From an uncultured Oscillospiraceae bacterium (lineage in GTDB: Bacteria; Bacillota; Clostridia; Oscillospirales; Ruminococcaceae), in the NCBI GenBank assembly GCA_949741215.1, contig CATJLA010000101.1, positions 5,355 to 69,354 on the forward strand: 64,000 nucleotides of DNA, in the 5' to 3' direction. A program made the translations under genes and the position numbers. Every line of letters starts with the position of its first letter. Within the stretch, counting starts at the first letter, position 1. The notes under the pieces were generated by a model, which had not been told where the DNA came from, searched no databases, and worked only from the letters and a program-made list of their open reading frames with translations. Shown here piece by piece: positions 1 through 64,000 of the stretch.

Positions 1-1812
1 CAGGCGCATGGTATCTGCCCCGTATTCCTTGACAATATCGTCGGGGTTGACTACATTGCCACGGGATTTGCTCATCTTCTCGCCGTTTTCTCCCAGAATC
101 ATCCCATGGCTGGTACGCTTGGCATAAGGCTCGGCAGTGGGGACCACACCCACGTCATACAGGAATTTATACCAGAACCGGGAGTAAAGTACGTGCAGGG
201 TGGTGTGCTCCATGCCGCCGTTGTACCAGTCTACTGGCATCCAGTAATCCAGCGCTTCCTTGGAGGCCAAAGCGTCGTTATTATGGGGGTCGCAGTACCG
301 CAGGAAGTACCAGGAGGAACCAGCCCACTGGGGCATCGTATCGGTTTCCCGCTTGGCGTCAGCGCCGCAATGGGGGCACTTCACATTTACCCAGTCCTCA
401 ATAGCGGCCAAAGGAGACTCGCCGTTGTCAGTAGGCTCGTAGGATTCCACCTCAGGCAACCGCAACGGAAGCTCCGATTCGTCCAGCGGGACAAAGCCGC
501 AGTGAGGGCAAATAATCATGGGGATAGGCTCGCCCCAGTACCGCTGACGGGAGAAAACCCAGTCCCGCAGCTTATAGTTTACCTTAGGGACGCCCTTGCC
601 CTCTGCTTTCAGATGCTCTATAATTTCCTTTTTGGCTTCCTCCACTGAAAGTCCGTTGAGGAAGTCGGAATTGACCATCACACCAGTTTCACAGTCGGTA
701 AAGGCTTCCTTTTCTACCTCGCCGCCCTGCACCACCTCGATGATAGGCAGGTTAAACTTTTTGGCAAACTCCCAGTCTCTGGTATCATGGGCAGGAACAG
801 CCATAATGGCGCCGGTGCCATAGGTCATCAACACGTAGTCGGAGACAAAAATCGGGATTTCTCTCCCATTTACCGGGTTGATGCCCCGCACGCCCTGCAG
901 CTCTACGCCGGTTTTCTCCTTAACTACCTCCGCCCGCTCAAAGTCGGACTTTTTGGCAGCCTCCTCCTGGTATTTTTGGACGTCGCTGAGATTGGTGATA
1001 CGGTCAGCCCACCGCTCCAAATAAGGGTGCTCCGGGGAGATAACCATATAGGTTGCGCCAAACAGGGTATCCGGGCGGGTGGTATAAATCAGCAGTTCGT
1101 CGCCGGCGGTGGTTGCAAACTTCACCTCCGCGCCGGTGGAACGGCCGATCCAGTTCTTCTGGGAGATTTTTACCCGGTCAATATAATCCACCTGGTCCAG
1201 GTCGTCAATCAGGCGCTGGGCATACTCGGTAATTTTCAGCATCCACTGGCTTTTCTCTTTATGAACAACCTCGCTGCCGCACCGCTCACAAACGCCGCCT
1301 ACAACCTCCTCATTAGCCAGCACGCATTTGCAGGAGGTACACCAATTTACCGACATTTCCTTTTTATAGGCAAGCCCCTTTTTATAAAGCTGCAAAAAAA
1401 TCCACTGGGTCCACTTATAATAGTTCGGATCGGTGGTATTAAACTCCCGGTCCCAGTCAAAGGAAAGGCCCAAGGATTTCAGCTGCCCCTTAAAGCGGGC
1501 CACATTCTGCTTTGTTACAATTTCAGGGTGGATATGGTTTTTAATGGCGAAGTTCTCAGTAGGCAGGCCAAAAGCGTCCCACCCCATAGGGTAAAGGACA
1601 TTATACCCTTCCATTCTCCGTTTGCGGGCCACAATGTCCAGCGCGGTGTAGGAACGGGGATGACCCACATGCAGCCCTGCGCCGGAGGGATAAGGGAACT
1701 CCACCAAAGCATAATACTTTGGCTTTGTGTAGTCATTCGAGGCGGCAAAGGTCTTTTTTTCATCCCAAATGCCCTGCCACTTTTTTTCAACTTGAGCAAA
1801 ATCGTATTTCAT
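1..1812 (-). CDS. leuS: Leucyl-tRNA synthetase; the 3' end runs off the window start
   Basis: Reverse translation from the ATG at 1812-1810 gives [22 protein letters not shown]...[18 protein letters not shown] (HIGH-type motif). The last codons in the window give [18 protein letters not shown] (KMSKS). 1812 nt is an exact multiple of 3 with no stop. It is absent from the ORF track because it is open at the edge. Confidence 0.92.
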
Positions 1813-1854
1813 GGTGAACATTCCTTCCTTTTTCTGCCTGAAGCTTTCAGGCAG

Positions 1855-2223
1855 TTACTCCGGCTTTACAAGGCCGGAAATATCCAACTGTACGCCATCC
1901 GCCCATAGCTTATCCAAGGCGTAGAACGACCGGGATTCCTCAAAGAAAATATGGACAATCACATCGCTGTAATCCAGCAAAATCCAGTTGGCGGTTTGAT
2001 ATCCTTCAATCCGGCGGGGCTCAACCCCCATTTCCGAGAGCTTTTCCTCCACCTCGTCGGCCAGAGCCCTGGCCTGCACCAGGCTGCCGGCTGAGGCAAT
2101 CACAAAGTAATCCCCCAGGGAAGTCTGCCGCCCCACATCTATCGCCCGGATGTCTGCGGCCTTTTTTGCGTCCAGTAGGGTAACCACCTTTTCCACCAGT
2201 TGCTTTCCCATCAGCCTTTCCAT
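1855..2223 (-). CDS. rsfS: Ribosome silencing factor RsfS (iojap family)
   Basis: The core MERLMGKQLVEKVV...GDYFVIASAGS...NWILLDYSDVIVHIF is typical of RsfS. GGAGG lies 7 nt upstream of the internal ATG at 2223. Its position after the nadD/yqeK-type gene matches the Firmicute yqe operon. Confidence 0.85.
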   Translation of the reverse strand: MERLMGKQLVEKVVTLLDAKKAADIRAIDVGRQTSLGDYFVIASAGSLVQARALADEVEEKLSEMGVEPRRIEGYQTANWILLDYSDVIVHIFFEESRSFYALDKLWADGVQLDISGLVKPE

Positions 2224-2352
2224 CTTTTGGCCTCCTTTTTCCGTGTTTCTTATTGTAAAGCTCCGCAATCATAAGCATGCGCGACGTCGCGGAAGCTTTG
2301 GGTTTTATGGCATTTTATCAGGGCTTGCTGCCGGGTTTGTGCGGAAAAGCCG

Positions 2353-2904
2353 TCACCTGCCTCTTTCCATTTCCTGAAGAATCCCACCGCTGTTCCACCG
2401 AAGAACCGGCTGATATCCAAGCTTCTCATACCAATGCGCCAGATGTGTATAGTGAATCCAAGAGAGATCAAAACCATCCTGCCGAAGCGTCTCGGTGGCC
2501 AAACGCACCATTTCCAAGCCGATGCCCTGCCTGCGAAATTCAGGTATTGTTCCCACACAACCCGGCCCGCCGATATGAAGGCCCTGAAACCGGCCCATAT
2601 CAGCAAGGCTGCAAAAAGCGGCAATCCTTTCTCCCTCAAAGGCGCAATAAAACCGGCATCCTTCCCTAAAATACTGCACCCAGCCCTCGTCCACCTGACG
2701 AACCGCATCCCGAAGTGCCGCAAGCTCTCCGCGATACTCGCCAAACGAAATTTCCCTTGGGCAGCAAGGAGGTGCTATCTCCGGCAAGGGTTTGCGCAGG
2801 TCCATCACCAGCTCCGTAAAAACAAAATCCTTCGGCAATGCCCGAATGTTTTCCCTCTGGAAAAAACCCCGGTTCAGGCTGTGAAACAGCTCCGCATAGT
2901 TCAT
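2353..2904 (-). CDS. GNAT family N-acetyltransferase
   Basis: 183-aa ORF with an acetyl-CoA binding signature, FRRQGIGLEMVRLA (R/Q-x-x-G-x-G/A), in the C-terminal half. Confidence 0.75.
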   Translation of the reverse strand: MNYAELFHSLNRGFFQRENIRALPKDFVFTELVMDLRKPLPEIAPPCCPREISFGEYRGELAALRDAVRQVDEGWVQYFREGCRFYCAFEGERIAAFCSLADMGRFQGLHIGGPGCVGTIPEFRRQGIGLEMVRLATETLRQDGFDLSWIHYTHLAHWYEKLGYQPVLRWNSGGILQEMERGR

Positions 2905-2942
2905 TCCCTCTCCTCCTCATTTCCATGGCTCAAGGGCAGCAA

Positions 2943-3158
2943 TCAAATTGGCAAATCCTGATTTTGTTTCTGCTTACTTTCCACTCTTTTCACGGTTGTA
3001 TATCCCAATACCGGCAATGCGACAAAGTCAATAATCCCGATAGCCCGCATAACAAAATCCGCCAGTTCAATATTCAAAAGGGATGCACCTGCAAGAAAAA
3101 CTGTACCGATTCCCAGCAGAACTAAACTAAGCAACCAAAGCAAATTTATTGTTTTCAT
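2943..3158 (-). CDS. Small hypothetical membrane protein (two predicted TM helices)
   Basis: 71-aa ORF with two hydrophobic stretches (LLWLLSLVLLGIGTVFLAGA; AIGIIDFVALPVLGY) and a purine-rich stretch upstream. No recognisable family. Confidence 0.4.
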   Translation of the reverse strand: MKTINLLWLLSLVLLGIGTVFLAGASLLNIELADFVMRAIGIIDFVALPVLGYTTVKRVESKQKQNQDLPI

Positions 3159-3207
3159 ACTTTCCTACTCGCCTCCAAATCCTGATTTCCTGACGCCCCC
3201 ACAGCAT

Positions 3208-4407
3208 TCAGCAAGGAAACAGCTTAGACCAAAGTTCATTGTACGCCTCCCAGGTAAGGGTGCAAACCGGCTCCCCCTTTTCCGCCAAACGCCCCAGGGT
3301 ATAGCGCAAAGTGTAAAATATCGCTTCGTCCACCGACTGCTTTGCCAAACGCCGCACCTCGTCCACATCAGGATAGGTGCGGTCCTCAGAAATATAATCC
3401 CCCAAATACACCGCTTTTTCCAGGGGGGACATCCCCGCCCTGGCAGTAGTATGGTAGCAAACAGCGTTCTGCAAGTCGGCGTCATCAATGCCCAGCTTTT
3501 CCCGCAGAAAGGCGGCGGCAGCAAAGCCATGCCATAGCTGAGGCTGACAGGTTAGCTTTCTGTCCCAAATTATACCAGACTTTCGCGCCCATTGCAACTG
3601 CTGTTCTTTTGGCATATCTTTACAAATATCGTGGAGCAAACCTGCTAAATATGCCTTCTTTTCTGAAATTCCCAGCCCCAAAGCCAGCTTTTCCGCCGCT
3701 TTTGCCACACAAAGGCTGTGGTTTAGGCGGTATGGGGTGAGCAATTTTTCTAATTCCGGGAGATAATCTTTTTGTTCCAGAGAAAATTTTCGCCGGTACA
3801 GCCCTTTTTCGGCAATATACTCCCCCACGCCGGGGGGCAGCAGATTGCCGGGGGCCTCCCCTTCCGCCAACATTTCCCGCAGCTGGGTGGAGGAAACGGT
3901 CAGCTCCGGAAATCCGGCAATTTCACACCGAGCGCCCAAAGCCTCCAGTTCCTTTTTCTTGCGGGCAAGGGCCTGCAGCTCCCCAGGGCTGCGGGCTGCG
4001 GCGCAAAGGGTGGCAAGGGCAAAAATCTCCTCACTGCGCACCCATTTTTCCAGGGTAAAAAACATATCCGAACCTACCAGCAGGCAAAGCTCCCAGCCGG
4101 GGTAATAGCGGTGCAGCGCCCGCAGGGTATCTACAGTATAGCTGCTGCCGCCCCGGCGCAGCTCCAGGTCACAGGGTACAAGCTGTGGGTAAGGGGCGCA
4201 TGCAATTTGACACATGGCGTACCGTTCCCCATGTCCTATCAGCCCCAAAGCCTGCTTGTGGGGCGGTATCATGGTAGGGACTACCAGCACCCTGTCCAGT
4301 CCCAGCTGGCCGGCAAAGGAAAGTGCCATATAAATATGCCCGCTGTGGATAGGGTTAAACGTTCCCCCAAACACCCCCAGCCGTCTGGTTTTCCGCGTTA
4401 CTTCCAT
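3208..4407 (-). CDS. nadD: Fusion of nicotinate-nucleotide adenylyltransferase (NadD) and a YqeK-type HD-domain hydrolase
   Basis: The N-terminal half has GVFGGTFNPIHSGHIYMA (nucleotidyltransferase (T/H)xGH motif). The C-terminal half has RLNHSLCVAKAAEKLA...LAGLLHDICKD (HD domain, YqeK-like). It is one uninterrupted 399-aa ORF. Confidence 0.85.
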   Translation of the reverse strand: MEVTRKTRRLGVFGGTFNPIHSGHIYMALSFAGQLGLDRVLVVPTMIPPHKQALGLIGHGERYAMCQIACAPYPQLVPCDLELRRGGSSYTVDTLRALHRYYPGWELCLLVGSDMFFTLEKWVRSEEIFALATLCAAARSPGELQALARKKKELEALGARCEIAGFPELTVSSTQLREMLAEGEAPGNLLPPGVGEYIAEKGLYRRKFSLEQKDYLPELEKLLTPYRLNHSLCVAKAAEKLALGLGISEKKAYLAGLLHDICKDMPKEQQLQWARKSGIIWDRKLTCQPQLWHGFAAAAFLREKLGIDDADLQNAVCYHTTARAGMSPLEKAVYLGDYISEDRTYPDVDEVRRLAKQSVDEAIFYTLRYTLGRLAEKGEPVCTLTWEAYNELWSKLFPC

Positions 4408-4446
4408 GGCAGTTCACCCCTTTTTATCGGACTTAAGCGCAAGCCG

Positions 4447-4743
4447 TTATTTTACAAGCTCTATCTTAGGCTTTTCAGGATTTTTGCGGTACAGCACAAA
4501 CCGGGTGCCAATTACCTGCACCACGTCTGACCGGGTAGCCTCCGCCAGCTGCCGGGCGGCCTCTCCCGGCAGAACCGGGGCGTTTTCCAGGGCGCGTAGC
4601 TTAATCAGCTCCCGGGCGGTTAAAGCGTCGTCCACCTGCTTTACAAGCTGGTCGTTCACACCGCCTTTGCCTACCTGCAAAATGGTTTCCATGGTGTTTG
4701 CCAGGCCCCTGAGCTGGGCCCGCTGTTTAGAATTTAATGCCAT
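4447..4743 (-). CDS. yhbY: YhbY/YqeI-type CRM-domain RNA-binding protein
   Basis: 98-aa ORF reading LRGLANTMETILQVGKGGVNDQLVKQVDDALTARELIKLR. Size, sequence pattern and its position just upstream of nadD fit YqeI/YhbY. Confidence 0.8.
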   Translation of the reverse strand: MALNSKQRAQLRGLANTMETILQVGKGGVNDQLVKQVDDALTARELIKLRALENAPVLPGEAARQLAEATRSDVVQVIGTRFVLYRKNPEKPKIELVK

Positions 4744-4755
4744 TGTCGTTTTCTC

Positions 4756-5211
4756 CTATTTCTGTAATTTCTTTAATTCACAGCTCAGCAGAACGCTGAA
4801 CAGGATCTCAGTCAATATCATAACAGCCGCCAGAATATACAACCCGACATCCAGCGCAATAACAGGGATTGCTATAGACAAAGCGAAATAGCTTTTTGAC
4901 TGATAAAGCCAGCTGTACGGCATAAGATGGGCGCCGAAAATCATCGCAATCACCATCAGCATTTTTCCGGGACAGTAGGATAAATCCACAACGCAATCAG
5001 CAGATACAAAATTTGGTTTACCGAAAAGAGTACCTCCAAATTGGTCAGCGGATTCCCCTTATTTTGAAAATCCACCTTGATAATTTTAGCAATCAGGTAG
5101 GAAACCGGCAGCAAAGGGGCCGTACAGCAAAAGGTAAGCAGGTTTTGGTTAAAACCGCAGCGCCGTAAGCTGCACACACAGCACAGCCACCCAAATCAGT
5201 ACGGAAGCCAT
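4756..5211 (-). pseudogene. Disrupted gene for a multi-pass membrane protein (in-frame TAA plus frameshifts)
   Basis: ATG at 5211 gives MASVLIWVAVLCVQLTALRF, then TAA. Hydrophobic coding continues in the same frame and then in two other frames (track ORFs 4956..5177 and 4756..4989). All pieces are TM-like. Confidence 0.5.
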
Positions 5212-5275
5212 GATAATATGCAGCCCTTTTTCTGCTTCAGCGCACAGTCACACCGCAGTCTCTCTAAATTCACGG

Positions 5276-5905
5276 CTATTCCTCCTTCTTCAAAGCATTC
5301 TCTCCAAACAGCCTTTTCAGCTCCTTCTCTAACTTTGCCAGCGCCTTTCCCCGGTGGCTGAGAGCATCCTTCTCCGCCCCGGAAAGCTCCGCAAAGCTTT
5401 TCTCTCCCACAAAAAACAGAGGATCGTATCCAAACCCCCCGTCCCCTTTGGGCTCAAAGCCTATGAGACCTTCACAGCTGCCCTCACACTGCAATAGCTG
5501 TTCTGTCCCACCCGCTGCTGTTTGAGGAAAAATACAGCAAATTGCGCTGATAAACCGTGCCGTCCGCTGCTTTTGAGGCACCCCGGCCAGCTCCGCCAGC
5601 AGCTTTTGGTTCCGGTCGGCATCGGTGGCGTTTGGCCCGCCGTACCGGGCGGAATACACTCCCGGCTTTCCTCCCAGGGCGTCTACACACAGGCCGGAAT
5701 CATCAGCAATAGCGGCTAAACCGGTGGTGTCCGCAATGGCCCGGGCCTTAAGATAAGCATTTTCCCGGAAGGTTCTTCCTGTTTCCTCCACCTCCAGCCG
5801 GGGGCAAAGCTCCTGCTGGGGCACTACCTCAATGCCCCAGGGGGCTAAAATCCGCTGAAATTCCTTTAATTTACCAGGATTTTTCGTTGCTGCAATCAGC
5901 TTCAT
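5276..5905 (-). CDS. rdgB: Non-canonical purine NTP pyrophosphatase (RdgB/HAM1 family)
   Basis: MKLIAATKNPGKLKEFQRIL..., ADDSGLCVDALGGKPGVYSARY, FGYDPLF and SHRGKAL are typical RdgB motifs. Confidence 0.9.
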   Translation of the reverse strand: MKLIAATKNPGKLKEFQRILAPWGIEVVPQQELCPRLEVEETGRTFRENAYLKARAIADTTGLAAIADDSGLCVDALGGKPGVYSARYGGPNATDADRNQKLLAELAGVPQKQRTARFISAICCIFPQTAAGGTEQLLQCEGSCEGLIGFEPKGDGGFGYDPLFFVGEKSFAELSGAEKDALSHRGKALAKLEKELKRLFGENALKKEE

Positions 5906-5949
5906 GGGTTGTTCCTCACTTTTTCTGTCATTTTTAGGGACGTAAGCGC

Positions 5950-6873
5950 CTATTGTTCGCTTTCAAACAACGCCCGAACAAACTCTCCGGGAAGAAATGG
6001 CTGCAGATCGTCCAGCTGTTCCCCTACTCCTATATACTTGATCGGCACCCCAAGCTCCTCTTTAATGGAGATCACCACGCCTCCCTTGGCAGTGCCGTCC
6101 AGCTTGGTAAGGATGATGCCGGTAAGGCCCGCCGCCTCTCCAAACAGCTTAGCCTGGCTTACGGCGTTCTGGCCGGTGGTAGCGTCCAGCACCAAAAGCA
6201 CCTCCAAAGCGCTTTCCGGCGCCTCCCGCCGGATCACCCGAGAGATTTTGGCAAGCTCATCCATCAAATTTTTCTTGTTATGCAGCCGGCCCGCAGTATC
6301 GCACAATATAACGTCTACCCCTCGGGACTTACCGGCGGCAATGGCGTCATACACCACGGCGGCAGGGTCAGAGCCTTCCTTATGGCGGATCATCTCCACC
6401 CCGGCCCTGTCCGCCCAAATCTGCAGCTGGTCAATGGCAGCGGCCCGGAAGGTATCTGCGGCGGCCAGCAGCACCTGTTTGCCCTCGCTTTTCAGGTTAG
6501 CGGCCAGCTTGCCGATCGTAGTAGTTTTACCCACGCCGTTTACGCCAATTACCAGCACAATAGAAGGCTTTGTTGATAAATCCAGCCGGTTATCCCCTTC
6601 CAAAATTCCGGCAATAATCTCCTCCAGCAGTTCCTTTACCCGCTCTCCGTCGGTGACGCCCTGCTCCTTTACCGCCTTGCGCAGCCGGGTACAGATCTCC
6701 TCAGCGGTAAGCATCCCAACGTCGGAGAGAATCAAGGTTTCCTCCAAAGCCTCAAACAGCTCCTCGTCCACCTTGGTAAAGCTGTTGAATACCCGCTCTA
6801 CCTGCTTCATCATAGAGGCCTTGGTCTTTTTTAAGCCCTCACTAATTTTTTGAAAGAACCCCATTCTTTGCAT
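5950..6873 (-). CDS. ftsY: Signal recognition particle receptor FtsY
   Basis: SRP-GTPase motifs GVNGVGKTTTIGKLA, DTAGRLHNK and TKLDGTAKGG. The start is ambiguous (6873 or 6864). It overlaps the smc 3' end. Confidence 0.92.
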   Translation of the reverse strand: MQRMGFFQKISEGLKKTKASMMKQVERVFNSFTKVDEELFEALEETLILSDVGMLTAEEICTRLRKAVKEQGVTDGERVKELLEEIIAGILEGDNRLDLSTKPSIVLVIGVNGVGKTTTIGKLAANLKSEGKQVLLAAADTFRAAAIDQLQIWADRAGVEMIRHKEGSDPAAVVYDAIAAGKSRGVDVILCDTAGRLHNKKNLMDELAKISRVIRREAPESALEVLLVLDATTGQNAVSQAKLFGEAAGLTGIILTKLDGTAKGGVVISIKEELGVPIKYIGVGEQLDDLQPFLPGEFVRALFESEQ

Positions 6874-9800
6874 CCTTCCTTTCCTCTTGTGATTGCAGCA
6901 GCCGCTGCTCCGCCTCGGTAACGTTCAGCTCCAACAGCTTGGAAACTCCTTCCTCCTGCATGGTAACGCCGTACAGCATATCCGCCTCCTCCATAGTGCC
7001 CCGGCGGTGGGTGATGGCAATAAACTGCGTTTCGCCCGAAAGCCTGCGGAGATACTGGGCAAACCGCCCTACATTCACGTCATCCAGGGCAGCCTCAATC
7101 TCATCCAGCAAACAAAAAGGGGCCGGGCGCACCCTTAAAATCGCAAAGTAGATGGCAATCGCCACAAAGGCCTGTTCTCCGCCGGAAAGAAGCCCCAGGT
7201 TTTTAATCACCTTGCCGGGGGGCTCCACAAAAATGTCAATGCCGGATTCCAGCAGGTTGTCCGGGTCGGTTAAGGTAAGGCTGGCCCGCCCCCCGCCAAA
7301 TAAATCTACAAATATATTCGAAAATTCCTGCGCAATACGCTTAAAGTTCTCTCCAAAGGTTTGTTCCATGCTGCCGGTAAGCTGGGCAATCAGCTTGCGC
7401 AGCTCCTCCCGGGAGCGCTCTACATCCTCCAGCTGGCCCTTTAAGAAATTATACCGCTGAAAAACCTCCCTGTATTCCTCAATGGCCGAAAGGTTTACCG
7501 TTCCCAACCCCCGAATTTTATTCTTCAGCTCACTAACCTGGCCCTGGGCAAGCACTACGTTTTCCACCGGCCGTGCAAACTCCTCGGCTTCGGTACGGGT
7601 CAGCTGATACTCATCCCATAAGCCGGAGATAATCCTGTCATACTCTTCCTGAACCGATCTCTGCCGCTCCTCTGCTCTGGCCAGCTGCTGAGCAACCCCT
7701 TCTCTCTGGGAGGAAAGCTGCCGCTCCTCATTCCTCAGGCCGGAAACCTCCTTCTCCCGCTCCATCCTCAAGCGAGAAAGCTGCTCCCCCTGCTTTTGTA
7801 ACTGAGAAAGGCGCTCCGTCAACCGCTGCTTTTCTTCTGTTAAATCCTGCTGCCGGCTTTCCATTTCGTGACGTCGCACAGCCAGCTGCTTATTTTGCTC
7901 CTCCAGCTGCTCCATCCGGGCCTTCTGGTCCTGTCTTTGACGTTCATACTGGTCCTTTCGTTCCTCCAACGCCTTTTTGCTGCCCTGCAAAGCCGCCTGC
8001 TCCATTTCCAGGCCATGGCTCTGCTGGGTAAAGGCGGCGGTTTTCTCCTGGGCTTCGGCAATCCGGCGTTCCAGCCGCCCGGCCTCCTGTTCAAACTGAG
8101 CCATCTCCCGCCCCAGGCGTTCCACCAGCTCCCCGGCGCCGTCCTGCTCCTTAGAAAGCTGCTCCAGCCGCCCGGAAAGCTCCTGCAGGCTTTTTTCTGT
8201 CAGACGGCACTGCTTTTCCTGTTCCTCCAGGCTCAGGGCAAGTCGCTTCTGCTCCCCCTGGCACCGGATCTGATCCTGCTGTACCATCCTAACTTCTTCC
8301 TCCAGCAGCTTCATTTCCCGCAGCATTTTATCCCGCTGGGAGGCCGCCTCCGCCGCCCGCTCCTTCGCCCCGGTCAATTCCTCCTGAGAACGAGCAATCT
8401 TGCTTTGCAGCTGGGAAATCTCGTTCTTCCGGCTAAGCAGTCCCCCGGTTTTGCCGGAGGAGCCGCCGGTAAAAGAGCCCCCCGCGTTAATCACCTGTCC
8501 ATCCAGCGTGACGATGCGGAACCGGTAAGAAAACCGCTTGGCAATCGGCACCGCGCAGTCTAAATCCCGGGCCACTACCGTCCGCCCTAAAATGGAGTGT
8601 ACAATTCCCTGAAAGCGCCCCTCGCAGTCCACCAGGTCACTGGCAATGGCCACAAAGCCCTCACAGGAGGAAAGCCCCTGCTGCTCCAGCCGGGTTCCCC
8701 GTACGGACGTCAGCGGAAGGAAGGTAGCCCGGCCCTGGTTTTCCCGCTTCAGCAGGCTGATCGCCTGCTTAGCCGCCTGCTCATCCTCCACCACAATATG
8801 CTGGATGGCAGGCCCGCAGGCTGTCTCAACAGCAAGGGTGTACTCCGGCTCTACCCGAATCAGGTCCGAAACTGCGCCGATCACGCCCCTGAGCATCCCC
8901 CCCGCCGCCTGCCTCAGCAGGTAGCGAACACTGTTATAAAAGCCCTCATGGCTGCGCTCCATATCAGTATACAGCCGGGCCTTCTGCTCGTCCATCCGGA
9001 TCGCTTCCTCCAGCCCGGCAACCTCCCTGCGGCACTGCTCCGCCGTTTTCTCTCGGGAATCCAACAGCATTTTATACCCGCTCTGCCGGTTGTCCATCTG
9101 GGTCAGCTTCTGTTCAATCTGCGCCTCCAGCTCCCTTTCTTGGGCAAGTTCCTGTAAAGCCTGTTCCCGGGTTTGCCCCAGCTGCTCCAGCTGCTGCTCC
9201 AGGTCCTTTTGGCGCAAAGCTCCTTCCGCCAGCAGGCTCCGTGACGTCACCGACTGGATTTTTGCCTCGTTCTGAGCTGCCGCAAGCCCCTGCTTTTTGG
9301 CGGTAAGCTCGCCGTTTTGCTCCAGCAGCGCCTTTTCCTCCGCCCGGCCCTCAGCCAGCCTCTCTCCTGTCAGACAAAACTGCTCTTCCAGTTCCAGGCG
9401 CTTTGCTTCCAATTCCGCAAGCTCCCTGGCAAGCTCCCCCTCTTTCTCCGTAAGCTGATCATCGGAAAGCCCAGCCTCGGCAAACTGTATGGCAATCCGC
9501 TCCTTTTCCTGCTCCAAATGGCGCAGCTCATTCTCCAAAACCGCCTGATTCGACAAGTTTTCCGCCGATTTTTCCTCTGTCTCATGAATTTTAGCTCTGC
9601 CCTCTTCCAGCTGTACGCCGCAGCGGGTCATTTCCTCAAAGGCAGCGGCAATTTTCTGCTCCAGCTCCTCAAGCTGCTCTTCAGCCTGCTGTAAGCCGCC
9701 CCTTGTTTCCAAAAGCCGGTCCTCCTGCTCCCGCAGGCGGGCCTTAATCTGTTCCAGCTGCTTCATCCACAACGAGATTTCCAGCAGCTTCTTCTCCTCG

Positions 9801-10456
9801 CTAAGCCGCAAAAACTCCCCCGCTTTTTCTGATTGCACCCGCAACGGCTCCACCCGATTTTCCAGTTCCAGCAAAATATCCTTCAGCCGCAGCAGATTCT
9901 CCTGGGCCTGTTCCAGCCGCTTTTCCGCCTCCCCCTTACGGTAGCGGAACTTGGAAATGCCCGCCGCTTCCTCAAACAGCTCCCGCCGCTGATTGCTTTT
10001 GGCGGAAACGATTTCCGCAATCCTGCCCTGCCCGATCATGGAATAACCGTCTCTGCCCAAGCCGGTATCCATAAACAGCTCGGTAATATCCTTCAAACGC
10101 ACCAAATTGCCGTTAATCCGGTACTCGCTTTCGCCGGAACGGTAGAGCTTTCGGGTAATGGTAACCTCCGGGCTTTCCAAATCAAAAAAGCCGCCGGAAT
10201 TATCCATCGTCAGGGAAACAGAGCACACCCCCTGGGCCTTCCGGCTTTTTGTTCCGCCAAAAATCACATCCTCCATTTTGCTGCCCCGCAGCGTTCTGGT
10301 AGATTGCTCCCCCAGCACCCAGCGCACCGCATCGCTGATATTGCTTTTCCCGCTGCCATTGGGGCCAACCACCGCCGTGATGCCCTCCCCAAAGGTAAGC
10401 CGGGTCTTATCAGGAAAGGACTTAAAGCCCTGAATTTCCAATGCTTTAAACCGCAT
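6842..10456 (-). CDS. smc: Chromosome partition protein SMC
   Basis: Start MRFKALEIQGFKSF with Walker A GPNGSGKSNISDA. Long heptad-rich coiled coils follow, then a hinge, and a C-terminal LSGGEQAFVAIA signature with FCLLDEIEAALD (Walker B). AAAGGAGAA lies upstream of the ATG at 10456. The track ORF extends 39 codons further upstream. Confidence 0.93.
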   Translation of the reverse strand: MRFKALEIQGFKSFPDKTRLTFGEGITAVVGPNGSGKSNISDAVRWVLGEQSTRTLRGSKMEDVIFGGTKSRKAQGVCSVSLTMDNSGGFFDLESPEVTITRKLYRSGESEYRINGNLVRLKDITELFMDTGLGRDGYSMIGQGRIAEIVSAKSNQRRELFEEAAGISKFRYRKGEAEKRLEQAQENLLRLKDILLELENRVEPLRVQSEKAGEFLRLSEEKKLLEISLWMKQLEQIKARLREQEDRLLETRGGLQQAEEQLEELEQKIAAAFEEMTRCGVQLEEGRAKIHETEEKSAENLSNQAVLENELRHLEQEKERIAIQFAEAGLSDDQLTEKEGELARELAELEAKRLELEEQFCLTGERLAEGRAEEKALLEQNGELTAKKQGLAAAQNEAKIQSVTSRSLLAEGALRQKDLEQQLEQLGQTREQALQELAQERELEAQIEQKLTQMDNRQSGYKMLLDSREKTAEQCRREVAGLEEAIRMDEQKARLYTDMERSHEGFYNSVRYLLRQAAGGMLRGVIGAVSDLIRVEPEYTLAVETACGPAIQHIVVEDEQAAKQAISLLKRENQGRATFLPLTSVRGTRLEQQGLSSCEGFVAIASDLVDCEGRFQGIVHSILGRTVVARDLDCAVPIAKRFSYRFRIVTLDGQVINAGGSFTGGSSGKTGGLLSRKNEISQLQSKIARSQEELTGAKERAAEAASQRDKMLREMKLLEEEVRMVQQDQIRCQGEQKRLALSLEEQEKQCRLTEKSLQELSGRLEQLSKEQDGAGELVERLGREMAQFEQEAGRLERRIAEAQEKTAAFTQQSHGLEMEQAALQGSKKALEERKDQYERQRQDQKARMEQLEEQNKQLAVRRHEMESRQQDLTEEKQRLTERLSQLQKQGEQLSRLRMEREKEVSGLRNEERQLSSQREGVAQQLARAEERQRSVQEEYDRIISGLWDEYQLTRTEAEEFARPVENVVLAQGQVSELKNKIRGLGTVNLSAIEEYREVFQRYNFLKGQLEDVERSREELRKLIAQLTGSMEQTFGENFKRIAQEFSNIFVDLFGGGRASLTLTDPDNLLESGIDIFVEPPGKVIKNLGLLSGGEQAFVAIAIYFAILRVRPAPFCLLDEIEAALDDVNVGRFAQYLRRLSGETQFIAITHRRGTMEEADMLYGVTMQEEGVSKLLELNVTEAEQRLLQSQEERKDAKNGVLSKN

Positions 10457-10759
10457 CCGCCTGTTCTCCTTTTTCTCTGCCGGTAATTTCCATTCTCCTG
10501 TTTGGGACGCAACTGCGCCCGGTAGCCTGTACCTTTCCGGTAGGTTTTTCACAATTTCCCGGCTTCCTCTCAAGCCTTCCGTACTAAAACCAAAAAAGTT
10601 TTCTTCGCCTATTCAAAGATGTCAGGGGGTGCTGGAAGTCATGTCATCACTTCAAGCAAAACCCCATTCAGCGGACCGGCAAAACACCTAAGCCGCAAAA
10701 GCCTTTCTGCCCCAAAAACGCCATAATATGCACAAAACAACAAGGCAGCGCTCCCGTCC

Positions 10760-11830
10760 CTAAACCATGAAATTACTCCCCCTCTGCCGACGTCGCTGTT
10801 CCCTGCGGCTCAACACGCCGGTATAGGGCTTTATCTCAAAACTTCCGTCTGATACAGGGGTAATTTTTGCTACATCATAGCCCAAAGCTTTCCACCTTGC
10901 AACATTGCGGCGGTTTAATCCTGCCGCCTGGGAAAGCGCCCCCGGAGGAACGCAAAGCTCCAAGGGCAGTTCCGTCCCCAAAGGAAACTGCTGCTTTAAC
11001 CGTTCTGTCGCCCGTAAAAACCACCGTTCCCCCTCGCACAGCTCCCGAAAAGCAGGGTGATACGGCCCGCCCACAAGCTTCTGCTCCAGCTCCCGGCCCG
11101 GGTGCAGCCCTAAGCGGATCACCCGGATGCCCTGCTGCTCAAAAAAGTCCAGCAACCCGGCGCAAAGCTCCGCCGTTTCCTCCAATCCCGGGGGACGATA
11201 GCTGCCTTGGGCGTACCAGCGGCCCATCAGGGTATTCTCCAGGGCAAGGGCAGGGTAAATCCGCATCGTTGCCGGGCAAAGGGCGGCAAGCCTTCGGGCG
11301 GTCTCCCAATCCCGCTCCGGGGTGCTGCCGGGCAGGCCGGTCATCATCTGCAGGCCTAAGGCAAAGCCATGCTCCCGCAGCGCCTTTGCCCCGGCTTCCA
11401 CCTGGGCGGCAGTGTGGCCCCGCTGATTCAAAGCAAGCAGTTCGTCACACATGGACTGCGCCCCCAGCTCCACCGCCGTTACGCCGTATTTTTGCAGCAG
11501 CCTCAGGCGGTTTTCCTCCAGCGCGTCCGGCCTGGTGGAAACACGGATCCCCCAAAAGGGCGAGCGCTCCCGCCGGAGAAAAGGGGCCGCAGCCTGCAAA
11601 TATGCCTCCATCTCCTCTATAGGAATCGCAGTAAAGCTGCCGCCAAAAAAGGCGATTTCCCCCTCTATTCCCTGCTGCCGCCACTGATCAAAAGCCTGCT
11701 CACAGCTTTTTGCTACCTCCTTAGGCTCAGGGGGGCGCGGCGTTCCGGAAATGCTGTGCTGGTCGCAAAAGCTGCACCGATGAGGGCAGCCTGCATGGGG
11801 AATAAAAAAGCTGAGATTACCCCGCCTCAT
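10760..11830 (-). CDS. Radical SAM protein (ELP3/YhcC-like)
   Basis: N-terminal CPHRCSFCDQ (CxxxCxxC) cluster motif, 356 aa. The 4-nt overlap with rnc suggests translational coupling. Confidence 0.75.
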   Translation of the reverse strand: MRRGNLSFFIPHAGCPHRCSFCDQHSISGTPRPPEPKEVAKSCEQAFDQWRQQGIEGEIAFFGGSFTAIPIEEMEAYLQAAAPFLRRERSPFWGIRVSTRPDALEENRLRLLQKYGVTAVELGAQSMCDELLALNQRGHTAAQVEAGAKALREHGFALGLQMMTGLPGSTPERDWETARRLAALCPATMRIYPALALENTLMGRWYAQGSYRPPGLEETAELCAGLLDFFEQQGIRVIRLGLHPGRELEQKLVGGPYHPAFRELCEGERWFLRATERLKQQFPLGTELPLELCVPPGALSQAAGLNRRNVARWKALGYDVAKITPVSDGSFEIKPYTGVLSRREQRRRQRGSNFMV

Positions 11831-12540
11831 TCGCCCATCAGCTCCAAAGCTTCCTTGGCAGCCATCTGCTCGGCATTTTTTTTGCTTTTGCCAACTCCCC
11901 GCCCAATGACGTTGCTGTTAAGATGTACCTCCACCGTAAAGCGTTTATCATGGTCCGGGCCGGATTCCTCCACCAGCACATAGCTAACCTTTTCCTCCGG
12001 GTTTTTCTGCACAATCTCCTGAAGCAGTGTTTTGTAGTCCTGAAAGCCGCCGGAGCCGTGGCTGTCCAGATAAGGCTGCACAAAGGGCAGTACAAACCGC
12101 CGGGCAGGCTCCATGCCGCCATCCAAATAAACAGCTGCAATCAGCGCTTCAAAGGCGTCCGCTAAAATAGAGGGCCGTTTTCTGCCGCCCATCAGCTCCT
12201 CGCCCCGGCCCAAAAGCAGCGCGTCTCCCAGGCATATCTTCTGGGCAAACTGACAAAGGGAAGCCTCACATACCAGCGAAGCCCGTATTTTAGTCAGCTC
12301 TCCCTCAGGCAGATGGGCATAATTGCGGTAAATATAGTCCGAAACCACAATGGAAAGCACCGCGTCCCCCAAAAACTCCTGCCGCTCATTGCACACCGAG
12401 CCTTTTTTTATCTCGTTGGCATAGGAGGAGTGGGTAAGGGCAATGGTAAGATAATTCTCGTCCTTAAAATGATAGCCAATACGTTCTTCCAGCTCATAAT
12501 GCTGTTTTAGGGAACTGCTCCCCTGATTTTTCCGGTTCAT
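11827..12540 (-). CDS. rnc: Ribonuclease III
   Basis: ERQEFLGDAVLSIVVSDYIY (RNase III signature) with a C-terminal dsRBD (DYKTLLQEI...GVGKSKKNAEQMAAKEAL). I chose the start at the internal Met (MNRKNQ...). Confidence 0.9.
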   Translation of the reverse strand: MNRKNQGSSSLKQHYELEERIGYHFKDENYLTIALTHSSYANEIKKGSVCNERQEFLGDAVLSIVVSDYIYRNYAHLPEGELTKIRASLVCEASLCQFAQKICLGDALLLGRGEELMGGRKRPSILADAFEALIAAVYLDGGMEPARRFVLPFVQPYLDSHGSGGFQDYKTLLQEIVQKNPEEKVSYVLVEESGPDHDKRFTVEVHLNSNVIGRGVGKSKKNAEQMAAKEALELMGE

Positions 12541-12689
12541 CTGATACCTCCGTATCCATAAAGGAGGGCCCAAAGCAGATTTGAAAAGCCAGTCCAACCG
12601 GGGCTGCGCCTTTCAAATGGGCTTTGTGTCCTTCGGCTTCCGGCAATGGGGAGGAACACGGGCCTTGCCCTCCTCCCCGCCGCACGTTT

Positions 12690-13901
12690 TTATTCTTCCT
12701 GGGGGGTTTCCGCTCTTATGACGTCGCCAGGCTTCTGCTCCTTTGCAGCCTCCTGCTCGGGCGCCAAAGCCTCAGGCAGCTCTGCCGTCCCAACAGCATC
12801 CCGGGCTTGCTCCGGCTGCTCCGGCGCGGGTGTTTCCGGCGGCAGCTGCTGCTTTAACTGCTCCAGCTCCTCCTTCAGTTCCCGTTTGTCCTTCTGCAGC
12901 TGCTCCCTCTCCTGCATCCGCTCCAACGAGTCCCGCATCATGCCGATCAAGTTCTGCTCACAGCACCGTATCGCCTGCCGGATCGCGCTTTGAATCGCCT
13001 TGGCGTCTGAGCTGCCGTGGGCCTTAATCACCACCTTGGAGGCCCCCAGCAGCGGTGCGCCGCCGTACTCCTTGTAGTCCATCTTGGCCTGGAAGGATTT
13101 GATCCCGCTGTATACAAACGCAGCGCCCACCTTCGTCCCCAGGTTTTTGGTGAACATCCCCTTGATCTCCTTGCCCAGATAAGAGCCCAGCCCCTCGGTC
13201 AGCTTGAGGATCACGTTGCCGGTAAAGCCATCCGCCACCACAACGTCCGCCGCGCCGTAAGGGATATCCCTGGGCTCCACATTGCCGGCGAAATTCAGGT
13301 GAGAGGCCTTCAGCAGCCGGTAAGCCTCCTGCTGGAGAGGGGTTCCCTTGCCCTCCTCCGCCCCGATATTCACCAAACCTACCCGGGGGTTTTCAATGCC
13401 CATTACGCCCTTCATGTAGGCGCTGCCCATCATAGCAAACTGCACCAGCATTTCGGGGCGGCACTCGGCATTCGCGCCTGCGTCTGCCAAAAAATAACAG
13501 CCTGTAGCGCTGGGGATCACCGTTCCGATAGCTACCCGCTTAATCCCCTTCAGACGCTTTACAATCAGGGAGGCCCCCACCACCAGCGCGCCGGTACTGC
13601 CGGCGGAAACAAAAGCGTCCCCCTTGCCCTCACTGAGCAAACCGCAGCCGATAGCCATAGAGCTGCCGGCATATTTTTTGAGAAGCTCGGTAGGCTCTGC
13701 CTCCACCGGCATTACCTGGGCTGCCTGCACAATTTCCAGCTTTTTCAGGGAAATTTTATTCTCCTTGGCGGCAGCCTTGATTTTTTCCTTATCGCCCACC
13801 ACTATAATTTCGGCATGATACTCATCGGCAGCCGCAGCGCAGCCCTTCAGGATTTCCACCGGCGCGTGATCTCCGCCAAAAGCATCCACAATAATCCTCA
13901 T
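12690..13901 (-). CDS. plsX: Phosphate acyltransferase PlsX with a ~75-aa low-complexity C-terminal extension
   Basis: MRIIVDAFGGDHAP..., typical PlsX over about 330 aa, followed by an E/Q/K/P-rich tail (QEREQLQKDKRELKEELEQLKQQLPPETPAPEQPEQ...). Confidence 0.9.
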   Translation of the reverse strand: MRIIVDAFGGDHAPVEILKGCAAAADEYHAEIIVVGDKEKIKAAAKENKISLKKLEIVQAAQVMPVEAEPTELLKKYAGSSMAIGCGLLSEGKGDAFVSAGSTGALVVGASLIVKRLKGIKRVAIGTVIPSATGCYFLADAGANAECRPEMLVQFAMMGSAYMKGVMGIENPRVGLVNIGAEEGKGTPLQQEAYRLLKASHLNFAGNVEPRDIPYGAADVVVADGFTGNVILKLTEGLGSYLGKEIKGMFTKNLGTKVGAAFVYSGIKSFQAKMDYKEYGGAPLLGASKVVIKAHGSSDAKAIQSAIRQAIRCCEQNLIGMMRDSLERMQEREQLQKDKRELKEELEQLKQQLPPETPAPEQPEQARDAVGTAELPEALAPEQEAAKEQKPGDVIRAETPQEE

Positions 13902-13929
13902 TGTTTTTACCCCTCCCTTTCATCGCTTC

Positions 13930-14559
13930 TCATTCTGTCAAATCCTCCAGCCTTCCCCTTTGGATCGCCTCCAGGTTCCGGGCAATCCGTTCCAAAGGCC
14001 AGTCCCACCACTTCAGCTCCAGCAGGGCGTCTATGGTCTCCTGCTCAAACCGCCTGCGGATCACCTTAGCCGGAACACCCCCTACAATGCTGTAGGGCGG
14101 CACATCCCTGGTTACAACCGCCCGGGTCCCGATCACCGCTCCGTCCCCAACTGTAACCCCGGCCAAAATAACCGCCTCATAGCCAATCCAAACGTCGTTG
14201 CCAATTACAATATCGCCCTTGTTATCCCAAGCCTGAGCCACATTTTTGCTGTCCAGTCCCCACTCCTCATAAAAGATAGGAAACGGGTAAGCAGCAAGGG
14301 ACGCAAGCGCATGGTTTCCGCCGTTAAACAAGAACCTTGCCCCACAGGCAATGGAACAGAACCTCCCTATCACCAGCCTGTCCCGGTTCACCGGGTAATG
14401 GTACAGTACGTTATTTTTCTCAAACTGCCGGGGATCGTTCACAAAGTCGTTGTACATGGTAAAATCGCCCACAATAATGCTGGGGTCGGTTATCACCGGC
14501 TTTAAGTAAACGGTTTGGGTGTCCCCTGTGCGGGGGAATATCTTTTCCGGTATCATCAT
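13930..14559 (-). CDS. Xenobiotic (hexapeptide-repeat) acyltransferase, Vat-type streptogramin A O-acetyltransferase-like
   Basis: 209 aa. The pattern LYHYP...IGRFCSIA.G......GNH....L..YPF...W, GNDVWIG..AVI..GV.VGDGA and a C-terminal [11 protein letters not shown] closely parallels the Vat(D)/SatA sequence as I recall it. Confidence 0.75.
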
Positions 14560-14634
14560 ATCAGCATCCTTCTGCTTTATTTTTTAGCGGACGATACCGG
14601 TTATTACAATGCAGCGCTTCACCTGTTTCCCCTC

Positions 14635-15984
14635 TTATTCCATATTTTTTAGGGACGTCCCGCATCCCTCATTCCGCAAAGCCTGTTCCAAATCCGCCAT
14701 AGCCCTCTCGGCCACCCGGAGATAGCGTTTCGCCTTATCCCTCTCCCGTTCGCCCAAGGGGGGCAGCAGCCCCATGTTGCTGCCCATGGGCTGAAAATCC
14801 TTCACCGCCGGATCACTGATATAGCGGCACAAAGCTCCCATCATGGTGGTAGGGGGCAGCTCAAAGGGTATTTTCCCCTCTAACTGCCAGGCCATATTCA
14901 GCCCCGCCCAAATGCCGGAGGCCGCAGATTCCATATACCCCTCCACACCGGTAATCTGCCCGGCAAAATAGATCCTCGGTTCCTTTTTCAGCCGGAAGCT
15001 CTGCTCCAACAGCCGGGGGCTGTCCAAAAAGGTATTGCGGTGCATTACCCCATATCGAACAAACTCCGCCGTCTCCAGCCCCGGAATCATGGAAAACACC
15101 CGCTTTTGTTCCCCAAACTTCAGGTTGGTTTGAAAGCCCACTAAATTATAGAGCGTTCCCTCCGTATTTTCCCGCCGCAGCTGTACCACCGCCCAAGGAC
15201 GATGTCCCGTTTTCGGGTCCCGCAACCCTACCGGCTTCAGGGGTCCGTAGCGCAGGGTATCCGGCCCTCTTCTGGCCATAATTTCCACCGGCATACAGCC
15301 CTCATACGCCTGGGGCCCCCTGCTGTCAAATTCATGCAGCTGAGCCTGCTCTGCGTGAACCAGAGCATCGTAAAAAGCCTCATATTCCTCCTTGGTAAAA
15401 GGGCAGTTGATGTAGTCATCCTCCCCCCGTCCATACCGGGCGGCAAAAAACACCCGCTCTTTTTGGATAGAAGCATATGAAACAATAGGCGCAGCCGCGT
15501 CATAAAAGCTGAGGTAGCCGGTTTCCTCCCCCAACAGCCGCCGGATCGCCTCCGCAAGCGGCTCGCTGGTCAACGGCCCTGAAGCAATTATCACCGGCCC
15601 CTTCGGTATCTCCGCCACCTCTTCCCGGACGATTTCTATCCCCGGGTGCTGCGCAATCTGGCAGGTCACTGCGTCCGAAAAGCGTTCCCTGTCCACCGCC
15701 AGCGCCCCGCCTGCCGCCACAGCGCAGCTTTTTGCCACAGGCACCAGCAGGGAGCCCAGCCGCTCCATCTCCGCCTTCAAAAGCCCGGCGGCAGAGCCTA
15801 ACCGCTGGGCCTTTAAGGAATTGGAGCAAACCAGCTCCGCAAACCCCGGGCTGCGGTGGGCCGGGGAATATTTGTGTGGCTTCATTTCATAAAGCCGCAC
15901 AAAATGTCCCCGGTTTGCCAGCTGCCAGGCCGCCTCACAGCCCGCCATCCCGGCGCCGATTACCGTAACCTCCGCCGTCATCAA
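14635..15984 (-). CDS. trmFO: Methylenetetrahydrofolate--tRNA-(uracil-5-)-methyltransferase TrmFO
   Basis: VIGAGMAGCEAAWQLA FAD-binding N-terminus, 449 aa, downstream of topA as in Firmicutes. The last 10 codons read through a copy of the intergenic motif, so the true stop context is worth checking. Confidence 0.9.
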   Translation of the reverse strand: MMTAEVTVIGAGMAGCEAAWQLANRGHFVRLYEMKPHKYSPAHRSPGFAELVCSNSLKAQRLGSAAGLLKAEMERLGSLLVPVAKSCAVAAGGALAVDRERFSDAVTCQIAQHPGIEIVREEVAEIPKGPVIIASGPLTSEPLAEAIRRLLGEETGYLSFYDAAAPIVSYASIQKERVFFAARYGRGEDDYINCPFTKEEYEAFYDALVHAEQAQLHEFDSRGPQAYEGCMPVEIMARRGPDTLRYGPLKPVGLRDPKTGHRPWAVVQLRRENTEGTLYNLVGFQTNLKFGEQKRVFSMIPGLETAEFVRYGVMHRNTFLDSPRLLEQSFRLKKEPRIYFAGQITGVEGYMESAASGIWAGLNMAWQLEGKIPFELPPTTMMGALCRYISDPAVKDFQPMGSNMGLLPPLGERERDKAKRYLRVAERAMADLEQALRNEGCGTSLKNME

Positions 15985-18077
15985 GCTTTTCCGCTCCTCT
16001 CAAAGCCGCAGCCCTCCTTGGCGCAGTACACCTTGCCTGCCTTCCCCTTTTTGCGGAAGAGGGAAGCCCCGCACTTCGGGCATTTATCCCCAATCGGCTG
16101 ATCCCAGCTCATAAACCCGCACTCAGGGTTATGCTCGCAGCCAAAATAAGCCTTTCCGTTCTTCGACTTTTTCGCCAGCATTTTACCGCCGCACACCGGG
16201 CAGTTGCCCTCGGTAGGCTTCACAATTTTTTTAGTGTTTTTACATTCCGGAAAGCCCGGGCAGGCCAAAAACTTGCCAAACCTGCCGGATTTCACCACCA
16301 TATTCCGCCCGCACAGCTCGCAGACAACATCGGTCTCCTCATCCGGAATCTTGATTTTGGTGCCATCCAGGGTTTTTTGGGCCTGCTCCAAGGATTTTCC
16401 AAAGTCCTTATAAAAATCGTCCAGGATTTTCACCCAATCCCGGCGGCCCTCCTCCACCTGGTCCAGGTTTTTCTCCATCTTGGCGGTAAAGCTTACATCC
16501 ACAATATTCTGGAAGTTTTCTTCAATAAACTGGGTGGTTACCTCCCCAAGATAGGTAGGCTTCAGCGCCTTCTGCTCCCGCTCCACATACTCTCGGGCCA
16601 TAATCGTGGTAATGGTAGGCGCGTAGGTACTGGGGCGTCCAATGCCGTTTTCCTCCAGCGCCTTAATTAAAGAGGCCTCTGTAAACCGGGCCGGCGGCTG
16701 GGTAAAGTGCTGGGCCGGGTCTATTGATTTCACCTTCAGCACATCGTTTTCCGCCAAAGGAGGCAGCGCGCCGCTTTCCTCCTCCTCTTCGTCCTTACCC
16801 TCTTCATACAGAATTGTAAAGCCCTCAAACTTTACAGAATAGCCCGACGCCTTAAAAAGATACCGTCCGGCCGAGATTTCCGCATTCACAGTATCCAGCA
16901 AAGCAGTGGCCATCTGGCTGGCAATAAACCGCTCCCAAATCAGCTTATAAAGCTTATACTGGTCGGCGGTCAAAGCGTCCTGTACCTGATCAGGCGAAAG
17001 CTCCGGCATGGTAGGACGAATCGCCTCATGGGCGTCCTGCGCATTGGACTTGGACTTATAAACCTTTGGGGACGGGGGCAGGTAATTTTTTCCATAGCGC
17101 TGGGTAATATAATTCGCCGCCTGCTCCTGTGCCTCGGCAGAAATGCGCAGAGAGTCAGTCCGCATGTAGGTAATTAAGCCTACTGCACCCATGTCCTTGA
17201 TTTCAACGCCTTCATATAATTCCTGCGCCGCCTTCATGGTGCGCCGGGCCTGAAATCCCAGCTTGCGGGAGGCCTCCTGCTGCAGGGTAGACGTAGTGAA
17301 CGGGGCAGCCGGAGACTTTCTCCGAACCCCCTTTTTCAAAGAGGTCACCACAAATTCCTCTTTAGAGGCACCCTCCACCACGCTTTTGGCCTGCTCCTCG
17401 GTTTTCAGCTCCACCTTCTCGCCGTCTATTCCGTAAAACCGGGCATTAAACGCCTTACGAGAACCCTTTCCCAGCACCTTCGCGTCAATGGTCCAGTATT
17501 CCTCCGGCTTAAACGCCCGGATCTCATTCTCCCGGTCCACAATCAGCCGCATAGCAACCGACTGCACCCGCCCGGCCGAAAGCCCGCTTTTAATCTTCTT
17601 CCACAAAATCGGGCTGATCTGATACCCCACTACCCGGTCCAAAATCCGCCGGGCCTGCTGGGCGTTCACCAAATCCAAATTAATCTCTCTGGGATGAGCC
17701 ATCCCGCTCTGCACACCGGTTTTGGTAATCTCATTAAAGGTCACCCTGTTGGCGTCCTTTACATCCAGCTTCAGCAGGTGAGCCAAATGCCAGGAGATCG
17801 CCTCCCCCTCCCGGTCCGGGTCGGTTGCCAGGTAAACGGTATCCGCCTTTTTGGCGGCGGTTTTCAGGGTACGGATCACATCCTCCTTCCCCCGCATGGC
17901 AATATACTGGGGCTGAAAATGATTCTCCAGATCCACTCCCAGCTTACTTTTGGGCAGATCCCGCACATGGCCCATAGAGGCCACCACCTCATAACCCTTG
18001 CCCAAATATTTCTGTATTGTTTTGGCTTTCGCCGGAGATTCCACAATCACTAAATTATGTTTTGTCTGCGTTGGCAT
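15981..18077 (-). CDS. topA: DNA topoisomerase I
   Basis: Toprim N-terminus LVIVESPAKAKTIQKYLG, active-site region ITYMRTDS, and three C-terminal CxxC...C zinc-ribbon repeats. I chose the start at MPTQTKHN. Confidence 0.93.
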   Translation of the reverse strand: MPTQTKHNLVIVESPAKAKTIQKYLGKGYEVVASMGHVRDLPKSKLGVDLENHFQPQYIAMRGKEDVIRTLKTAAKKADTVYLATDPDREGEAISWHLAHLLKLDVKDANRVTFNEITKTGVQSGMAHPREINLDLVNAQQARRILDRVVGYQISPILWKKIKSGLSAGRVQSVAMRLIVDRENEIRAFKPEEYWTIDAKVLGKGSRKAFNARFYGIDGEKVELKTEEQAKSVVEGASKEEFVVTSLKKGVRRKSPAAPFTTSTLQQEASRKLGFQARRTMKAAQELYEGVEIKDMGAVGLITYMRTDSLRISAEAQEQAANYITQRYGKNYLPPSPKVYKSKSNAQDAHEAIRPTMPELSPDQVQDALTADQYKLYKLIWERFIASQMATALLDTVNAEISAGRYLFKASGYSVKFEGFTILYEEGKDEEEEESGALPPLAENDVLKVKSIDPAQHFTQPPARFTEASLIKALEENGIGRPSTYAPTITTIMAREYVEREQKALKPTYLGEVTTQFIEENFQNIVDVSFTAKMEKNLDQVEEGRRDWVKILDDFYKDFGKSLEQAQKTLDGTKIKIPDEETDVVCELCGRNMVVKSGRFGKFLACPGFPECKNTKKIVKPTEGNCPVCGGKMLAKKSKNGKAYFGCEHNPECGFMSWDQPIGDKCPKCGASLFRKKGKAGKVYCAKEGCGFERSGKA

Positions 18078-18480
18078 AGCAATCCATCTACCGCCTTTCC
18101 ATAATTTCAATGGGTTAAAGCTATCGCTTTTCAGGCAATTTTCTTTCCTTTTAGTATAATCTATCCTTATTTATCCATTCAGGACGTCGCACCGCTGGTT
18201 GTGCCGTGCCCATCCTCTCATCTGCAAAGCTTCCAATTTCGTCCTGCAGCCGAAAACGAAATCAAAGCGCCTACATCTGTTACAGGCTATGCAGAACAGA
18301 ACTTCAAAAACACTTTGTATTAAACAAACCTTCCCGCATTTTGCCTGCCTCCAGTGAATTTTCAGCCAGATCCAAAGCGAGAAACGGCAAATCGGCAGTT
18401 TCGTCCCAAAAACGGAAATAAAATTACCTGAAAAAAGATAGCCCTCGGGTACTTCTTTCCCAGAAGTATTCCCCTTTTTG

Positions 18481-18698
18481 AAGTAAAAAGTAATAGTGAA
18501 TAGTAAATAGTGGAGGTACGTTCCTTGCAGGAACGATTGGAATGTTGCTGTGGATTTTTTTGGCGATGCCCATCCTATAGGGCCGCCATTGAAATAGTCG
18601 CCCCATCTTCCTTGTTTTTCCCGAAAAGACATCGGAGAGAACTTTTCAGCCATGTGTACAGCACGGCCGAAGCATAAAAATGCACAGCTATTTTGCTT
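18481..18698. repeat. Non-coding repeat family, copy A (long form, ~218 nt)
   Basis: The core CATTGAAATAGTCGCCCCATCTTCCTTGTTTTTCCCGAAAAGACATCGGAGAG...GCACGGCCGAAGC is shared with copies B and C. The ends AAGTAAAA (18481-18488) and TTTTGCTT (18691-18698) can pair. Confidence 0.7.
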
Positions 18699-18951
18699 AA
18701 AATTAAAGTGTGCGAAACGGAAAAATCTTCTGCTCAAGCCTTTTCAGAAGCCACGTTATTACTTTAGGCAGGCGCCTGCGGAGAGCAGAACACCCCTTGC
18801 CCCCCCCCACAAATCAGGGAGACGAAAAGACGCAGTGTAATTCTTGCAAATATTTGCTGCATAAAGTACCATGGAAGTTTCTAACCGCGCCGGAAACGCC
18901 GATCATCGGTAAATACAAAATGCAACAAGGCCTCCGCCTTTCCTCAAAAAC

Positions 18952-20292
18952 TCAGCCAAGCCGCAAAAACCGCCCGCCGGAGCAGGCTTCCGCCAGGCCC
19001 AGCAGCTCCAGCTCGGTCAGCACTGCCATCAACCGCGCTATGGGGATCCCGGTGGCTCCGGCAATTTCCGCCGGGTAGCAGGGAGTGCTACCTAAACAAA
19101 GATACACCTGCTGCTGCTCAGAAGTCAAGCCCTCCGGCGGCTCTGGGGGCAAATTTCCCCTTTCCAAAAAAGATTTTTCCTCAAAATTGCCTGTCCCCTC
19201 TAAGGCAAAAGGGTTTTCCTCCGGCAAATCCTCTCCCGGCAGAATCGCCCGCCTGCTGTCCGTCTTTGGCAAAGCGGCCGCCTTCCGCTTTTTCTGCGGG
19301 ACAGGAGTGGGCACCTCCAACCGAAGCTGCTCGTTTACCGGCTCCCGCTCTGCCAAGCTGTAATCATACACCGAGAGGATGTCCTCCGGCTTAGCAACCG
19401 GCACAGCCCCCTCCTGCAGAATCTGCACACAATACTGGCCTGCAGGGTTCATCAGGCTCCAGGGCAGTACAAACAGGTCTTTCCCCTGCTCCTGGGCATA
19501 CCGGGCGGTAATGGCCGCCCCGCTTTTAGGGGAAGCCTCCACTACCACCACTCCGGCCGAAAGCCCGGAGATCAGCCGGTTTCTCGGCGGGAACAGCCTG
19601 CCATCCGGGTAAGTATCCGGCGGGTACTCGCTGAGAATCGCCCCCCGATCCCGGGTTTCCATCCGCAGGCCTCGGTTATCTTTGGGGTAATCGGCCAGTA
19701 AGCCGCAGCCCAGCACCCCCACGGTTTTCCCCCCGGCAGAAAGAGCCCCCGCATGGCAGGCAGAATCAATGCCCATAGCCATGCCGCTTACCACCACCGC
19801 GCCGCTTTGGGCAAGGCGGCAGGCCATACGATGTCCCAAAGCGAGCCCCTCGCCAGTAGGAGACCTGGTACCCACCATACCGATCAGCAGTTTATCGGTA
19901 AGCAGATCCGGGTTGCCCCACAGGTACAAAACCAGCGGCACCCCCCGAATCTCCCGCAGCTGCGGCGGAAAGTTTGGGTGGGAAAACGGCAGCACCAGAA
20001 TATCATTTCTCTTACACTGGCGCAAAATTTTCTCTGCCCGCTCATAGTTGGGGCAGGCCAGCTGATCCAGCTTATTTTTGCGCATGGCCGGCATTTTGCG
20101 CCAAGCCCCCTCCCCGGCCTGCAAAAAGCTTTGGGCAGTGGGGTAATTCGCCGTTACATAATCTGCCCGGGTAGAACCAGGCGTAAAAATATCCTGTAAC
20201 GCTATGGCACAGCACAGCTCCTCCTTATGCTCTTGCCCCCACAGATCCTGCTGTTTCAAGCCCTGTTCTCCCCTTCCTGTTACCAAAATCAT
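18952..20292 (-). CDS. dprA: DNA processing protein DprA (Smf)
   Basis: Central Rossmann-like domain with GMVGTRSPT...VVSGMAMGIDSACHAGAL...LFPPRNRLISGLS and a C-terminal winged-helix-like tail. The start is uncertain. Confidence 0.88.
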   Translation of the reverse strand: MILVTGRGEQGLKQQDLWGQEHKEELCCAIALQDIFTPGSTRADYVTANYPTAQSFLQAGEGAWRKMPAMRKNKLDQLACPNYERAEKILRQCKRNDILVLPFSHPNFPPQLREIRGVPLVLYLWGNPDLLTDKLLIGMVGTRSPTGEGLALGHRMACRLAQSGAVVVSGMAMGIDSACHAGALSAGGKTVGVLGCGLLADYPKDNRGLRMETRDRGAILSEYPPDTYPDGRLFPPRNRLISGLSAGVVVVEASPKSGAAITARYAQEQGKDLFVLPWSLMNPAGQYCVQILQEGAVPVAKPEDILSVYDYSLAEREPVNEQLRLEVPTPVPQKKRKAAALPKTDSRRAILPGEDLPEENPFALEGTGNFEEKSFLERGNLPPEPPEGLTSEQQQVYLCLGSTPCYPAEIAGATGIPIARLMAVLTELELLGLAEACSGGRFLRLG

Positions 20293-20333
20293 TTTTCTTC
20301 CGGGGACGTAACAGCAGCCCCATCATCCTCTTG

Positions 20334-20521
20334 CAAAAATTACTGTAGTGCAGCGGAGGTAATTTTAACTGGCATTGCGCAGCAATAACCGTGCGGCAAC
20401 GCGATAGCGTGGTCATTGAAATAGCCGCCCCGATCTTCCTTATTTTCCCTGAAAAGCCATCGGAGAGGGCTTTGTGGCTCTGTGCGCAGCACAGCCGAAG
20501 CCGGAAAACACACAATTTTTG
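20334..20521. repeat. Non-coding repeat family, copy B (long form, ~188 nt)
   Basis: Core CATTGAAATAGCCGCCCCGATCTTCCTTATTTTCCCTGAAAAGCCATCGGAGAGGGC...GCACAGCCGAAGCC. The ends CAAAAATT (20334-20341) and AATTTTTG (20514-20521) are perfectly complementary. It has the same orientation as copy A. Confidence 0.7.
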
Positions 20522-20529
20522 AGTAAAAA

Positions 20530-20545
20530 TGTTTCACGTGAAACA
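20530..20545. other. parS centromere-like site (ParB/Spo0J binding)
   Basis: TGTTTCACGTGAAACA is an exact match to the Firmicute parS consensus TGTTNCACGTGAAACA. It sits inside an 18-bp perfect palindrome and is intergenic. Confidence 0.85.
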
Positions 20546-20726
20546 TTTGTTCCTTGCCGTGAATAGGAACGGGACAAAGCAGCCCATTTATTTTCCCGCG
20601 CTTTCAAAAAAAGCCCTCCATCCCACCAAGCGGCAGCCGGCTATTTTAATACAGTCTATCCAAACCATTTCACCGCAATATTTCGATCGCTTCCAAAGGG
20701 AACGCACCTGCACTGTTTACTATTCG

Positions 20727-21563
20727 CTATACCCTATTACTTGTGGAAGCATTCTCCAATACGCTTTCGCCTCTTCTCATTTCCCACGCAATAATAGCCG
20801 CCGCCACTGCTGCGTTCAGTGATTCTGCCCTTCCCTCCATAGGGATAATCACCGCTGCCGTACATTTCTCGATAAGATCCTCCGGCAGCCCGCTACCCTC
20901 ATTGCCGATTATCACAGCCCCGCCCTCCTTCAGCGGCGCCTGGGTAATTGGCAGGGCATTCCTGTGCAAGGCCGCGGCATACACCAAAATTCCCTGGGCC
21001 CGCATCCCGTCGATGGCAGCGCTTACGTCCAAAACAACCTGCGCCTTTACCCGAAACACCCCGCCCATAGCCGCCCGCAGCACCTTGGAGCTGTATAAAT
21101 CCGGGCAATCTTTGGAGAGCAGCACTCCGTCCAAGGCAAAGGCCTCCGCTGTGCGTAAAATTGCCCCGATATTGCCGGGGTCCTGCAGGGAATTCAGCAA
21201 AAGATACCTGCCCCCTGCCCGAAAGCCGGAAAAGCTGCTTTGGGGGATTGGGCAAACCGCAAAAATTCCCTGGGGCGCAGCAGTATCGCTTAGCTTTTTG
21301 GCAAGCTCCGGGGTAATATCATAACTTTCTGACGTAAGCAACTCCAGTTGTGCCAGAATCTCAGGGTAGCGCTCCCGTCCCTGAGGGGTAGTGAACAGCC
21401 GCAGCGGCCTGATCCCGCTTTGGGCGGCATCCTGGCACAGCCGGGCCCCCTCCACCAGAAACAAGCCCTGCTGTTCCCGGAACCTGCGGGAAGCAAGCAG
21501 TTTGGACGCTTCTTTTATATAACGATTTTCTCTGGAGGTAATCGTCAAACGTATTGTTGCCAT
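20727..21563 (-). CDS. TrmH/SpoU-family RNA 2'-O-methyltransferase
   Basis: SpoU methylase motifs VIIGNEGSGLPEDLI and IPMEGRAESLNAAVAAAI, with an N-terminal substrate-binding domain. Confidence 0.8.
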   Translation of the reverse strand: MATIRLTITSRENRYIKEASKLLASRRFREQQGLFLVEGARLCQDAAQSGIRPLRLFTTPQGRERYPEILAQLELLTSESYDITPELAKKLSDTAAPQGIFAVCPIPQSSFSGFRAGGRYLLLNSLQDPGNIGAILRTAEAFALDGVLLSKDCPDLYSSKVLRAAMGGVFRVKAQVVLDVSAAIDGMRAQGILVYAAALHRNALPITQAPLKEGGAVIIGNEGSGLPEDLIEKCTAAVIIPMEGRAESLNAAVAAAIIAWEMRRGESVLENASTSNRV

Positions 21564-21591
21564 TTTGCCCTGCAGCCCCTTCTTTTTCTGC

Positions 21592-22008
21592 TTACCGCCT
21601 GCCGGTTTTGATAAATTCTATCAGGCTTTCCACATCGTCAAAGTCATCGTAATCGCCGTAAATACCTCTTTTGTGATACTGCACGCCGTTCTGCTCGTTG
21701 CGCTCCAGGCAGCGGTAAAGCTCCTCTACCCCGTACTGTCTGGCAAAGCGGGTAAAGCCGTAGGGCTTGATTTTGGCAAGCATTCCTTTCCGGCAGTCCT
21801 CCTCGCACAAATAGCAGTGGGAGAGCCCTTTTTCCTGGGAGCAAGCATAGTTTTCGCACCAGTTTTTATCCGAGCAGTCCGGGCAGTTTTCCGGCTGGCA
21901 TCCGGTACAGTCTGTATTTTCAGTACATAAGCAGCAGGCCAAACCGCACCTGGCTATTCCAAGCTTTTTCTGCAAATCAATCACTTTCCTATCATCTTTT
22001 TCAGGCAT
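21592..22008 (-). CDS. Cysteine-rich DUF3795-like protein
   Basis: 138 aa with CGLACCLCTENTDCTGCQPENCPDC...CENYAC...CYLCEEDC. The pattern resembles DUF3795-family proteins. Confidence 0.6.
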   Translation of the reverse strand: MPEKDDRKVIDLQKKLGIARCGLACCLCTENTDCTGCQPENCPDCSDKNWCENYACSQEKGLSHCYLCEEDCRKGMLAKIKPYGFTRFARQYGVEELYRCLERNEQNGVQYHKRGIYGDYDDFDDVESLIEFIKTGRR

Positions 22009-22204
22009 AGCCGGTCTGTAGCTCCGGCTTTTTGGGGGGACAGGACTGCACAGCCGTATTCTGTGCGCAAACCGCAGGCCCGCCCAAGCTTTTATACTGG
22101 ATTCTAATAGTTACGCGCAAAGCCTTATTTTTGCATGGGGCATGGCGACGTCCCCTATGCAAAACCATGGCTTTGCACATAAAACCGGCACCTTTTTCGG
22201 CTGA

Positions 22205-22241
22205 TATCAAAAGACGCCCGAGTCCCTGAAGACACGGGCGT
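22205..22241 (-). terminator. Rho-independent terminator after rplT
   Basis: On the minus strand: ACGCCCG-tgtcttcagggact-CGGGCGT followed by CTTTTGATAT. Confidence 0.65.
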
Positions 22242-22335
22242 GGTTTTGACTTGTCTGCCAAGCTCTGAAAGGCCGGCAGCACAGGAGCTTTTCAGAGTTC
22301 ACCCACCCAAGCCGTTAAACAGCGCAGGTGTTTTT

Positions 22336-22689
22336 TTACAGAGCTGCTTTCGCCTTTTCCACCAAAGCGGTAAAGCCGGCTGCGTCATTGATTGCAATTT
22401 CAGAAAGCATCTTTCTGTTCAGGGTGACGTTGGCCTTTTTCAGTCCGTTCATAAAGGTAGAATAGTTGGTGCCGTTCATCCGGCAGGCGGCGGAAATCCG
22501 GGTGATCCACAGGCTGCGGAAGTTTCTCTTCTTCTGCTTTCTGCCGATATAAGCATACTGGCCGGATTTCATCACCGCTTCTTTTGCGGTTCTAAAAAGC
22601 TTGCTCTTGGAGCCGAAGTAGCCCTTAGCCAGCTTTAATACTTTCTTTCTTCTTTTGCGGGTAGACAATGCGCCTTTCACACGAGCCAT
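22336..22689 (-). CDS. rplT: 50S ribosomal protein L20
   Basis: [33 protein letters not shown] is a canonical L20 N-terminus. Confidence 0.97.
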
Positions 22690-22725
22690 GTTTCTATACC
22701 TCCGTTGCAGGTGATTTATTCTTGT

Positions 22726-22923
22726 TTACTTGTAAGGGAGCAGGGACTTGATTGCCGCAGTGTTGGTCTTATCGGCGTAAGCGCCCTGTCTGAGTCCTCT
22801 TTTGCGCTTAGTGCTCTTCTTGTTGAGGATATGTCTCTTGAAAGCATGGGCACGCTTTACCTTGCCGTTTTTTGTTAAACTAAAGCGCTTCTTCGCGCCT
22901 GTGTGAGTTTTGAGCTTTGGCAT
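22726..22923 (-). CDS. rpmI: 50S ribosomal protein L35
   Basis: [24 protein letters not shown] is canonical L35. Confidence 0.97.
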
Positions 22924-22947
22924 TTTGGATGTCCTCCTTGTGTTTCA

Positions 22948-23463
22948 TTAACGAGCCTTTGGGGAAAGGAATATTACCATGCTGCGTCCTTCCATCTTTG
23001 CGGCTTTTTCCAGCGCTCCGACCTCGGCGCAATACTCTGCAAACCGCTTCAAGAGCGTATCTCCCATTTCCGGGTGAGCCATCTCTCTGCCGCGGAACCG
23101 TACCGAAACCTTTACCTTATCGCCGCTCTTGAGAAACTTCAGCGCATTATTGGCCTTGGTTTCAAAATCATGGGTATCAATATTTAACGAGAGCCGCACT
23201 TCCTTGATCTCCACGGTTTTTTGATTTTTCCTGGCTTCTTTTTCGCGCTTGGCCTGCTCAAAGCGGTACTTGCCGTAATCCATGATCCGGCAGACAGGGG
23301 GCACAGCCTGAGGAGCGATCTTCACCAGATCCAAGTTTTTCTCAATAGCGAGCTTTTGCGCATCCTTTGCGCTCATCACGCCAAGCTGCGCGCCGTCGTC
23401 ACCGACTACCCGTACTTCCTTATCCCGGATCTCCTCATTGATCTGCAGTTCTTTTTTGCTAAT
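22948..23463 (-). CDS. infC: Translation initiation factor IF-3 (ATT start)
   Basis: ISKKELQINEEIRDKEVRVVGDDG...VRFRGREMAHPE. GGAGGTG lies 7 nt upstream of an ATT codon at 23463, which is the classic infC non-canonical start. The track ORF starts 6 codons upstream. Confidence 0.9.
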   Translation of the reverse strand: MSKKELQINEEIRDKEVRVVGDDGAQLGVMSAKDAQKLAIEKNLDLVKIAPQAVPPVCRIMDYGKYRFEQAKREKEARKNQKTVEIKEVRLSLNIDTHDFETKANNALKFLKSGDKVKVSVRFRGREMAHPEMGDTLLKRFAEYCAEVGALEKAAKMEGRSMVIFLSPKAR

Positions 23464-23644
23464 GGTAAAACACCTCCACACACCATTGGTTCAAATAAAC
23501 AGGGCGCAGACAAAACAATTTGCCCACGCCCGCAATATCACAAAATACCGCCCCGGACTGCCCAAGGCTGCTTTTGTGTATTGACCATGCATCCATTACA
23601 TTCGAATGCAGGTGAGAACAAATTATTTGCTCTGCTTTGTTTTC
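23464..23644 (-). promoter_or_regulatory. ~180-nt 5' leader of infC-rpmI-rplT; candidate L20-responsive attenuator
   Basis: It lies between a consensus promoter and the infC RBS. It contains several hairpins and a GGGCG...GCGCCC stem followed by TGTTTATTT. Its identity with the Rfam L20 leader has not been verified. Confidence 0.4.
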
Positions 23645-23650
23645 CTGAGT

Positions 23651-23679
23651 ATTATAGCACGCCTCTGGGCGGCTGTCAA
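23651..23679 (-). promoter_or_regulatory. Sigma-A type promoter for infC operon
   Basis: Minus strand reads TTGACA, a 17-nt spacer, then TATAAT. Both hexamers are perfect. Confidence 0.75.
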
Positions 23680-23787
23680 CACTTTTTTACCTTTTTGTGG
23701 GACGTAAGCGGAAGCTTTATCGCTTTAAGCCTGCAGTTACGTCCCCCAAAACTTTATGATTGGCTCACGGACGCGCGATTTTCCTTA

Positions 23788-26700
23788 TCATGAAGTCTTC
23801 TCCAATTCCTGAGGATTCACCGTGATCTCCCGCTCCAGCCCAAAGGAGTAGATGACGCACTCCTTTACCGGAATGCCTAAGCTCTTTTCCAAAATCTGCC
23901 GGTAAAGCCGCAGCTGAACGCCATACTGCTCCAACAGCTGCTCCGGCCCGGTGACGTAATCGGTTTTGTAGTCCACAATCACGCCGCCGTTTTCCTCCAG
24001 GAACACGCAATCCGCCACACCCTGCAGGGTGGTTTTATCTGTGCCGCGGATGTCCTGCCGGTAACGCCCCAGCTCTTCTTCCCCCATCAGGGCCAAAAAG
24101 CGCAGCTCCCGCCATACCTGCTTTGCCTTAAAAATCCGGGCGGCCAAAGGCCCCTCAAAAAAACGGCGAATCCGCTCCGGGTTAACCGCCTGCCGTTCCT
24201 CCGGCAGCAGGTAGCCCTGCCGCTCCAGGCGCAAAAGCTCCTGCTCGGGGCTTTCCCGGGCGGCAGCGTAGTCACAAAACTGCATAAACTTGTGCAAAGC
24301 GCTGCCCTTTTCCGCCGGGTTCAGCTTTTCCCCCAGCAAAAACCGGGGCCGCTTTTTCAGCCGACGGGACTGCCCCTCCTGTTCCTCTGCCACCTGGGAA
24401 ACCGCCAGCTTTGCCGGCATATTTACCGCAAAGGCGTAGGGATAGGTAAATTCCAACCGGTTTTGAAGCAGGGTGAACAGCTCCTGCTCCCCTTCCCGTG
24501 GAATTTTATTCTGCCGCTGCTGTTCCGGCTGCTGTTCAAACCGGGGCTTTTCCAGCGTCACTTTGAAGGAAGCCTGCCGCCACTCCTCCAAAGCCTCCCC
24601 CTGCCCCAAAGGGGGCAGCCCCAGCAAGCCTCTTGCCTGTTCTGCGTCTGGGTGACGCAGCAATGCCGCCAACAGCCACTCTCCATAGCTTTTGCCCTGG
24701 AGCACCCCAAAGGGAGAAAGCCTGCCTTCCTCTTTGGCCCAGCTGTCCACCCCGGCTGCCAGCCTTGCCGGGTTTTGAGAGGCCATGGTTAAAATCAGGC
24801 ATTCTTTTGCACGGGTTAAAGCCACATACAGCACCCGCATTTCCTCTGAAAGCATTCCCTGCTCCAGCTCCACCCTTACTGCCTCCCGGGGGATGGTGGT
24901 AAACTGCCGGATTGCAGCCTTGTCCCGCCGGACACAGGCAAAGCCCCCCTGGGAATGAAACAGGGTTTTGCCGTTCAGATCGGTTTTATTGAACTGCTTG
25001 CAGCAATCCGCCAGAAAAACGATGGGGAACTGCAGCCCCTTGGATTTGTGAATGCTCATAATCTGCACTACGTCGGCATTTTCTGAAAGGGAAGCAGCCG
25101 GCTCCAGGTCGGCGTCCCGTTCCCGGGCGTCCTCCAAAAAACGCAGAAAGCCGGAAAGCCCCCGGTAACCTGCCCCCTCATAGCGGTAGGCGTAGTCCAG
25201 CAGCAAAAGCAGGTTGGCCCGGCGGCCCTCCCCCTGCTTCATCACCTGCACCATGGAGAGGAAATCGGTCTCCGCATACAGGGCGGAAAGTAGCTCTCGG
25301 GCCGTTAAGGTGGCCGAAAGCTGCCGGTACTTCTGCAAAAACGCCAGCAAATCCGCCGCTTTTTGGTTGCCCTGGGCCGCCCCCAGACGAACCGCGCCAT
25401 ACATAGGCCCCCCGCGCTGCAGCAGACGCAGTGCGGCAGCTTCGTCCGCTGTAAAACCAAACAGGGGCGAGAGCATAACTGCTGTCAAGGGGATGTCCAG
25501 AAAGGGGTTATCAATGGCCCGCAGCAGTGAGACTATTACCGAAACCTCCCGGGAGGACAGATATCCCCCCTGGAGATCCGCCCAGGCGTTTACCCCCAAA
25601 GCCGCCAGCTCCCGGATGTACCGCTCCGCCTTGTCCTTGGGGGAACGGAGCAGGATGCAGATATCCCGGGGGCGTACCGGCTGCATTTTGTCATCACGAT
25701 AGATTTTATATCCAGTTTTAGGCATATAATCGATCCGTTCCGCCACATATCTGGCTTCCGCCTGGGCAGAATCCAGCTCACTTTCCGAAACATCCAGCAA
25801 AACCGCCTCTACACTGGCGTTTTCTCCAGGGGGATAGCTTGCCCCGGGGATCAGCTCTTCCTCTCGATTATAAGCGATTTCACCCACCCGCTCACTCATT
25901 AGCTGAGAGAACAGATAATTCACCCCTCCGGTAATCTCCTCCCGGCTGCGGAAGTTGCGGCTCAACAAGATTTTTGCAGGGAAGGTGCTGCCGTCATAGT
26001 GGGCCCAGCTGTTCTTTTTGGCCAAAAACAGCTCCGGCATGGCCTGACGGAACCGATAGATACTCTGCTTCACATCTCCTACCAGAAAAAGGTTTTTCCC
26101 CTGCCGGGAAATCGCTGCGAAAATCTGCTCCTGAGCCTCGTTGATGTCCTGGCACTCGTCCACCAGAATTTCCTCAAACCGGGCTGCCAGCTCCTTTGCC
26201 AAGGACGAAGGCGCCCGTTCTTCCCCTTCTCCCTCATACAAAAGCCGTAGGGCAAAGTGCTCTAAATCAGAAAAATCCACTGCCTTTTTTTCTCTTTTCA
26301 GGACATCCAGCCGACGGTCAAAATCCAGCGCCAAATCAAACAGGCACTCCACCTTGGGCGCCAGGTCCTCTAAATCCTCCAAAAAGCCCTGCCGGTTTGC
26401 ACAGAATTGATCGGATAGCTTTTCCACAATGTTTTTAGCATTTTGTCTAAGTTCTGTTACCCGTTCCTTTTTAGCCTCGTCCGGGTAGCTCCTCAGCCCC
26501 CCAAGCCGCCCAAAGGAAAAGCCCCATAATCCTGCGCAAAACCCGTCCCAATCCCGGTTTTTGGCAAGCTCCAGCAGGGCGCTTACGTCTCTGCGGTTGT
26601 TCCTAAAGCACTCCCCATAGGCTTTTTCCATAGGTGCATCCCCGGCAAATCGGGCAAGCGCTTCGTCCAAAAAGGCTAAAGCAAAGGCAAGGCCCTCCTC

Positions 26701-27354
26701 CGCCTGGGCAAAAAGCACCTGGGCCCATCGGGTTTCGGCGACGTCCCCTGCCGGGTGGTACTGAGCCAAATTTTTTGCCAGCCATTCCGGGTAAAAGGCG
26801 TGGGAGCGCACAAAGTCATACAGCCGCATCACCGCATCCATCAGCCCTTTATCGCTGCGGGAGTTGGAAAGCAGCTCCACCAGGCTGAGAAACACCGGGC
26901 TGCCCTGACGATAGGCCTCCTCCGCCATTTCCTCCGCTGCCCTTGCCCGCAGAATCCGCATCTCGTTTTCATCGGCAATGCGGAAATCCGGCGGTAAATC
27001 CAACTGCTGAAAGCTGCTGCGGAGCAGTTCTAAGCAGAAGGAGTGGATGGTGCTGATCTGTGCCTGTTCCACCAAAAGCAGCTGCCGGGCCAGGCGGGCG
27101 TCCTCCGGGCGCTGCTCCGAAAGCTGTGCCAGCCGGGCGGAAATCCGCCCCTTCATCTCATTGGCGGCGGCGTTGGAGAAAGTTACTACCAGCAGCTTGT
27201 CAGCGTCTATCGGGTGCTCTTCCTCTAAAATGCGCCCTACCACCCGTTCCACCAAAACAGCGGTTTTGCCGCTGCCTGCCGCTGCGGAAACCAGCACCGC
27301 GCCGCCTCTGGCGTCAATAGCGTTTTGCTGCTGAGGGGTAAATGCAATGGCCAT
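23788..27354 (-). CDS. addA: ATP-dependent helicase/nuclease subunit A (AddA)
   Basis: UvrD-like N-terminus VSAAAGSGKTAVLVERV, 1188 aa, with a C-terminal PD-(D/E)xK-type nuclease region (GVADCVFLEENGGVIVDYKTD). It sits immediately downstream of addB. Confidence 0.92.
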   Translation of the reverse strand: MAIAFTPQQQNAIDARGGAVLVSAAAGSGKTAVLVERVVGRILEEEHPIDADKLLVVTFSNAAANEMKGRISARLAQLSEQRPEDARLARQLLLVEQAQISTIHSFCLELLRSSFQQLDLPPDFRIADENEMRILRARAAEEMAEEAYRQGSPVFLSLVELLSNSRSDKGLMDAVMRLYDFVRSHAFYPEWLAKNLAQYHPAGDVAETRWAQVLFAQAEEGLAFALAFLDEALARFAGDAPMEKAYGECFRNNRRDVSALLELAKNRDWDGFCAGLWGFSFGRLGGLRSYPDEAKKERVTELRQNAKNIVEKLSDQFCANRQGFLEDLEDLAPKVECLFDLALDFDRRLDVLKREKKAVDFSDLEHFALRLLYEGEGEERAPSSLAKELAARFEEILVDECQDINEAQEQIFAAISRQGKNLFLVGDVKQSIYRFRQAMPELFLAKKNSWAHYDGSTFPAKILLSRNFRSREEITGGVNYLFSQLMSERVGEIAYNREEELIPGASYPPGENASVEAVLLDVSESELDSAQAEARYVAERIDYMPKTGYKIYRDDKMQPVRPRDICILLRSPKDKAERYIRELAALGVNAWADLQGGYLSSREVSVIVSLLRAIDNPFLDIPLTAVMLSPLFGFTADEAAALRLLQRGGPMYGAVRLGAAQGNQKAADLLAFLQKYRQLSATLTARELLSALYAETDFLSMVQVMKQGEGRRANLLLLLDYAYRYEGAGYRGLSGFLRFLEDARERDADLEPAASLSENADVVQIMSIHKSKGLQFPIVFLADCCKQFNKTDLNGKTLFHSQGGFACVRRDKAAIRQFTTIPREAVRVELEQGMLSEEMRVLYVALTRAKECLILTMASQNPARLAAGVDSWAKEEGRLSPFGVLQGKSYGEWLLAALLRHPDAEQARGLLGLPPLGQGEALEEWRQASFKVTLEKPRFEQQPEQQRQNKIPREGEQELFTLLQNRLEFTYPYAFAVNMPAKLAVSQVAEEQEGQSRRLKKRPRFLLGEKLNPAEKGSALHKFMQFCDYAAARESPEQELLRLERQGYLLPEERQAVNPERIRRFFEGPLAARIFKAKQVWRELRFLALMGEEELGRYRQDIRGTDKTTLQGVADCVFLEENGGVIVDYKTDYVTGPEQLLEQYGVQLRLYRQILEKSLGIPVKECVIYSFGLEREITVNPQELEKTS

Positions 27355-27355
27355 C

Positions 27356-30300
27356 TCAGCACTCTCCTTTCCCGGACGAATCGTCCCCCAGCAGGCGGAA
27401 AACCTCCTGGTCGCTCATGGCGCAAAGCTCCCGGCGCTTGGAGGAGTTCTCCTCCCTGCCGCACCCCGCCTGATAATCACACCAGCCGCAGGGGGTAAAC
27501 TCCGGGCTTTCCGCCGGCAGATTATCGATGTTACCTGCCATCAGGCTTTCGCCCATTTTGATAATTACCTGCTCCACATGCTCCCGCAGCCTGCCTAAAT
27601 GAGCAAGGCTTGCTACCGAGGACCCTCGGGAAAGGCTGCCGTCCTTATTGGACTTTACCGGAATATACACCCCTTTTGCCCCTGGCTCCATGGCATTGAT
27701 GACCTCCGGGTCGTCCAGCACAAGGCCGTCCATCCGGAAATTTTTGGTAAATTGCTGCTGCACACCGGCTTCCGCTTCGTCCCGAAAGGCCGAAACCGGC
27801 TCCGCCCGGGCCGGCAGATACAGCACACCTGCAGGCAGCACGCCCTCCAGTTCACCTTTGCCCTTTTCGCACAGGGTAAACAGGTACAGAAGCATTTGCA
27901 GGTTCAGCCCCTGGTAAACCTCGCTCAGCCGGAACTTTTTGCTGCCGGATTTATAATCAATCACCCGGATATACTTGCTGCCGTCCTCCCTGGTCAGCAG
28001 GTCTACCCGGTCCACCACGCCCTCCACTGTTACAGTACCGCCGCCGGCCAGTTTTAAGGTCAGCGGCTCCACCGCTTCGGGACGTCCTGCAATGGGCAGC
28101 TCCAATCCCACAGGACGGAACCTGCTCTGGCAAAGCTCCTGCACCAGGTGGTTCACCAGCTTTTGCAAAAGGCTCTGCAGGCGGCTGTACAGGTAATCAA
28201 ACCGGGCAGGCCGCTTGGATTTTTGCACCAAAACCTGCTCCAAATACTGTTTTAAGGCGTCTGCAATCAGCTTTTGCAGGACGTCCTGCTCCATTGCGTT
28301 CAGCTGCTCCGGGGTGTAGCCGGCAAGCAGCGCTGCCAGCACAAAGTGGATTACCGAGCCGGATTCCAAGGGGGAAAGCTCCGCCCGGGAGCGCTTTTTC
28401 AGCCGCAGGGCATACTGGCAGAAGTACAAAAAAGGGCAGCTTTCGTAAGCCTCCACCTTGCTGGGGGAAAGCACCAGCCGTTCCCCAAATAACCTTTTGG
28501 CGGCGGGCAGGTCGGTAAGCAGGTAGCCCTGCTCCTGCAAAAGCCCTTCCAGCACCGGCAGCCGCTTGCCGCTGGGGCGGTTCTCCAGCAGCCGGGCCAA
28601 AGCGGCGGCGCCGGGCAGCGGCTTTTCCCCGCCTATCCGGCGGCAAAGCCCTTCCAGCGCCGTTTTCTCGTTTACTACCCGGAAGAACGGCTCCGGGTCA
28701 CAAAGCCCGCCGGCCTCCCTTAGCTGCTCGTCCTGGCGGTTGGGGAAAATACGCTCTATCTGCTCCAACAAAACAGAAGGGGCTTTTGCGCCTCCTGTCA
28801 TATCGGCAGCGGTGTGGCATAGATACAGCCGCCGGGAGGGGGAAAGGGCCGCCGCATAGGCAAAGTACTTTTCCCCCACCGCCCGCTGGGCTGCCGTTTC
28901 TGAAAGCTCCAACCCGCTTTGGGTAAGCAGTTGACGTTCACTGTCTGAAAGCAGCCCTCCGCCTGCAATTTTGGCAGGAAATTCCCCTTGGTTCACCCCA
29001 ATAAGAAACACCGCCTTCGGCTTTCCGGGACGAATCCGGTCCGCCGCGCCAACTGTCACCTGGTCCATCGTCTGGGGGATCAGGGCAATCTCACAGCTTT
29101 GCAGGCCCAGCCGCAGCAGCTCTCCAAACCGCACCTTGGGGAACCGCACCCCTTTCAAAATCCCCGCTGTTTGATCCAGCAGATCCACAAATTTATCCCA
29201 CAGCTGAGGGCTCCAGGGGTCATCCTGCTGCCACAGCCGCTGGGTCGCCCCGGTTTCCTCTAAGTACTCATACACTGCACGGGCAAAGCCCTCTCCATCA
29301 CAGCTCTCAATCTTGGCGGAAAGCCGGAACAACGGCTCCGCTATCCTCTGCCGGGCCGCCTCAATCCGCTCCAGCCGCTCCGCCTCCTCTAAGGACAAAC
29401 TGCCTCCAAATCCATCCGGGTGTTCCTGAAAGGCCTCTCCCCACTGCCCTCTGCCAATCCTCCAGGTATAGCAGTAGTTATCCAGCATGGCGGCATCGTC
29501 AGAGGATACCCCCAAAAGAGGAGATTTGGAAAGCCGAATCACACTGTCGGTATCCAAACCGCTGCCCCGCACCGCCTCCAAGGCGGTAAGCACCAGGCTG
29601 GGCAGAGGCTGGCCCTCAATATCCAGCCGCCTGTCCATAAAGTAGGGGATCTCATACTTCTCAAAGATTGATTCCAGCGGGGGAATCAGTTCCTCCATGG
29701 AGCGTCCAATTACCGCAACGTCCCGGAACCGAAGCCCCTCGCCCCGCACCAGCCTCCAAATAGCCGAGGCCACATACTCCAGCTGATCGTAAGGATTTTC
29801 ACACCGCACCACCTGTACCGCCTCGCACAGTTCCTCAAAGGGCTGGGGCGTGGGGGCAAACAGCTGGTGGGAAAGGTGAGCAAGCTCCGGCGTCTCAAAC
29901 CGCTTTGGGACGTCCAGCATCACCGGGCTTGCTACCGGTACCGAAAGTTTCGCCGCCATCCGCAGCAGCCTGCCGATAGTCTCCTGCACGGGAGAAAACA
30001 CTCCGGTACCCTGGCGGCTGTCATACAGGCCGTTGCAGCAAAAGGCAAAGGTGACGTCCTGAGCGCCGGAAAGCATTTGCTCCAGCATCCGAAACTCTCC
30101 GAACATAAAGCCCTTAAAGGAATCAAAGAACAGCGAGCAGCCCTTAAAAAAATCTCTGCCCTCCAGCAGCCTGCAGGCACGGATCAGATCGTCCTTTTGG
30201 TCGGCAAAGCTCTTTTCCAGCAGGCTTTGGTACAGGGTATAGATCAGGGAAAGCTCCTCCACCTTCCCGCGCAGTATAGGGTCAGCGATGGTTTTCCCTT

Positions 30301-30715
30301 GCTCCCGCAGCTCTTCCGGGGGGATGCCCGCGTTTTTGAACTCCCCCACCATTTCCACCATGGCAGTAAGCATGGCGCTGCCGGAAAGCCTTGCGGAGTA
30401 GAGCTCCAAGCTGTCCCGCAGCTCCTGCAAGGTAATGCTCATCAGCATATGGCGGGCACTGTCGTCCACATAACGGCCGGCCAGGCCGCCATATTCCCGG
30501 AAAATCAGCTCCGCCAGCCGGCTAAAGCTGAGTACTTCCATCTGAGCAGAATAGCTGAAGCCCATTTGCTCATACATAGCCCGTTCCGTTTCAAAGGAGT
30601 ACTGTTCCGGCACCAAAACCAGCACCCGTTTGCCCTGTTTTGCCGCCTGGGCCGCCTGCTGCTGGAGCAGGGTTGTTTTCCCGGTTCCTGCTTGCCCTAA
30701 AATAAAGTGAACCAT
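27356..30715 (-). CDS. addB: ATP-dependent helicase/nuclease subunit B (AddB)
   Basis: N-terminal GQAGTGKTTLL, 1119 aa. The C-terminal nuclease carries Fe-S cysteines (C...CGWCDYQAGC). Confidence 0.9.
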   Translation of the reverse strand: MVHFILGQAGTGKTTLLQQQAAQAAKQGKRVLVLVPEQYSFETERAMYEQMGFSYSAQMEVLSFSRLAELIFREYGGLAGRYVDDSARHMLMSITLQELRDSLELYSARLSGSAMLTAMVEMVGEFKNAGIPPEELREQGKTIADPILRGKVEELSLIYTLYQSLLEKSFADQKDDLIRACRLLEGRDFFKGCSLFFDSFKGFMFGEFRMLEQMLSGAQDVTFAFCCNGLYDSRQGTGVFSPVQETIGRLLRMAAKLSVPVASPVMLDVPKRFETPELAHLSHQLFAPTPQPFEELCEAVQVVRCENPYDQLEYVASAIWRLVRGEGLRFRDVAVIGRSMEELIPPLESIFEKYEIPYFMDRRLDIEGQPLPSLVLTALEAVRGSGLDTDSVIRLSKSPLLGVSSDDAAMLDNYCYTWRIGRGQWGEAFQEHPDGFGGSLSLEEAERLERIEAARQRIAEPLFRLSAKIESCDGEGFARAVYEYLEETGATQRLWQQDDPWSPQLWDKFVDLLDQTAGILKGVRFPKVRFGELLRLGLQSCEIALIPQTMDQVTVGAADRIRPGKPKAVFLIGVNQGEFPAKIAGGGLLSDSERQLLTQSGLELSETAAQRAVGEKYFAYAAALSPSRRLYLCHTAADMTGGAKAPSVLLEQIERIFPNRQDEQLREAGGLCDPEPFFRVVNEKTALEGLCRRIGGEKPLPGAAALARLLENRPSGKRLPVLEGLLQEQGYLLTDLPAAKRLFGERLVLSPSKVEAYESCPFLYFCQYALRLKKRSRAELSPLESGSVIHFVLAALLAGYTPEQLNAMEQDVLQKLIADALKQYLEQVLVQKSKRPARFDYLYSRLQSLLQKLVNHLVQELCQSRFRPVGLELPIAGRPEAVEPLTLKLAGGGTVTVEGVVDRVDLLTREDGSKYIRVIDYKSGSKKFRLSEVYQGLNLQMLLYLFTLCEKGKGELEGVLPAGVLYLPARAEPVSAFRDEAEAGVQQQFTKNFRMDGLVLDDPEVINAMEPGAKGVYIPVKSNKDGSLSRGSSVASLAHLGRLREHVEQVIIKMGESLMAGNIDNLPAESPEFTPCGWCDYQAGCGREENSSKRRELCAMSDQEVFRLLGDDSSGKGEC

Positions 30716-30748
30716 TGCTGTTCTCCATTTCCCATGTATAGTGACATT

Positions 30749-30777
30749 ATTATAGCATGAACGGCAATAAAGTACAA
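30749..30777 (-). promoter_or_regulatory. Candidate sigma-A promoter for addBA
   Basis: Minus strand reads TTGTAC, a 17-nt spacer, then TATAAT. It lies about 35 nt upstream of the addB start. Confidence 0.55.
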
Positions 30778-30931
30778 TTATTTATACCAAATCCCATTTT
30801 TCGGGACGTAACTGCCGCCTTTTCATCTCATGCCAGCGTTTTTCTCCCCTTTCCAGCGTGGTCAAACGAATTTCTCTCCCTGTAAAGGGTGGACGAAATG
30901 GTTTTCGCGTTCCCCCGCCCTAACTAAACGC

Positions 30932-30971
30932 AAAAAGAGCCCAAAGCGGAGCAATCGTCCGCTTTGGGCTC
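30932..30971 (-). terminator. Rho-independent terminator after aroD
   Basis: Minus strand: GAGCCCAAAGCGG-acgattgct-CCGCTTTGGGCTC followed by TTTTTG. Confidence 0.85.
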
Positions 30972-30984
30972 AAGTTTTCCACAA

Positions 30985-31767
30985 TCAGGAAAGATTTTGG
31001 TGAAGAACCTCCAGCATCTCCGCCAGCGTCCCCGCGTCAATCTGCCCGGGAGCAGAGGCCTTTCCCGCCGCGCCAAAGGTCATGGCACTGCCAAAGCACT
31101 CTCCGGCAATCCGGCTTAAAAGGCCCATCCCCCTCATGGACATGGTAACCACCGGCCCGTCAATTTTCCGGCTGGCCTCTTGGGTGGCACACAGCAGCTC
31201 CAGCAGGTCCTCCGGGCTGTTGGGAGTAACCGCCAGCTTAGGCAAATCTGCACCTAATTCAGCCATTCGAACCAGCCTGCCTGCCATCTCCTGCCGGGAG
31301 GGCGTTTTCACAAAGTCATGGCTGGAAACCACCGCAGCTACCCCCGCCTTTTTGGCGGCGGCAATCAGCCGTTCCGCCAAGCCGGCAAAGGGCAGCAGCT
31401 CAATGTCCACCAAATCCGCCAACCCGGAGGCAATAACCCCCTCCAACAGCTTCCGATAGGCAGCGGCGTCAAACACACCGGCATAAGCGCCCCCCTCCGC
31501 TTTCGTCCGAAAAGTAACCAGCAAAGGGCAGTTTTGCAGCCGTGACGCCACAAATTCCAGCAGCTCCATCGTGTAAGCGGTGTCCTCCGGCCGGTCCAGA
31601 TGATCCACCCGCCACTCTACCAAATCGCAGGTGCCGCTTTCCACAAAGGGATGCAGCTCTGCCAAGCCCTGCTCCAGCTCCTGCCGGTTTTTTCCCATCA
31701 ACGGGATGCAAAGCTTTGGCTTTCCCTCCCCAAAAATCAGGTTTTTTACTCGAACGGTGCGGCTCAT
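30985..31767 (-). CDS. aroD: 3-dehydroquinate dehydratase, type I
   Basis: 260 aa reading KLCIPLMGKNRQEL...DLVEWRVDHL...VVTMSMRGMG, a typical type I DHQase pattern. Confidence 0.85.
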   Translation of the reverse strand: MSRTVRVKNLIFGEGKPKLCIPLMGKNRQELEQGLAELHPFVESGTCDLVEWRVDHLDRPEDTAYTMELLEFVASRLQNCPLLVTFRTKAEGGAYAGVFDAAAYRKLLEGVIASGLADLVDIELLPFAGLAERLIAAAKKAGVAAVVSSHDFVKTPSRQEMAGRLVRMAELGADLPKLAVTPNSPEDLLELLCATQEASRKIDGPVVTMSMRGMGLLSRIAGECFGSAMTFGAAGKASAPGQIDAGTLAEMLEVLHQNLS

Positions 31768-31830
31768 GGCAATCCTTCTCTCTCCGTAAAAGTTATGCTT
31801 TGGGGACGTACCTGCCCACTTCCGTCCCCC

Positions 31831-32445
31831 TTAAAAGAACGGAATTCTGGTGGTAGGCTGAGGCGGCGTCAGCTTCAGTCTGCTTACCACCGGCAGCATC
31901 ATCTGAAAAAACAGCACCAGCACAATTACCTCAACGGGCAACATGCCGATATTTTTTATCAGGCTTTTGGTCAGATAATAAAGATACCCCTTGCCATACA
32001 GAATGGTGCTCCACAACGCCCCTAACCCCACGTTTACCAGCAGATTTACGCAGATTTTACACAAAGTAATCCGCAAAACCGTGATTCTGGCGCGGTAAAA
32101 GAACACCGCGTAGGTAAAAGCACCCATCATGGTGGTAAGGGTGTAACCAGGAAAAAACTCCCCCGTGGGGTGAATAATATACCCCAAAATATCGCTGACA
32201 AACCCTGTACCCAGAGATACCACCGGCCCATAAATCAGCGAACCAAGGGCATTTACAAAAAAACTGAAATAGATCCGCTGGTTCTCCCCGATCGGGATAA
32301 AAAAAGACGAAATCACAATTCGCAGGGCCACCAGCAATGCGGCCACAGCCAGCATCCGCAGCTGTTTGCCCTCCCGGACGGCAGTTTGCCAGTACTCTTT
32401 GGTAAAGGGCAGCGGGAAAAGCTTTGTCTTACTTGGTTCGGTCAC
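31831..32445 (-). CDS. folT: ECF transporter S component, folate family (FolT-like)
   Basis: Multi-TM protein with the typical FolT-like sequence FFIPIGENQRIYFSFFVNALGSLIYGPV... It is preceded by a THF riboswitch. I chose the GTG start at 32445, 8 nt after GAGGAGG. The track ORF is longer. Confidence 0.75.
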   Translation of the reverse strand: MTEPSKTKLFPLPFTKEYWQTAVREGKQLRMLAVAALLVALRIVISSFFIPIGENQRIYFSFFVNALGSLIYGPVVSLGTGFVSDILGYIIHPTGEFFPGYTLTTMMGAFTYAVFFYRARITVLRITLCKICVNLLVNVGLGALWSTILYGKGYLYYLTKSLIKNIGMLPVEVIVLVLFFQMMLPVVSRLKLTPPQPTTRIPFF

Positions 32446-32566
32446 GGTAAAAACCTCCTCACAATGCTGGGGACGTAACAGCTGCGGGACGTCCCGGAAG
32501 CAGAACCGGGAGCCCAAAAGGCAAAAAACACCTGCGGCACAGCAAAACTGTTTTTGCCTCACAACT

Positions 32567-32596
32567 GTAAAAAGGGCAGCTGAACTTCAGCCGCCC
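32567..32596 (-). terminator. Terminator hairpin of the THF riboswitch expression platform
   Basis: Minus strand: GGGCGGCTGAA-g-TTCAGCTGCCC followed by TTTTTAC. It lies about 90 nt downstream of the aptamer. Confidence 0.7.
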
Positions 32597-32682
32597 TATT
32601 CCCCAAAACGGCTTAGCTATCAGCTTTTTTATGGCTGACAGCGCGTACAAAATGCCGCATAGAGGAGGTTATTCTCCGGTAT

Positions 32683-32805
32683 GCAGCAGCGGGATGCGGA
32701 TTCTGCACCGTAAGCCAACGGCTTTTCGTCCGCCTGACAACTCCCCGTTCAGACGGCACTGGCGCACCCGGAAAACCGGATACAACGCGCAAAATCCTAC
32801 TCTGC
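32683..32805 (-). ncRNA. THF (tetrahydrofolate) riboswitch aptamer
   Basis: Minus strand reads GCAGAGUAGGAUUUUGCGCGUU...ACGGUGCAGAAUCCGCAUCCCGCUGC. This matches the conserved THF-I features as I remember them from the Eubacterium siraeum aptamer (AGAGUAG, GCGUU, GCAUCCGCU, with P1 and P2 pairings). It is upstream of a folT-type gene. Confidence 0.75.
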
Positions 32806-32819
32806 TTTTTCAATATAGT

Positions 32820-32848
32820 ATTGTAACAGAAACCGACAGGAAATGCAA
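32820..32848 (-). promoter_or_regulatory. Candidate sigma-A promoter for THF riboswitch-folT
   Basis: Minus strand reads TTGCAT, a 17-nt spacer, then TACAAT. It lies about 15 nt upstream of the aptamer 5' end. Confidence 0.6.
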
Positions 32849-33044
32849 GCAGCAAGCTGTTTGTTCACTGTTTATTAACAATTCTCCTCAATTTTGCCTT
32901 CATTTTCCCTGATTTTGGCCTGTTTTGGGCTTATTTTGCTCTCCTTTTTTCCTGAATCCCACAGGGGGAAAGCTTAACATCAGCCTTCTGTCATTTCCAT
33001 ATTTTTACAAATCCTGCTTTTTAGGTCAGCCGAAATTTTTTGCA

Positions 33045-33076
33045 GCAAAAAAAGCGGGAAAACTCCCGCTTTTTTC
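33045..33076 (-). terminator. Rho-independent (bidirectional-looking) terminator after the Cys/His-repeat gene
   Basis: AAAAAAAGCGGGAaaacTCCCGCTTTTTTC. Confidence 0.85.
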
Positions 33077-33083
33077 TTTCTTT

Positions 33084-33647
33084 TCAGTGATGATGCCTGC
33101 CGGAGTGATGGGAACCTTGAGAATGATGATATCCATTCCCATAACCGTATTCATAGGCCGGAGCCGTACTGCTTTCCTGCTGCTGTACGGAAGAAGATCT
33201 CTCCGGTTCGGACTGTTGTACCCAGGGGGAAGCCTCCGGTTCAGGCTGCTGTGCAGGCATGAACAGCTGCAGGCCGGCAGCAATCCCATAGGAGCAGCCA
33301 TGCCTGTGCCATAAATTCTGCAAACCGTTGCAGTGGGTGTGCTCCAGGGTACAAAAAGCTTCCGTGCAGTGGGTATGGCTCAGGCTGCAGAGCATTTCAG
33401 GGCAATGCTCATGGCTGGCGGTACAGGCGACGTCTGTACAGTGGCTATGGCTTATGGAACAGGAAATACCGGAGCAATGCAGATGATCAAGGGTACAGCT
33501 CTCACCGGCGCAATGGGTATGGCTGATTCCGCACTGGCCGGAAGCCCCCTGATGATGCGCGGAAACAACAAAAACAGACCCAATACCCAGAGCCGCGGCA
33601 AGGGCAAGGGACACAGCCGCTTTAACAAATGAAAACAGTCTTTTCAT
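33084..33647 (-). CDS. Secreted Cys/His-rich tandem-repeat protein (putative metal-binding), no recognised family
   Basis: Signal-peptide-like N-terminus MKRLFSFVKAAVSLALAAALGIGSVFVVSA. Six consecutive 12-residue units C-x3-H-x-H-C-x4 follow (CGISHTHCAGES, CTLDHLHCSGIS, CSISHSHCTDVA, CTASHEHCPEML, CSLSHTHCTEAF, CTLEHTHCNGLQ). The C-terminus is GYHHSQGSHHSGRHHH. Confidence 0.8.
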   Translation of the reverse strand: MKRLFSFVKAAVSLALAAALGIGSVFVVSAHHQGASGQCGISHTHCAGESCTLDHLHCSGISCSISHSHCTDVACTASHEHCPEMLCSLSHTHCTEAFCTLEHTHCNGLQNLWHRHGCSYGIAAGLQLFMPAQQPEPEASPWVQQSEPERSSSVQQQESSTAPAYEYGYGNGYHHSQGSHHSGRHHH

Positions 33648-33690
33648 TCGGACTTCTCCTTTACTTTATGATGAATTCATTATTATCTCC

Positions 33691-33719
33691 AGTATAGCAG
33701 ACAACAAGGGGTTTGTAAA
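33691..33719 (-). promoter_or_regulatory. Candidate sigma-A promoter for the Cys/His-repeat gene
   Basis: Minus strand reads TTTACA, a 17-nt spacer, then TATACT. A 10-bp palindrome ATGAATTCAT (33671-33680) lies just downstream of the -10. Confidence 0.6.
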
Positions 33720-33755
33720 GGAGAAAGCCGGCTGTTTCCGCGGGCTCGCTGCGGA

Positions 33756-36050
33756 TCATCTGCGATTAAAGTTTATAAGGCATCCGGCTAATATAATCTG
33801 ACGTTCATCGTCGGTGAGGTCGGAGAGCCGCAGGGTTATTTTTTTGGTCTCTCCGCCGTTGCCGGGCAGCACGTATGCGATGATATCCTCCCGCTTTTGC
33901 TCCACAGCCTGCCGCACGCCAGGGATGAAAATGTAATCTCCCAAGGCAAAGGGAAGCGCTTCGTCCCCAAACAGGAAGGGCAGCATGCCCCAGTTGATAA
34001 GATTGCTGCGGTACCGCTTGGTGGCGTACTCACGGGCGATGTTGGCCCAGCCCCCCAGCACCTTTTGGCAGGAGGCCGCCTGCTCCCGGGCAGAGCCGTC
34101 CCCGGGCTTTACAGCGTAAACCAGGCTGCCTACGCCGGTGGCTTTGGGGTCAATCTCCCCGCAGGGCAGCGCTTTTATCCGCGCAAAGACGTCCTGCAGA
34201 GCCGGTTCTGCGGCTATGGGGGAGGTTCCCTCCAGGCGGGCGGCTTCAATCCTTTGCATAGCTTTGGCACGCTCCACATAGCCGGGATCCTTGCGGGAAA
34301 GGGTGAATTCCGCCAGCTTTAAGGGGTTGGAGCGGTAGCTGGAGGTCTCTCCCGAGGGGATCAGCTCATCGGTGGTGGTAACCGGGTCGTGAATTTCTGA
34401 GGCCACCTGCAGCAGCAGGTCCTCTGTTAAGGCGGACATTTTGGGCCAATCGGCAATATTGGGCCCAAGGCGCAGCTCCTGGTAAGGCTGGGCCTTGCCG
34501 TAGCCGTTATAGACACGGTTTTGGTATACCGTCTGATTAAAATAGTACTTGGGCTTGGTAAAGCTCAGGTCCAGGTCAGTTGCGGGAGTTAAAATGCCGC
34601 CGTTGACAGCGGTGGCCGCAATGGAACGGGCGTCCATCAGCGCTACCGAGGCAATCTGGCCGTTCATGGGCTTGGAGCCCTCCCGGTTGGGGAAGTTCCT
34701 GGTAGAGTGGCGGATGCTCAGGCAGTTGTTGGCAGGCACGTCCCCAGCACCGAAGCAGGGGCCACAGAAGGCGGTGCGCACCGTGGCTCCGGCCTCCATA
34801 AACCGGGAAACCGAGCCGTTGGAAACAAGCTCCATAAATACCGGCTGGCTGGAGGGATAAATGCTCAGGGCAAATTCTCCGCTGCCGATAGAGCGGTTGG
34901 CCAGAATATCCGCCACGTCCACTAAGTTATCATAGGTGCCGCCGGCACAGCCCGCAATGACGCCCTGTTCTACCCGAAGCCTGCCGTTTTCGATCTTGTC
35001 GGTCAGTTTGAAGTCCCGGGCGGAAAGCTGCTGGGCCGCGGTTTGTTCTACGGCGTGAAGAATGTCCTTCAGGTTCCGGTTCAGGTCCTCAATAGCATAG
35101 GCGTTGCTGGGGTGGAAGGGCAGGGCAATCATAGGGCGAACCTTTGCAAGATCCACCTCCACCATGCCGTCATAATAGGCTACATCGGCGGGAGAAAGTG
35201 CCCGGTAATCCTGCTCTCTGCCATGGAGGGCGTAAAACTCCCGGATTTTTTCGTCGGTTTTCCAAATAGAGGAAAGGCAGGTGGTTTCGGTTGTCATAAC
35301 GTCAATGCCGCTGCGGTACTCGGCGTTGAGGTTAGCAATGCCGTCACCCACAAACTCCATAACTTTGTTTTTTACATAGCCATTGGCAAAAACCGCTGCA
35401 ATAATGGCAAGGGCGACGTCCTGCGGGCCTACGCCGGGGGCCGGCTTGCCGGTTAAATACACCGCGATAACACCGGGGCGGTTGACGTCATAGGTGCCGC
35501 CCAAAAGCTGCTTGGCAAGCTCGCCGCCGCCCTCGCCAATAGCCATGGTGCCTAAAGCGCCGTAGCGGGTGTGGCTGTCTGACCCAAGGATCATTTTGCC
35601 GCAGCCGGACATCATCTCCCGCATATACTGGTGGATTACCGCCTGATGGGCAGGCACGTAGATGCCCCCGTACTTTTTGGCGGCGGAAAGGCCGAACAGG
35701 TGGTCGTCCTCATTGATAGTGCCCCCAACGGCGCAAAGGCTGTTGTGGCAGTTGGTGAGTACATAGGGCAGGGGGAACTGCTCCATACCGCTGGCCCGGG
35801 CGGTTTGGATAATGCCCACATAGGTAATGTCGTGGGAGGCCATGGCGTCAAACTTGATTTTCAGCTTGTCCATACTGCCGGAGGTGTTGTGAGCCTCTAA
35901 AATCGAGTAAGCCATGGTGCCTTTGGCGGCTTCGGCCTTGTCTGGCAGGGAGCCAAGCTCCTGCTGGAGCTGCCGGGGGGCTTCAGGGGTATCCTCAATG
36001 ACTTTGGCGCCGTTTAGCAGCCAAACGCCGTTTTTGTATAAGCGAATCAT
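33756..36050 (-). CDS. Aconitase-family hydratase (putative aconitate hydratase)
   Basis: 764 aa. It has [12 protein letters not shown] and Fe-S ligand contexts GCAGGTY and FCGPCFG, with a C-terminal swivel domain. Confidence 0.8.
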
Positions 36051-36129
36051 CCTCAGGTTCTCCTTTTTCTTTGGTTTTAGGACAGAAGCGGGCAGGGTGG
36101 TGCAGGGGTTTCTCTAATTATGTCGATTT

Positions 36130-36158
36130 ATTATAGCACAGCACAAAAGGGCTGTAAA
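36130..36158 (-). promoter_or_regulatory. Candidate sigma-A promoter for the aconitase gene
   Basis: Minus strand reads TTTACA, a 17-nt spacer, then TATAAT. Confidence 0.65.
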
Positions 36159-36274
36159 TACTTTTTGCCGCCTTTTGGCCGGATTCCGGCAATATGTTCA
36201 ATTTTTGCTGTATAAAACCCGCCTTTTCATCCAACACTTTTGCTGGAGAGAAACTAAGGGAAAGGGGAAAGGCT

Positions 36275-37174
36275 ATGGCGCGAAGAGATTCTTACCGTGT
36301 GCGGTATTTTATTCTGGCCTTTTGTACCTCTTTTTTGCTGCTGTTCAGCATCGCGGCGGCTTTTCTTGCCTGGGAGAACACCCTCCCGGCCCCTGCGCCC
36401 CGGCAAACACCGGTACAGGCCTCCTCTTCTCAGGCTGATTTTTACTACCCTGACCCCGCCCACAGCCTGACAGTGCTGTTCATTGGCTCGGAAAAAAAGG
36501 AAGATGTGGCTTACACCTATATTCTGGTGCAGTTTAATCCGGAGGACGGGCAGATCCCGGTATTTGCTTTTCCGCCCCAAACCATCGTGGAGGTCAACGG
36601 CTCTTCCTCTCCCCTTTCAGACGTTTACCGCTATGGGGGGTACGCTCTGGTGCTGCAAAGTCTGCAGGAGACCTTTGGCATCCGGATTGACCGCTATGTG
36701 CGGATGCAGTGGGACAACTTTCTCAAAATCGCGGATGCTATAGGCTCGGTGGAATACAATCTCAAGTTTGACGTAACCTCGCCTGCCGGCTCGGGGGTGA
36801 TCCCGCTTACCAAGGGCCTGCAGCTGATTGACGGCAAAAAAGCGCTGAATATCCTTACCTACCAGAACTTTCCCGGCGGGGAGCTTACCCGGGCGGAAAT
36901 TGCCGCTGAGTTTACCGCACAGATCATTAACAACCGGCTGGACACGGCCCTCTCTCCCACAGGGGAGATTTTGTTTAAAACGATTATCAACCTGATTGAT
37001 ACCGACATCAGCTACCTGGATTTTGAGGAACGGCAGAGAGCCGCGGAGTATATGACCCGGCTGGGCTACCTGCCTGCCGCAAACCTGCCTATTACAGGCG
37101 AATACAGCCAGGACGGCAGTGCGTTTACCCTTTCCAGCAACACAACGGCACTGCTTTCCGGGATGTTTTCATAA
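36275..37174 (+). CDS. LytR-CpsA-Psr (LCP) family protein
   Basis: N-terminal TM anchor, then DRYVRMQWDNFLKIADAIGSVEYNL...GLQLIDGKKALNILTYQ, which is LCP-domain-like. I chose the start at MARRDSY after the purine-rich GGAAAGGGGAAAGG. Confidence 0.7.
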   Translation: MARRDSYRVRYFILAFCTSFLLLFSIAAAFLAWENTLPAPAPRQTPVQASSSQADFYYPDPAHSLTVLFIGSEKKEDVAYTYILVQFNPEDGQIPVFAFPPQTIVEVNGSSSPLSDVYRYGGYALVLQSLQETFGIRIDRYVRMQWDNFLKIADAIGSVEYNLKFDVTSPAGSGVIPLTKGLQLIDGKKALNILTYQNFPGGELTRAEIAAEFTAQIINNRLDTALSPTGEILFKTIINLIDTDISYLDFEERQRAAEYMTRLGYLPAANLPITGEYSQDGSAFTLSSNTTALLSGMFS

Positions 37175-37282
37175 CCATGGGGCTTTCAACAGGGCCGCGG
37201 AACAGTAAGAGCTGTTTCGTCCCCCAAAAAGCCGAAAAATGGTGTAAAGCTGCGCCCAAACGGGCAAAAAAGGAGGATTTTT

Positions 37283-37822
37283 ATGGATTTAAAAGGAAGC
37301 CGTACCGAGGGAAATTTGGTGTCCGCCCTGGCTGGGGAGTCTCAGGCAGCGGTGAAGTATGAAATCTACGCCGAGAAGGCCCGGAAGGAGGGCTACCGGC
37401 AGATTGCCGCCATCTTCCAGGAAACCGCCAAAAACGAGCTGGCCCATGCCACCGTTTGGATGGAAACCATTTACGGCGGCAGCATCTCCAGCACAACGGA
37501 GAATCTGGCATCCGCCCAGGAGGGAGAGCATTTTGAGTGGAGCGAAATGTACGCCGAATATGCCAAGGTGGCCCGGGAGGAGGGCTTTCAGGACATTGCC
37601 CGGCGGTTTGACCAGGTGGCCAGCATTGAAAAAGCCCACGACCAGCGGTACACCGCGTTGAAAAACAACCTGAGCAAGGGGGAGGTTTTCAAAAAGCCCC
37701 AGCCGGTTGCCTGGGTCTGCCGGAACTGCGGCTTTATTTACACCGGAATGGAGGCCCCGGCCAAGTGCCCGGTATGCAGCCATCCGCAGGCGTTTTTTCA
37801 AAAGCAGGCGGAAAACTATTAA
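37283..37822 (+). CDS. rbr: Rubrerythrin
   Basis: Ferritin-like diiron N-domain (TEGNLVSALAGESQA..KY...A..EG) and a C-terminal rubredoxin-like CRNCGFIY...CPVC. Confidence 0.92.
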   Translation: MDLKGSRTEGNLVSALAGESQAAVKYEIYAEKARKEGYRQIAAIFQETAKNELAHATVWMETIYGGSISSTTENLASAQEGEHFEWSEMYAEYAKVAREEGFQDIARRFDQVASIEKAHDQRYTALKNNLSKGEVFKKPQPVAWVCRNCGFIYTGMEAPAKCPVCSHPQAFFQKQAENY

Positions 37823-37836
37823 AATAACGCACAAAA

Positions 37837-37887
37837 GCTCCCGGCTCACGACGTCCCTGAAAAGACGCCGGAGCCGGGAGCTTTTAT
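37837..37887 (+). terminator. Rho-independent terminator after rbr
   Basis: AGCTCCCGGCTC, a 22-nt loop, GAGCCGGGAGCT, then TTTTA. The loop contains ACGACGTCCCTGAAAAGACG, a copy of the intergenic motif. Confidence 0.8.
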
Positions 37888-37915
37888 ACGGAAGCCCGGC
37901 AAAATAAACCGGCTG

Positions 37916-38866
37916 TTACGTCCCGGAGGCAGGCGCCGGAATATGCTGCTCCAGCCAATCCAGCAGGTTTTGATAAACCTCCGCACGGTTGGTTTCGTTC
38001 AGCATTTCATGCCGTCCCTCATGGTACAGGCGCAGAGAAACCTCCCGCACCCCTGCCTGACGCAGCTGCTTTACCACCTTTTCCACCCCTTTGCCATAGC
38101 TGCCCACCGGGTCCTGGTCCCCGGAGAAAAAGTATACCGGCAGCTGCTTGGGGTACCGCTGAAACCATTCTTTTGTATTGGAAAGCCGGTTGAGCAGAAA
38201 CAAATCCCGATATGCGCTGGCAGTAAAGGTAAAATTGCAGTAAGGGTCCTGGCAGTAGCGGTCCACCATTTCGGTATCCCGAGAAAGCCAGTCCTTATCG
38301 GTACGCTGGGGACGAAAGTGGCTGTTGTAGGTGCCAAAGGCCATCTGTGTTACCATTTGGGGACGGTAGCGCACCCCTTTTTTCCGGATAACCTGATCCA
38401 CAATCCCGATCCCCACCGGGCCTGCGGGGTTGCCGGCCCCGGTACCGGAATAAACAGCCCCGGCCAGAAAATCCTTCATCTCCAAGGTTGCCAGCCTTGC
38501 CACAAAGGAGCCCATGCTGTGGCCCATCAAAAAGTACGGCAGCCCCGGGTGCTCTTTGCGGATCATCTCCGCCAGCAAAGTGACGTCCGCAATCAGATAT
38601 TTGTAGCCGTCCTTTGGGGCAAAATAGCCCAGGTTTTCCTCTGAGCCGGCGGTTTTGCCATGGCCCAGGTGATCATGCCCCACAACGATATACCCCGCCT
38701 GAGCCAGATATTCCATAAAATCCCGGTAACGGTCAATATACTCGCACATGCCGTGTACGATCTGCACAATGCCCTTTACCGGCTGCCCGTCGTCCGGCTG
38801 CACCTGGAGATAGGAAACCAGGGTTTTGCCGTCAGACGACACAAAGCTGTCGTTTGTAATTTTCAT
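37916..38866 (-). CDS. Alpha/beta hydrolase (lysophospholipase/monoacylglycerol-lipase-like)
   Basis: HGMCEYIDRY...GHDHLGHGKT...MGHSMGSF (GxSxG nucleophile elbow). 316 aa. Confidence 0.8.
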   Translation of the reverse strand: MKITNDSFVSSDGKTLVSYLQVQPDDGQPVKGIVQIVHGMCEYIDRYRDFMEYLAQAGYIVVGHDHLGHGKTAGSEENLGYFAPKDGYKYLIADVTLLAEMIRKEHPGLPYFLMGHSMGSFVARLATLEMKDFLAGAVYSGTGAGNPAGPVGIGIVDQVIRKKGVRYRPQMVTQMAFGTYNSHFRPQRTDKDWLSRDTEMVDRYCQDPYCNFTFTASAYRDLFLLNRLSNTKEWFQRYPKQLPVYFFSGDQDPVGSYGKGVEKVVKQLRQAGVREVSLRLYHEGRHEMLNETNRAEVYQNLLDWLEQHIPAPASGT

Positions 38867-38904
38867 AAATGCTCCCTCCTCGTTTTTGCCGCCTGATCAC
38901 CGCT

Positions 38905-39354
38905 TCAGGCGATATCATCCTCCGTGGGCAGGCTGGAAAAGCCGCCTTCGCTGTCCACTGTAAAAAAGGAAATGTGGGTAAACTTGTTCCAAAGGGCCTG
39001 CAGTACCGAGTTGCGGGCCTGAGGCATACCGGTAACCACATTCACCGCCCGGTTCTGCTTCAGAAAACGAATCAGCGCTTTAGCAGGGTCGTCGTAATAT
39101 AAAATAGACATATCCGCGCCGTTCTCCTTGGATACATCGAACAGATGCTGCATAGCCTCGCCGTCTGTTCCGGCAAAGGTTGGGTGGGTAACATGAACCA
39201 CCAGCAGTTCTGTCCCCGAAATATTGGCGATCACCCGGCCGGCCCGGATCAGCCTCTCACAGCTAAACTGATTGGTAACACAAACGATAGTGGTTTTATT
39301 CTCCGGCTGTTCTCCCGCTTTTCCATACTTCTCATAACTGTATTTCATAAACAT
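38905..39354 (-). CDS. Universal-stress-protein-like (USP/KdpD-Usp type) domain protein
   Basis: 149 aa reading TIVCVTNQFSCERLIRAGRVIA...LLVVHV, a Usp-like alpha/beta pattern. This is a weak assignment. Confidence 0.5.
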   Translation of the reverse strand: MFMKYSYEKYGKAGEQPENKTTIVCVTNQFSCERLIRAGRVIANISGTELLVVHVTHPTFAGTDGEAMQHLFDVSKENGADMSILYYDDPAKALIRFLKQNRAVNVVTGMPQARNSVLQALWNKFTHISFFTVDSEGGFSSLPTEDDIA

Positions 39355-39503
39355 TCTCCTTATCCATATGCACAGGGTTTGTAAGCGAGCTTTTCGTTTC
39401 TCTTCACGTTTATATTATATCTGATATTTATGAAAAATTTATGAAATTACAAAGAATCTTTCACACCTTTTTAGTGAATGGTATAAGTCTATTCCGTTAA
39501 GCC

Positions 39504-39560
39504 GAAAAAAAGCGCCTGCCCCCGCTTTCTGTCCTTTTAGGACGTAAGCGGGGGCAGGCG
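39504..39560 (-). terminator. Strong (bidirectional-looking) terminator after the CotH gene
   Basis: AAAAAAA-GCGCCTGCCCCCGCT, a 20-nt loop, AGCGGGGGCAGGCG. The loop is ttctGTCCttttaGGACgta, a copy of the intergenic motif. Confidence 0.85.
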
Positions 39561-39604
39561 TCTAATATTTTGGGGGAAATTCCTCTGTGTTCTGCAGGGT
39601 CCGG

Positions 39605-41614
39605 CTACCATTTTTTGTAAAGCTTAGCCACCAAAACTCCCGCCAGCAGTACCGTCCCGGAAACAAGCAGTAAAATCAGCTGTTGCCCCTCCCCGGAGCC
39701 GCCGCTGCCTGGCTGCTCCCCTCTGCCCATTTCCGGAAAAGCCATCCGCTGGGCTGGCTGGAACTCACCTTCTCCGGCATTGCCCTCTGGCTGTGCGGGG
39801 GAATTTCCCGCCTCCTGTCCGTCAAGCTGCCCCTGCTGCCGCTCAAAGCCGCCCCGGTTGCCGCCGCCCTCATTGTTGTTGCCCATGGCGGAAAGGGATA
39901 GATGAGAAGCATCCACTAAGGCGGAGCCGTTCTCCCGCTGGCCCTCGGTGGTGGAAGGAATGGCGCCATCCAGCTGGCCCTCCACGCTGTCTGCCCTCAA
40001 AAGACAAAACTCCTTCAGCACAGCAACTCCCTGCTCAAATTCCTCAAAGCTGCAAAAGGCGGTAGGGTCCTTTTCCACATAGGGGGAAATTAAGGCGGCA
40101 GTTTCGTCCACCAAAGCTATAAAAGAGCCGTCCTCAAATTGCTGCAGAAACTCCTTATAAACCTGGTGATACTGCTGCGTATACTGTTCATCCTCAAAAA
40201 TCCAGGCCACCATAGGGCGGTCAGAAAGCTCCCCGCTGCTTACCGGGGAGTCAATCGGCAAGTTGACCTGCCCGGTGGCGTCCCCACCTCCAAAGCCTCC
40301 AAAGGCCAGGTTGTAGTCCCACGGGATCATGGCAAGCTGTCCGTCCTTCTCATACAGGTAGTAGTTATGGACAATGCTGCCGGTGTAGCTGTCATCATTG
40401 CACAAAAAGTTATGCACCGCAAAGTACCGGATTACCTGCTCGATATCCACCGCTGAAGCATCCCCCTCCGAAAGGGCCTTTAGGGAGGCAATCAGCCGCT
40501 GTTGGTCCTGCTCGGTAACATCGGTTTTGCTGTTCTCAAAAATATTGCTGTAGCTGGCCGGGTCGTCGTCAATGTATTGCAGCTTGACGTCGCTGCTGCC
40601 CATACTGCCCATGCCTCCGCCAAAGCCGCCCCGGTTGCCAAAGCCTCGGTTGCCGGCGTTCTGCCCTGGGGTTTCCCCCTCTGCAGGGGCATTTCCAGCG
40701 TCCTCTTGCCCTTGGGACAGCAGTGCATCCCCCGATTCTCCGGCCTTAGGCAAGGCCTCTCCGTTCCTGCCGCCCTGCTCATTCTGCCCACCGGGAGGAT
40801 TCCCTGCAGGCTCCATATTTCCGGCATTCCTTTCCTGGAAGCCTTGGGGCAGCTCAGGGGGCTGGCCGTTGCCGTCAAAAGCGCCGTCATCCTCCACGGG
40901 GGGCTGCCCGTTGCCCGAAAAGCTTCCCGCCGGCTGCCCGTCCCCAAAATTGGGCGGATTTTCAGGCGAAAAGTCCCCTTTGGCGCCGGCTCCCCCGCCG
41001 CCCATATCCGTGCTGTCCGGCTTGTAAAGTTTGCCGTAATTCGAGCCGTAATTGCGTTGGAGAAAAGCCTCTTCAACCCCCTCTACCGCCAGATAAAGCC
41101 CCCAGTCCTCTCCGTTTACCGTGATATAAACAAAGCTGCACAGCGGCGAAGCCACCCCCGCACGGGCCATCAGCGTGTAAGAGAGGTAGTCCTTGAGATA
41201 GGTGTTATCCTGCACGATGTTATTCAGCGCCAGCTTATCCAGGCCGTAGTAGCTGCCGCCGGAATGATACTTATCGAACTCGATTTTGAAGCTGTACCGG
41301 TTGTTGCCATAGGACTGCACCGTGGTAAGGGAGCTGTTCCCCTTGGCGCGGATTCCCACGTTTTTATAAGCCTCGCCGTCAATCACCACACTGCAGGCGA
41401 CGTACTGCTCGTCGGTGCAGGTTGCCAAAAAGCCTTCCCAATCCTCCATCACCAGGTCAATGGTGTGTACCCGGGAGGTGTCAAACAGGCGGGTTTCATA
41501 TCCCATCTGATTTTCCGCCTGGGCAAAGGAGAGGTTTCCCAGCAAAAGGGCAACAGCCAGGCAAATCACCATGACAAAACAGCAGATTTTATCAATATAT
41601 CGGTGTTTGAGCAT
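39605..41614 (-). CDS. CotH kinase family protein with Gly/Pro/Asn-rich insert and C-terminal TM anchor
   Basis: HTIDLVM...YVACSVVIDGEAYKNVGIRAKGNSS...RYSFKIEFDKY...LALNN...DYLSY...NGEDWGLYLAVE...LYKPD is typical CotH. A low-complexity region spans about aa 205-345. The C-terminus LILLLVSGTVLLAGVLVAKLY is hydrophobic. Confidence 0.85.
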   Translation of the reverse strand: MLKHRYIDKICCFVMVICLAVALLLGNLSFAQAENQMGYETRLFDTSRVHTIDLVMEDWEGFLATCTDEQYVACSVVIDGEAYKNVGIRAKGNSSLTTVQSYGNNRYSFKIEFDKYHSGGSYYGLDKLALNNIVQDNTYLKDYLSYTLMARAGVASPLCSFVYITVNGEDWGLYLAVEGVEEAFLQRNYGSNYGKLYKPDSTDMGGGGAGAKGDFSPENPPNFGDGQPAGSFSGNGQPPVEDDGAFDGNGQPPELPQGFQERNAGNMEPAGNPPGGQNEQGGRNGEALPKAGESGDALLSQGQEDAGNAPAEGETPGQNAGNRGFGNRGGFGGGMGSMGSSDVKLQYIDDDPASYSNIFENSKTDVTEQDQQRLIASLKALSEGDASAVDIEQVIRYFAVHNFLCNDDSYTGSIVHNYYLYEKDGQLAMIPWDYNLAFGGFGGGDATGQVNLPIDSPVSSGELSDRPMVAWIFEDEQYTQQYHQVYKEFLQQFEDGSFIALVDETAALISPYVEKDPTAFCSFEEFEQGVAVLKEFCLLRADSVEGQLDGAIPSTTEGQRENGSALVDASHLSLSAMGNNNEGGGNRGGFERQQGQLDGQEAGNSPAQPEGNAGEGEFQPAQRMAFPEMGRGEQPGSGGSGEGQQLILLLVSGTVLLAGVLVAKLYKKW

Positions 41615-41650
41615 TCATTCGCCCATCCTTTCTGTTGATTTATGCCGGCT

Positions 41651-42325
41651 TTATCCCAGATAATCCCCGTTATAGCTTACCAGAACAGCGCTTTCCACCC
41701 CATCCAGCTGGGAAAGCTCGGTAATAAATCCGCCGTTGCCGGACTTCAGCCGCACCTCATAATTCAGCTCAATCTGCCCGGCTCGGGCGCTCTGGCTTTT
41801 CAGCACAGCCCGGTTTACCTGCTGCTCCAAAAAGGCTTTGGCGCGGGCCTCCCCCTCTGGGCTGCTACATCCAATTACCACTACAAAAGGATTTTCTGAG
41901 GGCTTTTTGTTGGCAAATACCAGCAGGATCAGCCCAATGCCCACGCTGCCGATTACCGCCAGAGGGATCATCCCCGCCGCCAAAACAATACCGGCTGCAA
42001 TAGACCAAAACAGAAAAGCGATGTCCAAGGGCTCCTTAATAGCGGTACGGAACCGTACAATCGAAAGGGCGCCCACCATACCAAGAGAGAGCACCACGTT
42101 GGAGGTAACTGCCAGAATCACCAGGGTAGTAATCATGGTAAGAGCAATCAATGTAACGCCAAAGCTGGAGGAATACATCACCCCGGCAAAGGTTTTTTTG
42201 TAGATCAAAAAGATAAACATCCCCACCCCAAAGGCAAGAATCAGGGCAATAGCCATATCCAAAAGGGAAACTCCGGTAATATTCTCCAAAAAGCTGGATT
42301 TAAAAATGTCAGAAAAATTTATCAT
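41651..42325 (-). CDS. DUF4956-like membrane protein
   Basis: The start MINFSDIFKSSFLE comes 7 nt after AAGGAG. Multi-TM N-half with LSIVRFRTAIKEPLDIAFLFW and a soluble C-half. The pattern is as in DUF4956 proteins. Confidence 0.7.
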   Translation of the reverse strand: MINFSDIFKSSFLENITGVSLLDMAIALILAFGVGMFIFLIYKKTFAGVMYSSSFGVTLIALTMITTLVILAVTSNVVLSLGMVGALSIVRFRTAIKEPLDIAFLFWSIAAGIVLAAGMIPLAVIGSVGIGLILLVFANKKPSENPFVVVIGCSSPEGEARAKAFLEQQVNRAVLKSQSARAGQIELNYEVRLKSGNGGFITELSQLDGVESAVLVSYNGDYLG

Positions 42326-42437
42326 AGTAATACTCCTTCTCTGCAAATCAATGTGTAGTATCTTTCGTTTTATTTCTATTGTAAGACGTCGTTATGTCTT
42401 CTGCTTTCGTGAAAGCTTGGCGCACCGGGGGCAAAAA

Positions 42438-43112
42438 TTACCCGTACAGCCTGCAGGCCTGGTACTTGGAAAACGCTGTGCTGTGCCGTCCTGAAAGCTG
42501 TACCGCCCGCCGGATAGCCTCCGGCAAAAATTCGTCCCACTTTACCTCCAGCAAAATCACCTGCTCCCCTGCCGGAACGGTAAGGCTTTGCGGGTTTAGA
42601 AAATCGGTACTGTACAGCCCTGTACGGATATGATAATCCAATGTTACCCGCACATTGCCAGGTGGGTAAACATAGGGCTCACGGGTATATTCCACAATGG
42701 TTTTAGGGCGCAGCTGCTGGGATTGCATCTTACTGTAAAGCTCTATTACAAGGGGTTTTTGGCTTGTTGGCATCCAGGCGGTGTTTCCGTCCAGCAGCGC
42801 CTGCACCTCTTTGGCTGTAAGGTTTTCTGCCCGCTTTTGGCACAGGCCGTTGAATTTGCTTTTTTTCTCAAGATGAATCACCGTGCTGTCTCCGTTATAC
42901 AGCCGGAGACGAAATTTCTCCCGCTCATTCACCCCGTCGATCTTCTCCCGCAGAGCTTTGTCGGAGGGGGTGTCAAAGTAAAGGCTCCGAATAGTATAAA
43001 AGCCGTCCCTGCCGGCATGGGGATCCGGAGACATCACAGCACCCAGACGCTGGCGCAGCGCGATCCTGTCCGAAAAGCTAATAATATGCTTCCATTCGTT
43101 GCGATAATCCAT
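42438..43112 (-). CDS. VTC-domain (polyphosphate-polymerase-like, CYTH/tunnel fold) protein
   Basis: MDYRNEWKHII...YTIRSLYFDTPSDKALREKIDGVNEREKFRLRLY is typical of the bacterial VTC domain. I chose the start at the internal Met after AAGGAGAG. Confidence 0.75.
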   Translation of the reverse strand: MDYRNEWKHIISFSDRIALRQRLGAVMSPDPHAGRDGFYTIRSLYFDTPSDKALREKIDGVNEREKFRLRLYNGDSTVIHLEKKSKFNGLCQKRAENLTAKEVQALLDGNTAWMPTSQKPLVIELYSKMQSQQLRPKTIVEYTREPYVYPPGNVRVTLDYHIRTGLYSTDFLNPQSLTVPAGEQVILLEVKWDEFLPEAIRRAVQLSGRHSTAFSKYQACRLYG

Positions 43113-43478
43113 AAAGCTCTCCTTTTTTCTTAGGATGCCCTTATCATACCGCCTGAACCTTAAATAAGGCTTAAGAAACATCGGCAAGCCTTAAACATTC
43201 GTCGGATAAATTATTAAATTTCTTAAAATCATCTTGGCTGGGGAGATATTTTATTGTTTAACTAAATTCCTTTATTCCTCTTATATAGTCTTCCTGTAAG
43301 GATAAGGCTCCGGCCGCCCTTGCGGGCATGGCCAATCCCTCCGCTTCGCATAAAGGGACTTTTTTAAGGAATACCCTGCGGGATTCAAATGGCCGTGGAA
43401 ACCGGTCGGCTGCGCCTCCCTCTCCACATGGCCAAAAAAATTTACTCCGCTGCGCTTCGTAAATTTTTCAAAAACCCC

Positions 43479-43537
43479 TTGACAATTGAGTAGTTGTTCA
43501 ATTATAATAACAGCAGAAGTTGAGTGATTGCTCAATT
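43479..43537 (+). promoter_or_regulatory. Promoter of the metal ATPase operon with two ArsR/SmtB-type operator-like imperfect palindromes
   Basis: TTGACA (43479-43484), an 18-nt spacer, then TATAAT (43503-43508). AATTGAGTAGTTGTTCAATT (43484-43503) fills the spacer. A 16/20-identical copy, AGTTGAGTGATTGCTCAATT (43518-43537), lies just downstream. Confidence 0.6.
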
Positions 43538-43679
43538 ATTCAAAACGGGGGCTTTCAAACAAAAAGAGGCTTTCCGCAATGTTCCAAAACACAGGCGGGC
43601 AGGACGTCCGCAAAGACTACAGCAACATACACTAATACTTATTGTAAGGGCAAAAGCCCAAAGAAAGGGAGGCATTTTT

Positions 43680-43901
43680 ATGAAAAAGGCGTTTCGGTTA
43701 GTTGGGTTGGACTTTCCAAACTGTGCTGCTAAAATTGAGGCGGAGGTACAGAAGATTCCCGGTATTACTGCGGCCTCGGTAAACTTTATGACCACCAAAA
43801 TGACTTTGGAGGCTGAGCGGGAGGCCATGCCCGCTATCGTGGAACAGGCCACCGCTATTGTGAAGAAGCTGGAGCCGGATGTGGAAGTTGTGAAAGCATA
43901 G
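43680..43901 (+). CDS. Stand-alone heavy-metal-associated (HMA) domain protein with degenerate metal motif
   Basis: MKKAFRLVGLDFPNCAAKIEAEV...MTLE has an HMA fold pattern, but the usual C-x-x-C is reduced to F-P-N-C. It is in the same reading frame as the downstream ATPase, separated by TAG plus 4 codons. Confidence 0.7.
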   Translation: MKKAFRLVGLDFPNCAAKIEAEVQKIPGITAASVNFMTTKMTLEAEREAMPAIVEQATAIVKKLEPDVEVVKA

Positions 43902-43916
43902 CGGGAGGCTGTTGCC

Positions 43917-45785
43917 ATGAAAAAGTGGAATGCCAATCAAAAGCGGATAGCACGGATAGCGGCAGGGGGTATCGTTTTTGTGACGGGGCTGCTGATCCCG
44001 TTCTCCGGCTATTGGGTAAGGCTTGGGGTGTTCCTTGCCGCCTTTTTGCTGGCAGGGGGAGATGTTTTATGGAAGGCCGCCCGCAATATTGCTCATGGTC
44101 AGGTATTTGACGAAAATTTTTTGATGGCGATTGCTTCTGTTGGAGCGTTTATCATCGGCGAGTATCCCGAAGGGGTTGCCGTAATGCTGTTTTATCAGGT
44201 TGGGGAGCTGTTCCAGAGCATGGCGGTGGCAAAATCCCGGAAGTCGATTACGGATTTGATGGATATCCGCCCGGATTACGCCTATGTTCTGCGGGATGGC
44301 GAGCCGGAAAAGGTTGACCCCGATGAAGTGGAAATCGGGGAGCTGATCGTCATAAAGCCCGGAGAAAAGGTGCCGCTGGATGCCGAGGTAACCGAGGGGA
44401 GCTCCATGCTGGATACCGCCGCTTTAACCGGCGAGTCAGTCCCCAGAGAGGCAGGGCCTGGAGACGCTTTGTTAAGCGGGTGCATCAACCTGAACGGGGT
44501 GCTGACCGCCCGGGTAACCAAAGAGTATGGGGAATCCACTGTAAGCAAAATTTTGGATCTGGTGGAGAATGCAGGGAGCCTGAAATCCCGTTCGGAAAAC
44601 TTTATTACCAAATTTGCCCGGTATTACACCCCTGCGGTAGTCATTCTGGCTGTGCTGCTGGCAGTTATTCCGCCACTGGTGCTGCCGGGGGCTGCTTGGG
44701 CGGACTGGATATACCGTGCCCTTACCTTCCTGGTAATTTCCTGTCCCTGCGCGCTGGTAATCTCGGTGCCCCTTAGCTTCTTTGGCGGATTGGGGGCAGC
44801 CTCCCGCAGTGGAATTTTGGTTAAAGGCAGCAACTATCTGGAGGCGCTTGCCCAGGCGGAGATTGTAGTGTTCGACAAAACCGGCACCCTGACCCAGGGA
44901 GTTTTCCGGGTGCAGGAGATCCGGCCTGCAGTGGGCTCTCCGGAGCAGCTGCTGGAGCTGGCGGCTTATGCGGAAAGTTACTCCAACCATCCTATTTCCC
45001 TCTCGTTAAAGGAGGCTTATGGTAAAGGACTGGACAGCACACGGGTAACTGATGTGCAGGAGATTGCAGGCTGCGGCGTTGTCGCAAAGGTAGATGGCAG
45101 GCAGGTAGCTGCAGGCAACCAAAAGATGCTGGCAAGGCTCTCGTTACCGCAGCCGGAGGAGCATGCCGCCGGTACGGTTGTTTATGTAGCGGCAGAGGGG
45201 GTATATCAGGGCAGTATTTTAATTGCGGACCAAGTAAAGCCGGATGCAGCGGAGGCGATTCGCAGCCTGAAAAACGCAGGCGTTAGGCAAACCGTGATGC
45301 TTACCGGAGATACCAAAAGGATCGGGGAGCAGGTAGCCGGGCAGTTGGGGCTGGACCAAGCCTTTACCGAGCTGCTGCCGGGAGATAAGGTAGCAAAGGT
45401 GGAGGAGCTGTTTGCCCAAAAGACAGAAAAAGGAAAGCTTGTTTTTGTTGGCGACGGCATTAATGATGCTCCCGTGCTGGCGCGGGCAGATTTAGGCGCA
45501 GCTATGGGCGGCCTTGGGTCAGACGCAGCGATTGAGGCAGCGGATATTGTAATTATGACCGACGAACCCTCCCGGCTTGCAGATGCCATGGCAATTTCCC
45601 GCAGAACTATGGGGATTGTAAAAGAGAATATTGTGTTTGCCCTTGGGGTAAAGCTGCTGGTGCTGATTTTAGGCGCGGCAGGATATGCCTCCATGTGGGC
45701 GGCGGTTTTTGCGGATGTAGGCGTGTCGGTATTGGCTATCCTGAATGCCATGCGCGCCCTGAAAATAAAAAAGGAACCGGCCTGA
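43917..45785 (+). CDS. Heavy-metal translocating P1B-type ATPase (Zn/Cd/Pb-type)
   Basis: The motifs CPCALVISVP, DKTGTLT and VGDGINDAP are present. 622 aa. GGGAGG lies 8 nt upstream of the ATG. Confidence 0.9.
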   Translation: MKKWNANQKRIARIAAGGIVFVTGLLIPFSGYWVRLGVFLAAFLLAGGDVLWKAARNIAHGQVFDENFLMAIASVGAFIIGEYPEGVAVMLFYQVGELFQSMAVAKSRKSITDLMDIRPDYAYVLRDGEPEKVDPDEVEIGELIVIKPGEKVPLDAEVTEGSSMLDTAALTGESVPREAGPGDALLSGCINLNGVLTARVTKEYGESTVSKILDLVENAGSLKSRSENFITKFARYYTPAVVILAVLLAVIPPLVLPGAAWADWIYRALTFLVISCPCALVISVPLSFFGGLGAASRSGILVKGSNYLEALAQAEIVVFDKTGTLTQGVFRVQEIRPAVGSPEQLLELAAYAESYSNHPISLSLKEAYGKGLDSTRVTDVQEIAGCGVVAKVDGRQVAAGNQKMLARLSLPQPEEHAAGTVVYVAAEGVYQGSILIADQVKPDAAEAIRSLKNAGVRQTVMLTGDTKRIGEQVAGQLGLDQAFTELLPGDKVAKVEELFAQKTEKGKLVFVGDGINDAPVLARADLGAAMGGLGSDAAIEAADIVIMTDEPSRLADAMAISRRTMGIVKENIVFALGVKLLVLILGAAGYASMWAAVFADVGVSVLAILNAMRALKIKKEPA

Positions 45786-45845
45786 AGAAAAGGCACGGAA
45801 CATCGGCAATGCAGGACGTCGTGCAGGCCAGAGTGCAATACAAAG

Positions 45846-45899
45846 CAAAAAATTGCCCCGGAACCGGGAGGTAAAACTTCCGATTCCGGGGCAGTTTTA
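45846..45899. terminator. Bidirectional terminator between the ATPase gene and the convergent hypothetical gene
   Basis: AAAAAAT-TGCCCCGGAA, a loop, TTCCGGGGCA, then GTTTTAT. Confidence 0.8.
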
Positions 45900-45949
45900 T
45901 GCTTTTACAGGGGACGTGACAGCCGCTTTTTGTTCTGTGGGCCAAAGGT

Positions 45950-46555
45950 TTACAGCCCTTCCATTCTAAACTGGCGGAGACAGTAGGCGGCGGTGCGGCA
46001 AAGCTCTCCCATTTCTGCCAGGTCGTTGACATCGGGGGCTTTTCCAAACAGCAGATCATCCTGAAAGCTTTTGGTCAGCTCGATTTCCAAAAGATGCTGG
46101 CCGCCCTCCTCGCTTTGAGGGAAGCAGGACAACCTGCACTTTTTACTATCCCATTGCTGGGTAAGGCGGTTATCGGCAAATGCCAGCCTTACAAAGTCCG
46201 GGCGATTGCTGCGCACGCTGTACCGCTTGTTCAGCTCCGGATCGTCAAAGGTTACGGTAGAAAGCTCATCCCAATCCAGCTGGTCCATCCACTCTTGGGG
46301 GAGCTTGATCAGGCCGGCTTTTTTGCCTACCAGACGCAGCTCGTCCTCCAGGGGCAAAACGGTGCTGACACATCCCCGCCCGTTGGCGCCATACTGAGCC
46401 CGATAGTCCACCCGGAAAGTGTACAGCAGAGGATAATCCCCCGGCTGGTAAAGGCTGCAGGGCAGTCTATCCTGATAGCTGCAGCCAAAAAAGGTGCCGC
46501 CGGTTTTGCTGTACAGCTGATACAAGCACTGATTCCACAAGCCAAAATATGCCAT
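45950..46555 (-). CDS. Hypothetical protein (201 aa), no recognisable domain
   Basis: Intact ORF with AGGAGGAG upstream of the ATG. Composition is like neighbouring genes. No motif I can name. Confidence 0.55.
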   Translation of the reverse strand: MAYFGLWNQCLYQLYSKTGGTFFGCSYQDRLPCSLYQPGDYPLLYTFRVDYRAQYGANGRGCVSTVLPLEDELRLVGKKAGLIKLPQEWMDQLDWDELSTVTFDDPELNKRYSVRSNRPDFVRLAFADNRLTQQWDSKKCRLSCFPQSEEGGQHLLEIELTKSFQDDLLFGKAPDVNDLAEMGELCRTAAYCLRQFRMEGL

Positions 46556-46735
46556 AATGCTCCTCCTTTTGCCAAAATGTATGAAAATCTATTTATTTGA
46601 ATTATACATCAAGATATATTTTGTGTCAATATATTATATTGCGACGTAGTGCGTCATTTAGGCTTCATTTCCCCTATTTTTGTCCGAAAAGCTGCCAACC
46701 AAAGCAGGGGCATTCTTTGCTATAAAAAGAACAAT

Positions 46736-46751
46736 TGTTTCACGTGAAACA
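46736..46751. other. parS centromere-like site (ParB/Spo0J binding)
   Basis: A second exact TGTTTCACGTGAAACA. It is intergenic, just after the terminator of the 46828..48780 gene. Confidence 0.85.
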
Positions 46752-46760
46752 TTTTTTGCA

Positions 46761-46803
46761 AAAATAAAAAGCCCGCAGCCTGACAGATCATCAAACCGCG
46801 GGT
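46761..46803 (-). terminator. Rho-independent terminator after the 658-aa hydrolase gene
   Basis: Minus strand: ACCCGCGG, a loop, CTGCGGGCT, then TTTTATTTTT. Confidence 0.65.
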
Positions 46804-46827
46804 CTATTCATCCGGCTATGGCAAGGC

Positions 46828-48780
46828 TTACCGCTTTAACTCATAATAATCAAAGTACTCCAACATCCCGGGCACCAGCACCGGCAGGGTGTTGTCATAT
46901 TGAAACAGCGAATCCCCCAAATACCGCTCTTCTACGCTTTCCAGCAGGTTCTCGCCATATTCTACCCCAACCTTCTCGTTCAGGAAAGCGGCCATCACCC
47001 CATAAACACCGCACGCCCCCTCACAATACAGGGTAATATCCTTCTCTGCTATGCCAAACTCCGTGTGCAGAAACTCCACCGCACGCAGCACGTCATAGCA
47101 CCGCATAGCAGCCATACTGTCCCCCATAAACATCAAATTGCAGGCCAGTGTATACAGCGTTCCATAAGCGCCCTTGTAGGAGGCCCCAAACACCATCTCC
47201 CGCTGCTCAATGTTCCCCACGCCGGGCACATCCAGCACAAACACCTGCTTTCCGGCCTCACACTGCGCCCGAATCCACTGCTCATGGGCACTGATAGCCT
47301 TGGTGCCGTCCTCCCAAACCGCCAGCACAGTGGGAAGGGCGGTTTGCTGCTCCCATGCTTCCGGCTTGATGATCACGCCGTAGGCAAACAATCGCTGCTG
47401 CGTCCAAAAGCTGACACTGGTACCCATAAAGCCCCCCACCTGTGTACAGGCGGATTTGGGAAACACCCGCGGGTTCAGCTCCACCGGCAGACGGTTGTGG
47501 AAAACCTTGTTCTCAAGCCACTTTTGGGCACGCTGCTTCCGTTCGGCCTCCGGCAGGGCCAGCCGCTTTTTACGCAGCTCTGCCGCATATTCCCGAATCT
47601 GCTCCGGAGTCAGCTGGGCGTCGGGAATACTTTCGCCCACATTGCCGGTTTGGGTGGCGTACATTTTTTCCGGAGGCAGGGGAATAAAACTGCTGTTATC
47701 CACCGTAACCTTTTTGCCCAAAAACACCTCCGAGAAGAACTCCGCTGCCCAAACCGCCAGCTGGGGGGTATAAGAGTGGGTATAATTGTCCTCGTACAGA
47801 CGAATGTTCTCCTTGCAGCCAAGCATTTCGTAAAAGCGCTGGGCGGTGCGGAAGGTTTCCCGGGTTCCCTCAATGGGAAAAAAGTCACATTTTACTGCCA
47901 AAATTGCCGCCGGGCGGGGGGCAAACAGCAAAAACGGGTTCACATGATCAAACCCTTTTTCTGCCACGCCCTGCCAGATCTGCTCTGAATCCTGGGCCTG
48001 GCCCTGGTACATATACTCCCGCCGGGAGGTGACGTAGGTGCCGGGAGCAGCCGCTGCAATCCGTTTATCCACTGCCATAATCGCCGTGGTTTGGGTGCCG
48101 CCGCCGCTATTGCCGGTAACCCCAATTCGCTTTGGGTCTATTTCCGGACGGGTAAGCATGTAATCTACCGCGCGGAGCTCGTCACAGAGGAAATAACGCT
48201 GCAGATAGCTCCCGGCAGCTACTGCGGGAATACCACAGGCATCATGATCCGAGGTTGTGCGGTTGATTCGATAGCTTTTGGTCGCAGAATCATAAAAATT
48301 CCCCCGCTCGCCCTGGCCTAAAGGGTCTATGGCAAAAACAATCATGCCGGCCTTTACCAGGGTGTAGCAAACCCGCTGATAATCCTCATCCATCCTGCCC
48401 TCGCTGGAGTGGCCGCAAACAAACAGCACCGCCGGCCCCGGCAAAGTGATCCCCTTAGGGATGTACAAAGACGCAGTGACGTAAGTGTGAGGACGAGAAC
48501 GGAAAAGAATCGACTCTATAGTATACTCGCCCATATCCAGGATATGGGCAGTCTGAGGATCCAATGTAACATCTGTTACAATCTCCCCCCCAATAGCCTG
48601 ATCGAACGCCTGCTGCATTTCATCATTGTATCGGGCAAGCTGCTCTGGGGTTTGAATTTTTTCTCTTGCTTCGTCTGCCTTATCGAACATTTTCTCCTGC
48701 TGACGGTAGATAAAATCCTTCAGCTGCTCGTAAGAGGTGCGGTTATAGTGATGAGACATCCGGTCAAATACTTCAAACAT
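46828..48780 (-). CDS. Alpha/beta hydrolase (acetyl-xylan-esterase / peptidase S9-like)
   Basis: GVTGNSGGGTQT nucleophile elbow (GxSxG) and a long N-terminal domain. I chose the start at MFEVFDR. The track ORF is 8 codons longer. Confidence 0.7.
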   Translation of the reverse strand: MFEVFDRMSHHYNRTSYEQLKDFIYRQQEKMFDKADEAREKIQTPEQLARYNDEMQQAFDQAIGGEIVTDVTLDPQTAHILDMGEYTIESILFRSRPHTYVTASLYIPKGITLPGPAVLFVCGHSSEGRMDEDYQRVCYTLVKAGMIVFAIDPLGQGERGNFYDSATKSYRINRTTSDHDACGIPAVAAGSYLQRYFLCDELRAVDYMLTRPEIDPKRIGVTGNSGGGTQTTAIMAVDKRIAAAAPGTYVTSRREYMYQGQAQDSEQIWQGVAEKGFDHVNPFLLFAPRPAAILAVKCDFFPIEGTRETFRTAQRFYEMLGCKENIRLYEDNYTHSYTPQLAVWAAEFFSEVFLGKKVTVDNSSFIPLPPEKMYATQTGNVGESIPDAQLTPEQIREYAAELRKKRLALPEAERKQRAQKWLENKVFHNRLPVELNPRVFPKSACTQVGGFMGTSVSFWTQQRLFAYGVIIKPEAWEQQTALPTVLAVWEDGTKAISAHEQWIRAQCEAGKQVFVLDVPGVGNIEQREMVFGASYKGAYGTLYTLACNLMFMGDSMAAMRCYDVLRAVEFLHTEFGIAEKDITLYCEGACGVYGVMAAFLNEKVGVEYGENLLESVEERYLGDSLFQYDNTLPVLVPGMLEYFDYYELKR

Positions 48781-49085
48781 AGGCTGGGCTCCATTCTGCC
48801 GCAACGGCTTTTTCCAACATCATTTTTTGCTTTTATGACGTCGCCTGGCTTTGCGCTTGGGCCCAGGCTCTTCTCCTTAGGAAAGCCTGGAGAGGGCCTG
48901 AAAAACAGGGGGGATGCGCGACGTCCGCTAAAAAAGCTTACTGCCTATGATTATACTGATTTTTGGGTGGATTGTACAGGAATTCCAGGCAAAGTGCTTT
49001 AATTTTTATGGCTTTGCGGGGATTTTGCAGAGCATGCCGGTAAGACAAAAAAGAGCCTGCCGAACGCTTTCGGCAAGCTCTTGGA

Positions 49086-49445
49086 TTATTCATGTTCCAT
49101 GTGGGTAAGCGCCAGCTCGATAATATCGGTAACGTGCTGATCATCCAGGCTGTAGAAGATATTGATGCCCTCCCGCCGGGCCTTGACAATTTTACTCTGC
49201 CGCAAAGAGCTGAGCTGGTGGGAAACCGCTGATTTCGTCATGCCCATCACATGAGCCAGGTCCGTTACGCAAAGCTCCCGCTTATCCAGCGCCAGAACAA
49301 TACGGGTGCGGGTAGGGTCCCCAAGCATTTTGAACAAGGCGGCTACCGAGTGCAGCAGCTCGTCCGGCAGCATGGCGGCTTTGGCCTGCTTTACCAGTGC
49401 CTCGTTTACCACGGCGCCCTCCGCATTTTCTGGTCTTTCCATCAC
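49086..49445 (-). CDS. ArsR/SmtB-family metalloregulatory transcription factor
   Basis: LFKMLGDPTRTRIVLAL...ELCVTDLAHVMGMTKSAVSHQLSSLRQSKIV...FYSL, with C-terminal His residues (HVTDIIELALTHMEHE). Confidence 0.88.
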   Translation of the reverse strand: MMERPENAEGAVVNEALVKQAKAAMLPDELLHSVAALFKMLGDPTRTRIVLALDKRELCVTDLAHVMGMTKSAVSHQLSSLRQSKIVKARREGINIFYSLDDQHVTDIIELALTHMEHE

Positions 49446-49562
49446 ATTCCCGGTCCTTTCGCCTCAAATTCGTAACACTTTTAGTATAGACGATTTTTCC
49501 AACCGCTGTCAAGGTAAAATTCCAAAGGTTTTTGCAGGGTCCAATTCCCTCCCCAAAAAAGA

Positions 49563-49591
49563 TTGACAAAAAAGGAAATATCGGATATAAT
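49563..49591 (+). promoter_or_regulatory. Sigma-A promoter for tRNA-Ser
   Basis: TTGACA, a 17-nt spacer, then TATAAT. It lies about 20 nt upstream of the tRNA 5' end. Confidence 0.8.
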
Positions 49592-49610
49592 AATAAAGCA
49601 ATATTGTTAT

Positions 49611-49699
49611 GGAGAGATGGCTGAGCTGGTCTAAGGCGCACGACTGGAAATCGTGTTCAGGCTAATACCCTGACAAGGGTTCGAATCCCTTTCTCTCCG
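49611..49699 (+). tRNA. tRNA-Ser (anticodon GGA), no encoded CCA
   Basis: Acceptor GGAGAGA/TCTCTCC, D-arm, anticodon loop CUGGAAA, long variable arm and T-loop GGTTCGAATCC. Confidence 0.9.
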
Positions 49700-49707
49700 C
49701 TTTGCAT

Positions 49708-49756
49708 AACCGCTGATTTGAACCGCTTTGTTAGGGGAATCAGCGGTTGTTTTTAT
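49708..49756 (+). terminator. Terminator after tRNA-Ser
   Basis: AACCGCTGATT, a loop, AATCAGCGGTT, then GTTTTTAT. Confidence 0.8.
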
Positions 49757-49859
49757 GTTTTAGGCATTGAAGTAGCTGCCCCATCTTCCTTATTTTCTCT
49801 GAAAAGCCATCGGAGAGGGCTTTTGGGCTATGTACATAGCACGGCCGAAGCCTAAAAAC
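49757..49859. repeat. Non-coding repeat family, copy C (short form, ~103 nt)
   Basis: Core CATTGAAGTAGCTGCCCCATCTTCCTTATTTTCTCTGAAAAGCCATCGGAGAGGGC...GCACGGCCGAAGCC. GTTTTAGGC (49757-49765) can pair with GCCTAAAAAC (49850-49859). It has the same orientation as copies A and B. Confidence 0.7.
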
Positions 49860-49891
49860 GCACAGTTATTTGTGGAAAAGGACTTGATTTT

Positions 49892-50605
49892 ATGATACAA
49901 ACAAAACGTTTTTGGGGCATTTTGGTCTTGCTTTGGGCCATTTTGATAGCGCTTTTACTGGCTTTTACAGAACCTTGGGCAGAAAATGAGCCTGATGATC
50001 GCAGTGCCGTCAAAAAAATTATAGCGGATTTACCTTCATATCAGGCGCAAATACAGCAGTGGGACGTGACTGCCGCGGTATATCTCGTGCCAAAGGAGGA
50101 GCCTGAAGATTGGCTTGGAAAACGGTATTGTTGGGCAAAAATCTCCCAGCCGGTGCTTACTTTAACCAATGAAAACGGCGGAACCTGGTGCTTTTATACC
50201 GGCTTTGATCAATATGTAGAGGAGAAAATTGTAGAAGATGATGAAAACGGGGAGAAAACTGTCACTTTGGTTATTAAAAAGAGACAGATAGAAAAGCCTC
50301 CCAGATGGGAAAATACGGAAAAAGATCCGGAGAGCTCCCGGTATTATGACGTGGAGGTTTCCGTAATTGTAAAGCCCGGAGAGGAGAGCTGGTCGGATCA
50401 AAGCTGGTATCATACTTATTACTCCAGCAGTAATTTTACCGAATGCAAATATTATTTCGGTGATGCATGGGTGGATATGGACAAGAAAAACCGGAACAAT
50501 GACCAGCATATCAAAAAGTGGTACACAGATCAGGAGATGTTGGAGGCTTATCGGAGAGGGCTGGAACTGGGGGAGCTGTTACGTCAGCTAAGCTTGGAAG
50601 AATAG
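49892..50605 (+). CDS. Hypothetical membrane-anchored protein
   Basis: N-terminal TM KRFWGILVLLWAILIALLLAF, then an acidic, Trp/Tyr-rich soluble domain. No family recognised. Confidence 0.6.
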   Translation: MIQTKRFWGILVLLWAILIALLLAFTEPWAENEPDDRSAVKKIIADLPSYQAQIQQWDVTAAVYLVPKEEPEDWLGKRYCWAKISQPVLTLTNENGGTWCFYTGFDQYVEEKIVEDDENGEKTVTLVIKKRQIEKPPRWENTEKDPESSRYYDVEVSVIVKPGEESWSDQSWYHTYYSSSNFTECKYYFGDAWVDMDKKNRNNDQHIKKWYTDQEMLEAYRRGLELGELLRQLSLEE

Positions 50606-50720
50606 CCGTATGGCCTCAGTTTGCTGACGGACGGGAATTTTATGATGCAGCGACACGCAGCTGTCACGTCCCCGCAAAGGGCAAAAAAGCCCGTACCTGC
50701 AAAGATACGGGCGGAGTGGT

Positions 50721-51794
50721 TCAGGCAAGGTCGTAGGGAGAAAAAACATAGCCTTGCTGGCGGCAGGTGTCAATAAAGTCCCCTAAAATATCGCAGTTAT
50801 CTTTGGAAACAGCATGGAGAAGGTAGATCGCCCCTGGATGAATTCCCTGGGTGGTTTTTTCCAAAGCGGCGGTGGCTCCCATCTGGTTGTTGGTTTCCCA
50901 GTCCCGGTAGGCAAAGGACCAGAACACCGACCGGTACCCCAGCGACTGCAGCAGCGCCAGATCCTGCTCGTTAAATTCCCCCATGGGGAAGCGGAACAGG
51001 TTCATTTCGTAGTCAAACTGCTCTTTTACCAGGTTATGCAGCTTCATCACCTCCTCGGTGGCCTTATCCAGGGAAACCCCGGGGAAGGATGGGTGACTAT
51101 AGCTGTGATTGCCCACCTGGTGCCCCTCGTCAATCATCCGGCGCACTAAGTCCGGATTACGGTTTACATAGTCATAGGTAACAAAAAAGACCGCCTGCAC
51201 CTGCTTTTCTTTTAGCGTATCCAGCAGCTTTTCGGTATAGCGCTGAGGGGTTTCATAGCCTTCGTCAAAGGTTAAGTATATTTTTTCGCTGTCCGGAGCG
51301 ATAAAGTCGGCAGCATATTTGCCGTATTTTTCCTGGTAGGCAATCGCACCCTGAGAGCGGTTGCGGTCATCCTTTGGGCCGCCGGGCCCCCAGCCCAGTT
51401 TTGTACTGTCCAGAGCACCGATTTGGGTAAAATCGGTGCTCATGGCAGGAACAGACTCGCTGCCGGAGGAATCAGAGGCTCCGGAGGAGCTTTCCGAATC
51501 TTCACTGGAAGAAGAGTCAGAGCCGGAAGAATCAGACGGACCGGAAGAACTGTCCGAGCTGTTGGACGATCCAGAGCTATCGGAAGAAGAATCGGAGCTA
51601 TCAGAACTACTGGAACTGGAGCTGCTGGAGCTTGTACTGCTGGAGCTGGAAGTAGAACTGGAGCTGGAGCTTGTGCTGGAGCTCTTAGATGAGCTGGAGC
51701 TGTTTACATCCCGGCTGCAGGAAGTACATCCGGAAAAGACTGCCACAGAGCAGGCCAGAACGCCGGCCAGCAGCAGCATTTTGAAAGACTTCAT
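50721..51794 (-). CDS. Polysaccharide deacetylase (NodB domain, PdaA-like) lipoprotein with Ser-rich linker
   Basis: Lipobox-like VFSGC, an ~85-aa Ser/Asp-rich tract, then NodB motifs LTFDEGY and GNHSYSHP. Confidence 0.85.
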   Translation of the reverse strand: MKSFKMLLLAGVLACSVAVFSGCTSCSRDVNSSSSSKSSSTSSSSSSTSSSSSTSSSSSSSSSSDSSDSSSDSSGSSNSSDSSSGPSDSSGSDSSSSEDSESSSGASDSSGSESVPAMSTDFTQIGALDSTKLGWGPGGPKDDRNRSQGAIAYQEKYGKYAADFIAPDSEKIYLTFDEGYETPQRYTEKLLDTLKEKQVQAVFFVTYDYVNRNPDLVRRMIDEGHQVGNHSYSHPSFPGVSLDKATEEVMKLHNLVKEQFDYEMNLFRFPMGEFNEQDLALLQSLGYRSVFWSFAYRDWETNNQMGATAALEKTTQGIHPGAIYLLHAVSKDNCDILGDFIDTCRQQGYVFSPYDLA

Positions 51795-52072
51795 AGGTTT
51801 TTTCCTCCATTTCGGATATTTTTTCCCTTGGGAGTGCTTTCCCCGGTAGGCCCAGGGAACCGCTTCCTTCCATAGTTTGTGTGCTTTGGGGCAATTTATA
51901 CAGGGTGTTTTCGGTTTTCCCGGTTTTACTGGTTTTCTACCTTATTCTACACCGGCTTTTAGGACGCAGCTGCGTCCGGAAAGCTTTGTGCATAAAGGCA
52001 GGCTGCCACACAAATAGTATAGCATAAAACGACAGCTTTTGACATCCCGGGCATACAAAAAAGCTTTGATGA

Positions 52073-52534
52073 TTACCGGTTTAACAGATAGATGCCAAAG
52101 TTAAGGTATCCCGCAAAGGTTACCCACAGGATATAAGGAATCAATAAAAGCGCTGCCGTCCGGGAAACCTGCCAGAACAGCAGAATGGTTAAAAAAATTA
52201 ACAGCCACAGAACAATCAGCAGCACAAAGGCGGGCAGAAACATCCCCAGGCTGAAAAACAGGATGGGCCATAAAAAATTAACCGCCAGCTGCACCCCATA
52301 CACCCGCAAAGCTGTATGATTGGGACTTTGCATCATCACCAGATAGCAGGCAAAGCCCATGATCAGGTAAAGCACGGTCCACGCTGCGGGGAATACCCAT
52401 CCGGGCGGGGTAAGAGGCGGCTTCTGCAGCGCTTCAAAGGCTTCCATCCCGTTGTGGGAAATCAGCCCCGCCAAACCGCCCACAAGCAAAGGCAGCAGCA
52501 GGCAGGGAATCAGCTTTTTCCATTGAATTCTCAA
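52073..52534 (-). CDS. tspO: TspO/MBR family tryptophan-rich sensory protein
   Basis: KPPLTPPGWVFPAAWTVLYLIMGFACYLV...LAVNFLWPILFF. Five TM helices. I chose the TTG start at 52534, 5 nt after GAGGTGA. The track start is 52555. Confidence 0.8.
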   Translation of the reverse strand: MRIQWKKLIPCLLLPLLVGGLAGLISHNGMEAFEALQKPPLTPPGWVFPAAWTVLYLIMGFACYLVMMQSPNHTALRVYGVQLAVNFLWPILFFSLGMFLPAFVLLIVLWLLIFLTILLFWQVSRTAALLLIPYILWVTFAGYLNFGIYLLNR

Positions 52535-52715
52535 AAAAATCACCTCACAGCACATTGTGCGCGAATGCTTCCCTCTCTATTCCAGGCAGCTACTTCCAGC
52601 CTGGCGTTGGGACGTTGCGCAGGCCTGCGGTGCAAAGCTCTGTTTCAAAGTATAAAGCATATTTTTTGCGCAAAGCATCGGGACGTCCGGCAAAAAAACT
52701 GGCAGAAATTTGTGC

Positions 52716-52769
52716 TTGACAGGGCTGGTCTATTGTGATAGACTTGCGTTAGGTCGATAATTATAGACC
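52716..52769 (+). promoter_or_regulatory. Candidate promoter and operators of the blaI/blaR1-like operon
   Basis: TTGACA (52716-52721), a 17-nt spacer, then TAGACT. The palindromes GGTCTATtgtgATAGAC (52727-52743) and GGTCGATAATTATAGACC (52752-52769) overlap and follow the -10. Confidence 0.55.
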
Positions 52770-52794
52770 AACAAGTGGGGAAGGGAAGGAAATC

Positions 52795-53169
52795 ATGGAA
52801 GAAAAACAGGTAAACTTATGTGAAAGCGAATACCGACTTGCTGAAATTGTGTGGGAGCGGGAGCCGGTTTCCTCCGGGGAGCTGGTGGCCCTGTGCGAGG
52901 GGCGGCTGGGGGGGAAAAAATCCACCGTGTACACCGTGCTGAAAAAGCTGTGCCAAAAAGGCGTGCTGCAAAACGAAAACGCTACCGTTATCGCTTTGGT
53001 GAAGGCGGAGCAGGTGCAAAGATTTGACAGCGAGCAGCTGGTGAACGGCAGGTTTGGTGGCTCTCTGCCCCGGTTTTTAACCGCTTTTATGGCAGGGAAG
53101 AAAATCAGCCCTACCGAGGCCGAGGAACTGAAACAGCTGATTGACAGCTACCGGGAAAAGGAGGATTAA
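52795..53169 (+). CDS. BlaI/MecI/CopY family transcriptional repressor
   Basis: 124 aa reading EYRLAEIVWEREPVSSGELVALCEG...KKSTVYTVLKKLCQKGVL, a winged-helix penicillinase-repressor pattern. Confidence 0.88.
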   Translation: MEEKQVNLCESEYRLAEIVWEREPVSSGELVALCEGRLGGKKSTVYTVLKKLCQKGVLQNENATVIALVKAEQVQRFDSEQLVNGRFGGSLPRFLTAFMAGKKISPTEAEELKQLIDSYREKED

Positions 53170-53172
53170 CAG

Positions 53173-55437
53173 ATGGAGCGCGTATTTTTGCAGGTACTTA
53201 ACATGAGCCTTACTGGCAGCTATGTGATTATTGCGGTAATTTTGCTGCGGCAGCTTTTGCGCAAGGCTCCCAAACGGATTTCCTACGCTTTGTGGGCAGT
53301 GGCGCTGTTCCGGCTGGTTTGCCCCTTTTCGCTGGAAAGCTCGGTAAGCCTGCTGCCCTCCGCCAAGCCTCTGCCGGAGACAGTGCTGCTTTCCCACAGT
53401 CCGCAGGTACAAAGCGGCATCCGGGTGATTGACCAGGCGGTGCAGCTGCCTGCTCCTGCCCCGGGAGACAGTGCCAACCCTATGCAGATATGGATGTGGA
53501 TTCTGGGCATTGTTTGGGTAGTCGGCATAGTGCTTTTGCTGGGCTACAGCCTTATTTCCTGGCTGCTTTTACGGCGGCGTATTCAGGGCGCGGCCCTTTT
53601 AGGGGATGGCGTTTACTGCTCCGATACCGTACCGGAGCCCTTCGTCCTGGGGATGTTCCGCCCCAAAATCTATCTCCCCGCCGGGCTTAGTGAGCAGGAA
53701 ACGCAGTATATTGTCAGCCATGAGCGGTTTCATATCCAAAGGCATGATCCGTTTTTTAAAATGCTGGGCTTTTTTACCCTGTGCCTCCACTGGTTTAACC
53801 CGCTTGTGTGGATAGCTTTTCTGCTGATGACGAAAGACATGGAGATGTCCTGCGATGAAAGAGTGATTGAAAGCCTGGGTACAGGGGTAAAGCAGGAGTA
53901 TTCCCGCACGCTGCTGGCCTTTGCCTCTGCCAGCGGGATGCCCAAGGGTGCGCCCTTAGCCTTTGGAGAAAGCAACGTCAAGTCCCGCATCCGCAACGTT
54001 TTAAGCTATAAAAAGCCTGTTTTCTGGGTGACGGTAGTGCTGATGGTACTTCTGGCGGCAGTGGGGGTAGGCTTTTCGGTAAACCCACAAAGCTACCGTC
54101 CCTTGGGCAGGGTGGCGCCCGAACTGCCCTCCATCTCACCGGAGGTGGTTTCCAAGGTAGTGGTAGAGTCCCCGGCAAGAACGGCGGCCTTTGTTGAAAA
54201 GGACAGAATTGAGGAAATCTACCAGATGATTTCCCGGCTGCCGGTAAGCAGCAATGCCGCTTCTCAAAGCAGGGGGGACGGGGATTCGGTAACCCAAGTC
54301 ACCTTCTATGACAAGGATGTACCGGAGCAAATCCGTTTTCAGCTGCACATCAACGACGACATGACCCGGGTTTGGGTCGATAACATGATAGAACCTTCTT
54401 ATCCTTATGAGGTAGAGGACCCGGCGGTGCTGTTACGTCAGCTGGATAGCTTGCTGGGGCCGGCAGAGCCTTCCCAGTGGATTGAAGGCCAGCCCGGCGG
54501 CGGGGAGGATAGCTACCAGGCGGCTGTGGCGGAGGCCAGCGGATATGCGGAAGAAAACCCGTTTTTGAAAGAGCTTGACGACAGTATGGCCGTAGTTGAC
54601 CATAATGTGATCATTTCTATCCCGAACCGGCAGCTGCCGGAGGGGCAGAGCTTTACTCTTACCCTCACCTATACTCGGGGCGGGGAGGAGTACCCCCTGT
54701 TTGGCAGCCGTACCGAGCAGAATGCCTGGGAGCCGGGAACAACCTACCAGCAAATCCTGCCGGGGGGCGAGATTTTGGAGGGCAGTAAAGTCAACTGCAG
54801 GGTTGAGCTGCTGAACGCAGAGGGCAGGCTGCTTGGAAGCAGCAGCCACACCACCTACCTGCCGGAGGGCGAGCAGCACCGTGCTGCTGTGGAAATCCCG
54901 TCAGAAAGGGGAGAAGCCCACCTGCGCTTTATCAATATCTTTGGGGACAGCTTTGGCGTTACCATGAGCCTGCCGGAGGGCTTTACCTTCCGCCGGGTAA
55001 GCGACGACGACCTGGAAAGCCCCTACCCCTACTCCCAGCTGGCGCTTTTCAACGGAGAGCAGCAAATCGGCAGCTTTTTCTACGAAAGCTACGACACCTA
55101 CGAGGACATTCCCCCGCAGGAATACTACAAGGCGGTGTACAGCAGCATTATGATAGGCTCCATGATGAGCTGGCGGGAGGATTATGCCGAGGTGCGCCGG
55201 TTTGAGGACGGTGCGGCTGCCACCTGCACCGTGTGGGAGGTAAAGCCCCTGCCCGGCCAAAACACGGCGGAATCCCAGCGGGTAGAGGGCAAAGGGGTGC
55301 TTTGCTATAACGATAAGCTGCACATCTTCATCGCCCTTTCCATGGATGACAACAGCCTTACCGACGACCAGCTGCTTGCCCTGGCCCAAAGCGTTACCCT
55401 GGAGCCGGAAAGCTGGCAGCCTGCCGGGGCGCAATAA
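53173..55437 (+). CDS. BlaR1-like M56-family membrane metallopeptidase with ~440-aa non-PBP C-terminal domain
   Basis: N-terminal TM helices and SHERFHIQRHD (HExxH) in the M56 position. The large C-terminal extracytoplasmic region has no obvious SxxK/KTG penicillin-binding motifs. Confidence 0.8.
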   Translation: MERVFLQVLNMSLTGSYVIIAVILLRQLLRKAPKRISYALWAVALFRLVCPFSLESSVSLLPSAKPLPETVLLSHSPQVQSGIRVIDQAVQLPAPAPGDSANPMQIWMWILGIVWVVGIVLLLGYSLISWLLLRRRIQGAALLGDGVYCSDTVPEPFVLGMFRPKIYLPAGLSEQETQYIVSHERFHIQRHDPFFKMLGFFTLCLHWFNPLVWIAFLLMTKDMEMSCDERVIESLGTGVKQEYSRTLLAFASASGMPKGAPLAFGESNVKSRIRNVLSYKKPVFWVTVVLMVLLAAVGVGFSVNPQSYRPLGRVAPELPSISPEVVSKVVVESPARTAAFVEKDRIEEIYQMISRLPVSSNAASQSRGDGDSVTQVTFYDKDVPEQIRFQLHINDDMTRVWVDNMIEPSYPYEVEDPAVLLRQLDSLLGPAEPSQWIEGQPGGGEDSYQAAVAEASGYAEENPFLKELDDSMAVVDHNVIISIPNRQLPEGQSFTLTLTYTRGGEEYPLFGSRTEQNAWEPGTTYQQILPGGEILEGSKVNCRVELLNAEGRLLGSSSHTTYLPEGEQHRAAVEIPSERGEAHLRFINIFGDSFGVTMSLPEGFTFRRVSDDDLESPYPYSQLALFNGEQQIGSFFYESYDTYEDIPPQEYYKAVYSSIMIGSMMSWREDYAEVRRFEDGAAATCTVWEVKPLPGQNTAESQRVEGKGVLCYNDKLHIFIALSMDDNSLTDDQLLALAQSVTLEPESWQPAGAQ

Positions 55438-55712
55438 TACAAAACGCAAGCTTTTGGGACGGTACTGCCGCATTATTTTCTCCGGGTAACCGGGGGAGCT
55501 TGTACCGTCCCTGAATAATGGCCGTAGGCGGCCGAAAAAAGGACGAGCGAGAAGCGATTGCTTTTCTGCTCGTCCTTTCATTATTATAGCTTAGCTTTTG
55601 ATAGAAAGTTATCTTTATTAATAGTATGATCAGCTCTCTTCTACAACAGAAAATTCTAATGTATTATTTTGCTTCTTTTTACATTAGAATAATCTAAGAG
55701 GGGTGATGTAAA

Positions 55713-55895
55713 ATGCCGTTTGTGCCAAAGAAAACACAGAATAAGGTAGAAGCGGGATATAAAACCATCTACCTTCCCAAAACTATGATTGAAGAATTGG
55801 AAAAGATAGCTAAAGATCATTCCACCAGCTTTAACAACGTAATAGTAAGCATGATCGAGCAATGTTTGAAGGAAACTATAATACACTTGAAGTGA
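55713..55895 (+). CDS. Small ribbon-helix-helix (CopG-like) protein, paralog 1
   Basis: 60 aa with a basic N-terminus and YKTIYLPKTMIEELEKIAKDHSTSFNNVIVSMIEQCL (beta-alpha-alpha pattern). It aligns with paralogs 2 and 3. Confidence 0.6.
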   Translation: MPFVPKKTQNKVEAGYKTIYLPKTMIEELEKIAKDHSTSFNNVIVSMIEQCLKETIIHLK

Positions 55896-55920
55896 TACAT
55901 ATGCCAGACTATAAGAATCG

Positions 55921-55985
55921 GAACCTTTTTGGATTACGCCCTGCAAATGTGCATTGCTGAGGAAGACGAACCCCAAAAAACGCAG
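55921..55985 (+). pseudogene. Remnant 3' fragment of an RHH paralog
   Basis: GAACCTTTTTGGATTACGCCCTGCAAATGTGCATTGCTGAGGAAGACGAACCCCAAAAAA is about 80% identical (by eye) to 56261-56320, the 3' end of paralog 2. It encodes GTFLDYALQMCIAEEDEPQK but has no start. Confidence 0.6.
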
Positions 55986-56111
55986 TACACATTCCAAGCG
56001 CTATTTCTCACCGTAAAGTTAACATAAAAAGGAAACATAACTTTTCACATAAATAAAAACATATCTTACCACAAAATGAATGCTTACAATAATGTTAAGT
56101 GGAGGTGTGGT

Positions 56112-56327
56112 ATGAAAAACGAACCATTGATCATAAAACCAAAAAAACCAAAGGGCGAGGATGGATACAAGGTTTTTTCTATCCGCATCAAAGAGGAGCT
56201 TGTCTCCCAAATTGATGAAATTTCAGGAAAAACCGGCCACAGCAGAAATGAAGTTATTGGAACCTTTTTGGATTACGCCTTACAGATGTGTATTGTTGAA
56301 GAGGATAACCCTGAAAAAGCAGATTGA
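56112..56327 (+). CDS. Small ribbon-helix-helix (CopG-like) protein, paralog 2
   Basis: GGAGGTG lies 5 nt before the ATG. YKVFSIRIKEELVSQIDEISGKTGHSRNEVIGTFLDYAL. Confidence 0.6.
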   Translation: MKNEPLIIKPKKPKGEDGYKVFSIRIKEELVSQIDEISGKTGHSRNEVIGTFLDYALQMCIVEEDNPEKAD

Positions 56328-56638
56328 CAAACGCTTACATAATGCGGTCTGTACGTTGTAAATGGCTTAGGACAAACAGACTGTGCGATGTCCCGAAAAA
56401 AGGGAACGCCTGGCCCTCGGTTTGTTAAAATTACATTGTCGTCCGGAAAATGCTCCATAATGTCCTCTACCCGGCAGTTGAGAATATTGCAGAGTTTATC
56501 GATTGTGTTTACCTCCACGTTGCGGTTGTGACGAAGCCGGTTGAGTTGAGACTGGTTTACATTGTAGGTTGTATATAAACTGTATTGGCTAATGCCGCGC
56601 TTTTTCATGGTTTCCCACAATTTGTCGTACTTTATCAT
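56273..56638 (-). CDS. XRE-family helix-turn-helix protein
   Basis: MIKYDKLWETMKKRGISQYSLYTTYNVNQSQLNRLRHNRNVEVNTIDKLCNILNCRVEDIMEH is a typical small Cro/C1-type HTH. Its 3' end overlaps the RHH paralog 2 3' end by 55 nt (convergent). Confidence 0.75.
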   Translation of the reverse strand: MIKYDKLWETMKKRGISQYSLYTTYNVNQSQLNRLRHNRNVEVNTIDKLCNILNCRVEDIMEHFPDDNVILTNRGPGVPFFRDIAQSVCPKPFTTYRPHYVSVCQSAFSGLSSSTIHICKA

Positions 56639-56799
56639 TTTATCTCCGCTTTCTTTGTCGCATCTTTGTGGAAGGTGTCGAAATATTGTTATTGTTTTTC
56701 TTTTATTATGGAGATAAAATTGTAATATAAACAAGGTTCACATACGAAGGTGAATCTAAGTATTCCGTTTAAAAAAGCGGGGAAAGCGAGGATTTGTTT

Positions 56800-57120
56800 G
56801 TGAAAAAGCTACAGGAAATGAGCAAACGCACCTACGAGTGGTTAGAGGGCCTGCTGGAATTGGAGGAGTCTTCCCCAGAAGTACAGCGCTTTTTTCAAGG
56901 ACGAAGCGCAGATTTTGATCTCTGCGGCGAGTCTCATCAAGCGATATACGAGGCCAGGGAGAGGCTGCTGGACAAGCTGCATGCCGAGGAGGATACCGAT
57001 TTGGAGATTATATTGGTGGAGTTCTATCACATCAGCCGGAAGATGTGCGAAAGGGCTTTTCATTTCGGGGCAGAGTATGCTGCCGGCCAATGCACAAAGC
57101 TAACCGCAGCAGAGGACTGA
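56800..57120 (+). CDS. Hypothetical small acidic protein, divergent from the XRE gene
   Basis: GTG start 7 nt after GAGGA. 106 aa, helical and acidic (EWLEGLLELEESSPEVQRFF...). No family recognised. Confidence 0.45.
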   Translation: MKKLQEMSKRTYEWLEGLLELEESSPEVQRFFQGRSADFDLCGESHQAIYEARERLLDKLHAEEDTDLEIILVEFYHISRKMCERAFHFGAEYAAGQCTKLTAAED

Positions 57121-57309
57121 CCGACGTCCATAAAATGAACCGCAGGCTTTAAGAAAAACCGGGGAAAAGCCCAAACCGGAAAGTCTTATCATAACGTTCC
57201 TCAAAATCTGTTCTACAGGGGTACACGATTCCCTATTAACTCTTCCTTTTTACTGGAAATTGGTGTAAAATAAAAAAAGCCTGAAAAAGGCTGAAAAAAG
57301 GAGGAATTG

Positions 57310-58302
57310 ATGATGTACCAAGCAGCACAAGACAGATACGAAAAGCTGCCGTACCGCCGCTGCGGAAAAAGCGGTGTGAAGCTGCCCTTTCTTTCCCTGG
57401 GGTTCTGGCACAATTTTGGGGAGACTACCCCCTATAACCAGGCCAAAGAGATGATTTTAGGCGCTTTTGACCGGGGTATTACCCACTTTGACATCGCCAA
57501 TGGGTATGGCCCGCCGGCAGGAGGCGCGGAAAGAGTGTTTGGGAAGCTGATCAGCCAGGAGCTGAAAAGCTATCGGGACGAGATCTTAGTTTCTACCAAA
57601 GCGGGATACCGTGCGTGGGAAGGCCCCTACGGCGAGTGGGGTTCCCGGAAGAACCTGATGGCTTCCTTAGACCGAAGCCTGTTGAACCTGGGGCTGGATT
57701 ATGTGGATATTTTCTATCACCACCGGCCAGACCCGGAAACCCCTTTGGAGGAAACGGTGGCCGCTTTGGCGGATATGATCCATCAAGGAAAAGCGCTGTA
57801 TGTGGGGATCTCCAACTACAATGCTTATCAAACCGCTGAAATTCTGCCGGTTTTTGAAAAGGCCGGTGTACATTGCCTGTTGCATCAGGTGCCCTATTCC
57901 ATGTTCAACCGCAAGGCGGAGGAAGGGCTTTTTCAAGTACTGGAGCGTCATGGCGTGGGGGCCATTGCCTTTATGTGCTTAGCTCAGGGGATGCTGACAA
58001 ACAAGTATTTTAACGGTATTCCAAACGATTCCCGCGCTGCGGGAGCCAGTCGTTTTTTAACTCCGGAACAGGTTACTCCCGAAAAAATTGCCAAGGCAAA
58101 ACAGCTGGATGAGCTGGCGGCCCAGCGGGGGCAGTCCCTGGCGGAAATGGCCATTGCCTGGAGTATCCGGAAGGCGCCGGTGGCCTCTATTTTAATCGGC
58201 GCCAGCAGATTAGAACAGATCGACCAGAATATGAAAGCTCTGAACAACCTGGATTTCTCTCAGGAAGAGCTTGATATTATCGATAAAATTCTCATGCAAT
58301 AG
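57310..58302 (+). CDS. Aldo/keto reductase (YghZ/L-glyceraldehyde-3-phosphate reductase-like)
   Basis: YRRCGKSGVKLPFLSLGFWHNFG...GITHFDIANGYGPPAGGAE...YVDIFYHHRPD is a typical AKR pattern. Confidence 0.88.
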   Translation: MMYQAAQDRYEKLPYRRCGKSGVKLPFLSLGFWHNFGETTPYNQAKEMILGAFDRGITHFDIANGYGPPAGGAERVFGKLISQELKSYRDEILVSTKAGYRAWEGPYGEWGSRKNLMASLDRSLLNLGLDYVDIFYHHRPDPETPLEETVAALADMIHQGKALYVGISNYNAYQTAEILPVFEKAGVHCLLHQVPYSMFNRKAEEGLFQVLERHGVGAIAFMCLAQGMLTNKYFNGIPNDSRAAGASRFLTPEQVTPEKIAKAKQLDELAAQRGQSLAEMAIAWSIRKAPVASILIGASRLEQIDQNMKALNNLDFSQEELDIIDKILMQ

Positions 58303-58510
58303 TCCGGGCTTTTCTGCTGACAGGGTGCGGGAATTAGCGTAAAGGCTATATTTTCGCACCCGTTTGCTCTTTTTTTTCAGGACAAGACTGCACTCTTGTT
58401 TTCCGGCGCACTGGGGGCAGTCTCCTGCTGAAAATCAGCAGATTATCGAATGTCACTGGGCAGAACTGCCCGGAAGAAGACGTCGCCGGAGCAAAAGGAG
58501 ATGCAGATCA

Positions 58511-58903
58511 ATGGAAAAGAAAGCTTCCAAAGGCAGAGGGCGGCCGCCCCGCGGGGATGCCATGAAGGAACGGATTTTTGTGCTGACCAACCTGGAAATG
58601 CAGCAAAAACTGGAAAAATCCAGAGAAATTTCCGGCAAAACCACCTCAGATCTGGTGAGAATCGGGCTGGATTGGGCCTATGCCGTGCTGACCGGGAAGC
58701 CGCCGGAATTTTTAACACAGCTGGAATCTCAGCTGCGCACCTCCAAAAAGGAGCAGAAGGAGTGGGATGAAATTTCGGCCCACTCCGCCTATAAAGAAAA
58801 GCCTGCCCAGGGAACTGGAACCGGCACAAAACCTTTGCCAAAGCCAACAGAACCCAAGCCGGAGGAAGCTCCGAAAAGGCCGCTGCCCTCTCATCTGCTG
58901 TAA
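58511..58903 (+). CDS. Ribbon-helix-helix protein, paralog 3, with Pro/Lys/Glu-rich C-terminal tail
   Basis: KERIFVLTNLEMQQKLEKSREISGKTTSDLVRIGLDWAY shares EISGKT..S..V.G.LD.A with paralog 2. The tail is KPAQGTGTGTKPLPKPTEPKPEEAPKRP. Confidence 0.55.
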   Translation: MEKKASKGRGRPPRGDAMKERIFVLTNLEMQQKLEKSREISGKTTSDLVRIGLDWAYAVLTGKPPEFLTQLESQLRTSKKEQKEWDEISAHSAYKEKPAQGTGTGTKPLPKPTEPKPEEAPKRPLPSHLL

Positions 58904-59431
58904 ATGGAGGCTTGGGCGACGCTTTGTAGAGTTCTTTTTTGAGACGGATCCAATATTCCTTGATAAAAATCCTTTGCCAAAAGGCCAAAAACTGGCGGAT
59001 TTCCTTATTTTATTTCTCTGATAACAGGAAATTTCTTTGTTAAAAGCGGAAATTTGACCATTATCCCCAGTTTTTCGGCAAAAATTCGGCAAATGATTTC
59101 TCTTTTCTACAATGAAATTTTACGACTTTTCCCCTATACAAGTCTTTTTGGGGAATGCTATAATATAAGAAGCTGTGTCAATCGCCATTCACAGCATTTT
59201 TGGGGCGGGTCTGTTTGATCTATATGCCCCGGCTAATGGCACCATTTTTAGGACAGACTGCAGTGGGAGGCTGAAAGCCAAAAGCGCTGTCATGTCCAGC
59301 AAAACCGGATAGTAAGTAAGGAAACGAGTGAAAAACGGAATGTGCAGTGCGGAGGTTTCTTTTCCGGGACCGGCTGCGACCGGCTTGAAAGAAACAACGG
59401 AAGCCGCCTGCAAAAGAAAGGATAAGGAAAA

Positions 59432-61219
59432 ATGACATTTTTTGACTTGATTGGCCTATTTGGCGGGCTGGCATTGTTTTTATACGGCATGTCCGGCCTG
59501 GGTTCCGGCCTGGAAAAGCTTTCCGGCGGCCGGCTGGAACATACTTTGGAAAAATTAACCAACAACATCCTCAAAAGCGTGCTGCTGGGCGCGACGGTTA
59601 CGGCAGCGGTGCAAAGCTCCTCTGCCACTACAGTAATTGTGGTTGGTTTGGTAAACGCCAAAATTTTGAAGCTGAAGCAGGCTATCGGCGTGATTATGGG
59701 GGCAAATATCGGTACTACCATCACCGCCCATATTTTGCGCTTGAGCGATATTTCCGGCGACAGCTTTTTTCTCCAGATGCTGAAGCCCACCACCCTTGCC
59801 CCTTTAGTGGGCATTATCGGCATTATCCTGTTTATGATGCCGAATAAAACGGACCGAAAGGACATCGGACAGATCCTGCTGGGGTTTTGCGTGCTGTTTA
59901 CCGGTATGTTCACCATGGAAGCCGCAGTGGCCCCTTTGAAGGAAGTTCCAGCCTTTGCTCAGCTGTTCCAGCAGTTTTCCAACCCCATTTTGGGGGTTCT
60001 GATTGGCGCTTTTGTCACTGCTGTTATTCAAAGCTCCTCCGCCTCGGTGGGTATTCTGCAGGCTCTCAGCTCTACCGGGATGATCCCCTACTCAGCGGCT
60101 GTTCCAATCATTCTGGGGCAGAATATCGGCACCTGTGTCACCCCCATGCTGGCGTCTATCGGGGCAAGCCGCAGTGCAAAACGTACCGCTTTAGTCCACC
60201 TGTTTTTTAATGTATTGGGCAGTATCCTGTTTTTGGCGGGGCTGTACACTATTTATTATACAGTAGGCTTCTCCTTTTGGGAAAGCCCGATTGATAAGGG
60301 CGGCATTGCAAACTTCCACTCGTTGTTCAACATTATCATCACCCTGGTGTTTATCCCGCTGGCCGGGCTTTTGGAGAAGATTGTCACCACTTTGATCCAT
60401 CCCTCGGAGCAGGAGCTACAGCAGGACGATACCACTCTTTTGCTGGATAGCCGCTTTATGGTCTCCCCCGGCCTTGCCATTGACCAAGCCCGGCTTGCTG
60501 TGGCAAGAATGGCCCGGTTGGCTGGAGAAAATATGAATATCAGCGTGACACAGTTTCAGGGCTATGACGCTAAAAAGGCGGATCAGATGCGGGAAAGTGA
60601 GATGGCTATCGATAAGCTGGAGGATAAGCTGCGGGTTTATCTGCTGAGCCTGACCGAACGGGAGCTTACCGACATTGAAAGCCACCGGATTACAGCCCTT
60701 CTGCAAATGCTTACCGAATTTGAGCGGATCGGGGATTATTCCATCAACCTGCTGGAATGTGCCGAGCAGCTGAAACAAGCCGGGGCCACCCTCTCCCCCA
60801 CTGCTCAGATGGAATTTACCGCTATTTCCCACGCTGTTGGGGAAATTGTACTGCTGGCAGAGCAGGCGTTTCTTCATCAGGACGAAAATATTGCCATTAA
60901 CATCGAGCCCCTGGAGCAGGTGATTGACCTGATGGAGGAGCTGCTGAAAACCCGTCATATTGAGCGGCTGAAGGCAGGTAAATGCTCCGCTGAGGTGGCC
61001 TTCCCCTTTATCGACGCTTTAAGCCACCTGGAGCGAATTGCCGACCACTGCTCCAATGTGGGGGTTTATATCATCGGTTATGGAAAAGATGTCAGCGACT
61101 TTGACCGCCACGAGTATCTGCGGAAGATTCACCAGGGCGAAACCCGTCACTATACGGAAAAATATCAGTTCTACACCGGCAAATATTTGGACCTTATCAA
61201 GCCGGAGCCCCAAACATAA
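59432..61219 (+). CDS. Na/Pi cotransporter family protein with C-terminal PhoU-like domain
   Basis: 595 aa with duplicated Na/Pi-cotransporter TM repeats (QSSSATTVIVVGL, QSSSASVGILQAL) and a helical PhoU-like C-terminus. Confidence 0.88.
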   Translation: MTFFDLIGLFGGLALFLYGMSGLGSGLEKLSGGRLEHTLEKLTNNILKSVLLGATVTAAVQSSSATTVIVVGLVNAKILKLKQAIGVIMGANIGTTITAHILRLSDISGDSFFLQMLKPTTLAPLVGIIGIILFMMPNKTDRKDIGQILLGFCVLFTGMFTMEAAVAPLKEVPAFAQLFQQFSNPILGVLIGAFVTAVIQSSSASVGILQALSSTGMIPYSAAVPIILGQNIGTCVTPMLASIGASRSAKRTALVHLFFNVLGSILFLAGLYTIYYTVGFSFWESPIDKGGIANFHSLFNIIITLVFIPLAGLLEKIVTTLIHPSEQELQQDDTTLLLDSRFMVSPGLAIDQARLAVARMARLAGENMNISVTQFQGYDAKKADQMRESEMAIDKLEDKLRVYLLSLTERELTDIESHRITALLQMLTEFERIGDYSINLLECAEQLKQAGATLSPTAQMEFTAISHAVGEIVLLAEQAFLHQDENIAINIEPLEQVIDLMEELLKTRHIERLKAGKCSAEVAFPFIDALSHLERIADHCSNVGVYIIGYGKDVSDFDRHEYLRKIHQGETRHYTEKYQFYTGKYLDLIKPEPQT

Positions 61220-61312
61220 TTCCTTTTTAGGACATCGCCGCGCGCTGCGCCCTAAACGGGCCCAGGCTGCCAAAAGGTCCTGCTCATCCCAACAGAAAGG
61301 CGGAAACCGAAG

Positions 61313-61816
61313 ATGGATATTACCGGCTTCTATCGCAAACTGCCGGAATATTGGCAAAAGCATCCCCTTGCCGCAAGGGCTGCCCGCCTGGGGGTAGAGT
61401 GGTTGCCGCTGCTTACTGCCATCGGGTATGCGGCCGGCAGCTTTTTCTGCGGTGGAATGGCTTTGCTGGTGCCCTATCTGATGGTTCCCGCCACCGGGCT
61501 GGCCATGATTACACTGCTCCGGCACCTTTGGAACCGCTCACGTCCCTATGACAAGCTGAAGATTCAGCCGCTGGTACCCATAAAGTCGGGCAAGGGGCAC
61601 AGCTTTCCCAGCCGTCACACTGCCAGCGCGGTGCTGATTGCCGTAGCCTGCTGGCAGCTGCACCCGGTTTTTGGCTTGATCATGGGCTTTTTGTCTGTTC
61701 TGGTTGCAATAAGCCGGGTGCTTTCCGGGGTACATTATCTTTCGGACATCGCGGCAGGGGCGGTGCTGAGCCTGCTTTGGGGGCTTGTGGGATTTTGGGC
61801 TTTTCATCCGTTTTAG
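61313..61816 (+). CDS. PAP2-family phosphatase (undecaprenyl-diphosphatase BcrC-like)
   Basis: Motifs NRSRPYD, PSRHTASA and SRVLSGVHYLSD (acid phosphatase KX6RP / PSGH / SRX5HX3D). Confidence 0.85.
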   Translation: MDITGFYRKLPEYWQKHPLAARAARLGVEWLPLLTAIGYAAGSFFCGGMALLVPYLMVPATGLAMITLLRHLWNRSRPYDKLKIQPLVPIKSGKGHSFPSRHTASAVLIAVACWQLHPVFGLIMGFLSVLVAISRVLSGVHYLSDIAAGAVLSLLWGLVGFWAFHPF

Positions 61817-61910
61817 TAAAAGCACAGACCAAGTTCGAAAATACGCTATTACAAAGTGTGTTTTGTATACATTGTACTAAAATCAACAAAATTGTTTGGA
61901 GGTAAAATTT

Positions 61911-62834
61911 GTGAATTCAAAGAGATTTTGGGGTATTTTGCTCTGTTTTTGCCTGGTTTTACCCGTTTTTTCTCTAACCGGGTGCACTCGTGAGATTACC
62001 GGCTCCGATAATAGCTCAAAGCCTATGGATGCTGTCACGTCCCAAAGCAGCTCTGATATTTCAGAGAGCAGCGCGCCAAATGCCAGCGAGCCGCCCTCCC
62101 AAAGCTGGAAGGAGCTGGATACCGACGAAGCCGTGCAGGAGGCTGTGATCCATACCGTTTTAGAGCGGGAGCAGGGGGTATACTATCCCGGAGAGTTTCA
62201 GGGGGCGGCGTGCCTTTTGTTTGATGCCTTGCCCAACCAGGATGGCTCCCTGGCGGTATTTGCCCTGGTAGAGTACATTGAGTACAGCTTTATTAACAAC
62301 AGCTTTACCAATGTAGGCGGCTTCCGCAACCGGATGCGCATTGATTTTGCCCAGGAAAACGGGGCTTATACCGCCATTTTGTACGAGCATCTGGATGTGT
62401 CGTTTCAGTCCGACCAGCGCTTAGAGGAGCTGCTGGCCCCACTGCAGGCCACCGGTACCGATTACACTTACACCGATGAGGACTTTGCCGGTTTGCGGGC
62501 TCAGGTGGACGAAACTGCTGGGGAATATCTCCGGCAGATCGGCAGGGAAAACCGGCGAATTGTAGATAACAGTGAGCTGGGGCTTACCTATCTGAACGAA
62601 GTCGGCGTGGAGGATGAAATCATCGACCAGCGGGCCGAGGATCTGCAAACCACCCTTTATCCGGACTGGATTGGCACCCAGGAGCGGCTGGAGGACGACA
62701 TGCGCTTGATCTATCAAACCGATTATGACGCTGAAAATCATCGGATCATCTACATCAAGCACCAGTATGGGCTTAGCACGCCCATAGAAACCCTCGCCTT
62801 TGATGCCGTTACCGGAGAGGCCATAGAGCTTTAA
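61911..62834 (+). CDS. Hypothetical lipoprotein
   Basis: GTG start 7 nt after GGAGGT. The signal peptide has a lipobox, FSLTGC. No family recognised. Confidence 0.6.
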   Translation: MNSKRFWGILLCFCLVLPVFSLTGCTREITGSDNSSKPMDAVTSQSSSDISESSAPNASEPPSQSWKELDTDEAVQEAVIHTVLEREQGVYYPGEFQGAACLLFDALPNQDGSLAVFALVEYIEYSFINNSFTNVGGFRNRMRIDFAQENGAYTAILYEHLDVSFQSDQRLEELLAPLQATGTDYTYTDEDFAGLRAQVDETAGEYLRQIGRENRRIVDNSELGLTYLNEVGVEDEIIDQRAEDLQTTLYPDWIGTQERLEDDMRLIYQTDYDAENHRIIYIKHQYGLSTPIETLAFDAVTGEAIEL

Positions 62835-63005
62835 CCCCTTTTCCTTTTTAGGCTTGTGGGACGTCAGTGGTATTTTCCCTATTCTGTAAAATGCGGCCAG
62901 TCTACCCACACCTTTAAGCAAAGCGGACGAACCTTCTTTTTTCGTCTCCGGTGCACCTATATAATAGCATCAGGAAAATAGCCTGCAGTCACGTCCCCAA
63001 ACAAC

Positions 63006-63042
63006 AAAAAGCCCGCCGGAAACCGCTCCGACGGGCCTTTTT
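63006..63042. terminator. Bidirectional terminator between the lipoprotein gene and adhE
   Basis: AAAAA-GCCCGCCGGA, a loop, TCCGACGGGC, then CTTTTTAT (one mismatch in the stem). Confidence 0.7.
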
Positions 63043-63054
63043 ATGACGCAATTT

Positions 63055-64000
63055 TTAGAAATTCACCTTGGTGCCGTAGTAGCAGCACTTCAGCAGCTCT
63101 GCCATCTGAGCGGGGGTGATGGGCCGCGGGTTGGAACCGGTGCAGGCATCCCCTACCGCCAGCTCGGCAATGGTGGGCAGCTTCTCCAGGAATTCTGCCT
63201 CGTTGATACCGAAGTCCTTCAGTGTTTTGGGGATAGAAAGCTCCACATTGTACCGGTCAATCTTTGCGCAAAGAGCCGCTACGATCTCGTCATCGCTGGC
63301 GCCGTCAATTCCAACAGAACGGGCAATCTCAACATAACGCTTTTTAGCCTCCATAAAGCCGGCGTTATACTGAATTACGTAAGGCAGGTAGATCGCATTG
63401 GCGCAGCCATGAGGAATATGTCCAGTGCTGAACGCCGCGCCCGTTTTATGAGCCATGGAATGTACAATACCCAGCAACGCATTGGAGAACGCCATGCCGG
63501 CCAGGCACTGGGCGTAGTGCATCTGCTCCCTGGCGGAAGAATCGCCCTTATAGGAGGCAGGCAGGTAATCAAACACCATGCTGATCGCCTTGAGGGCCAG
63601 CGGATCTGTAAAAGGAGAATTCATGGTAGAAACATATGCCTCAATTGCATGGGTCAAAGCATCCATACCGGTGTGAGCAGTCAGGGTTTTGGGCATGGTC
63701 TCTGCCAAGTCCGGGTCAACAATGGCCACATCCGGGGTGATGTTAAAGTCAGCCAACGGATATTTCACGCCCTTCTGGTAGTCGGTGATTACCGAGAAGG
63801 CGGTTACCTCGGTAGCAGTGCCGGAGGTAGAAGGAATCGCCAGGAATTTAGCCTTCTGCCGCAGCTCCGGGAAGGAGAAGGGCTGCAGAATTGCTTCAAA
63901 GGAGGTTTCGGGGTACTCATAGAACACCCACATGGCTTTCGCCGCATCAATGGGAGAACCGCCGCCGATGGAAACAATCCAGTCCGGCTCAAACTCCCGC
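63055..64000 (-). CDS. adhE: Iron-containing alcohol dehydrogenase, AdhE-type ADH domain; the 5' part runs off the window end
   Basis: The ORF is open at 64000. GGGSPIDAAKAMWVFYEYPETSFE...STSGTATEVT...YPLADF...DALTHAIEAY...HSMAHKTGA...HGCANA...VGDACTGSNPRP parallels the C-terminal half of E. coli AdhE as I recall it. It could be a stand-alone Fe-ADH. Confidence 0.8.
   Translation of the reverse strand, partial: REFEPDWIVSIGGGSPIDAAKAMWVFYEYPETSFEAILQPFSFPELRQKAKFLAIPSTSGTATEVTAFSVITDYQKGVKYPLADFNITPDVAIVDPDLAETMPKTLTAHTGMDALTHAIEAYVSTMNSPFTDPLALKAISMVFDYLPASYKGDSSAREQMHYAQCLAGMAFSNALLGIVHSMAHKTGAAFSTGHIPHGCANAIYLPYVIQYNAGFMEAKKRYVEIARSVGIDGASDDEIVAALCAKIDRYNVELSIPKTLKDFGINEAEFLEKLPTIAELAVGDACTGSNPRPITPAQMAELLKCCYYGTKVNF

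Follow-up and report, generated by a model that had tools for sequence, protein, structure and literature searches.

A recurrent T-run and GGGACGT motif between the genes of an uncultured Clostridia genome, tentatively read as a lineage-specific DNA-level tag

What is the short GGGACGT-containing sequence that recurs between the genes of an uncultured spore-forming Clostridia genome, and what could keep it there? Every statistic given here is drawn from a single 64-kb stretch of that genome (herein the window). Coding and non-coding DNA were partitioned using gene calls that we made from codon usage, a few of whose starts were adjusted to family alignments; whole-window counts, taken on both strands, were compared with dinucleotide shuffles, and intergenic counts, from 10.4 kb in total, with order-1 and order-3 Markov models. 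GGGACGT occurs 28 times in the window against 3.97 ± 2.19 in the shuffles (shuffle maximum 11), and GGGACGTRACWGC with up to two mismatches occurs 31 times against 3.29 ± 1.87 expected; ten copies of this 13-mer are exact (20303+, 23733-, 30803+, 32470+, 37912-, 45911+, 50061+, 50660-, 62031-, 62985-). The density is ∼1 7-mer per 2.3 kb and ∼1 exact 13-mer per 6.4 kb. Intergenic DNA holds 17 of the 7-mers (0.6 expected under the order-1 and 3.0 under the order-3 model) and 16 of the 13-mers with up to two mismatches (0.4-0.9 expected); seven exact 13-mers lie in spacers, where the order-3 model gives none, and a tally from these counts puts the per-base intergenic bias at ∼8-20 fold. The T-run + GGGACGT motif is a real recurrent intergenic element, present about once per gene gap. 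The original prediction had described this recurrence and asked for a composition-matched null; the enrichment is upheld by the shuffles, and the intergenic counts lie far above both Markov expectations. All 17 strings that it quoted sit exactly where it placed them.

The repeated unit spans ∼24 bp of non-coding sequence and consists of a T-run, 0-3 nt and (G)GGGACGT-RAC-WGC-NGC; outside it, no homology was found between copies in the window. We count the upstream T-run as part of the motif because 15 of 18 sites carry one, compared with a 26% background (P = 7e-7). Downstream T-runs are present at 9 of 18 sites (P = 0.03), 5-9 of 18 copies have a T-run at each end, and A-runs are depleted on both flanks. 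The spacing from T-run to core varies, while the core itself is short and non-palindromic with sharp boundaries, and single copies are unstructured (fold z-scores +0.3 to +1.4). At five to seven loci the motif forms a palindrome or a convergent inverted pair, the spacers being unrelated and of variable length; in the inverted pairs the T-runs lie outside and a 3' T-run is absent, so that they are not canonical terminators. Downstream of GGGACGT the copies fall into discrete subtypes (RACWGCNGC, RAGCGS, CGY, CCC), and TAAC and TGAC versions segregate, with 5/5 TAAC at 20-38 kb and 5/5 TGAC at 45-63 kb, a pattern more suggestive of copies descended from one another, or of local gene conversion, than of substitutions that arose independently. 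In one reading frame, motif positions 7-9 form a stop codon (TAA or TGA), which limits the coding use of the motif. The sites are collected in Table 1.

Table 1. Motif copies in the window, intergenic and genic
Position	Strand	Element	Setting
5931..5950	+	TTTTTA-GGGACGTAAGCGCC, RAGCG subtype	directly after ftsY stop codon, 30 nt upstream of rdgB start
10497..10519	+	GTTT-GGGACGCAACTGCGCC, 1 mismatch	∼50 nt upstream of likely smc start
10966..10978	-	TTTCCTTTG-GGGACGGAACTGC, 1 mismatch, own T-run	in radical-SAM gene
14581-14598		TTTTTAGCGGACGATACC, weaker copy	by trmFO-tail palindrome
14645..14661		TTTTTTA-GGGACGTCCC, palindromic	last codons of trmFO ORF (C-terminal extension)
18393..18412	-	TTTTT-GGGACGAAACTGCCG, 1 mismatch	topA-dprA spacer
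20292..20319	+	TTTTTCTTCCG-GGGACGTAACAGCAGCC, exact	adjoins dprA start region
22029..22157	+, -	two copies: TTTTTGGG-GGGACAGGACTGC (+, 2 mismatches); GGGGACGTCGCC (22148-22157, -)	spacer upstream of rplT; first copy just 3' of hairpin
23690..23755		convergent inverted pair TTTTTGT-GGGACGTAAGCGG...CTGCAGTTACGTCCC-CCAAAA	folds as hairpin, z = -3.8; 19 nt upstream of infC promoter TTGACA-17-TATAAT
30796..30819	+	ATTTTTC-GGGACGTAACTGCCGCC-TTTT, exact	between aroD terminator and addB promoter region
31799..31831		GGGGACGTACCTGCCCACTTCCGTCCCC, inverted pair	63-nt folT-aroD spacer, z = -2.8
32469..32495	+	GGGGACGTAACAGCTGC, then directly palindrome GGGACGTCCC	folT 5' leader, between THF riboswitch/terminator and RBS of folT (GTG start 32445)
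36075..36092	+	TTTTAGGACAGAAGCGGG, weak variant	divergent spacer, downstream of hydratase gene promoter TTTACA-17-TATAAT
37211..37230	-	TTTTTGG-GGGACGAAACAGC, 1 mismatch	between two + strand genes
37851..37926	-	two direct copies: TTTTCA-GGGACGTCGTG; exact GGGACGTAACAGCCGG	first in loop of rubrerythrin terminator; TAA of second is stop codon of hydrolase gene 37916-38866
39535..39554	+	TTTTAGGACGTAAGCGGGGG	loop and 3' arm of terminator-like hairpin after CotH-domain gene
45903..45931	+	TTTTACAG-GGGACGTGACAGCCGC-TTTTT, exact	convergent spacer, ∼20 nt 3' of terminator hairpin
50061..50076	+	exact	in ORF 49892-50605, sense strand, read as W-DVTAA
50657..50688	-	TTTTTTGCCCTTTGCG-GGGACGTGACAGCTGC, exact	convergent spacer, 16 nt past strong terminator of pdaA-like gene
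51957..51977		TTTTA-GGACGCAGCTGCGTCC, palindromic variant	z = -3.4
52609..52695	+	two direct GGGACGT copies (52609, 52680), second GGGACGTCCGGCAAAAAAA	second 28 nt upstream of blaI promoter -35
55452..55511		inverted pair TTTT-GGGACGGTACTGCCGC...GTACCGTCCC	19 nt after blaR1 stop, z = -4.0
58372 and 61224		weak variants akin to those at 59245..59298	
59245..59298	+, -	weak variants TTTTTAGGACAGACTGCAG (+), TGGACATGACAGC (-)	upstream of Na/Pi transporter gene
62028..62043	-	exact	in ORF 61896-62834, antisense, read as DAVTS; low-complexity stretch shortly after lipobox-like LTGC
62845..63005	+, -	convergent inverted pair, 140 bp apart: GGGACGTCAGTGG (+, 62858); GGGACGTGACTGCAGGC (-, ending 62997)	second copy follows strong bidirectional terminator
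5497, 14248, 34732, 39204, 39646, 40098, 42100, 46364, 50575, 54429, 62506 (starts)		other copies, ≤2 mismatches	in genes

Occupancy was counted over 35 gaps of at least 40 nt, with strict and loose criteria kept separate. Loosely scored, 26 of the 35 hold a copy where their lengths predict 16.6 (P < 5e-5), an excess that persists when long spacers are capped (P = 0.0002-0.02), and all four convergent gaps carry the motif; the copy originally noted in almost every intergenic region amounts to 26 of 35 gaps by the loose score and 18 of 35 by the strict one. Single copies lie just 3' of strong terminators and inverted pairs near gene ends, and across the window sites the spacing to promoter, ribosome-binding site or terminator is not constant, and neither is the orientation relative to transcription. 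The predicted + strand majority survives as a weak intergenic excess (∼12 + versus 6 -, palindromes counted once), while overall the 7-mer is near parity (15 + versus 13 -). A tally of the site list for co-directional spacers gives ∼13-15 copies antisense and ∼8 sense to the flanking genes, a weak and nonsignificant difference.

The motif is also over-represented within genes, 3-5 times and beyond synonymous-codon expectation. Genes hold fourteen 13-mers with up to two mismatches, where codon permutation predicts 2.9 and synonymous shuffling 4.6 (P < 0.003), and the excess (z = 5.6) lies above the maximum of 3.6 reached by 200 column-permuted control motifs. These copies occupy all three frames and both orientations. 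Exhaustive counting gives 11 strict 7-mers in coding sequence (4.7 expected, P = 0.006) where about five had been reported, a figure that takes in both strands of the TrmFO-tail palindrome and a copy whose sequence supplies a stop codon. The hexamer GGGACG is itself frequent in genes (47 of 67 copies). Alignment with PDB homologues revealed no motif-sized insertion in any of the three testable genes (hydratase, Vat and RdgB), which indicates that these genic copies arose by substitution.

The motif fits no known repeat or regulator family, in line with the earlier failure to match it to a regulator box, and no Rfam family matches it. A REP/BIME-like repeat, one of the explanations first offered, is disfavored: its defining feature is missing, as single units are not palindromic, and the copies have neither flanking homology nor a conserved doublet spacer. 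The REP/BIME, MITE, operator and RNA-element readings each break down on one defining test. No enrichment was seen in 94 loci from the nearest available relatives, and neither the motif nor a dialect of it was found in relatives represented in databases, which hold no close relative; the motif is lineage-specific and missing from its nearest known relatives.

Our preferred reading starts from the observed over-representation, anatomy, genic excess, even spread, lack of structure and lineage specificity. With low confidence, we suggest that the motif may be a lineage-specific DNA-level tag rather than a mobile element, an RNA element or an ordinary operator. A sequence-specific DNA-binding protein would read the ∼17-bp asymmetric core (G)GGGACGT-RAC-WGC-NGC in T-rich strand context; copies would be created by point substitution anywhere on the chromosome and would persist in permissive sequence, mostly intergenic DNA and loose gene parts, giving an even spread of ∼1 copy per gene boundary. 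Whether the motif belongs more broadly to DNA tags that a protein reads and that are kept up across the genome is, in our view, an even call. An uptake signal proper, suggested by analogy, is possible but doubtful. Both a DNA-binding-protein site and a DNA-uptake-type sequence had been put forward originally; both are compatible with the data and are supported by the genic excess, even spread and T-rich flanks. Against uptake, only dprA lies in the window. Against a tag made by substitution, several copies read T-run, 16-mer, T-run, as insertion with target duplication would give, and the TAAC and TGAC versions occupy separate regions. Also against this reading, no relative with the motif or a dialect was found, although the collections contain no close relative.

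A somewhat less probable rival that stays in contention is a miniature duplicative element with REP/REPIN-like behavior. An enzyme acting in trans, its gene elsewhere in the genome, would copy a ∼16-17-bp unit into T-tracts, either the tails of terminators or A/T tracts that precede promoters. Both single and paired copies would result from insertion, and any function would be secondary. The lineage-specific and overwhelmingly intergenic distribution, the sharp core boundaries with flanking T-runs resembling target duplication, the regionally clustered subfamilies, the convergent inverted doublets and the copies that reach into a gene end or lengthen it, as in the TrmFO tail and the 37916 stop codon, all suit such an element, and one target per spacer would account for the one-per-spacer spread. 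REPs favor unidirectional and convergent spacers and occur occasionally in genes (PMC3733652), preferences that the motif shares. The unit, however, is non-palindromic and offers no stem-loop to a Y1/HUH enzyme, doublet spacers are unrelated and variable in length, T-run spacing varies, genic excess extends to all frames without an indel in the testable genes, and no transposase gene lies in the 64-kb window. We know of no mechanism that moves a 16-bp non-palindromic unit, which also counts against copying.

Less probable still, though also in contention, is that an abundant sequence-specific DNA-binding protein inside the cell occupies the motif once per gene boundary, as a nucleoid-associated or boundary/insulator-type factor or to recruit topoisomerase; topoisomerase recruitment has been proposed for REP/BIME. 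Such sites would explain roughly one locus per spacer whatever its length, the fully occupied convergent spacers and the orientation-independent occurrence that extends into genes. A T-tract beside a GC-rich core would suit bending plus specific contacts, and the palindromic variants GGGACGTCCC and GGACGCAGCTGCGTCC suggest half-site logic. Yet ten exact 13-mers in 64 kb are far more uniform than we would expect nucleoid-protein sites to be, no positional rule relates them to promoters or terminators, the window encodes no candidate protein, and absence of the motif from related genera means that the factor would need lineage specificity too.

An RNA-level element, whether the target of a small RNA or RNA-binding protein or a processing/termination signal in untranslated regions, is very improbable. 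Many copies do fall within 5' leaders (those of folT, the hydratase gene and dprA) or within 3' trailers, with the weak antisense bias noted above, but that bias is not significant, single copies are unstructured and without an Rfam match, and genic copies lie on both strands. Other copies lie past strong terminators or upstream of promoters (e.g., 30803, 23699 and 52680), where little or no transcript is expected; the RNA-binding-protein site proposed earlier is disfavored for this reason, and its orientation is inconsistent. An explanation by codon usage, terminator stems or base composition alone, without any discrete entity, could appeal to the GC-rich stems and T-runs common in spacers and to the genic frequency of GGGACG, but is effectively refuted, as no shuffle reached the observed counts, the order-3 spacer null gave no exact 13-mers and column-permuted controls behaved otherwise.

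The systems closest to the proposed DNA tag are the USS and DUS of Pasteurellaceae and Neisseriaceae, in which a DNA receptor at the surface favors "self" DNA bearing the tag, and the tag is driven to high, even density by recombination together with the bias in uptake. To our knowledge, sequence-specific DNA uptake has been described in only these two Gram-negative families. The intergenic bias of USS/DUS, as generally understood, is much weaker than the ∼8-20 fold per base seen here, and the motif is in this respect far more intergenic; its short non-palindromic core, found on both strands in about equal numbers, is DUS/USS-like. Haemophilus influenzae has 1,465 nine-bp USS cores and Neisseria meningitidis 1,892 ten-bp DUS (PMC7811141), and the density of the motif, counted as 7-mer or exact 13-mer, is in the same range. 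USS are abundant and relatively evenly spread, and AT-tracts contribute to their function (PMC7811141); the motif is likewise abundant and even, and its T-rich flanks are analogous to those tracts. DUS and USS occur as terminator-associated inverted pairs (PMC3630211, PMC1852404), and the motif also forms inverted pairs near gene ends, with singles past terminators, although its pairs, unlike many of theirs, are not canonical terminators. Finally, a stop codon in one frame limits the coding use of DUS (PMC3630211), a feature that the motif shares.

With both strands counted, the 64-kb window contains 28 copies of GGGACGT, a heptamer within the motif (a T-run followed by (G)GGGACGT-RAC-WGC-NGC), compared with 3.97 ± 2.19 (maximum 11) in dinucleotide-preserving shuffles; the 13-mer GGGACGTRACWGC with up to two mismatches gives 31 matches against 3.29 ± 1.87. 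On our own gene map, which consists of codon-usage calls with a few starts corrected via family alignments and the position of a riboswitch, non-coding DNA amounts to 10.4 kb (16%) of the window. This fraction holds 17 of the 28 heptamers (expected 0.6 under an order-1 and 3.0 under an order-3 Markov model) and 16 of the 31 13-mer matches (expected 0.4 to 0.9). An unbiased k-mer comparison of spacers (intergenic gaps) with genes independently brings out GGACGTA, GGGACGTA, ACGTCCCC, and TTAGGAC. The over-representation in spacers claimed in the original prediction, whose quoted strings were all checked and found in place, is thus upheld; the motif is real and statistically overwhelming. If the window is typical, extrapolation would give roughly 150 exact 13-mers and 440 heptamers per Mb genome-wide.

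Alignment of the copies defines a shared core of ∼17 bp, (G)GGGACGT-R-AC-W-GC-N-GC, at the end of which similarity ceases. In 15 of 18 good intergenic copies, a T-run of three to six residues lies upstream and stops 0 to 3 nt short of the G-run (background 26%, P = 7e-7); the 12 nt downstream of the core are T-rich in 9 of 18 (P = 0.03), and A-runs are scarce beside it (1/18 and 0/18 on its two sides). The motif therefore lies on the locally T-rich strand, and several copies show a T-run / 16-mer / T-run layout. The 3′ part of the core falls into subtypes, which are listed with all positions in the table. The CGY subtype also accounts for an excess of the palindromic hexamer GACGTC in spacers (13 occurrences; 0.6 expected under order-1, 4.6 under order-3), which often takes the form GGACGTCGY after a T-run and overlaps the main motif family in part. 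Neighboring copies resemble one another: exact TAAC copies all lie at 20 to 38 kb (5/5) and exact TGAC copies all at 45 to 63 kb (5/5; chance 2/252, noticed post hoc), the RAGCG subtype lies mostly at 5.9 to 39.5 kb (4/5 copies), and GGACA variants cluster at 56 to 61 kb, the region in which weak forms like TTTTAGGACAG(A)C abound. This regional clustering hints at local copying, gene conversion, or a different ancestry of the two halves. As variation at positions 8, 11, and 14 of the motif has a period of three, a coding origin (translation DVTAA/AAVTS) was tested; it is ruled out by stops in all six frames around the copies and by the lack of a shared ORF.

Most copies are singletons; four exact ones were folded, and their z-scores (+0.3 to +1.4) show no advantage over shuffles. 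Paired (inverted) or palindromic copies, at 5 to 7 of about 30 loci, give folds with z = −2.4 to −4.0, in which the T-run and the A-run of the partner lengthen the stem. Paired copies always face each other with their T-runs outermost, giving a 5′ T-run and a 3′ A-run as flanks; the sequences between them measure 0 to 126 nt and are unrelated. Because they are without a 3′ T-run, the pairs are not canonical terminators.

Positions of motif copies and of other elements in the window
Feature	Position	Remarks
Exact GGGACGTRACWGC copies	20303+, 23733−, 30803+, 32470+, 37912−, 45911+, 50061+, 50660−, 62031−, 62985−	n = 10
T-run / 16-mer / T-run layout, examples	30803, 45911, 55456, 62997	
Exact singletons folded	20303, 30803, 45911, 50672	
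Subtype RACWGCNGC		ten exact copies and one-mismatch relatives
Subtype RAGCGS	5937, 21031, 23699, 39539, 61546	
Subtype CGY		about seven copies
Palindrome subtype GGGACGTCCC	14652, 32486	
GACGTC in spacers, examples	2286-2291, 18181-18192, 45817-45830, 48838-48850, 48918-48927, 57122-57130	
Convergent inverted pairs or palindromes	23699/23745, 31803/31828, 51961/51978, 55456/55511, 62858/62997, 14652, 32486	
Copies past strong terminators	45911, 50672, 62997, 22037	13 to 20 nt past
Copies inside terminator loops	37856, 39539	
Copies upstream of a −35 box	23699 (infC), 30803 (addB), 52680 (blaI)	19 to 28 nt upstream, beyond the A-tract
Copies in 5′ leaders		folT (riboswitch terminator-to-RBS interval), hydratase gene, dprA
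Copies in short operon-internal gaps	5937, 31803, 61229	
Copy across a gene end	37924	its TAA serves as stop codon for a hydrolase gene
Copy across a gene end	14652	palindrome, in the 11-residue TrmFO tail past the family alignment
Genic copies alignable with solved homologs	34732 (hydratase), 14248 (Vat), 5497 (RdgB)	
SpoIIID-like weak variants	59248, 58379, 36077	TTAGGACAGAC, CAGGACAAGAC, TTAGGACAGAAGC, respectively
parS sites, TGTTTCACGTGAAACA	20530-20545, 46736-46751	perfect, 16 bp, both in spacers
107-nt repeat	18587-18693, 20415-20521, 49765-49871	∼107 nt, 67 to 82% identical
Likely folT GTG start	32445	− strand; region with leader and THF riboswitch, 32445-32806
Cys/His-rich ORF	33084-33647	− strand, 187 aa
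Low-GC island	∼55550-56800	no called genes in our map
63-nt repeat in the island	55917, 56256	79% identical

Copies were found in every type of non-coding context, and no fixed distance to promoter, RBS, or terminator was found across the copies in the window. Of the 35 spacers of at least 40 nt, 26 are occupied under loose and 18 under strict criteria; length-proportional placement would fill 16.6 (P < 5e-5) and 12.6 (P = 0.001), respectively. Short spacers (≤120 nt) are occupied seven times, with 2.5 expected. Some of the long spacers conceal unannotated small genes; with long spacers capped at 400 or 250 nt, the even spread persists (P = 0.0002 to 0.02). A strict copy is present in all four convergent spacers; among the four divergent spacers, only one or two have such a copy. 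The original prediction had placed most copies on the + strand; a weak tendency of this kind stands, but overall the heptamers divide into 15 + and 13 −. Co-directional spacers carry about 13 to 15 antisense and 8 sense copies, a difference that is not significant. GC skew runs at −0.13 to −0.21 up to ∼32 kb, where all genes are on the − strand, and then at about 0 to +0.08 over genes on mixed strands. A replication-linked orientation of the motif was rejected, the strand counts being balanced and the shift in GC skew coinciding with the switch in gene strand.

Two of these sites deserve separate description. At 14635-14670, the trmFO ORF outruns the family alignment, which stops at residue 438 of 449, by ∼11 codons that take in GGGACGTCCC with its A-run and finish with TAA; the motif seems to have become part of the TrmFO C terminus. 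Upstream of folT, the THF riboswitch (79 bits) lies ∼240 nt before the likely GTG start, and the long leader contains a terminator-like hairpin and then, directly ahead of the RBS, two motif copies side by side. The start of the longest ORF, at 32562, is probably not the true one.

Genes contain 14 of the 13-mer matches (two or fewer mismatches), compared with 2.9 expected from codon permutation and 4.6 from synonymous-codon shuffling (P < 0.003). Not one of 200 column-permuted control motifs reaches this ratio of 3.05 (z = 5.6), their maxima being 2.31 and z = 3.6, and the excess is therefore not an artifact of codon usage. All three frames are used; ten copies are sense and four antisense, a ratio about as in the null, and five of the 14 have a T-run of their own. 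The genic heptamers likewise number 11 where 4.7 are expected (P = 0.006), with three in addB alone (0.5 expected). In all three proteins that could be aligned with solved homologs, the hydratase (an aconitase-family protein), Vat, and RdgB, a motif-sized insertion is absent, and these copies are therefore substitutions. They carry one or two mismatches, and some may be chance occurrences. The two exact genic copies both fall in proteins that are specific to the lineage and belong to no family; one of these copies sits in a low-complexity stretch shortly after a lipobox-like LTGC.

The window comes from a housekeeping region in the chromosome of a spore former of the Clostridia. Its genes include nadD-yqeK, rdgB, ftsY, smc, rnc, plsX, vat, trmFO, topA, dprA, rplT, infC, addA, addB, aroD, folT with the THF riboswitch upstream, and blaI/blaR1, together with two spore-former markers, a pdaA-like deacetylase and a CotH-domain protein. 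The two parS sites (0.08 expected), together with smc, suggest that the window is origin-proximal; no dnaA or origin features were seen in it. An IF-3-anchored scan of species genomes yielded 80 loci at ≤82% identity, the best matches among species-representative genomes being uncultured Oscillospiraceae, Ruminococcaceae, and Acutalibacteraceae. The best match in an AddA-anchored metagenome scan was 52%; a search with AroD among 5.8 billion proteins returned the identical sequence only, followed by one at 53%; and L20, AroD, and rubrerythrin each form a singleton cluster at 90% identity. By these results, no close relative of the lineage is on record, which limited all downstream analysis. Conservation in sister genomes, a point raised with the original prediction, was followed in 94 loci, 1.4 Mb in all, drawn from the closest genomes and metagenomes that could be retrieved, all distant (IF-3 ≤82%, AddA ≤52%, AroD ≤53%): neither GGGACGT, TTAGGAC, nor GACGTC is enriched there, and the only lineage-specific 9-mers in the related loci are codon repeats. 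Viral contigs scanned for TTTNGGGGACGTRACWGC gave four single matches, which is chance level. The only other sequence of the lineage found in any collection is a 5.2-kb Logan contig (SRR30663422) from a second strain, which is 99.75% identical to positions 27509-32751, with no indels. Its 13 substitutions are all genic and the three motif-bearing spacers are identical (fewer than two differences expected there); with a divergence this low, the contig is uninformative.

The window holds three further elements of note. The 107-nt repeat, with two copies flanking dprA and one following tRNA-Ser, is the only longer repeat in the window and is distinct from the motif. Its predicted fold comprises two hairpins and shows little covariation, and the two copies searched (18.1 to 20.8 kb) have no Rfam match. 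The repeat may be a small RNA or a miniature element. The low-GC island, bounded on its left side by the motif pair 55456-55511, contains two paralogous small ORFs (the 63-nt repeat) and a small − strand ORF that by eye resembles an XRE-type repressor. The island is probably a small inserted element, mobile or toxin-antitoxin-like. Beside the hydratase gene, an ORF missed by the gene caller encodes a signal-peptide-like start, then many repeats rich in Cys and His (HTHC, SHSHC), and lastly a tail rich in His; its product is possibly a secreted metal-binding protein.

On this analysis, which covers 64 kb of an orphan lineage, the motif looks most like a DNA word that would be read by a protein and kept across the chromosome by selection or drive. 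The asymmetric, unstructured core, its AT flanks, the equal use of strands, the genic excess by substitution in all frames, and the even spread all argue for such a word; the preference for permissive DNA, the inverted pairs near gene ends, and the lineage specificity also count toward it. We tentatively rank first the possibility that the motif works like the DNA uptake sequences (USS and DUS) of Pasteurellaceae and Neisseriaceae, to our knowledge the only systems with the full profile; the analogy is functional, and membership is not claimed. The only competence-related gene within the window is dprA. The most far-reaching form of this reading, which seems to us improbable, would make the motif the first “self-DNA” tag of the uptake-signal type in a bacterium of Gram-positive type (Clostridia, Oscillospirales-like): the competence machinery or some other DNA receptor would recognize the T-tract and the 17-bp core, and biased uptake with recombination would drive the motif to about one copy per gene boundary. 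Against uptake stand the spacer bias of about 8- to 20-fold per base, the discrete 3′ subtypes, the positional segregation of TAAC and TGAC, and the T-run / core / T-run appearance of several copies. These features lend some weight to miniature insertion into T-tracts, a rather doubtful explanation that we place second; the three alignable genic copies are substitutions. Third, a site for an intracellular boundary or nucleoid protein would fit the one-per-boundary spread, and we regard it as unlikely.

The palindromic extragenic repeats (REP, BIME, and REPIN), an option named in the original prediction, fared less well. CGTC-tagged REP families have 8- to 9-bp stems and 4- to 5-nt loops and are mostly doublets, and GTAG types accompany genes for REP-associated Y1 transposases (RAYT) (PMC3733652). 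Like these repeats, the motif is species-specific, high-copy, and mainly extragenic (17/28 heptamers and 16/31 13-mer matches in 16% non-coding DNA); it favors unidirectional and convergent spacers and gene 3′ ends, forms some inverted doublets, and has occasional genic copies. Its reverse complement, ACGTCCC, happens to include CGTC, but with no adjoining stem. Unlike them, it is no palindromic unit with a GTAG or CGTC tag: it has no 8- to 9-bp stem with a 4- to 5-nt loop, and its singletons are unstructured (z = +0.3 to +1.4). Doublets are a minority (5 to 7 of about 30 loci) and, with unrelated spacers of 0 to 126 nt, have no conserved geometry, and the genic excess comes without indels. 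No transposase or RAYT was found among the scanned genes of the 64-kb window. We rejected membership of these families on the unstructured unit, the doublets, and the indel-free genic copies. A MITE, an IS remnant, or any longer repeat was rejected since flank alignments and a repeat finder gave no homology past ∼24 bp and the flanks of pairs are inverted (T-run...A-run), not direct.

Chromosome-wide words such as Chi, KOPS/SRS, parS, NBS, and matS share with the motif that they are read by proteins and lie in genes and spacers alike. The motif is much longer than Chi or KOPS and, unlike the polar words (Chi, KOPS/SRS), has no strand skew (15 + and 13 −), on which ground these were rejected; compared with parS, NBS, and matS it is far denser and not palindromic, and the genuine parS sites of the window are separate sequences. 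A transcription-factor operator was rejected: even in the three clear cases the distance to the −35 box ranges from 19 to 28 nt, further copies occupy convergent spacers, the loops of terminators, and gaps inside operons, the motif is far too dense, and no conservation of it was found in the related loci. The SpoIIID box of endospore formers is WWRRACAR-Y, idealized as TAGGACAAGC. The host is a spore former, and weak variants of the motif, and these only, resemble this box, but the dominant GGGACGT-RAC-WGC departs from the ACA core, one copy per spacer beside housekeeping genes exceeds any regulon, and the position relative to promoters is not fixed; the likeness is treated as a chance resemblance. 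An RNA element was rejected because there is no orientation rule, some copies lie in probably untranscribed DNA, and no Rfam family fits: in an Rfam 15 scan of the window only the THF riboswitch and tRNA-Ser reach threshold, and 18.1 to 20.8 kb gave no match at E ≤ 1. A polar roadblock-terminator (a T-run upstream of a protein site) fails on the too inconsistent orientation to flanking genes. By eye, against consensus sequences, the σ54 −24/−12 element has the wrong spacing, the ECF −10 CGTC has no −35 box, and CggR (CGGGAC-N6-TGTC), the LytTR, WalR, and TnrA half-sites, the DnaA box, matS, parS/NBS, the −1 frameshift heptamer, and similarity to 16S CGTAACAAGGTAGCC all fail. The earlier statement that no known regulator box matches is consistent with this for the boxes considered.

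The uptake sequences offer the closest comparison. Haemophilus influenzae has 1,465 nine-bp USS cores with AT-rich flanks and Neisseria meningitidis 1,892 ten-bp DUS, in both cases abundant and relatively evenly spread (PMC7811141). Their intragenic copies lie in permissive regions, one reading frame contains a stop codon, and pairs in inverted orientation are associated with terminators (PMC3630211, PMC1852404); within genes, uptake sequences have orientation and gene-terminus biases (PMC2346458). The motif shares with them a short asymmetric core at hundreds of copies per Mb, on both strands equally (28 heptamers, 10 exact 13-mers, 15 + and 13 −), and, with USS, an AT-tract flank. It also shares the relatively even spread, spacer enrichment, inverted pairs near gene ends, and lineage specificity, as well as a stop codon in one of the frames and genic copies in several frames, in excess of coding constraint (14 vs. 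4.6, z = 5.6). Unlike USS and DUS, it resides in a Gram-positive-type Clostridia host for which no uptake specificity is known; its spacer bias is much stronger, its core, with discrete 3′ subtypes, exceeds theirs in length and degeneracy, and its pairs, having T-runs outside and no 3′ T-run, do not look like canonical terminators. Family dialects, which USS and DUS have, were not seen in the 94 distant relative loci.

Each of the three readings would carry its own consequence. An uptake or self-recognition tag would extend sequence-specific uptake to Firmicutes and imply a new receptor, a 16-bp insertion would point to an unknown copying mechanism, and a boundary-protein site would represent a new form of bacterial chromosome organization. 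In metagenomes, the motif provides a sharp signature for binning and tracking the lineage. It is not explained by any family tested and is a variant among dispersed short bacterial repeats. Well-studied species-specific short repeats are nearly all REP-type palindromes or the uptake sequences found in two families of Gram-negative bacteria. The present 17-mer, which is asymmetric, unstructured, and T-flanked, comes from an uncultured, spore-forming Clostridia lineage of gut type; present about once per gene boundary and also favored in genes, it fits neither class cleanly.

Follow-up and report, generated by a model that had tools for sequence, protein, structure and literature searches.

A Predicted Exported Protein of Six Tandem C-x3-H-x-H-C Units, a Candidate Extracytoplasmic Metal Binder, from an Oscillospiraceae Bacterium

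Results

The Repeat Gene Is a Single-Gene Expression Unit

The stretch of DNA analyzed here (the window) comprises 64,000 nt of contig CATJLA010000101.1 from an uncultured Oscillospiraceae bacterium. On its minus strand, at 33084–33647, ORF translation gives a 187-aa protein followed by a TGA stop, and the gene is a single-gene expression unit with a promoter, a strong ribosome-binding site and a terminator of its own (Table 1). A first-pass annotation, made from the letters alone, had placed a palindrome in this promoter, and it is indeed there: it begins ~8 nt past the −10 hexamer, covers the expected transcription start and occurs nowhere else in the window. This palindrome may be a repressor operator, as its sequence and position suggest. 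It is absent upstream of the relatives examined (described below), which have near-consensus promoters of their own, equally good and in the same position. The palindrome is not known to match the boxes of Fur, Zur, PerR, CsoR, CopY, NikR, AdcR or Rex, and a likeness to an ArsR/SmtB 12-2-12 site emerges only after removal of 6 bp.

Table 1. Features of the repeat gene and its product in the window (positions of the 64,000-nt stretch; residues of the 187-aa protein)
Feature	Position	Strand	Basis or remark
Complete ORF	33084..33647	-	Translation; 187 aa
Predicted Sec signal peptide, residues 1–30, MKRLFSFVKAAVSLALAAALGIGSVFVVSA, V-S-A before the predicted cut	33558..33647	-	Sequence features
Predicted mature N terminus HHQGASGQ, His-His at the new end	33534..33557	-	Translation
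Six 12-residue units C-x-hydrophobic-polar-H-x-H-C-x4, residues 39–110, three 24-residue odd/even pairs	33318..33533	-	
Degenerate seventh half-unit W-H-R-H-G-C, residues 112–117, after the array	33297..33314	-	Translation
Linker, residues 111–164: half-unit, short hydrophobic patch GIAAGLQLFMPA, acidic Q/E/S/P-rich stretch	33156..33317	-	
Tyr/Gly/Ser/His-rich tail YEYGYGNGYHHSQGSHHSGRHHH	33087..33155	-	Translation
Sigma-70-type promoter TTTACA, 17 nt, TATACT, TG before the −10 hexamer	33691..33719	-	10/12 consensus matches
16-bp near-palindrome ATAATGAATTCATCAT, perfect 10-bp core ATGAATTCAT	33668..33683	.	Unique in window
Ribosome-binding site AAGGAGAA, 6 nt 5′ of ATG	33654..33661	-	Sequence reading
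Intrinsic terminator hairpin GCGGGAG-TTTT-CCCGC, A/T runs on both sides, 9 nt past the stop	33048..33075	.	

The gene lies between an aconitase-family hydratase (PRK11413-type) upstream and, downstream, the S component of a folate-type ECF transporter, itself preceded by a THF riboswitch; no metal transporter, chaperone or metal-sensing regulator adjoins it. At a distance of 10–16 kb there are genes for a Zn/Cd P-type ATPase and an ArsR-family protein, and a link to their promoter was rejected because the inverted repeats there are different. Housekeeping genes of a Clostridia chromosome fill the remainder of the window (leuS, smc, ftsY, rnc, plsX, topA, dprA, infC, rplT, addAB), along with a CotH gene ~6 kb from the repeat gene and the anaerobe-type markers rubrerythrin and a radical SAM enzyme. 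The organism looks like a spore former and is likely an anaerobic Clostridia bacterium. When clustered at 90% identity its housekeeping proteins remain singletons, which places the window in a seldom-sampled lineage.

A Six-Unit Cys/His Array Lies between a Predicted Signal Peptide and a His-Rich Tail

The protein has four parts, namely a Sec-type signal peptide, the six-unit array, an acidic Q/E/S linker and a Tyr/Gly/His tail ending in HHH (RHHH at the very C terminus). The signal peptide proposed in the first-pass annotation (…VFVVSA) is borne out by the order of a K/R-rich start, a hydrophobic core and V-S-A, as well as by AlphaFold2, in which the helix at residues 2–20 (pLDDT ~80) is the only confident helix of the whole protein. 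Relatives have equivalent A-x-A sites in their signal peptides, and we infer that the window protein is exported and its signal peptide cleaved. The predicted cleavage would leave a mature form of ~157 aa with a pI of ~6.1, 23 His and 13 Cys. The protein has no wall anchor, lipobox, S-layer-homology domain or sorting motif. The Gln/Glu/Ser-rich linker and the His-rich tail are both present as had been described; in alignments with relatives, the long Q/E/S part of the linker is confined to the window protein.

The translation also agrees with the annotated array of a secreted six-unit protein, the 12-residue period being exact. The C-x3-H-x-H-C motif starts at residues 39, 51, 63, 75, 87 and 99, with a constant spacing of 12. 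Units 1–3 read CGISHTHC-AGES, CTLDHLHC-SGIS and CSISHSHC-TDVA, and units 4–6 read CTASHEHC-PEML, CSLSHTHC-TEAF and CTLEHTHC-NGLQ. When the 64-kb window was translated in all six frames, no further C-x3-H-x-H-C turned up outside this ORF. Given how often Cys and His occur in the window, chance alone would yield ~0.07 single motifs, so that six in register cannot be a coincidence.

At the DNA level the repeat is real but weak. Base identity within the gene reaches 52.5% at lag 36 and 54.4% at lag 72, compared with 21–32% at the other in-frame lags tested between 3 and 99 nt, so that the 36-nt periodicity noted previously stands; it is faint enough that Tandem Repeats Finder returned no match on the gene, and DNA identity between units is only 47–61%. 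Both synonymous codons are used for the Cys (TGC/TGT) and the His (CAT/CAC) of the array, indicating that the motif is maintained at the protein level. Together, the weak DNA repeat and the use of both synonyms point to an array that is old, diverged and held at the protein level.

The Protein Belongs to a Small, Unnamed Family

Sequence and profile searches of Pfam, NCBIfam and PDB gave only noise (for example, LDL-receptor class A at E = 8.7), and when the motif was looked up in the literature under various spellings, unrelated acronyms were all that came back. The annotated absence of a characterized family thus held up in the databases and the literature alike, including in the HMM search that had been proposed as a check. 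By composition, too, the protein falls outside the families that might have been expected. It contains neither the HxxHxH of Strep_his_triad nor the CxxCH of c-type cytochrome and haem-attachment sites, and there is no CxxC of the kind found in C2H2 and other zinc fingers (C-x2-4-C...H-x3-5-H), with no Pfam match in the first case and no Pfam or PDB match in the last. Prokaryotic metallothioneins (SmtA/BmtA) gave no Pfam or NCBIfam match, and the window protein has a predicted signal peptide. For the copper storage proteins Csp (four-helix bundle, DUF326) there was no Pfam match, and AlphaFold2, at low model confidence, predicted no Csp-like helices beyond the signal peptide. Genes within ~10 kb have unrelated Pfam assignments or none, which speaks against a bufferin-type or other RiPP precursor.

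Relatives were nonetheless found. An exhaustive phmmer scan of 1.84 billion representative proteins gave five matches, four of them real (E-values 4e-17 to 6e-11), and a profile search gave eleven clusters; a few more came from scanning GTDB species genomes and JGI metagenomes with degenerate DNA patterns, for a total of about a dozen sequence clusters. Word-indexed homology search was less productive, with no match for the single protein and one fragment only for a four-unit internal-repeat profile. The CHHC-repeat family as defined here comprises the window protein, P0001–P0003, P0006–P0009, L016, L060, L063 and L099. The named sources are Angelakisella and an Oscillospiraceae MAG, with the exception of one Bacteroidota-like surface protein, and the only annotation among the relatives is "hypothetical protein [Angelakisella sp.]". 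An identical gene, with the same DNA as in the window, is present on one other public contig (L001), which is short.

Several traits unite the family. The window protein and all full-length relatives have a Sec-type signal peptide with an A-x-A-like site. Each array consists of an even number of units, from 4 to 10, of the form C-x-hydrophobic-[DNSE]-H-x-H-C with an 11–12 residue period and odd/even alternation, and the window protein conforms to this. Its Tyr/Ser/Gly/Arg/His-rich tail ending in -HH is likewise shared by the full-length long-branch members with an intact tail, in which the ends read SSHH, GSHH, NPHH, RYHH and SRHH. The family is genuine, very small and under strong constraint, and it has no name.

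Cys and His Are Selectively Conserved and the Units Come in Pairs

The relatives of the long branch are all built alike: a signal peptide is followed by C-x-[LIV]-[DNS]-H-x-H-C units with an 11–12 residue period, and these by a Tyr/Ser/Gly/Arg/His tail. In alignments with these relatives, which are 30–45% identical, 24 of 24 Cys/His positions of the units are invariant, and with two exceptions the invariant columns of the mature region are these unit Cys and His; linkers and tails diverge freely. Ligand residues would be expected to show just such selective invariance. Of all members the window protein diverges most, with mostly Ser in place of Asp or Asn before the first His, and with the long extra linker.

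Acidic linkers close the odd units and C-V-H-x-x often closes the even ones, so that the true repeat is a pair of 23–24 residues (a super-repeat). Indeed, Tandem Repeats Finder detects periods of 69–72 nt at 83–87% identity in relatives. The variation in repeat number between strains that the first-pass annotation had suggested looking for does occur: counts of 4, 6 and 8 units occur among near-identical alleles of the Angelakisella lineage and a count of 10 in another lineage, and all counts are even.

The units are also found elsewhere. The Bacteroidota-like protein P0004 has 14 of them next to a weak PKD-like domain match, and its gene lies beside genes for PKD-domain and T9SS-sorted proteins; from this recurrence the 8-residue unit is apparently a portable module. 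The same Cys/His spacing has arisen independently in two His/Cys-rich tails, one belonging to a CobW/COG0523-like GTPase (Atopobium/Lancefieldella) and the other to a SlyD-like FKBP (Muribaculaceae). COG0523-type GTPases and SlyD-like FKBPs are kinds of protein known as metallochaperones.

Gene Context Varies in the Long Branch, and a Short Sister Branch Lies with an ECF Sigma Factor

We rejected a conserved gene neighborhood, since at least four different contexts occur across lineages. One has a thioesterase and an OppA-like solute-binding protein upstream and ParA/ParB downstream; another, in one lineage only, has an HxlR/RrpA-like regulator directly upstream; a third has an NlpC/P60 hydrolase upstream. 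Because neighborhoods vary in this way between lineages, context gives no consistent clue to function.

A short sister branch (P0012/P0030/P0011) consists of proteins of 98–108 aa with 2–3 strict units plus degenerate copies. Their predicted mature part has GHHGHGC or GHHHGC at the place that HHQGASGQ takes in the window protein, and the commonest of them is found on 736 contigs. The sister-branch gene comes after an ECF-transporter S component; this and the ECF-transporter component beside the window gene are unrelated and do not constitute a shared context. Upstream of the sister-branch gene lies a conserved TGAAAG-N17-CGTATC element, which resembles the sigma-W-type ECF promoter consensus. 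An ECF sigma factor gene follows 13 nt past the sister-branch gene and overlaps a gene for an RsgI-like anti-sigma factor, and the three apparently form one operon. The extracellular C terminus of the anti-sigma factor is His-rich (GGGHHEGHH) and ends in CGGHQNGNGTGTSSGGGHHEGHH. Further downstream lie feoA-feoA-feoB, in convergent orientation. The arrangement is kept in a second species, in which the sigma factor is 94% identical and the small protein has strongly diverged. From these gene arrangements, the ECF pair and the His-ended anti-sigma factor suggest a link to sensing or stress beyond the membrane. ECF sigma/anti-sigma neighbors were not found in the long-branch relatives, nor was a homolog of the pair found in the 64-kb window.

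Structure Prediction Yields No Fold for the Mature Part

In the structure prediction that the first-pass annotation had proposed, the signal helix was confident and the mature part had no fold. AlphaFold2 on the full protein (10 aligned sequences) had a mean pLDDT of 44, and on a 48-residue, four-unit fragment (17 internal-repeat rows) a mean pLDDT of 42 with no secondary structure. The absence of a predicted fold fits a protein that is disordered without metal, and could equally reflect the shallow alignments. H-x-H is typical of β-strand sites. On a helix, C(i), H(i+4) and C(i+7) would align on one face. The adjacent His and Cys are awkward for a single tetrahedral site, and they may serve neighboring ions; the real geometry may therefore differ from the one Cys2His2 site per unit that we adopt as a working assumption.

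Discussion

A Multi-Site Extracytoplasmic Metal Buffer or Scavenger Is the Preferred Reading

The array that the first-pass annotation described is confirmed here, and its interpretation, extracytoplasmic metal buffering or scavenging, is plausible and in part supported by the sequence comparisons. We consider it somewhat likely that the protein is an extracytoplasmic, multi-site thiolate/imidazole metal buffer or scavenger. This reading draws on the Cys/His conservation, the His-rich termini, the predicted export into what is probably an anoxic environment, the spacing shared with metallochaperone tails and the ECF link of the sister branch; the argument for metal binding itself is one from residue chemistry. 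In such a scheme, a small acidic protein would leave the cell by the Sec pathway, and its cysteines would be expected to stay reduced outside the membrane of what is likely an anaerobic Clostridia bacterium. The reduced protein could then act as a multi-site metal buffer, scavenger or "sponge", in which each 12-residue unit would contribute two thiolates and two imidazoles, and the pairing of units into 24-residue modules would give three modules and about six sites. The His-His N terminus and the His-rich C-terminal tail could provide weaker sites for capture or hand-off. Without metal the protein would probably be disordered and fold around the metal, the likely ligands being soft or borderline ions such as Zn(II), Ni(II), Co(II), Cd(II) and Cu(I). 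The ECF link speaks slightly more for a role in stress or protection, and a repressor-type operator over the transcription start would fit scavenging and protection alike.

Alternative Roles Are Less Well Matched

The protein could instead be a sensor or accessory of envelope-stress signaling that reports metal or redox state to an anti-sigma factor or another sensor, which we regard as unlikely. What speaks for this is the sister branch, where the gene opens a tightly spaced trio completed by those for the ECF sigma factor and the RsgI-like anti-sigma factor, where a conserved ECF-type promoter-like element lies upstream and where the extracellular end of the anti-sigma factor is rich in His. 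This organization is comparable to that of the CnrYXH Ni/Co system, in that the sister branch likewise encodes a small exported His-rich component with an ECF sigma/anti-sigma pair, although the proteins are not homologous. The window gene itself, however, has no sigma or anti-sigma neighbor: it forms a unit by itself, between a housekeeping-type promoter and a terminator of its own, and the pair is missing from the 64-kb window as well as from the long-branch relatives. Furthermore, a count of six to ten repeated sites is more suggestive of capacity than of sensing.

Slightly less probable again is a structural or adhesive protein of the envelope, matrix or spore surface, cross-linked through disulfides, metal or tyrosine. 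A tail rich in Tyr, Gly, Ser and His would suit such a role, repeats and copy-number variation are typical of surface proteins, and in P0004 the units sit by the weak PKD-like match, beside PKD-domain and T9SS-sorted proteins; the window organism, moreover, looks spore-forming and has the CotH gene ~6 kb off. Yet the window protein is small and acidic and lacks a wall anchor, lipobox, S-layer-homology domain or sorting motif, its signal peptide argues against assembly into the spore coat from the mother cell, and extracellular disulfides are unusual in strict anaerobes.

The 13 cysteines might also belong to an extracellular thiol protein, either sacrificial or redox-active, whose task on the surface of an oxygen-sensitive cell would be to quench oxidants or electrophiles, a role to which the rubrerythrin nearby in the window and the redox-type HxlR/RrpA-like regulator directly upstream in one lineage could be related. 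We judge this improbable, as it leaves the two invariant histidines of each unit and the His-rich ends unexplained, and the HxlR neighbor is confined to that one lineage.

Short repeated Cys-containing units behind a signal peptide would also be compatible with a RiPP precursor (ribosomally synthesized, then modified) that contains several cores, whose product might for instance be a metal chelator derived from thiols, and that would be exported by Sec like the bufferins; in one lineage (lineage C) a radical SAM gene lies two genes away. That gene gives weak, generic matches only, no such neighbor is conserved across lineages, and within ~10 kb in the window there is neither a protease nor an exporter, nor any modifying enzyme, be it MNIO/DUF692 or a radical SAM maturase that has a peptide-recognition domain; a precursor role is thus highly improbable. 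Finally, a non-functional, chance or decaying ORF is scarcely credible, rare though the gene is (the exact protein is on just one other short contig, with identical DNA), since promoter, ribosome-binding site and terminator are present, about a dozen sequence clusters preserve the architecture and synonymous variation at the motif codons shows selection.

Comparison with Known Metal-Binding Systems

Returning to the preferred reading of a metal buffer or scavenger, several known systems offer partial parallels. Bacterial metallothioneins (SmtA/BmtA, MymT) and Csp proteins achieve high-capacity binding through Cys, with or without His, and their metal-free forms are poorly structured. Metallothioneins differ from the window protein in being cytosolic and without a signal peptide. 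Csp proteins are Cys-lined four-helix bundles, whereas the window protein has no Pfam or PDB match and no such predicted helices.

Streptococcal poly-histidine-triad proteins bind Zn and pass it to AdcAII (PMC3842936). PhtA/B/D/E resemble the window protein as exported, Gram-positive surface proteins in which a short metal-ligand motif is repeated (PMC3842936). Their motif, in contrast, is HxxHxH without Cys, set in large folded domains, and they are much larger and AdcR-controlled; the window protein has neither this motif nor a Pfam match. SilE is disordered without metal and folds on binding (PMC5008109). Like the window protein, the periplasmic metal "sponges" SilE and PcoE are small exported proteins with many short metal-ligand motifs, but these are His/Met motifs without Cys in Gram-negative bacteria, encoded in sil/pco resistance operons, and there is no sequence similarity. 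In the fungal zincophore Pra1, the region of highest Zn affinity is a Cys/His-rich C-terminal stretch, SHCHTHADGEVHC (PMC9175090). Pra1/AspF2 thus parallel the window protein as secreted metal scavengers with a Cys/His-rich site, although they are eukaryotic, have a single stretch on a folded domain, are paired with Zrt1 and are not homologous. Hpn and Hpn-2 are small nickel-binding proteins of high histidine content (PMC4671568). The SlyD and COG0523 tails of Muribaculaceae and Atopobium have the same alternating spacing (H-x-H-C or C-x3-H-x-H-C), but, as in Hpn, these are cytoplasmic, irregular, low-complexity sequences, neither exported nor strictly periodic. Pht, SilE, Pra1 and Hpn are functional analogs of the proposed buffer, none of them homologous to it.

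Implications for Metal Handling outside Anaerobic Cells

Extracytoplasmic metal handling in strictly anaerobic gut Clostridia is poorly known. The metal proteins known from outside the cytoplasm are mostly those of aerobes or pathogens, and for the most part they avoid free cysteines. Extracellular thiols last only without oxygen, so that a thiolate/imidazole protein could serve there as a metallophore or as the metal-stress arm of an ECF sigma system. As a tentative and, on balance, doubtful extension, the window protein could be the founding member of an undescribed class of exported Cys2His2 tandem-repeat metalloproteins, so far almost confined to Oscillospiraceae, acting as a metallophore for Zn, Ni or Co in the sulfide-rich gut or as an ECF-sigma metal-stress effector or sensor, with the 24-residue modules tuning capacity. 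If the protein does bind metal, anoxic habitats would permit thiol-based metal chemistry outside the cell, and the family would offer a compact, modular, high-capacity scaffold with natural 4-, 6-, 8- and 10-unit variants; if it does not, a strongly constrained repeat family still calls for an explanation. The sister gene, present on hundreds of metagenome contigs, would give a way into an uncharacterized envelope signaling system, and the bacterium that carries it recurs across many public metagenome assemblies.

An inverted repeat that may hide the ribosome-binding site in read-through RNA

The gene for the secreted protein with six C-x3-H-x-H-C units (the CHHC-repeat gene) is preceded by a 16-nt inverted repeat (see the table), one arm of which covers its ribosome-binding site (RBS); the other overlaps the −35 box of the same gene. 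RNA reading through from the upstream aconitase-family hydratase gene is predicted to fold across this repeat with a free energy of −38.8 kcal/mol (z = −5.1). On this folding model, the RBS would be masked in RNA continuing from the hydratase gene, and the upstream arm would be absent from RNAs started at the CHHC-repeat gene's own promoter. The inverted repeat may thus insulate the CHHC-repeat gene from read-through translation.

Relatives and proteins with the same spacing

P0001, one allele from the Angelakisella lineage, carries a frameshift after ...NVYSGC, which places unrelated sequence where the His-rich tail would be and is present in two independent assemblies (L003 4359-4889, L096 1295-1786). 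In two lineages a small protein gene lies 3′ of the CHHC-repeat gene (L007 1371-1877; L101 133-489); its product starts with a conserved sequence (PPWRPEDQRSWEELERRAAAQAREFY), continues into a low-complexity middle rich in Pro and Ala, and has a hydrophobic segment at its C-terminus. No family match was found for it.

In the sister branch of short relatives, the gene for a very common 98-aa protein appears to share an operon with those for an ECF sigma factor and for an anti-sigma factor that resembles RsgI and has a His-rich extracellular tail (L122 7950-9484; also L123-L130). A conserved TGAAAG-N17-CGTATC element lies upstream of this operon, and a convergent feoA-feoA-feoB cluster lies downstream.

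The degenerate DNA pattern for two CHHC units also matches metallochaperone-type tails. One is the His/Cys-rich C-terminal tail (...HDHSHCDHEHGHCVHEHCDHEHGHC...) of a CobW/COG0523-like GTPase, found at many Atopobium/Lancefieldella loci (L012-L084) and differing in length among strains. The other belongs to a SlyD-like FKBP encoded in a Muribaculaceae MAG (L040 2599-3192).

Genomic surroundings and source lineage

Metal-related genes and a transporter gene occur in the window, as listed below.

Repeat, riboswitch and transport- or metal-related features in the window
Feature	Position	Strand	Remarks
ECF-transporter S component	31831-32355	-	THF riboswitch upstream
THF riboswitch	32685-32806	-	79 bits, E = 3e-17
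16-nt inverted repeat	33649-33664 + 33715-33730		88% complementary
Zn/Cd-type P1B ATPase region	43470-45785	+	ATPase 622 aa
Small separate ORF before the P1B ATPase	43681-43901		Resembles heavy-metal-associated domain
ArsR/SmtB-family gene	49086-49442

The S component is presumably that of a folate transporter. In the small ORF, GLDFPNC occupies the place of the usual CxxC. Two inverted repeats of 16 bp, TTGAGTAGTTGTTCAA and TTGAGTGATTGCTCAA, lie in the promoter region of the ATPase.

Seven conserved window proteins were looked up, ribosomal protein L20 among them, and each forms a singleton cluster at 90% identity. They are known from one 75.7-kb NCBI contig and from raw-read assemblies; the source organism is therefore rarely sampled.

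Elsewhere in the window, genes for a CotH kinase-like protein, a DUF4956 protein and a VTC-domain protein are clustered at 39605-43181 (-), and a BlaI/CopY-family repressor gene is followed by that of a BlaR1-type M56 sensor protease at 52795-55437 (+).
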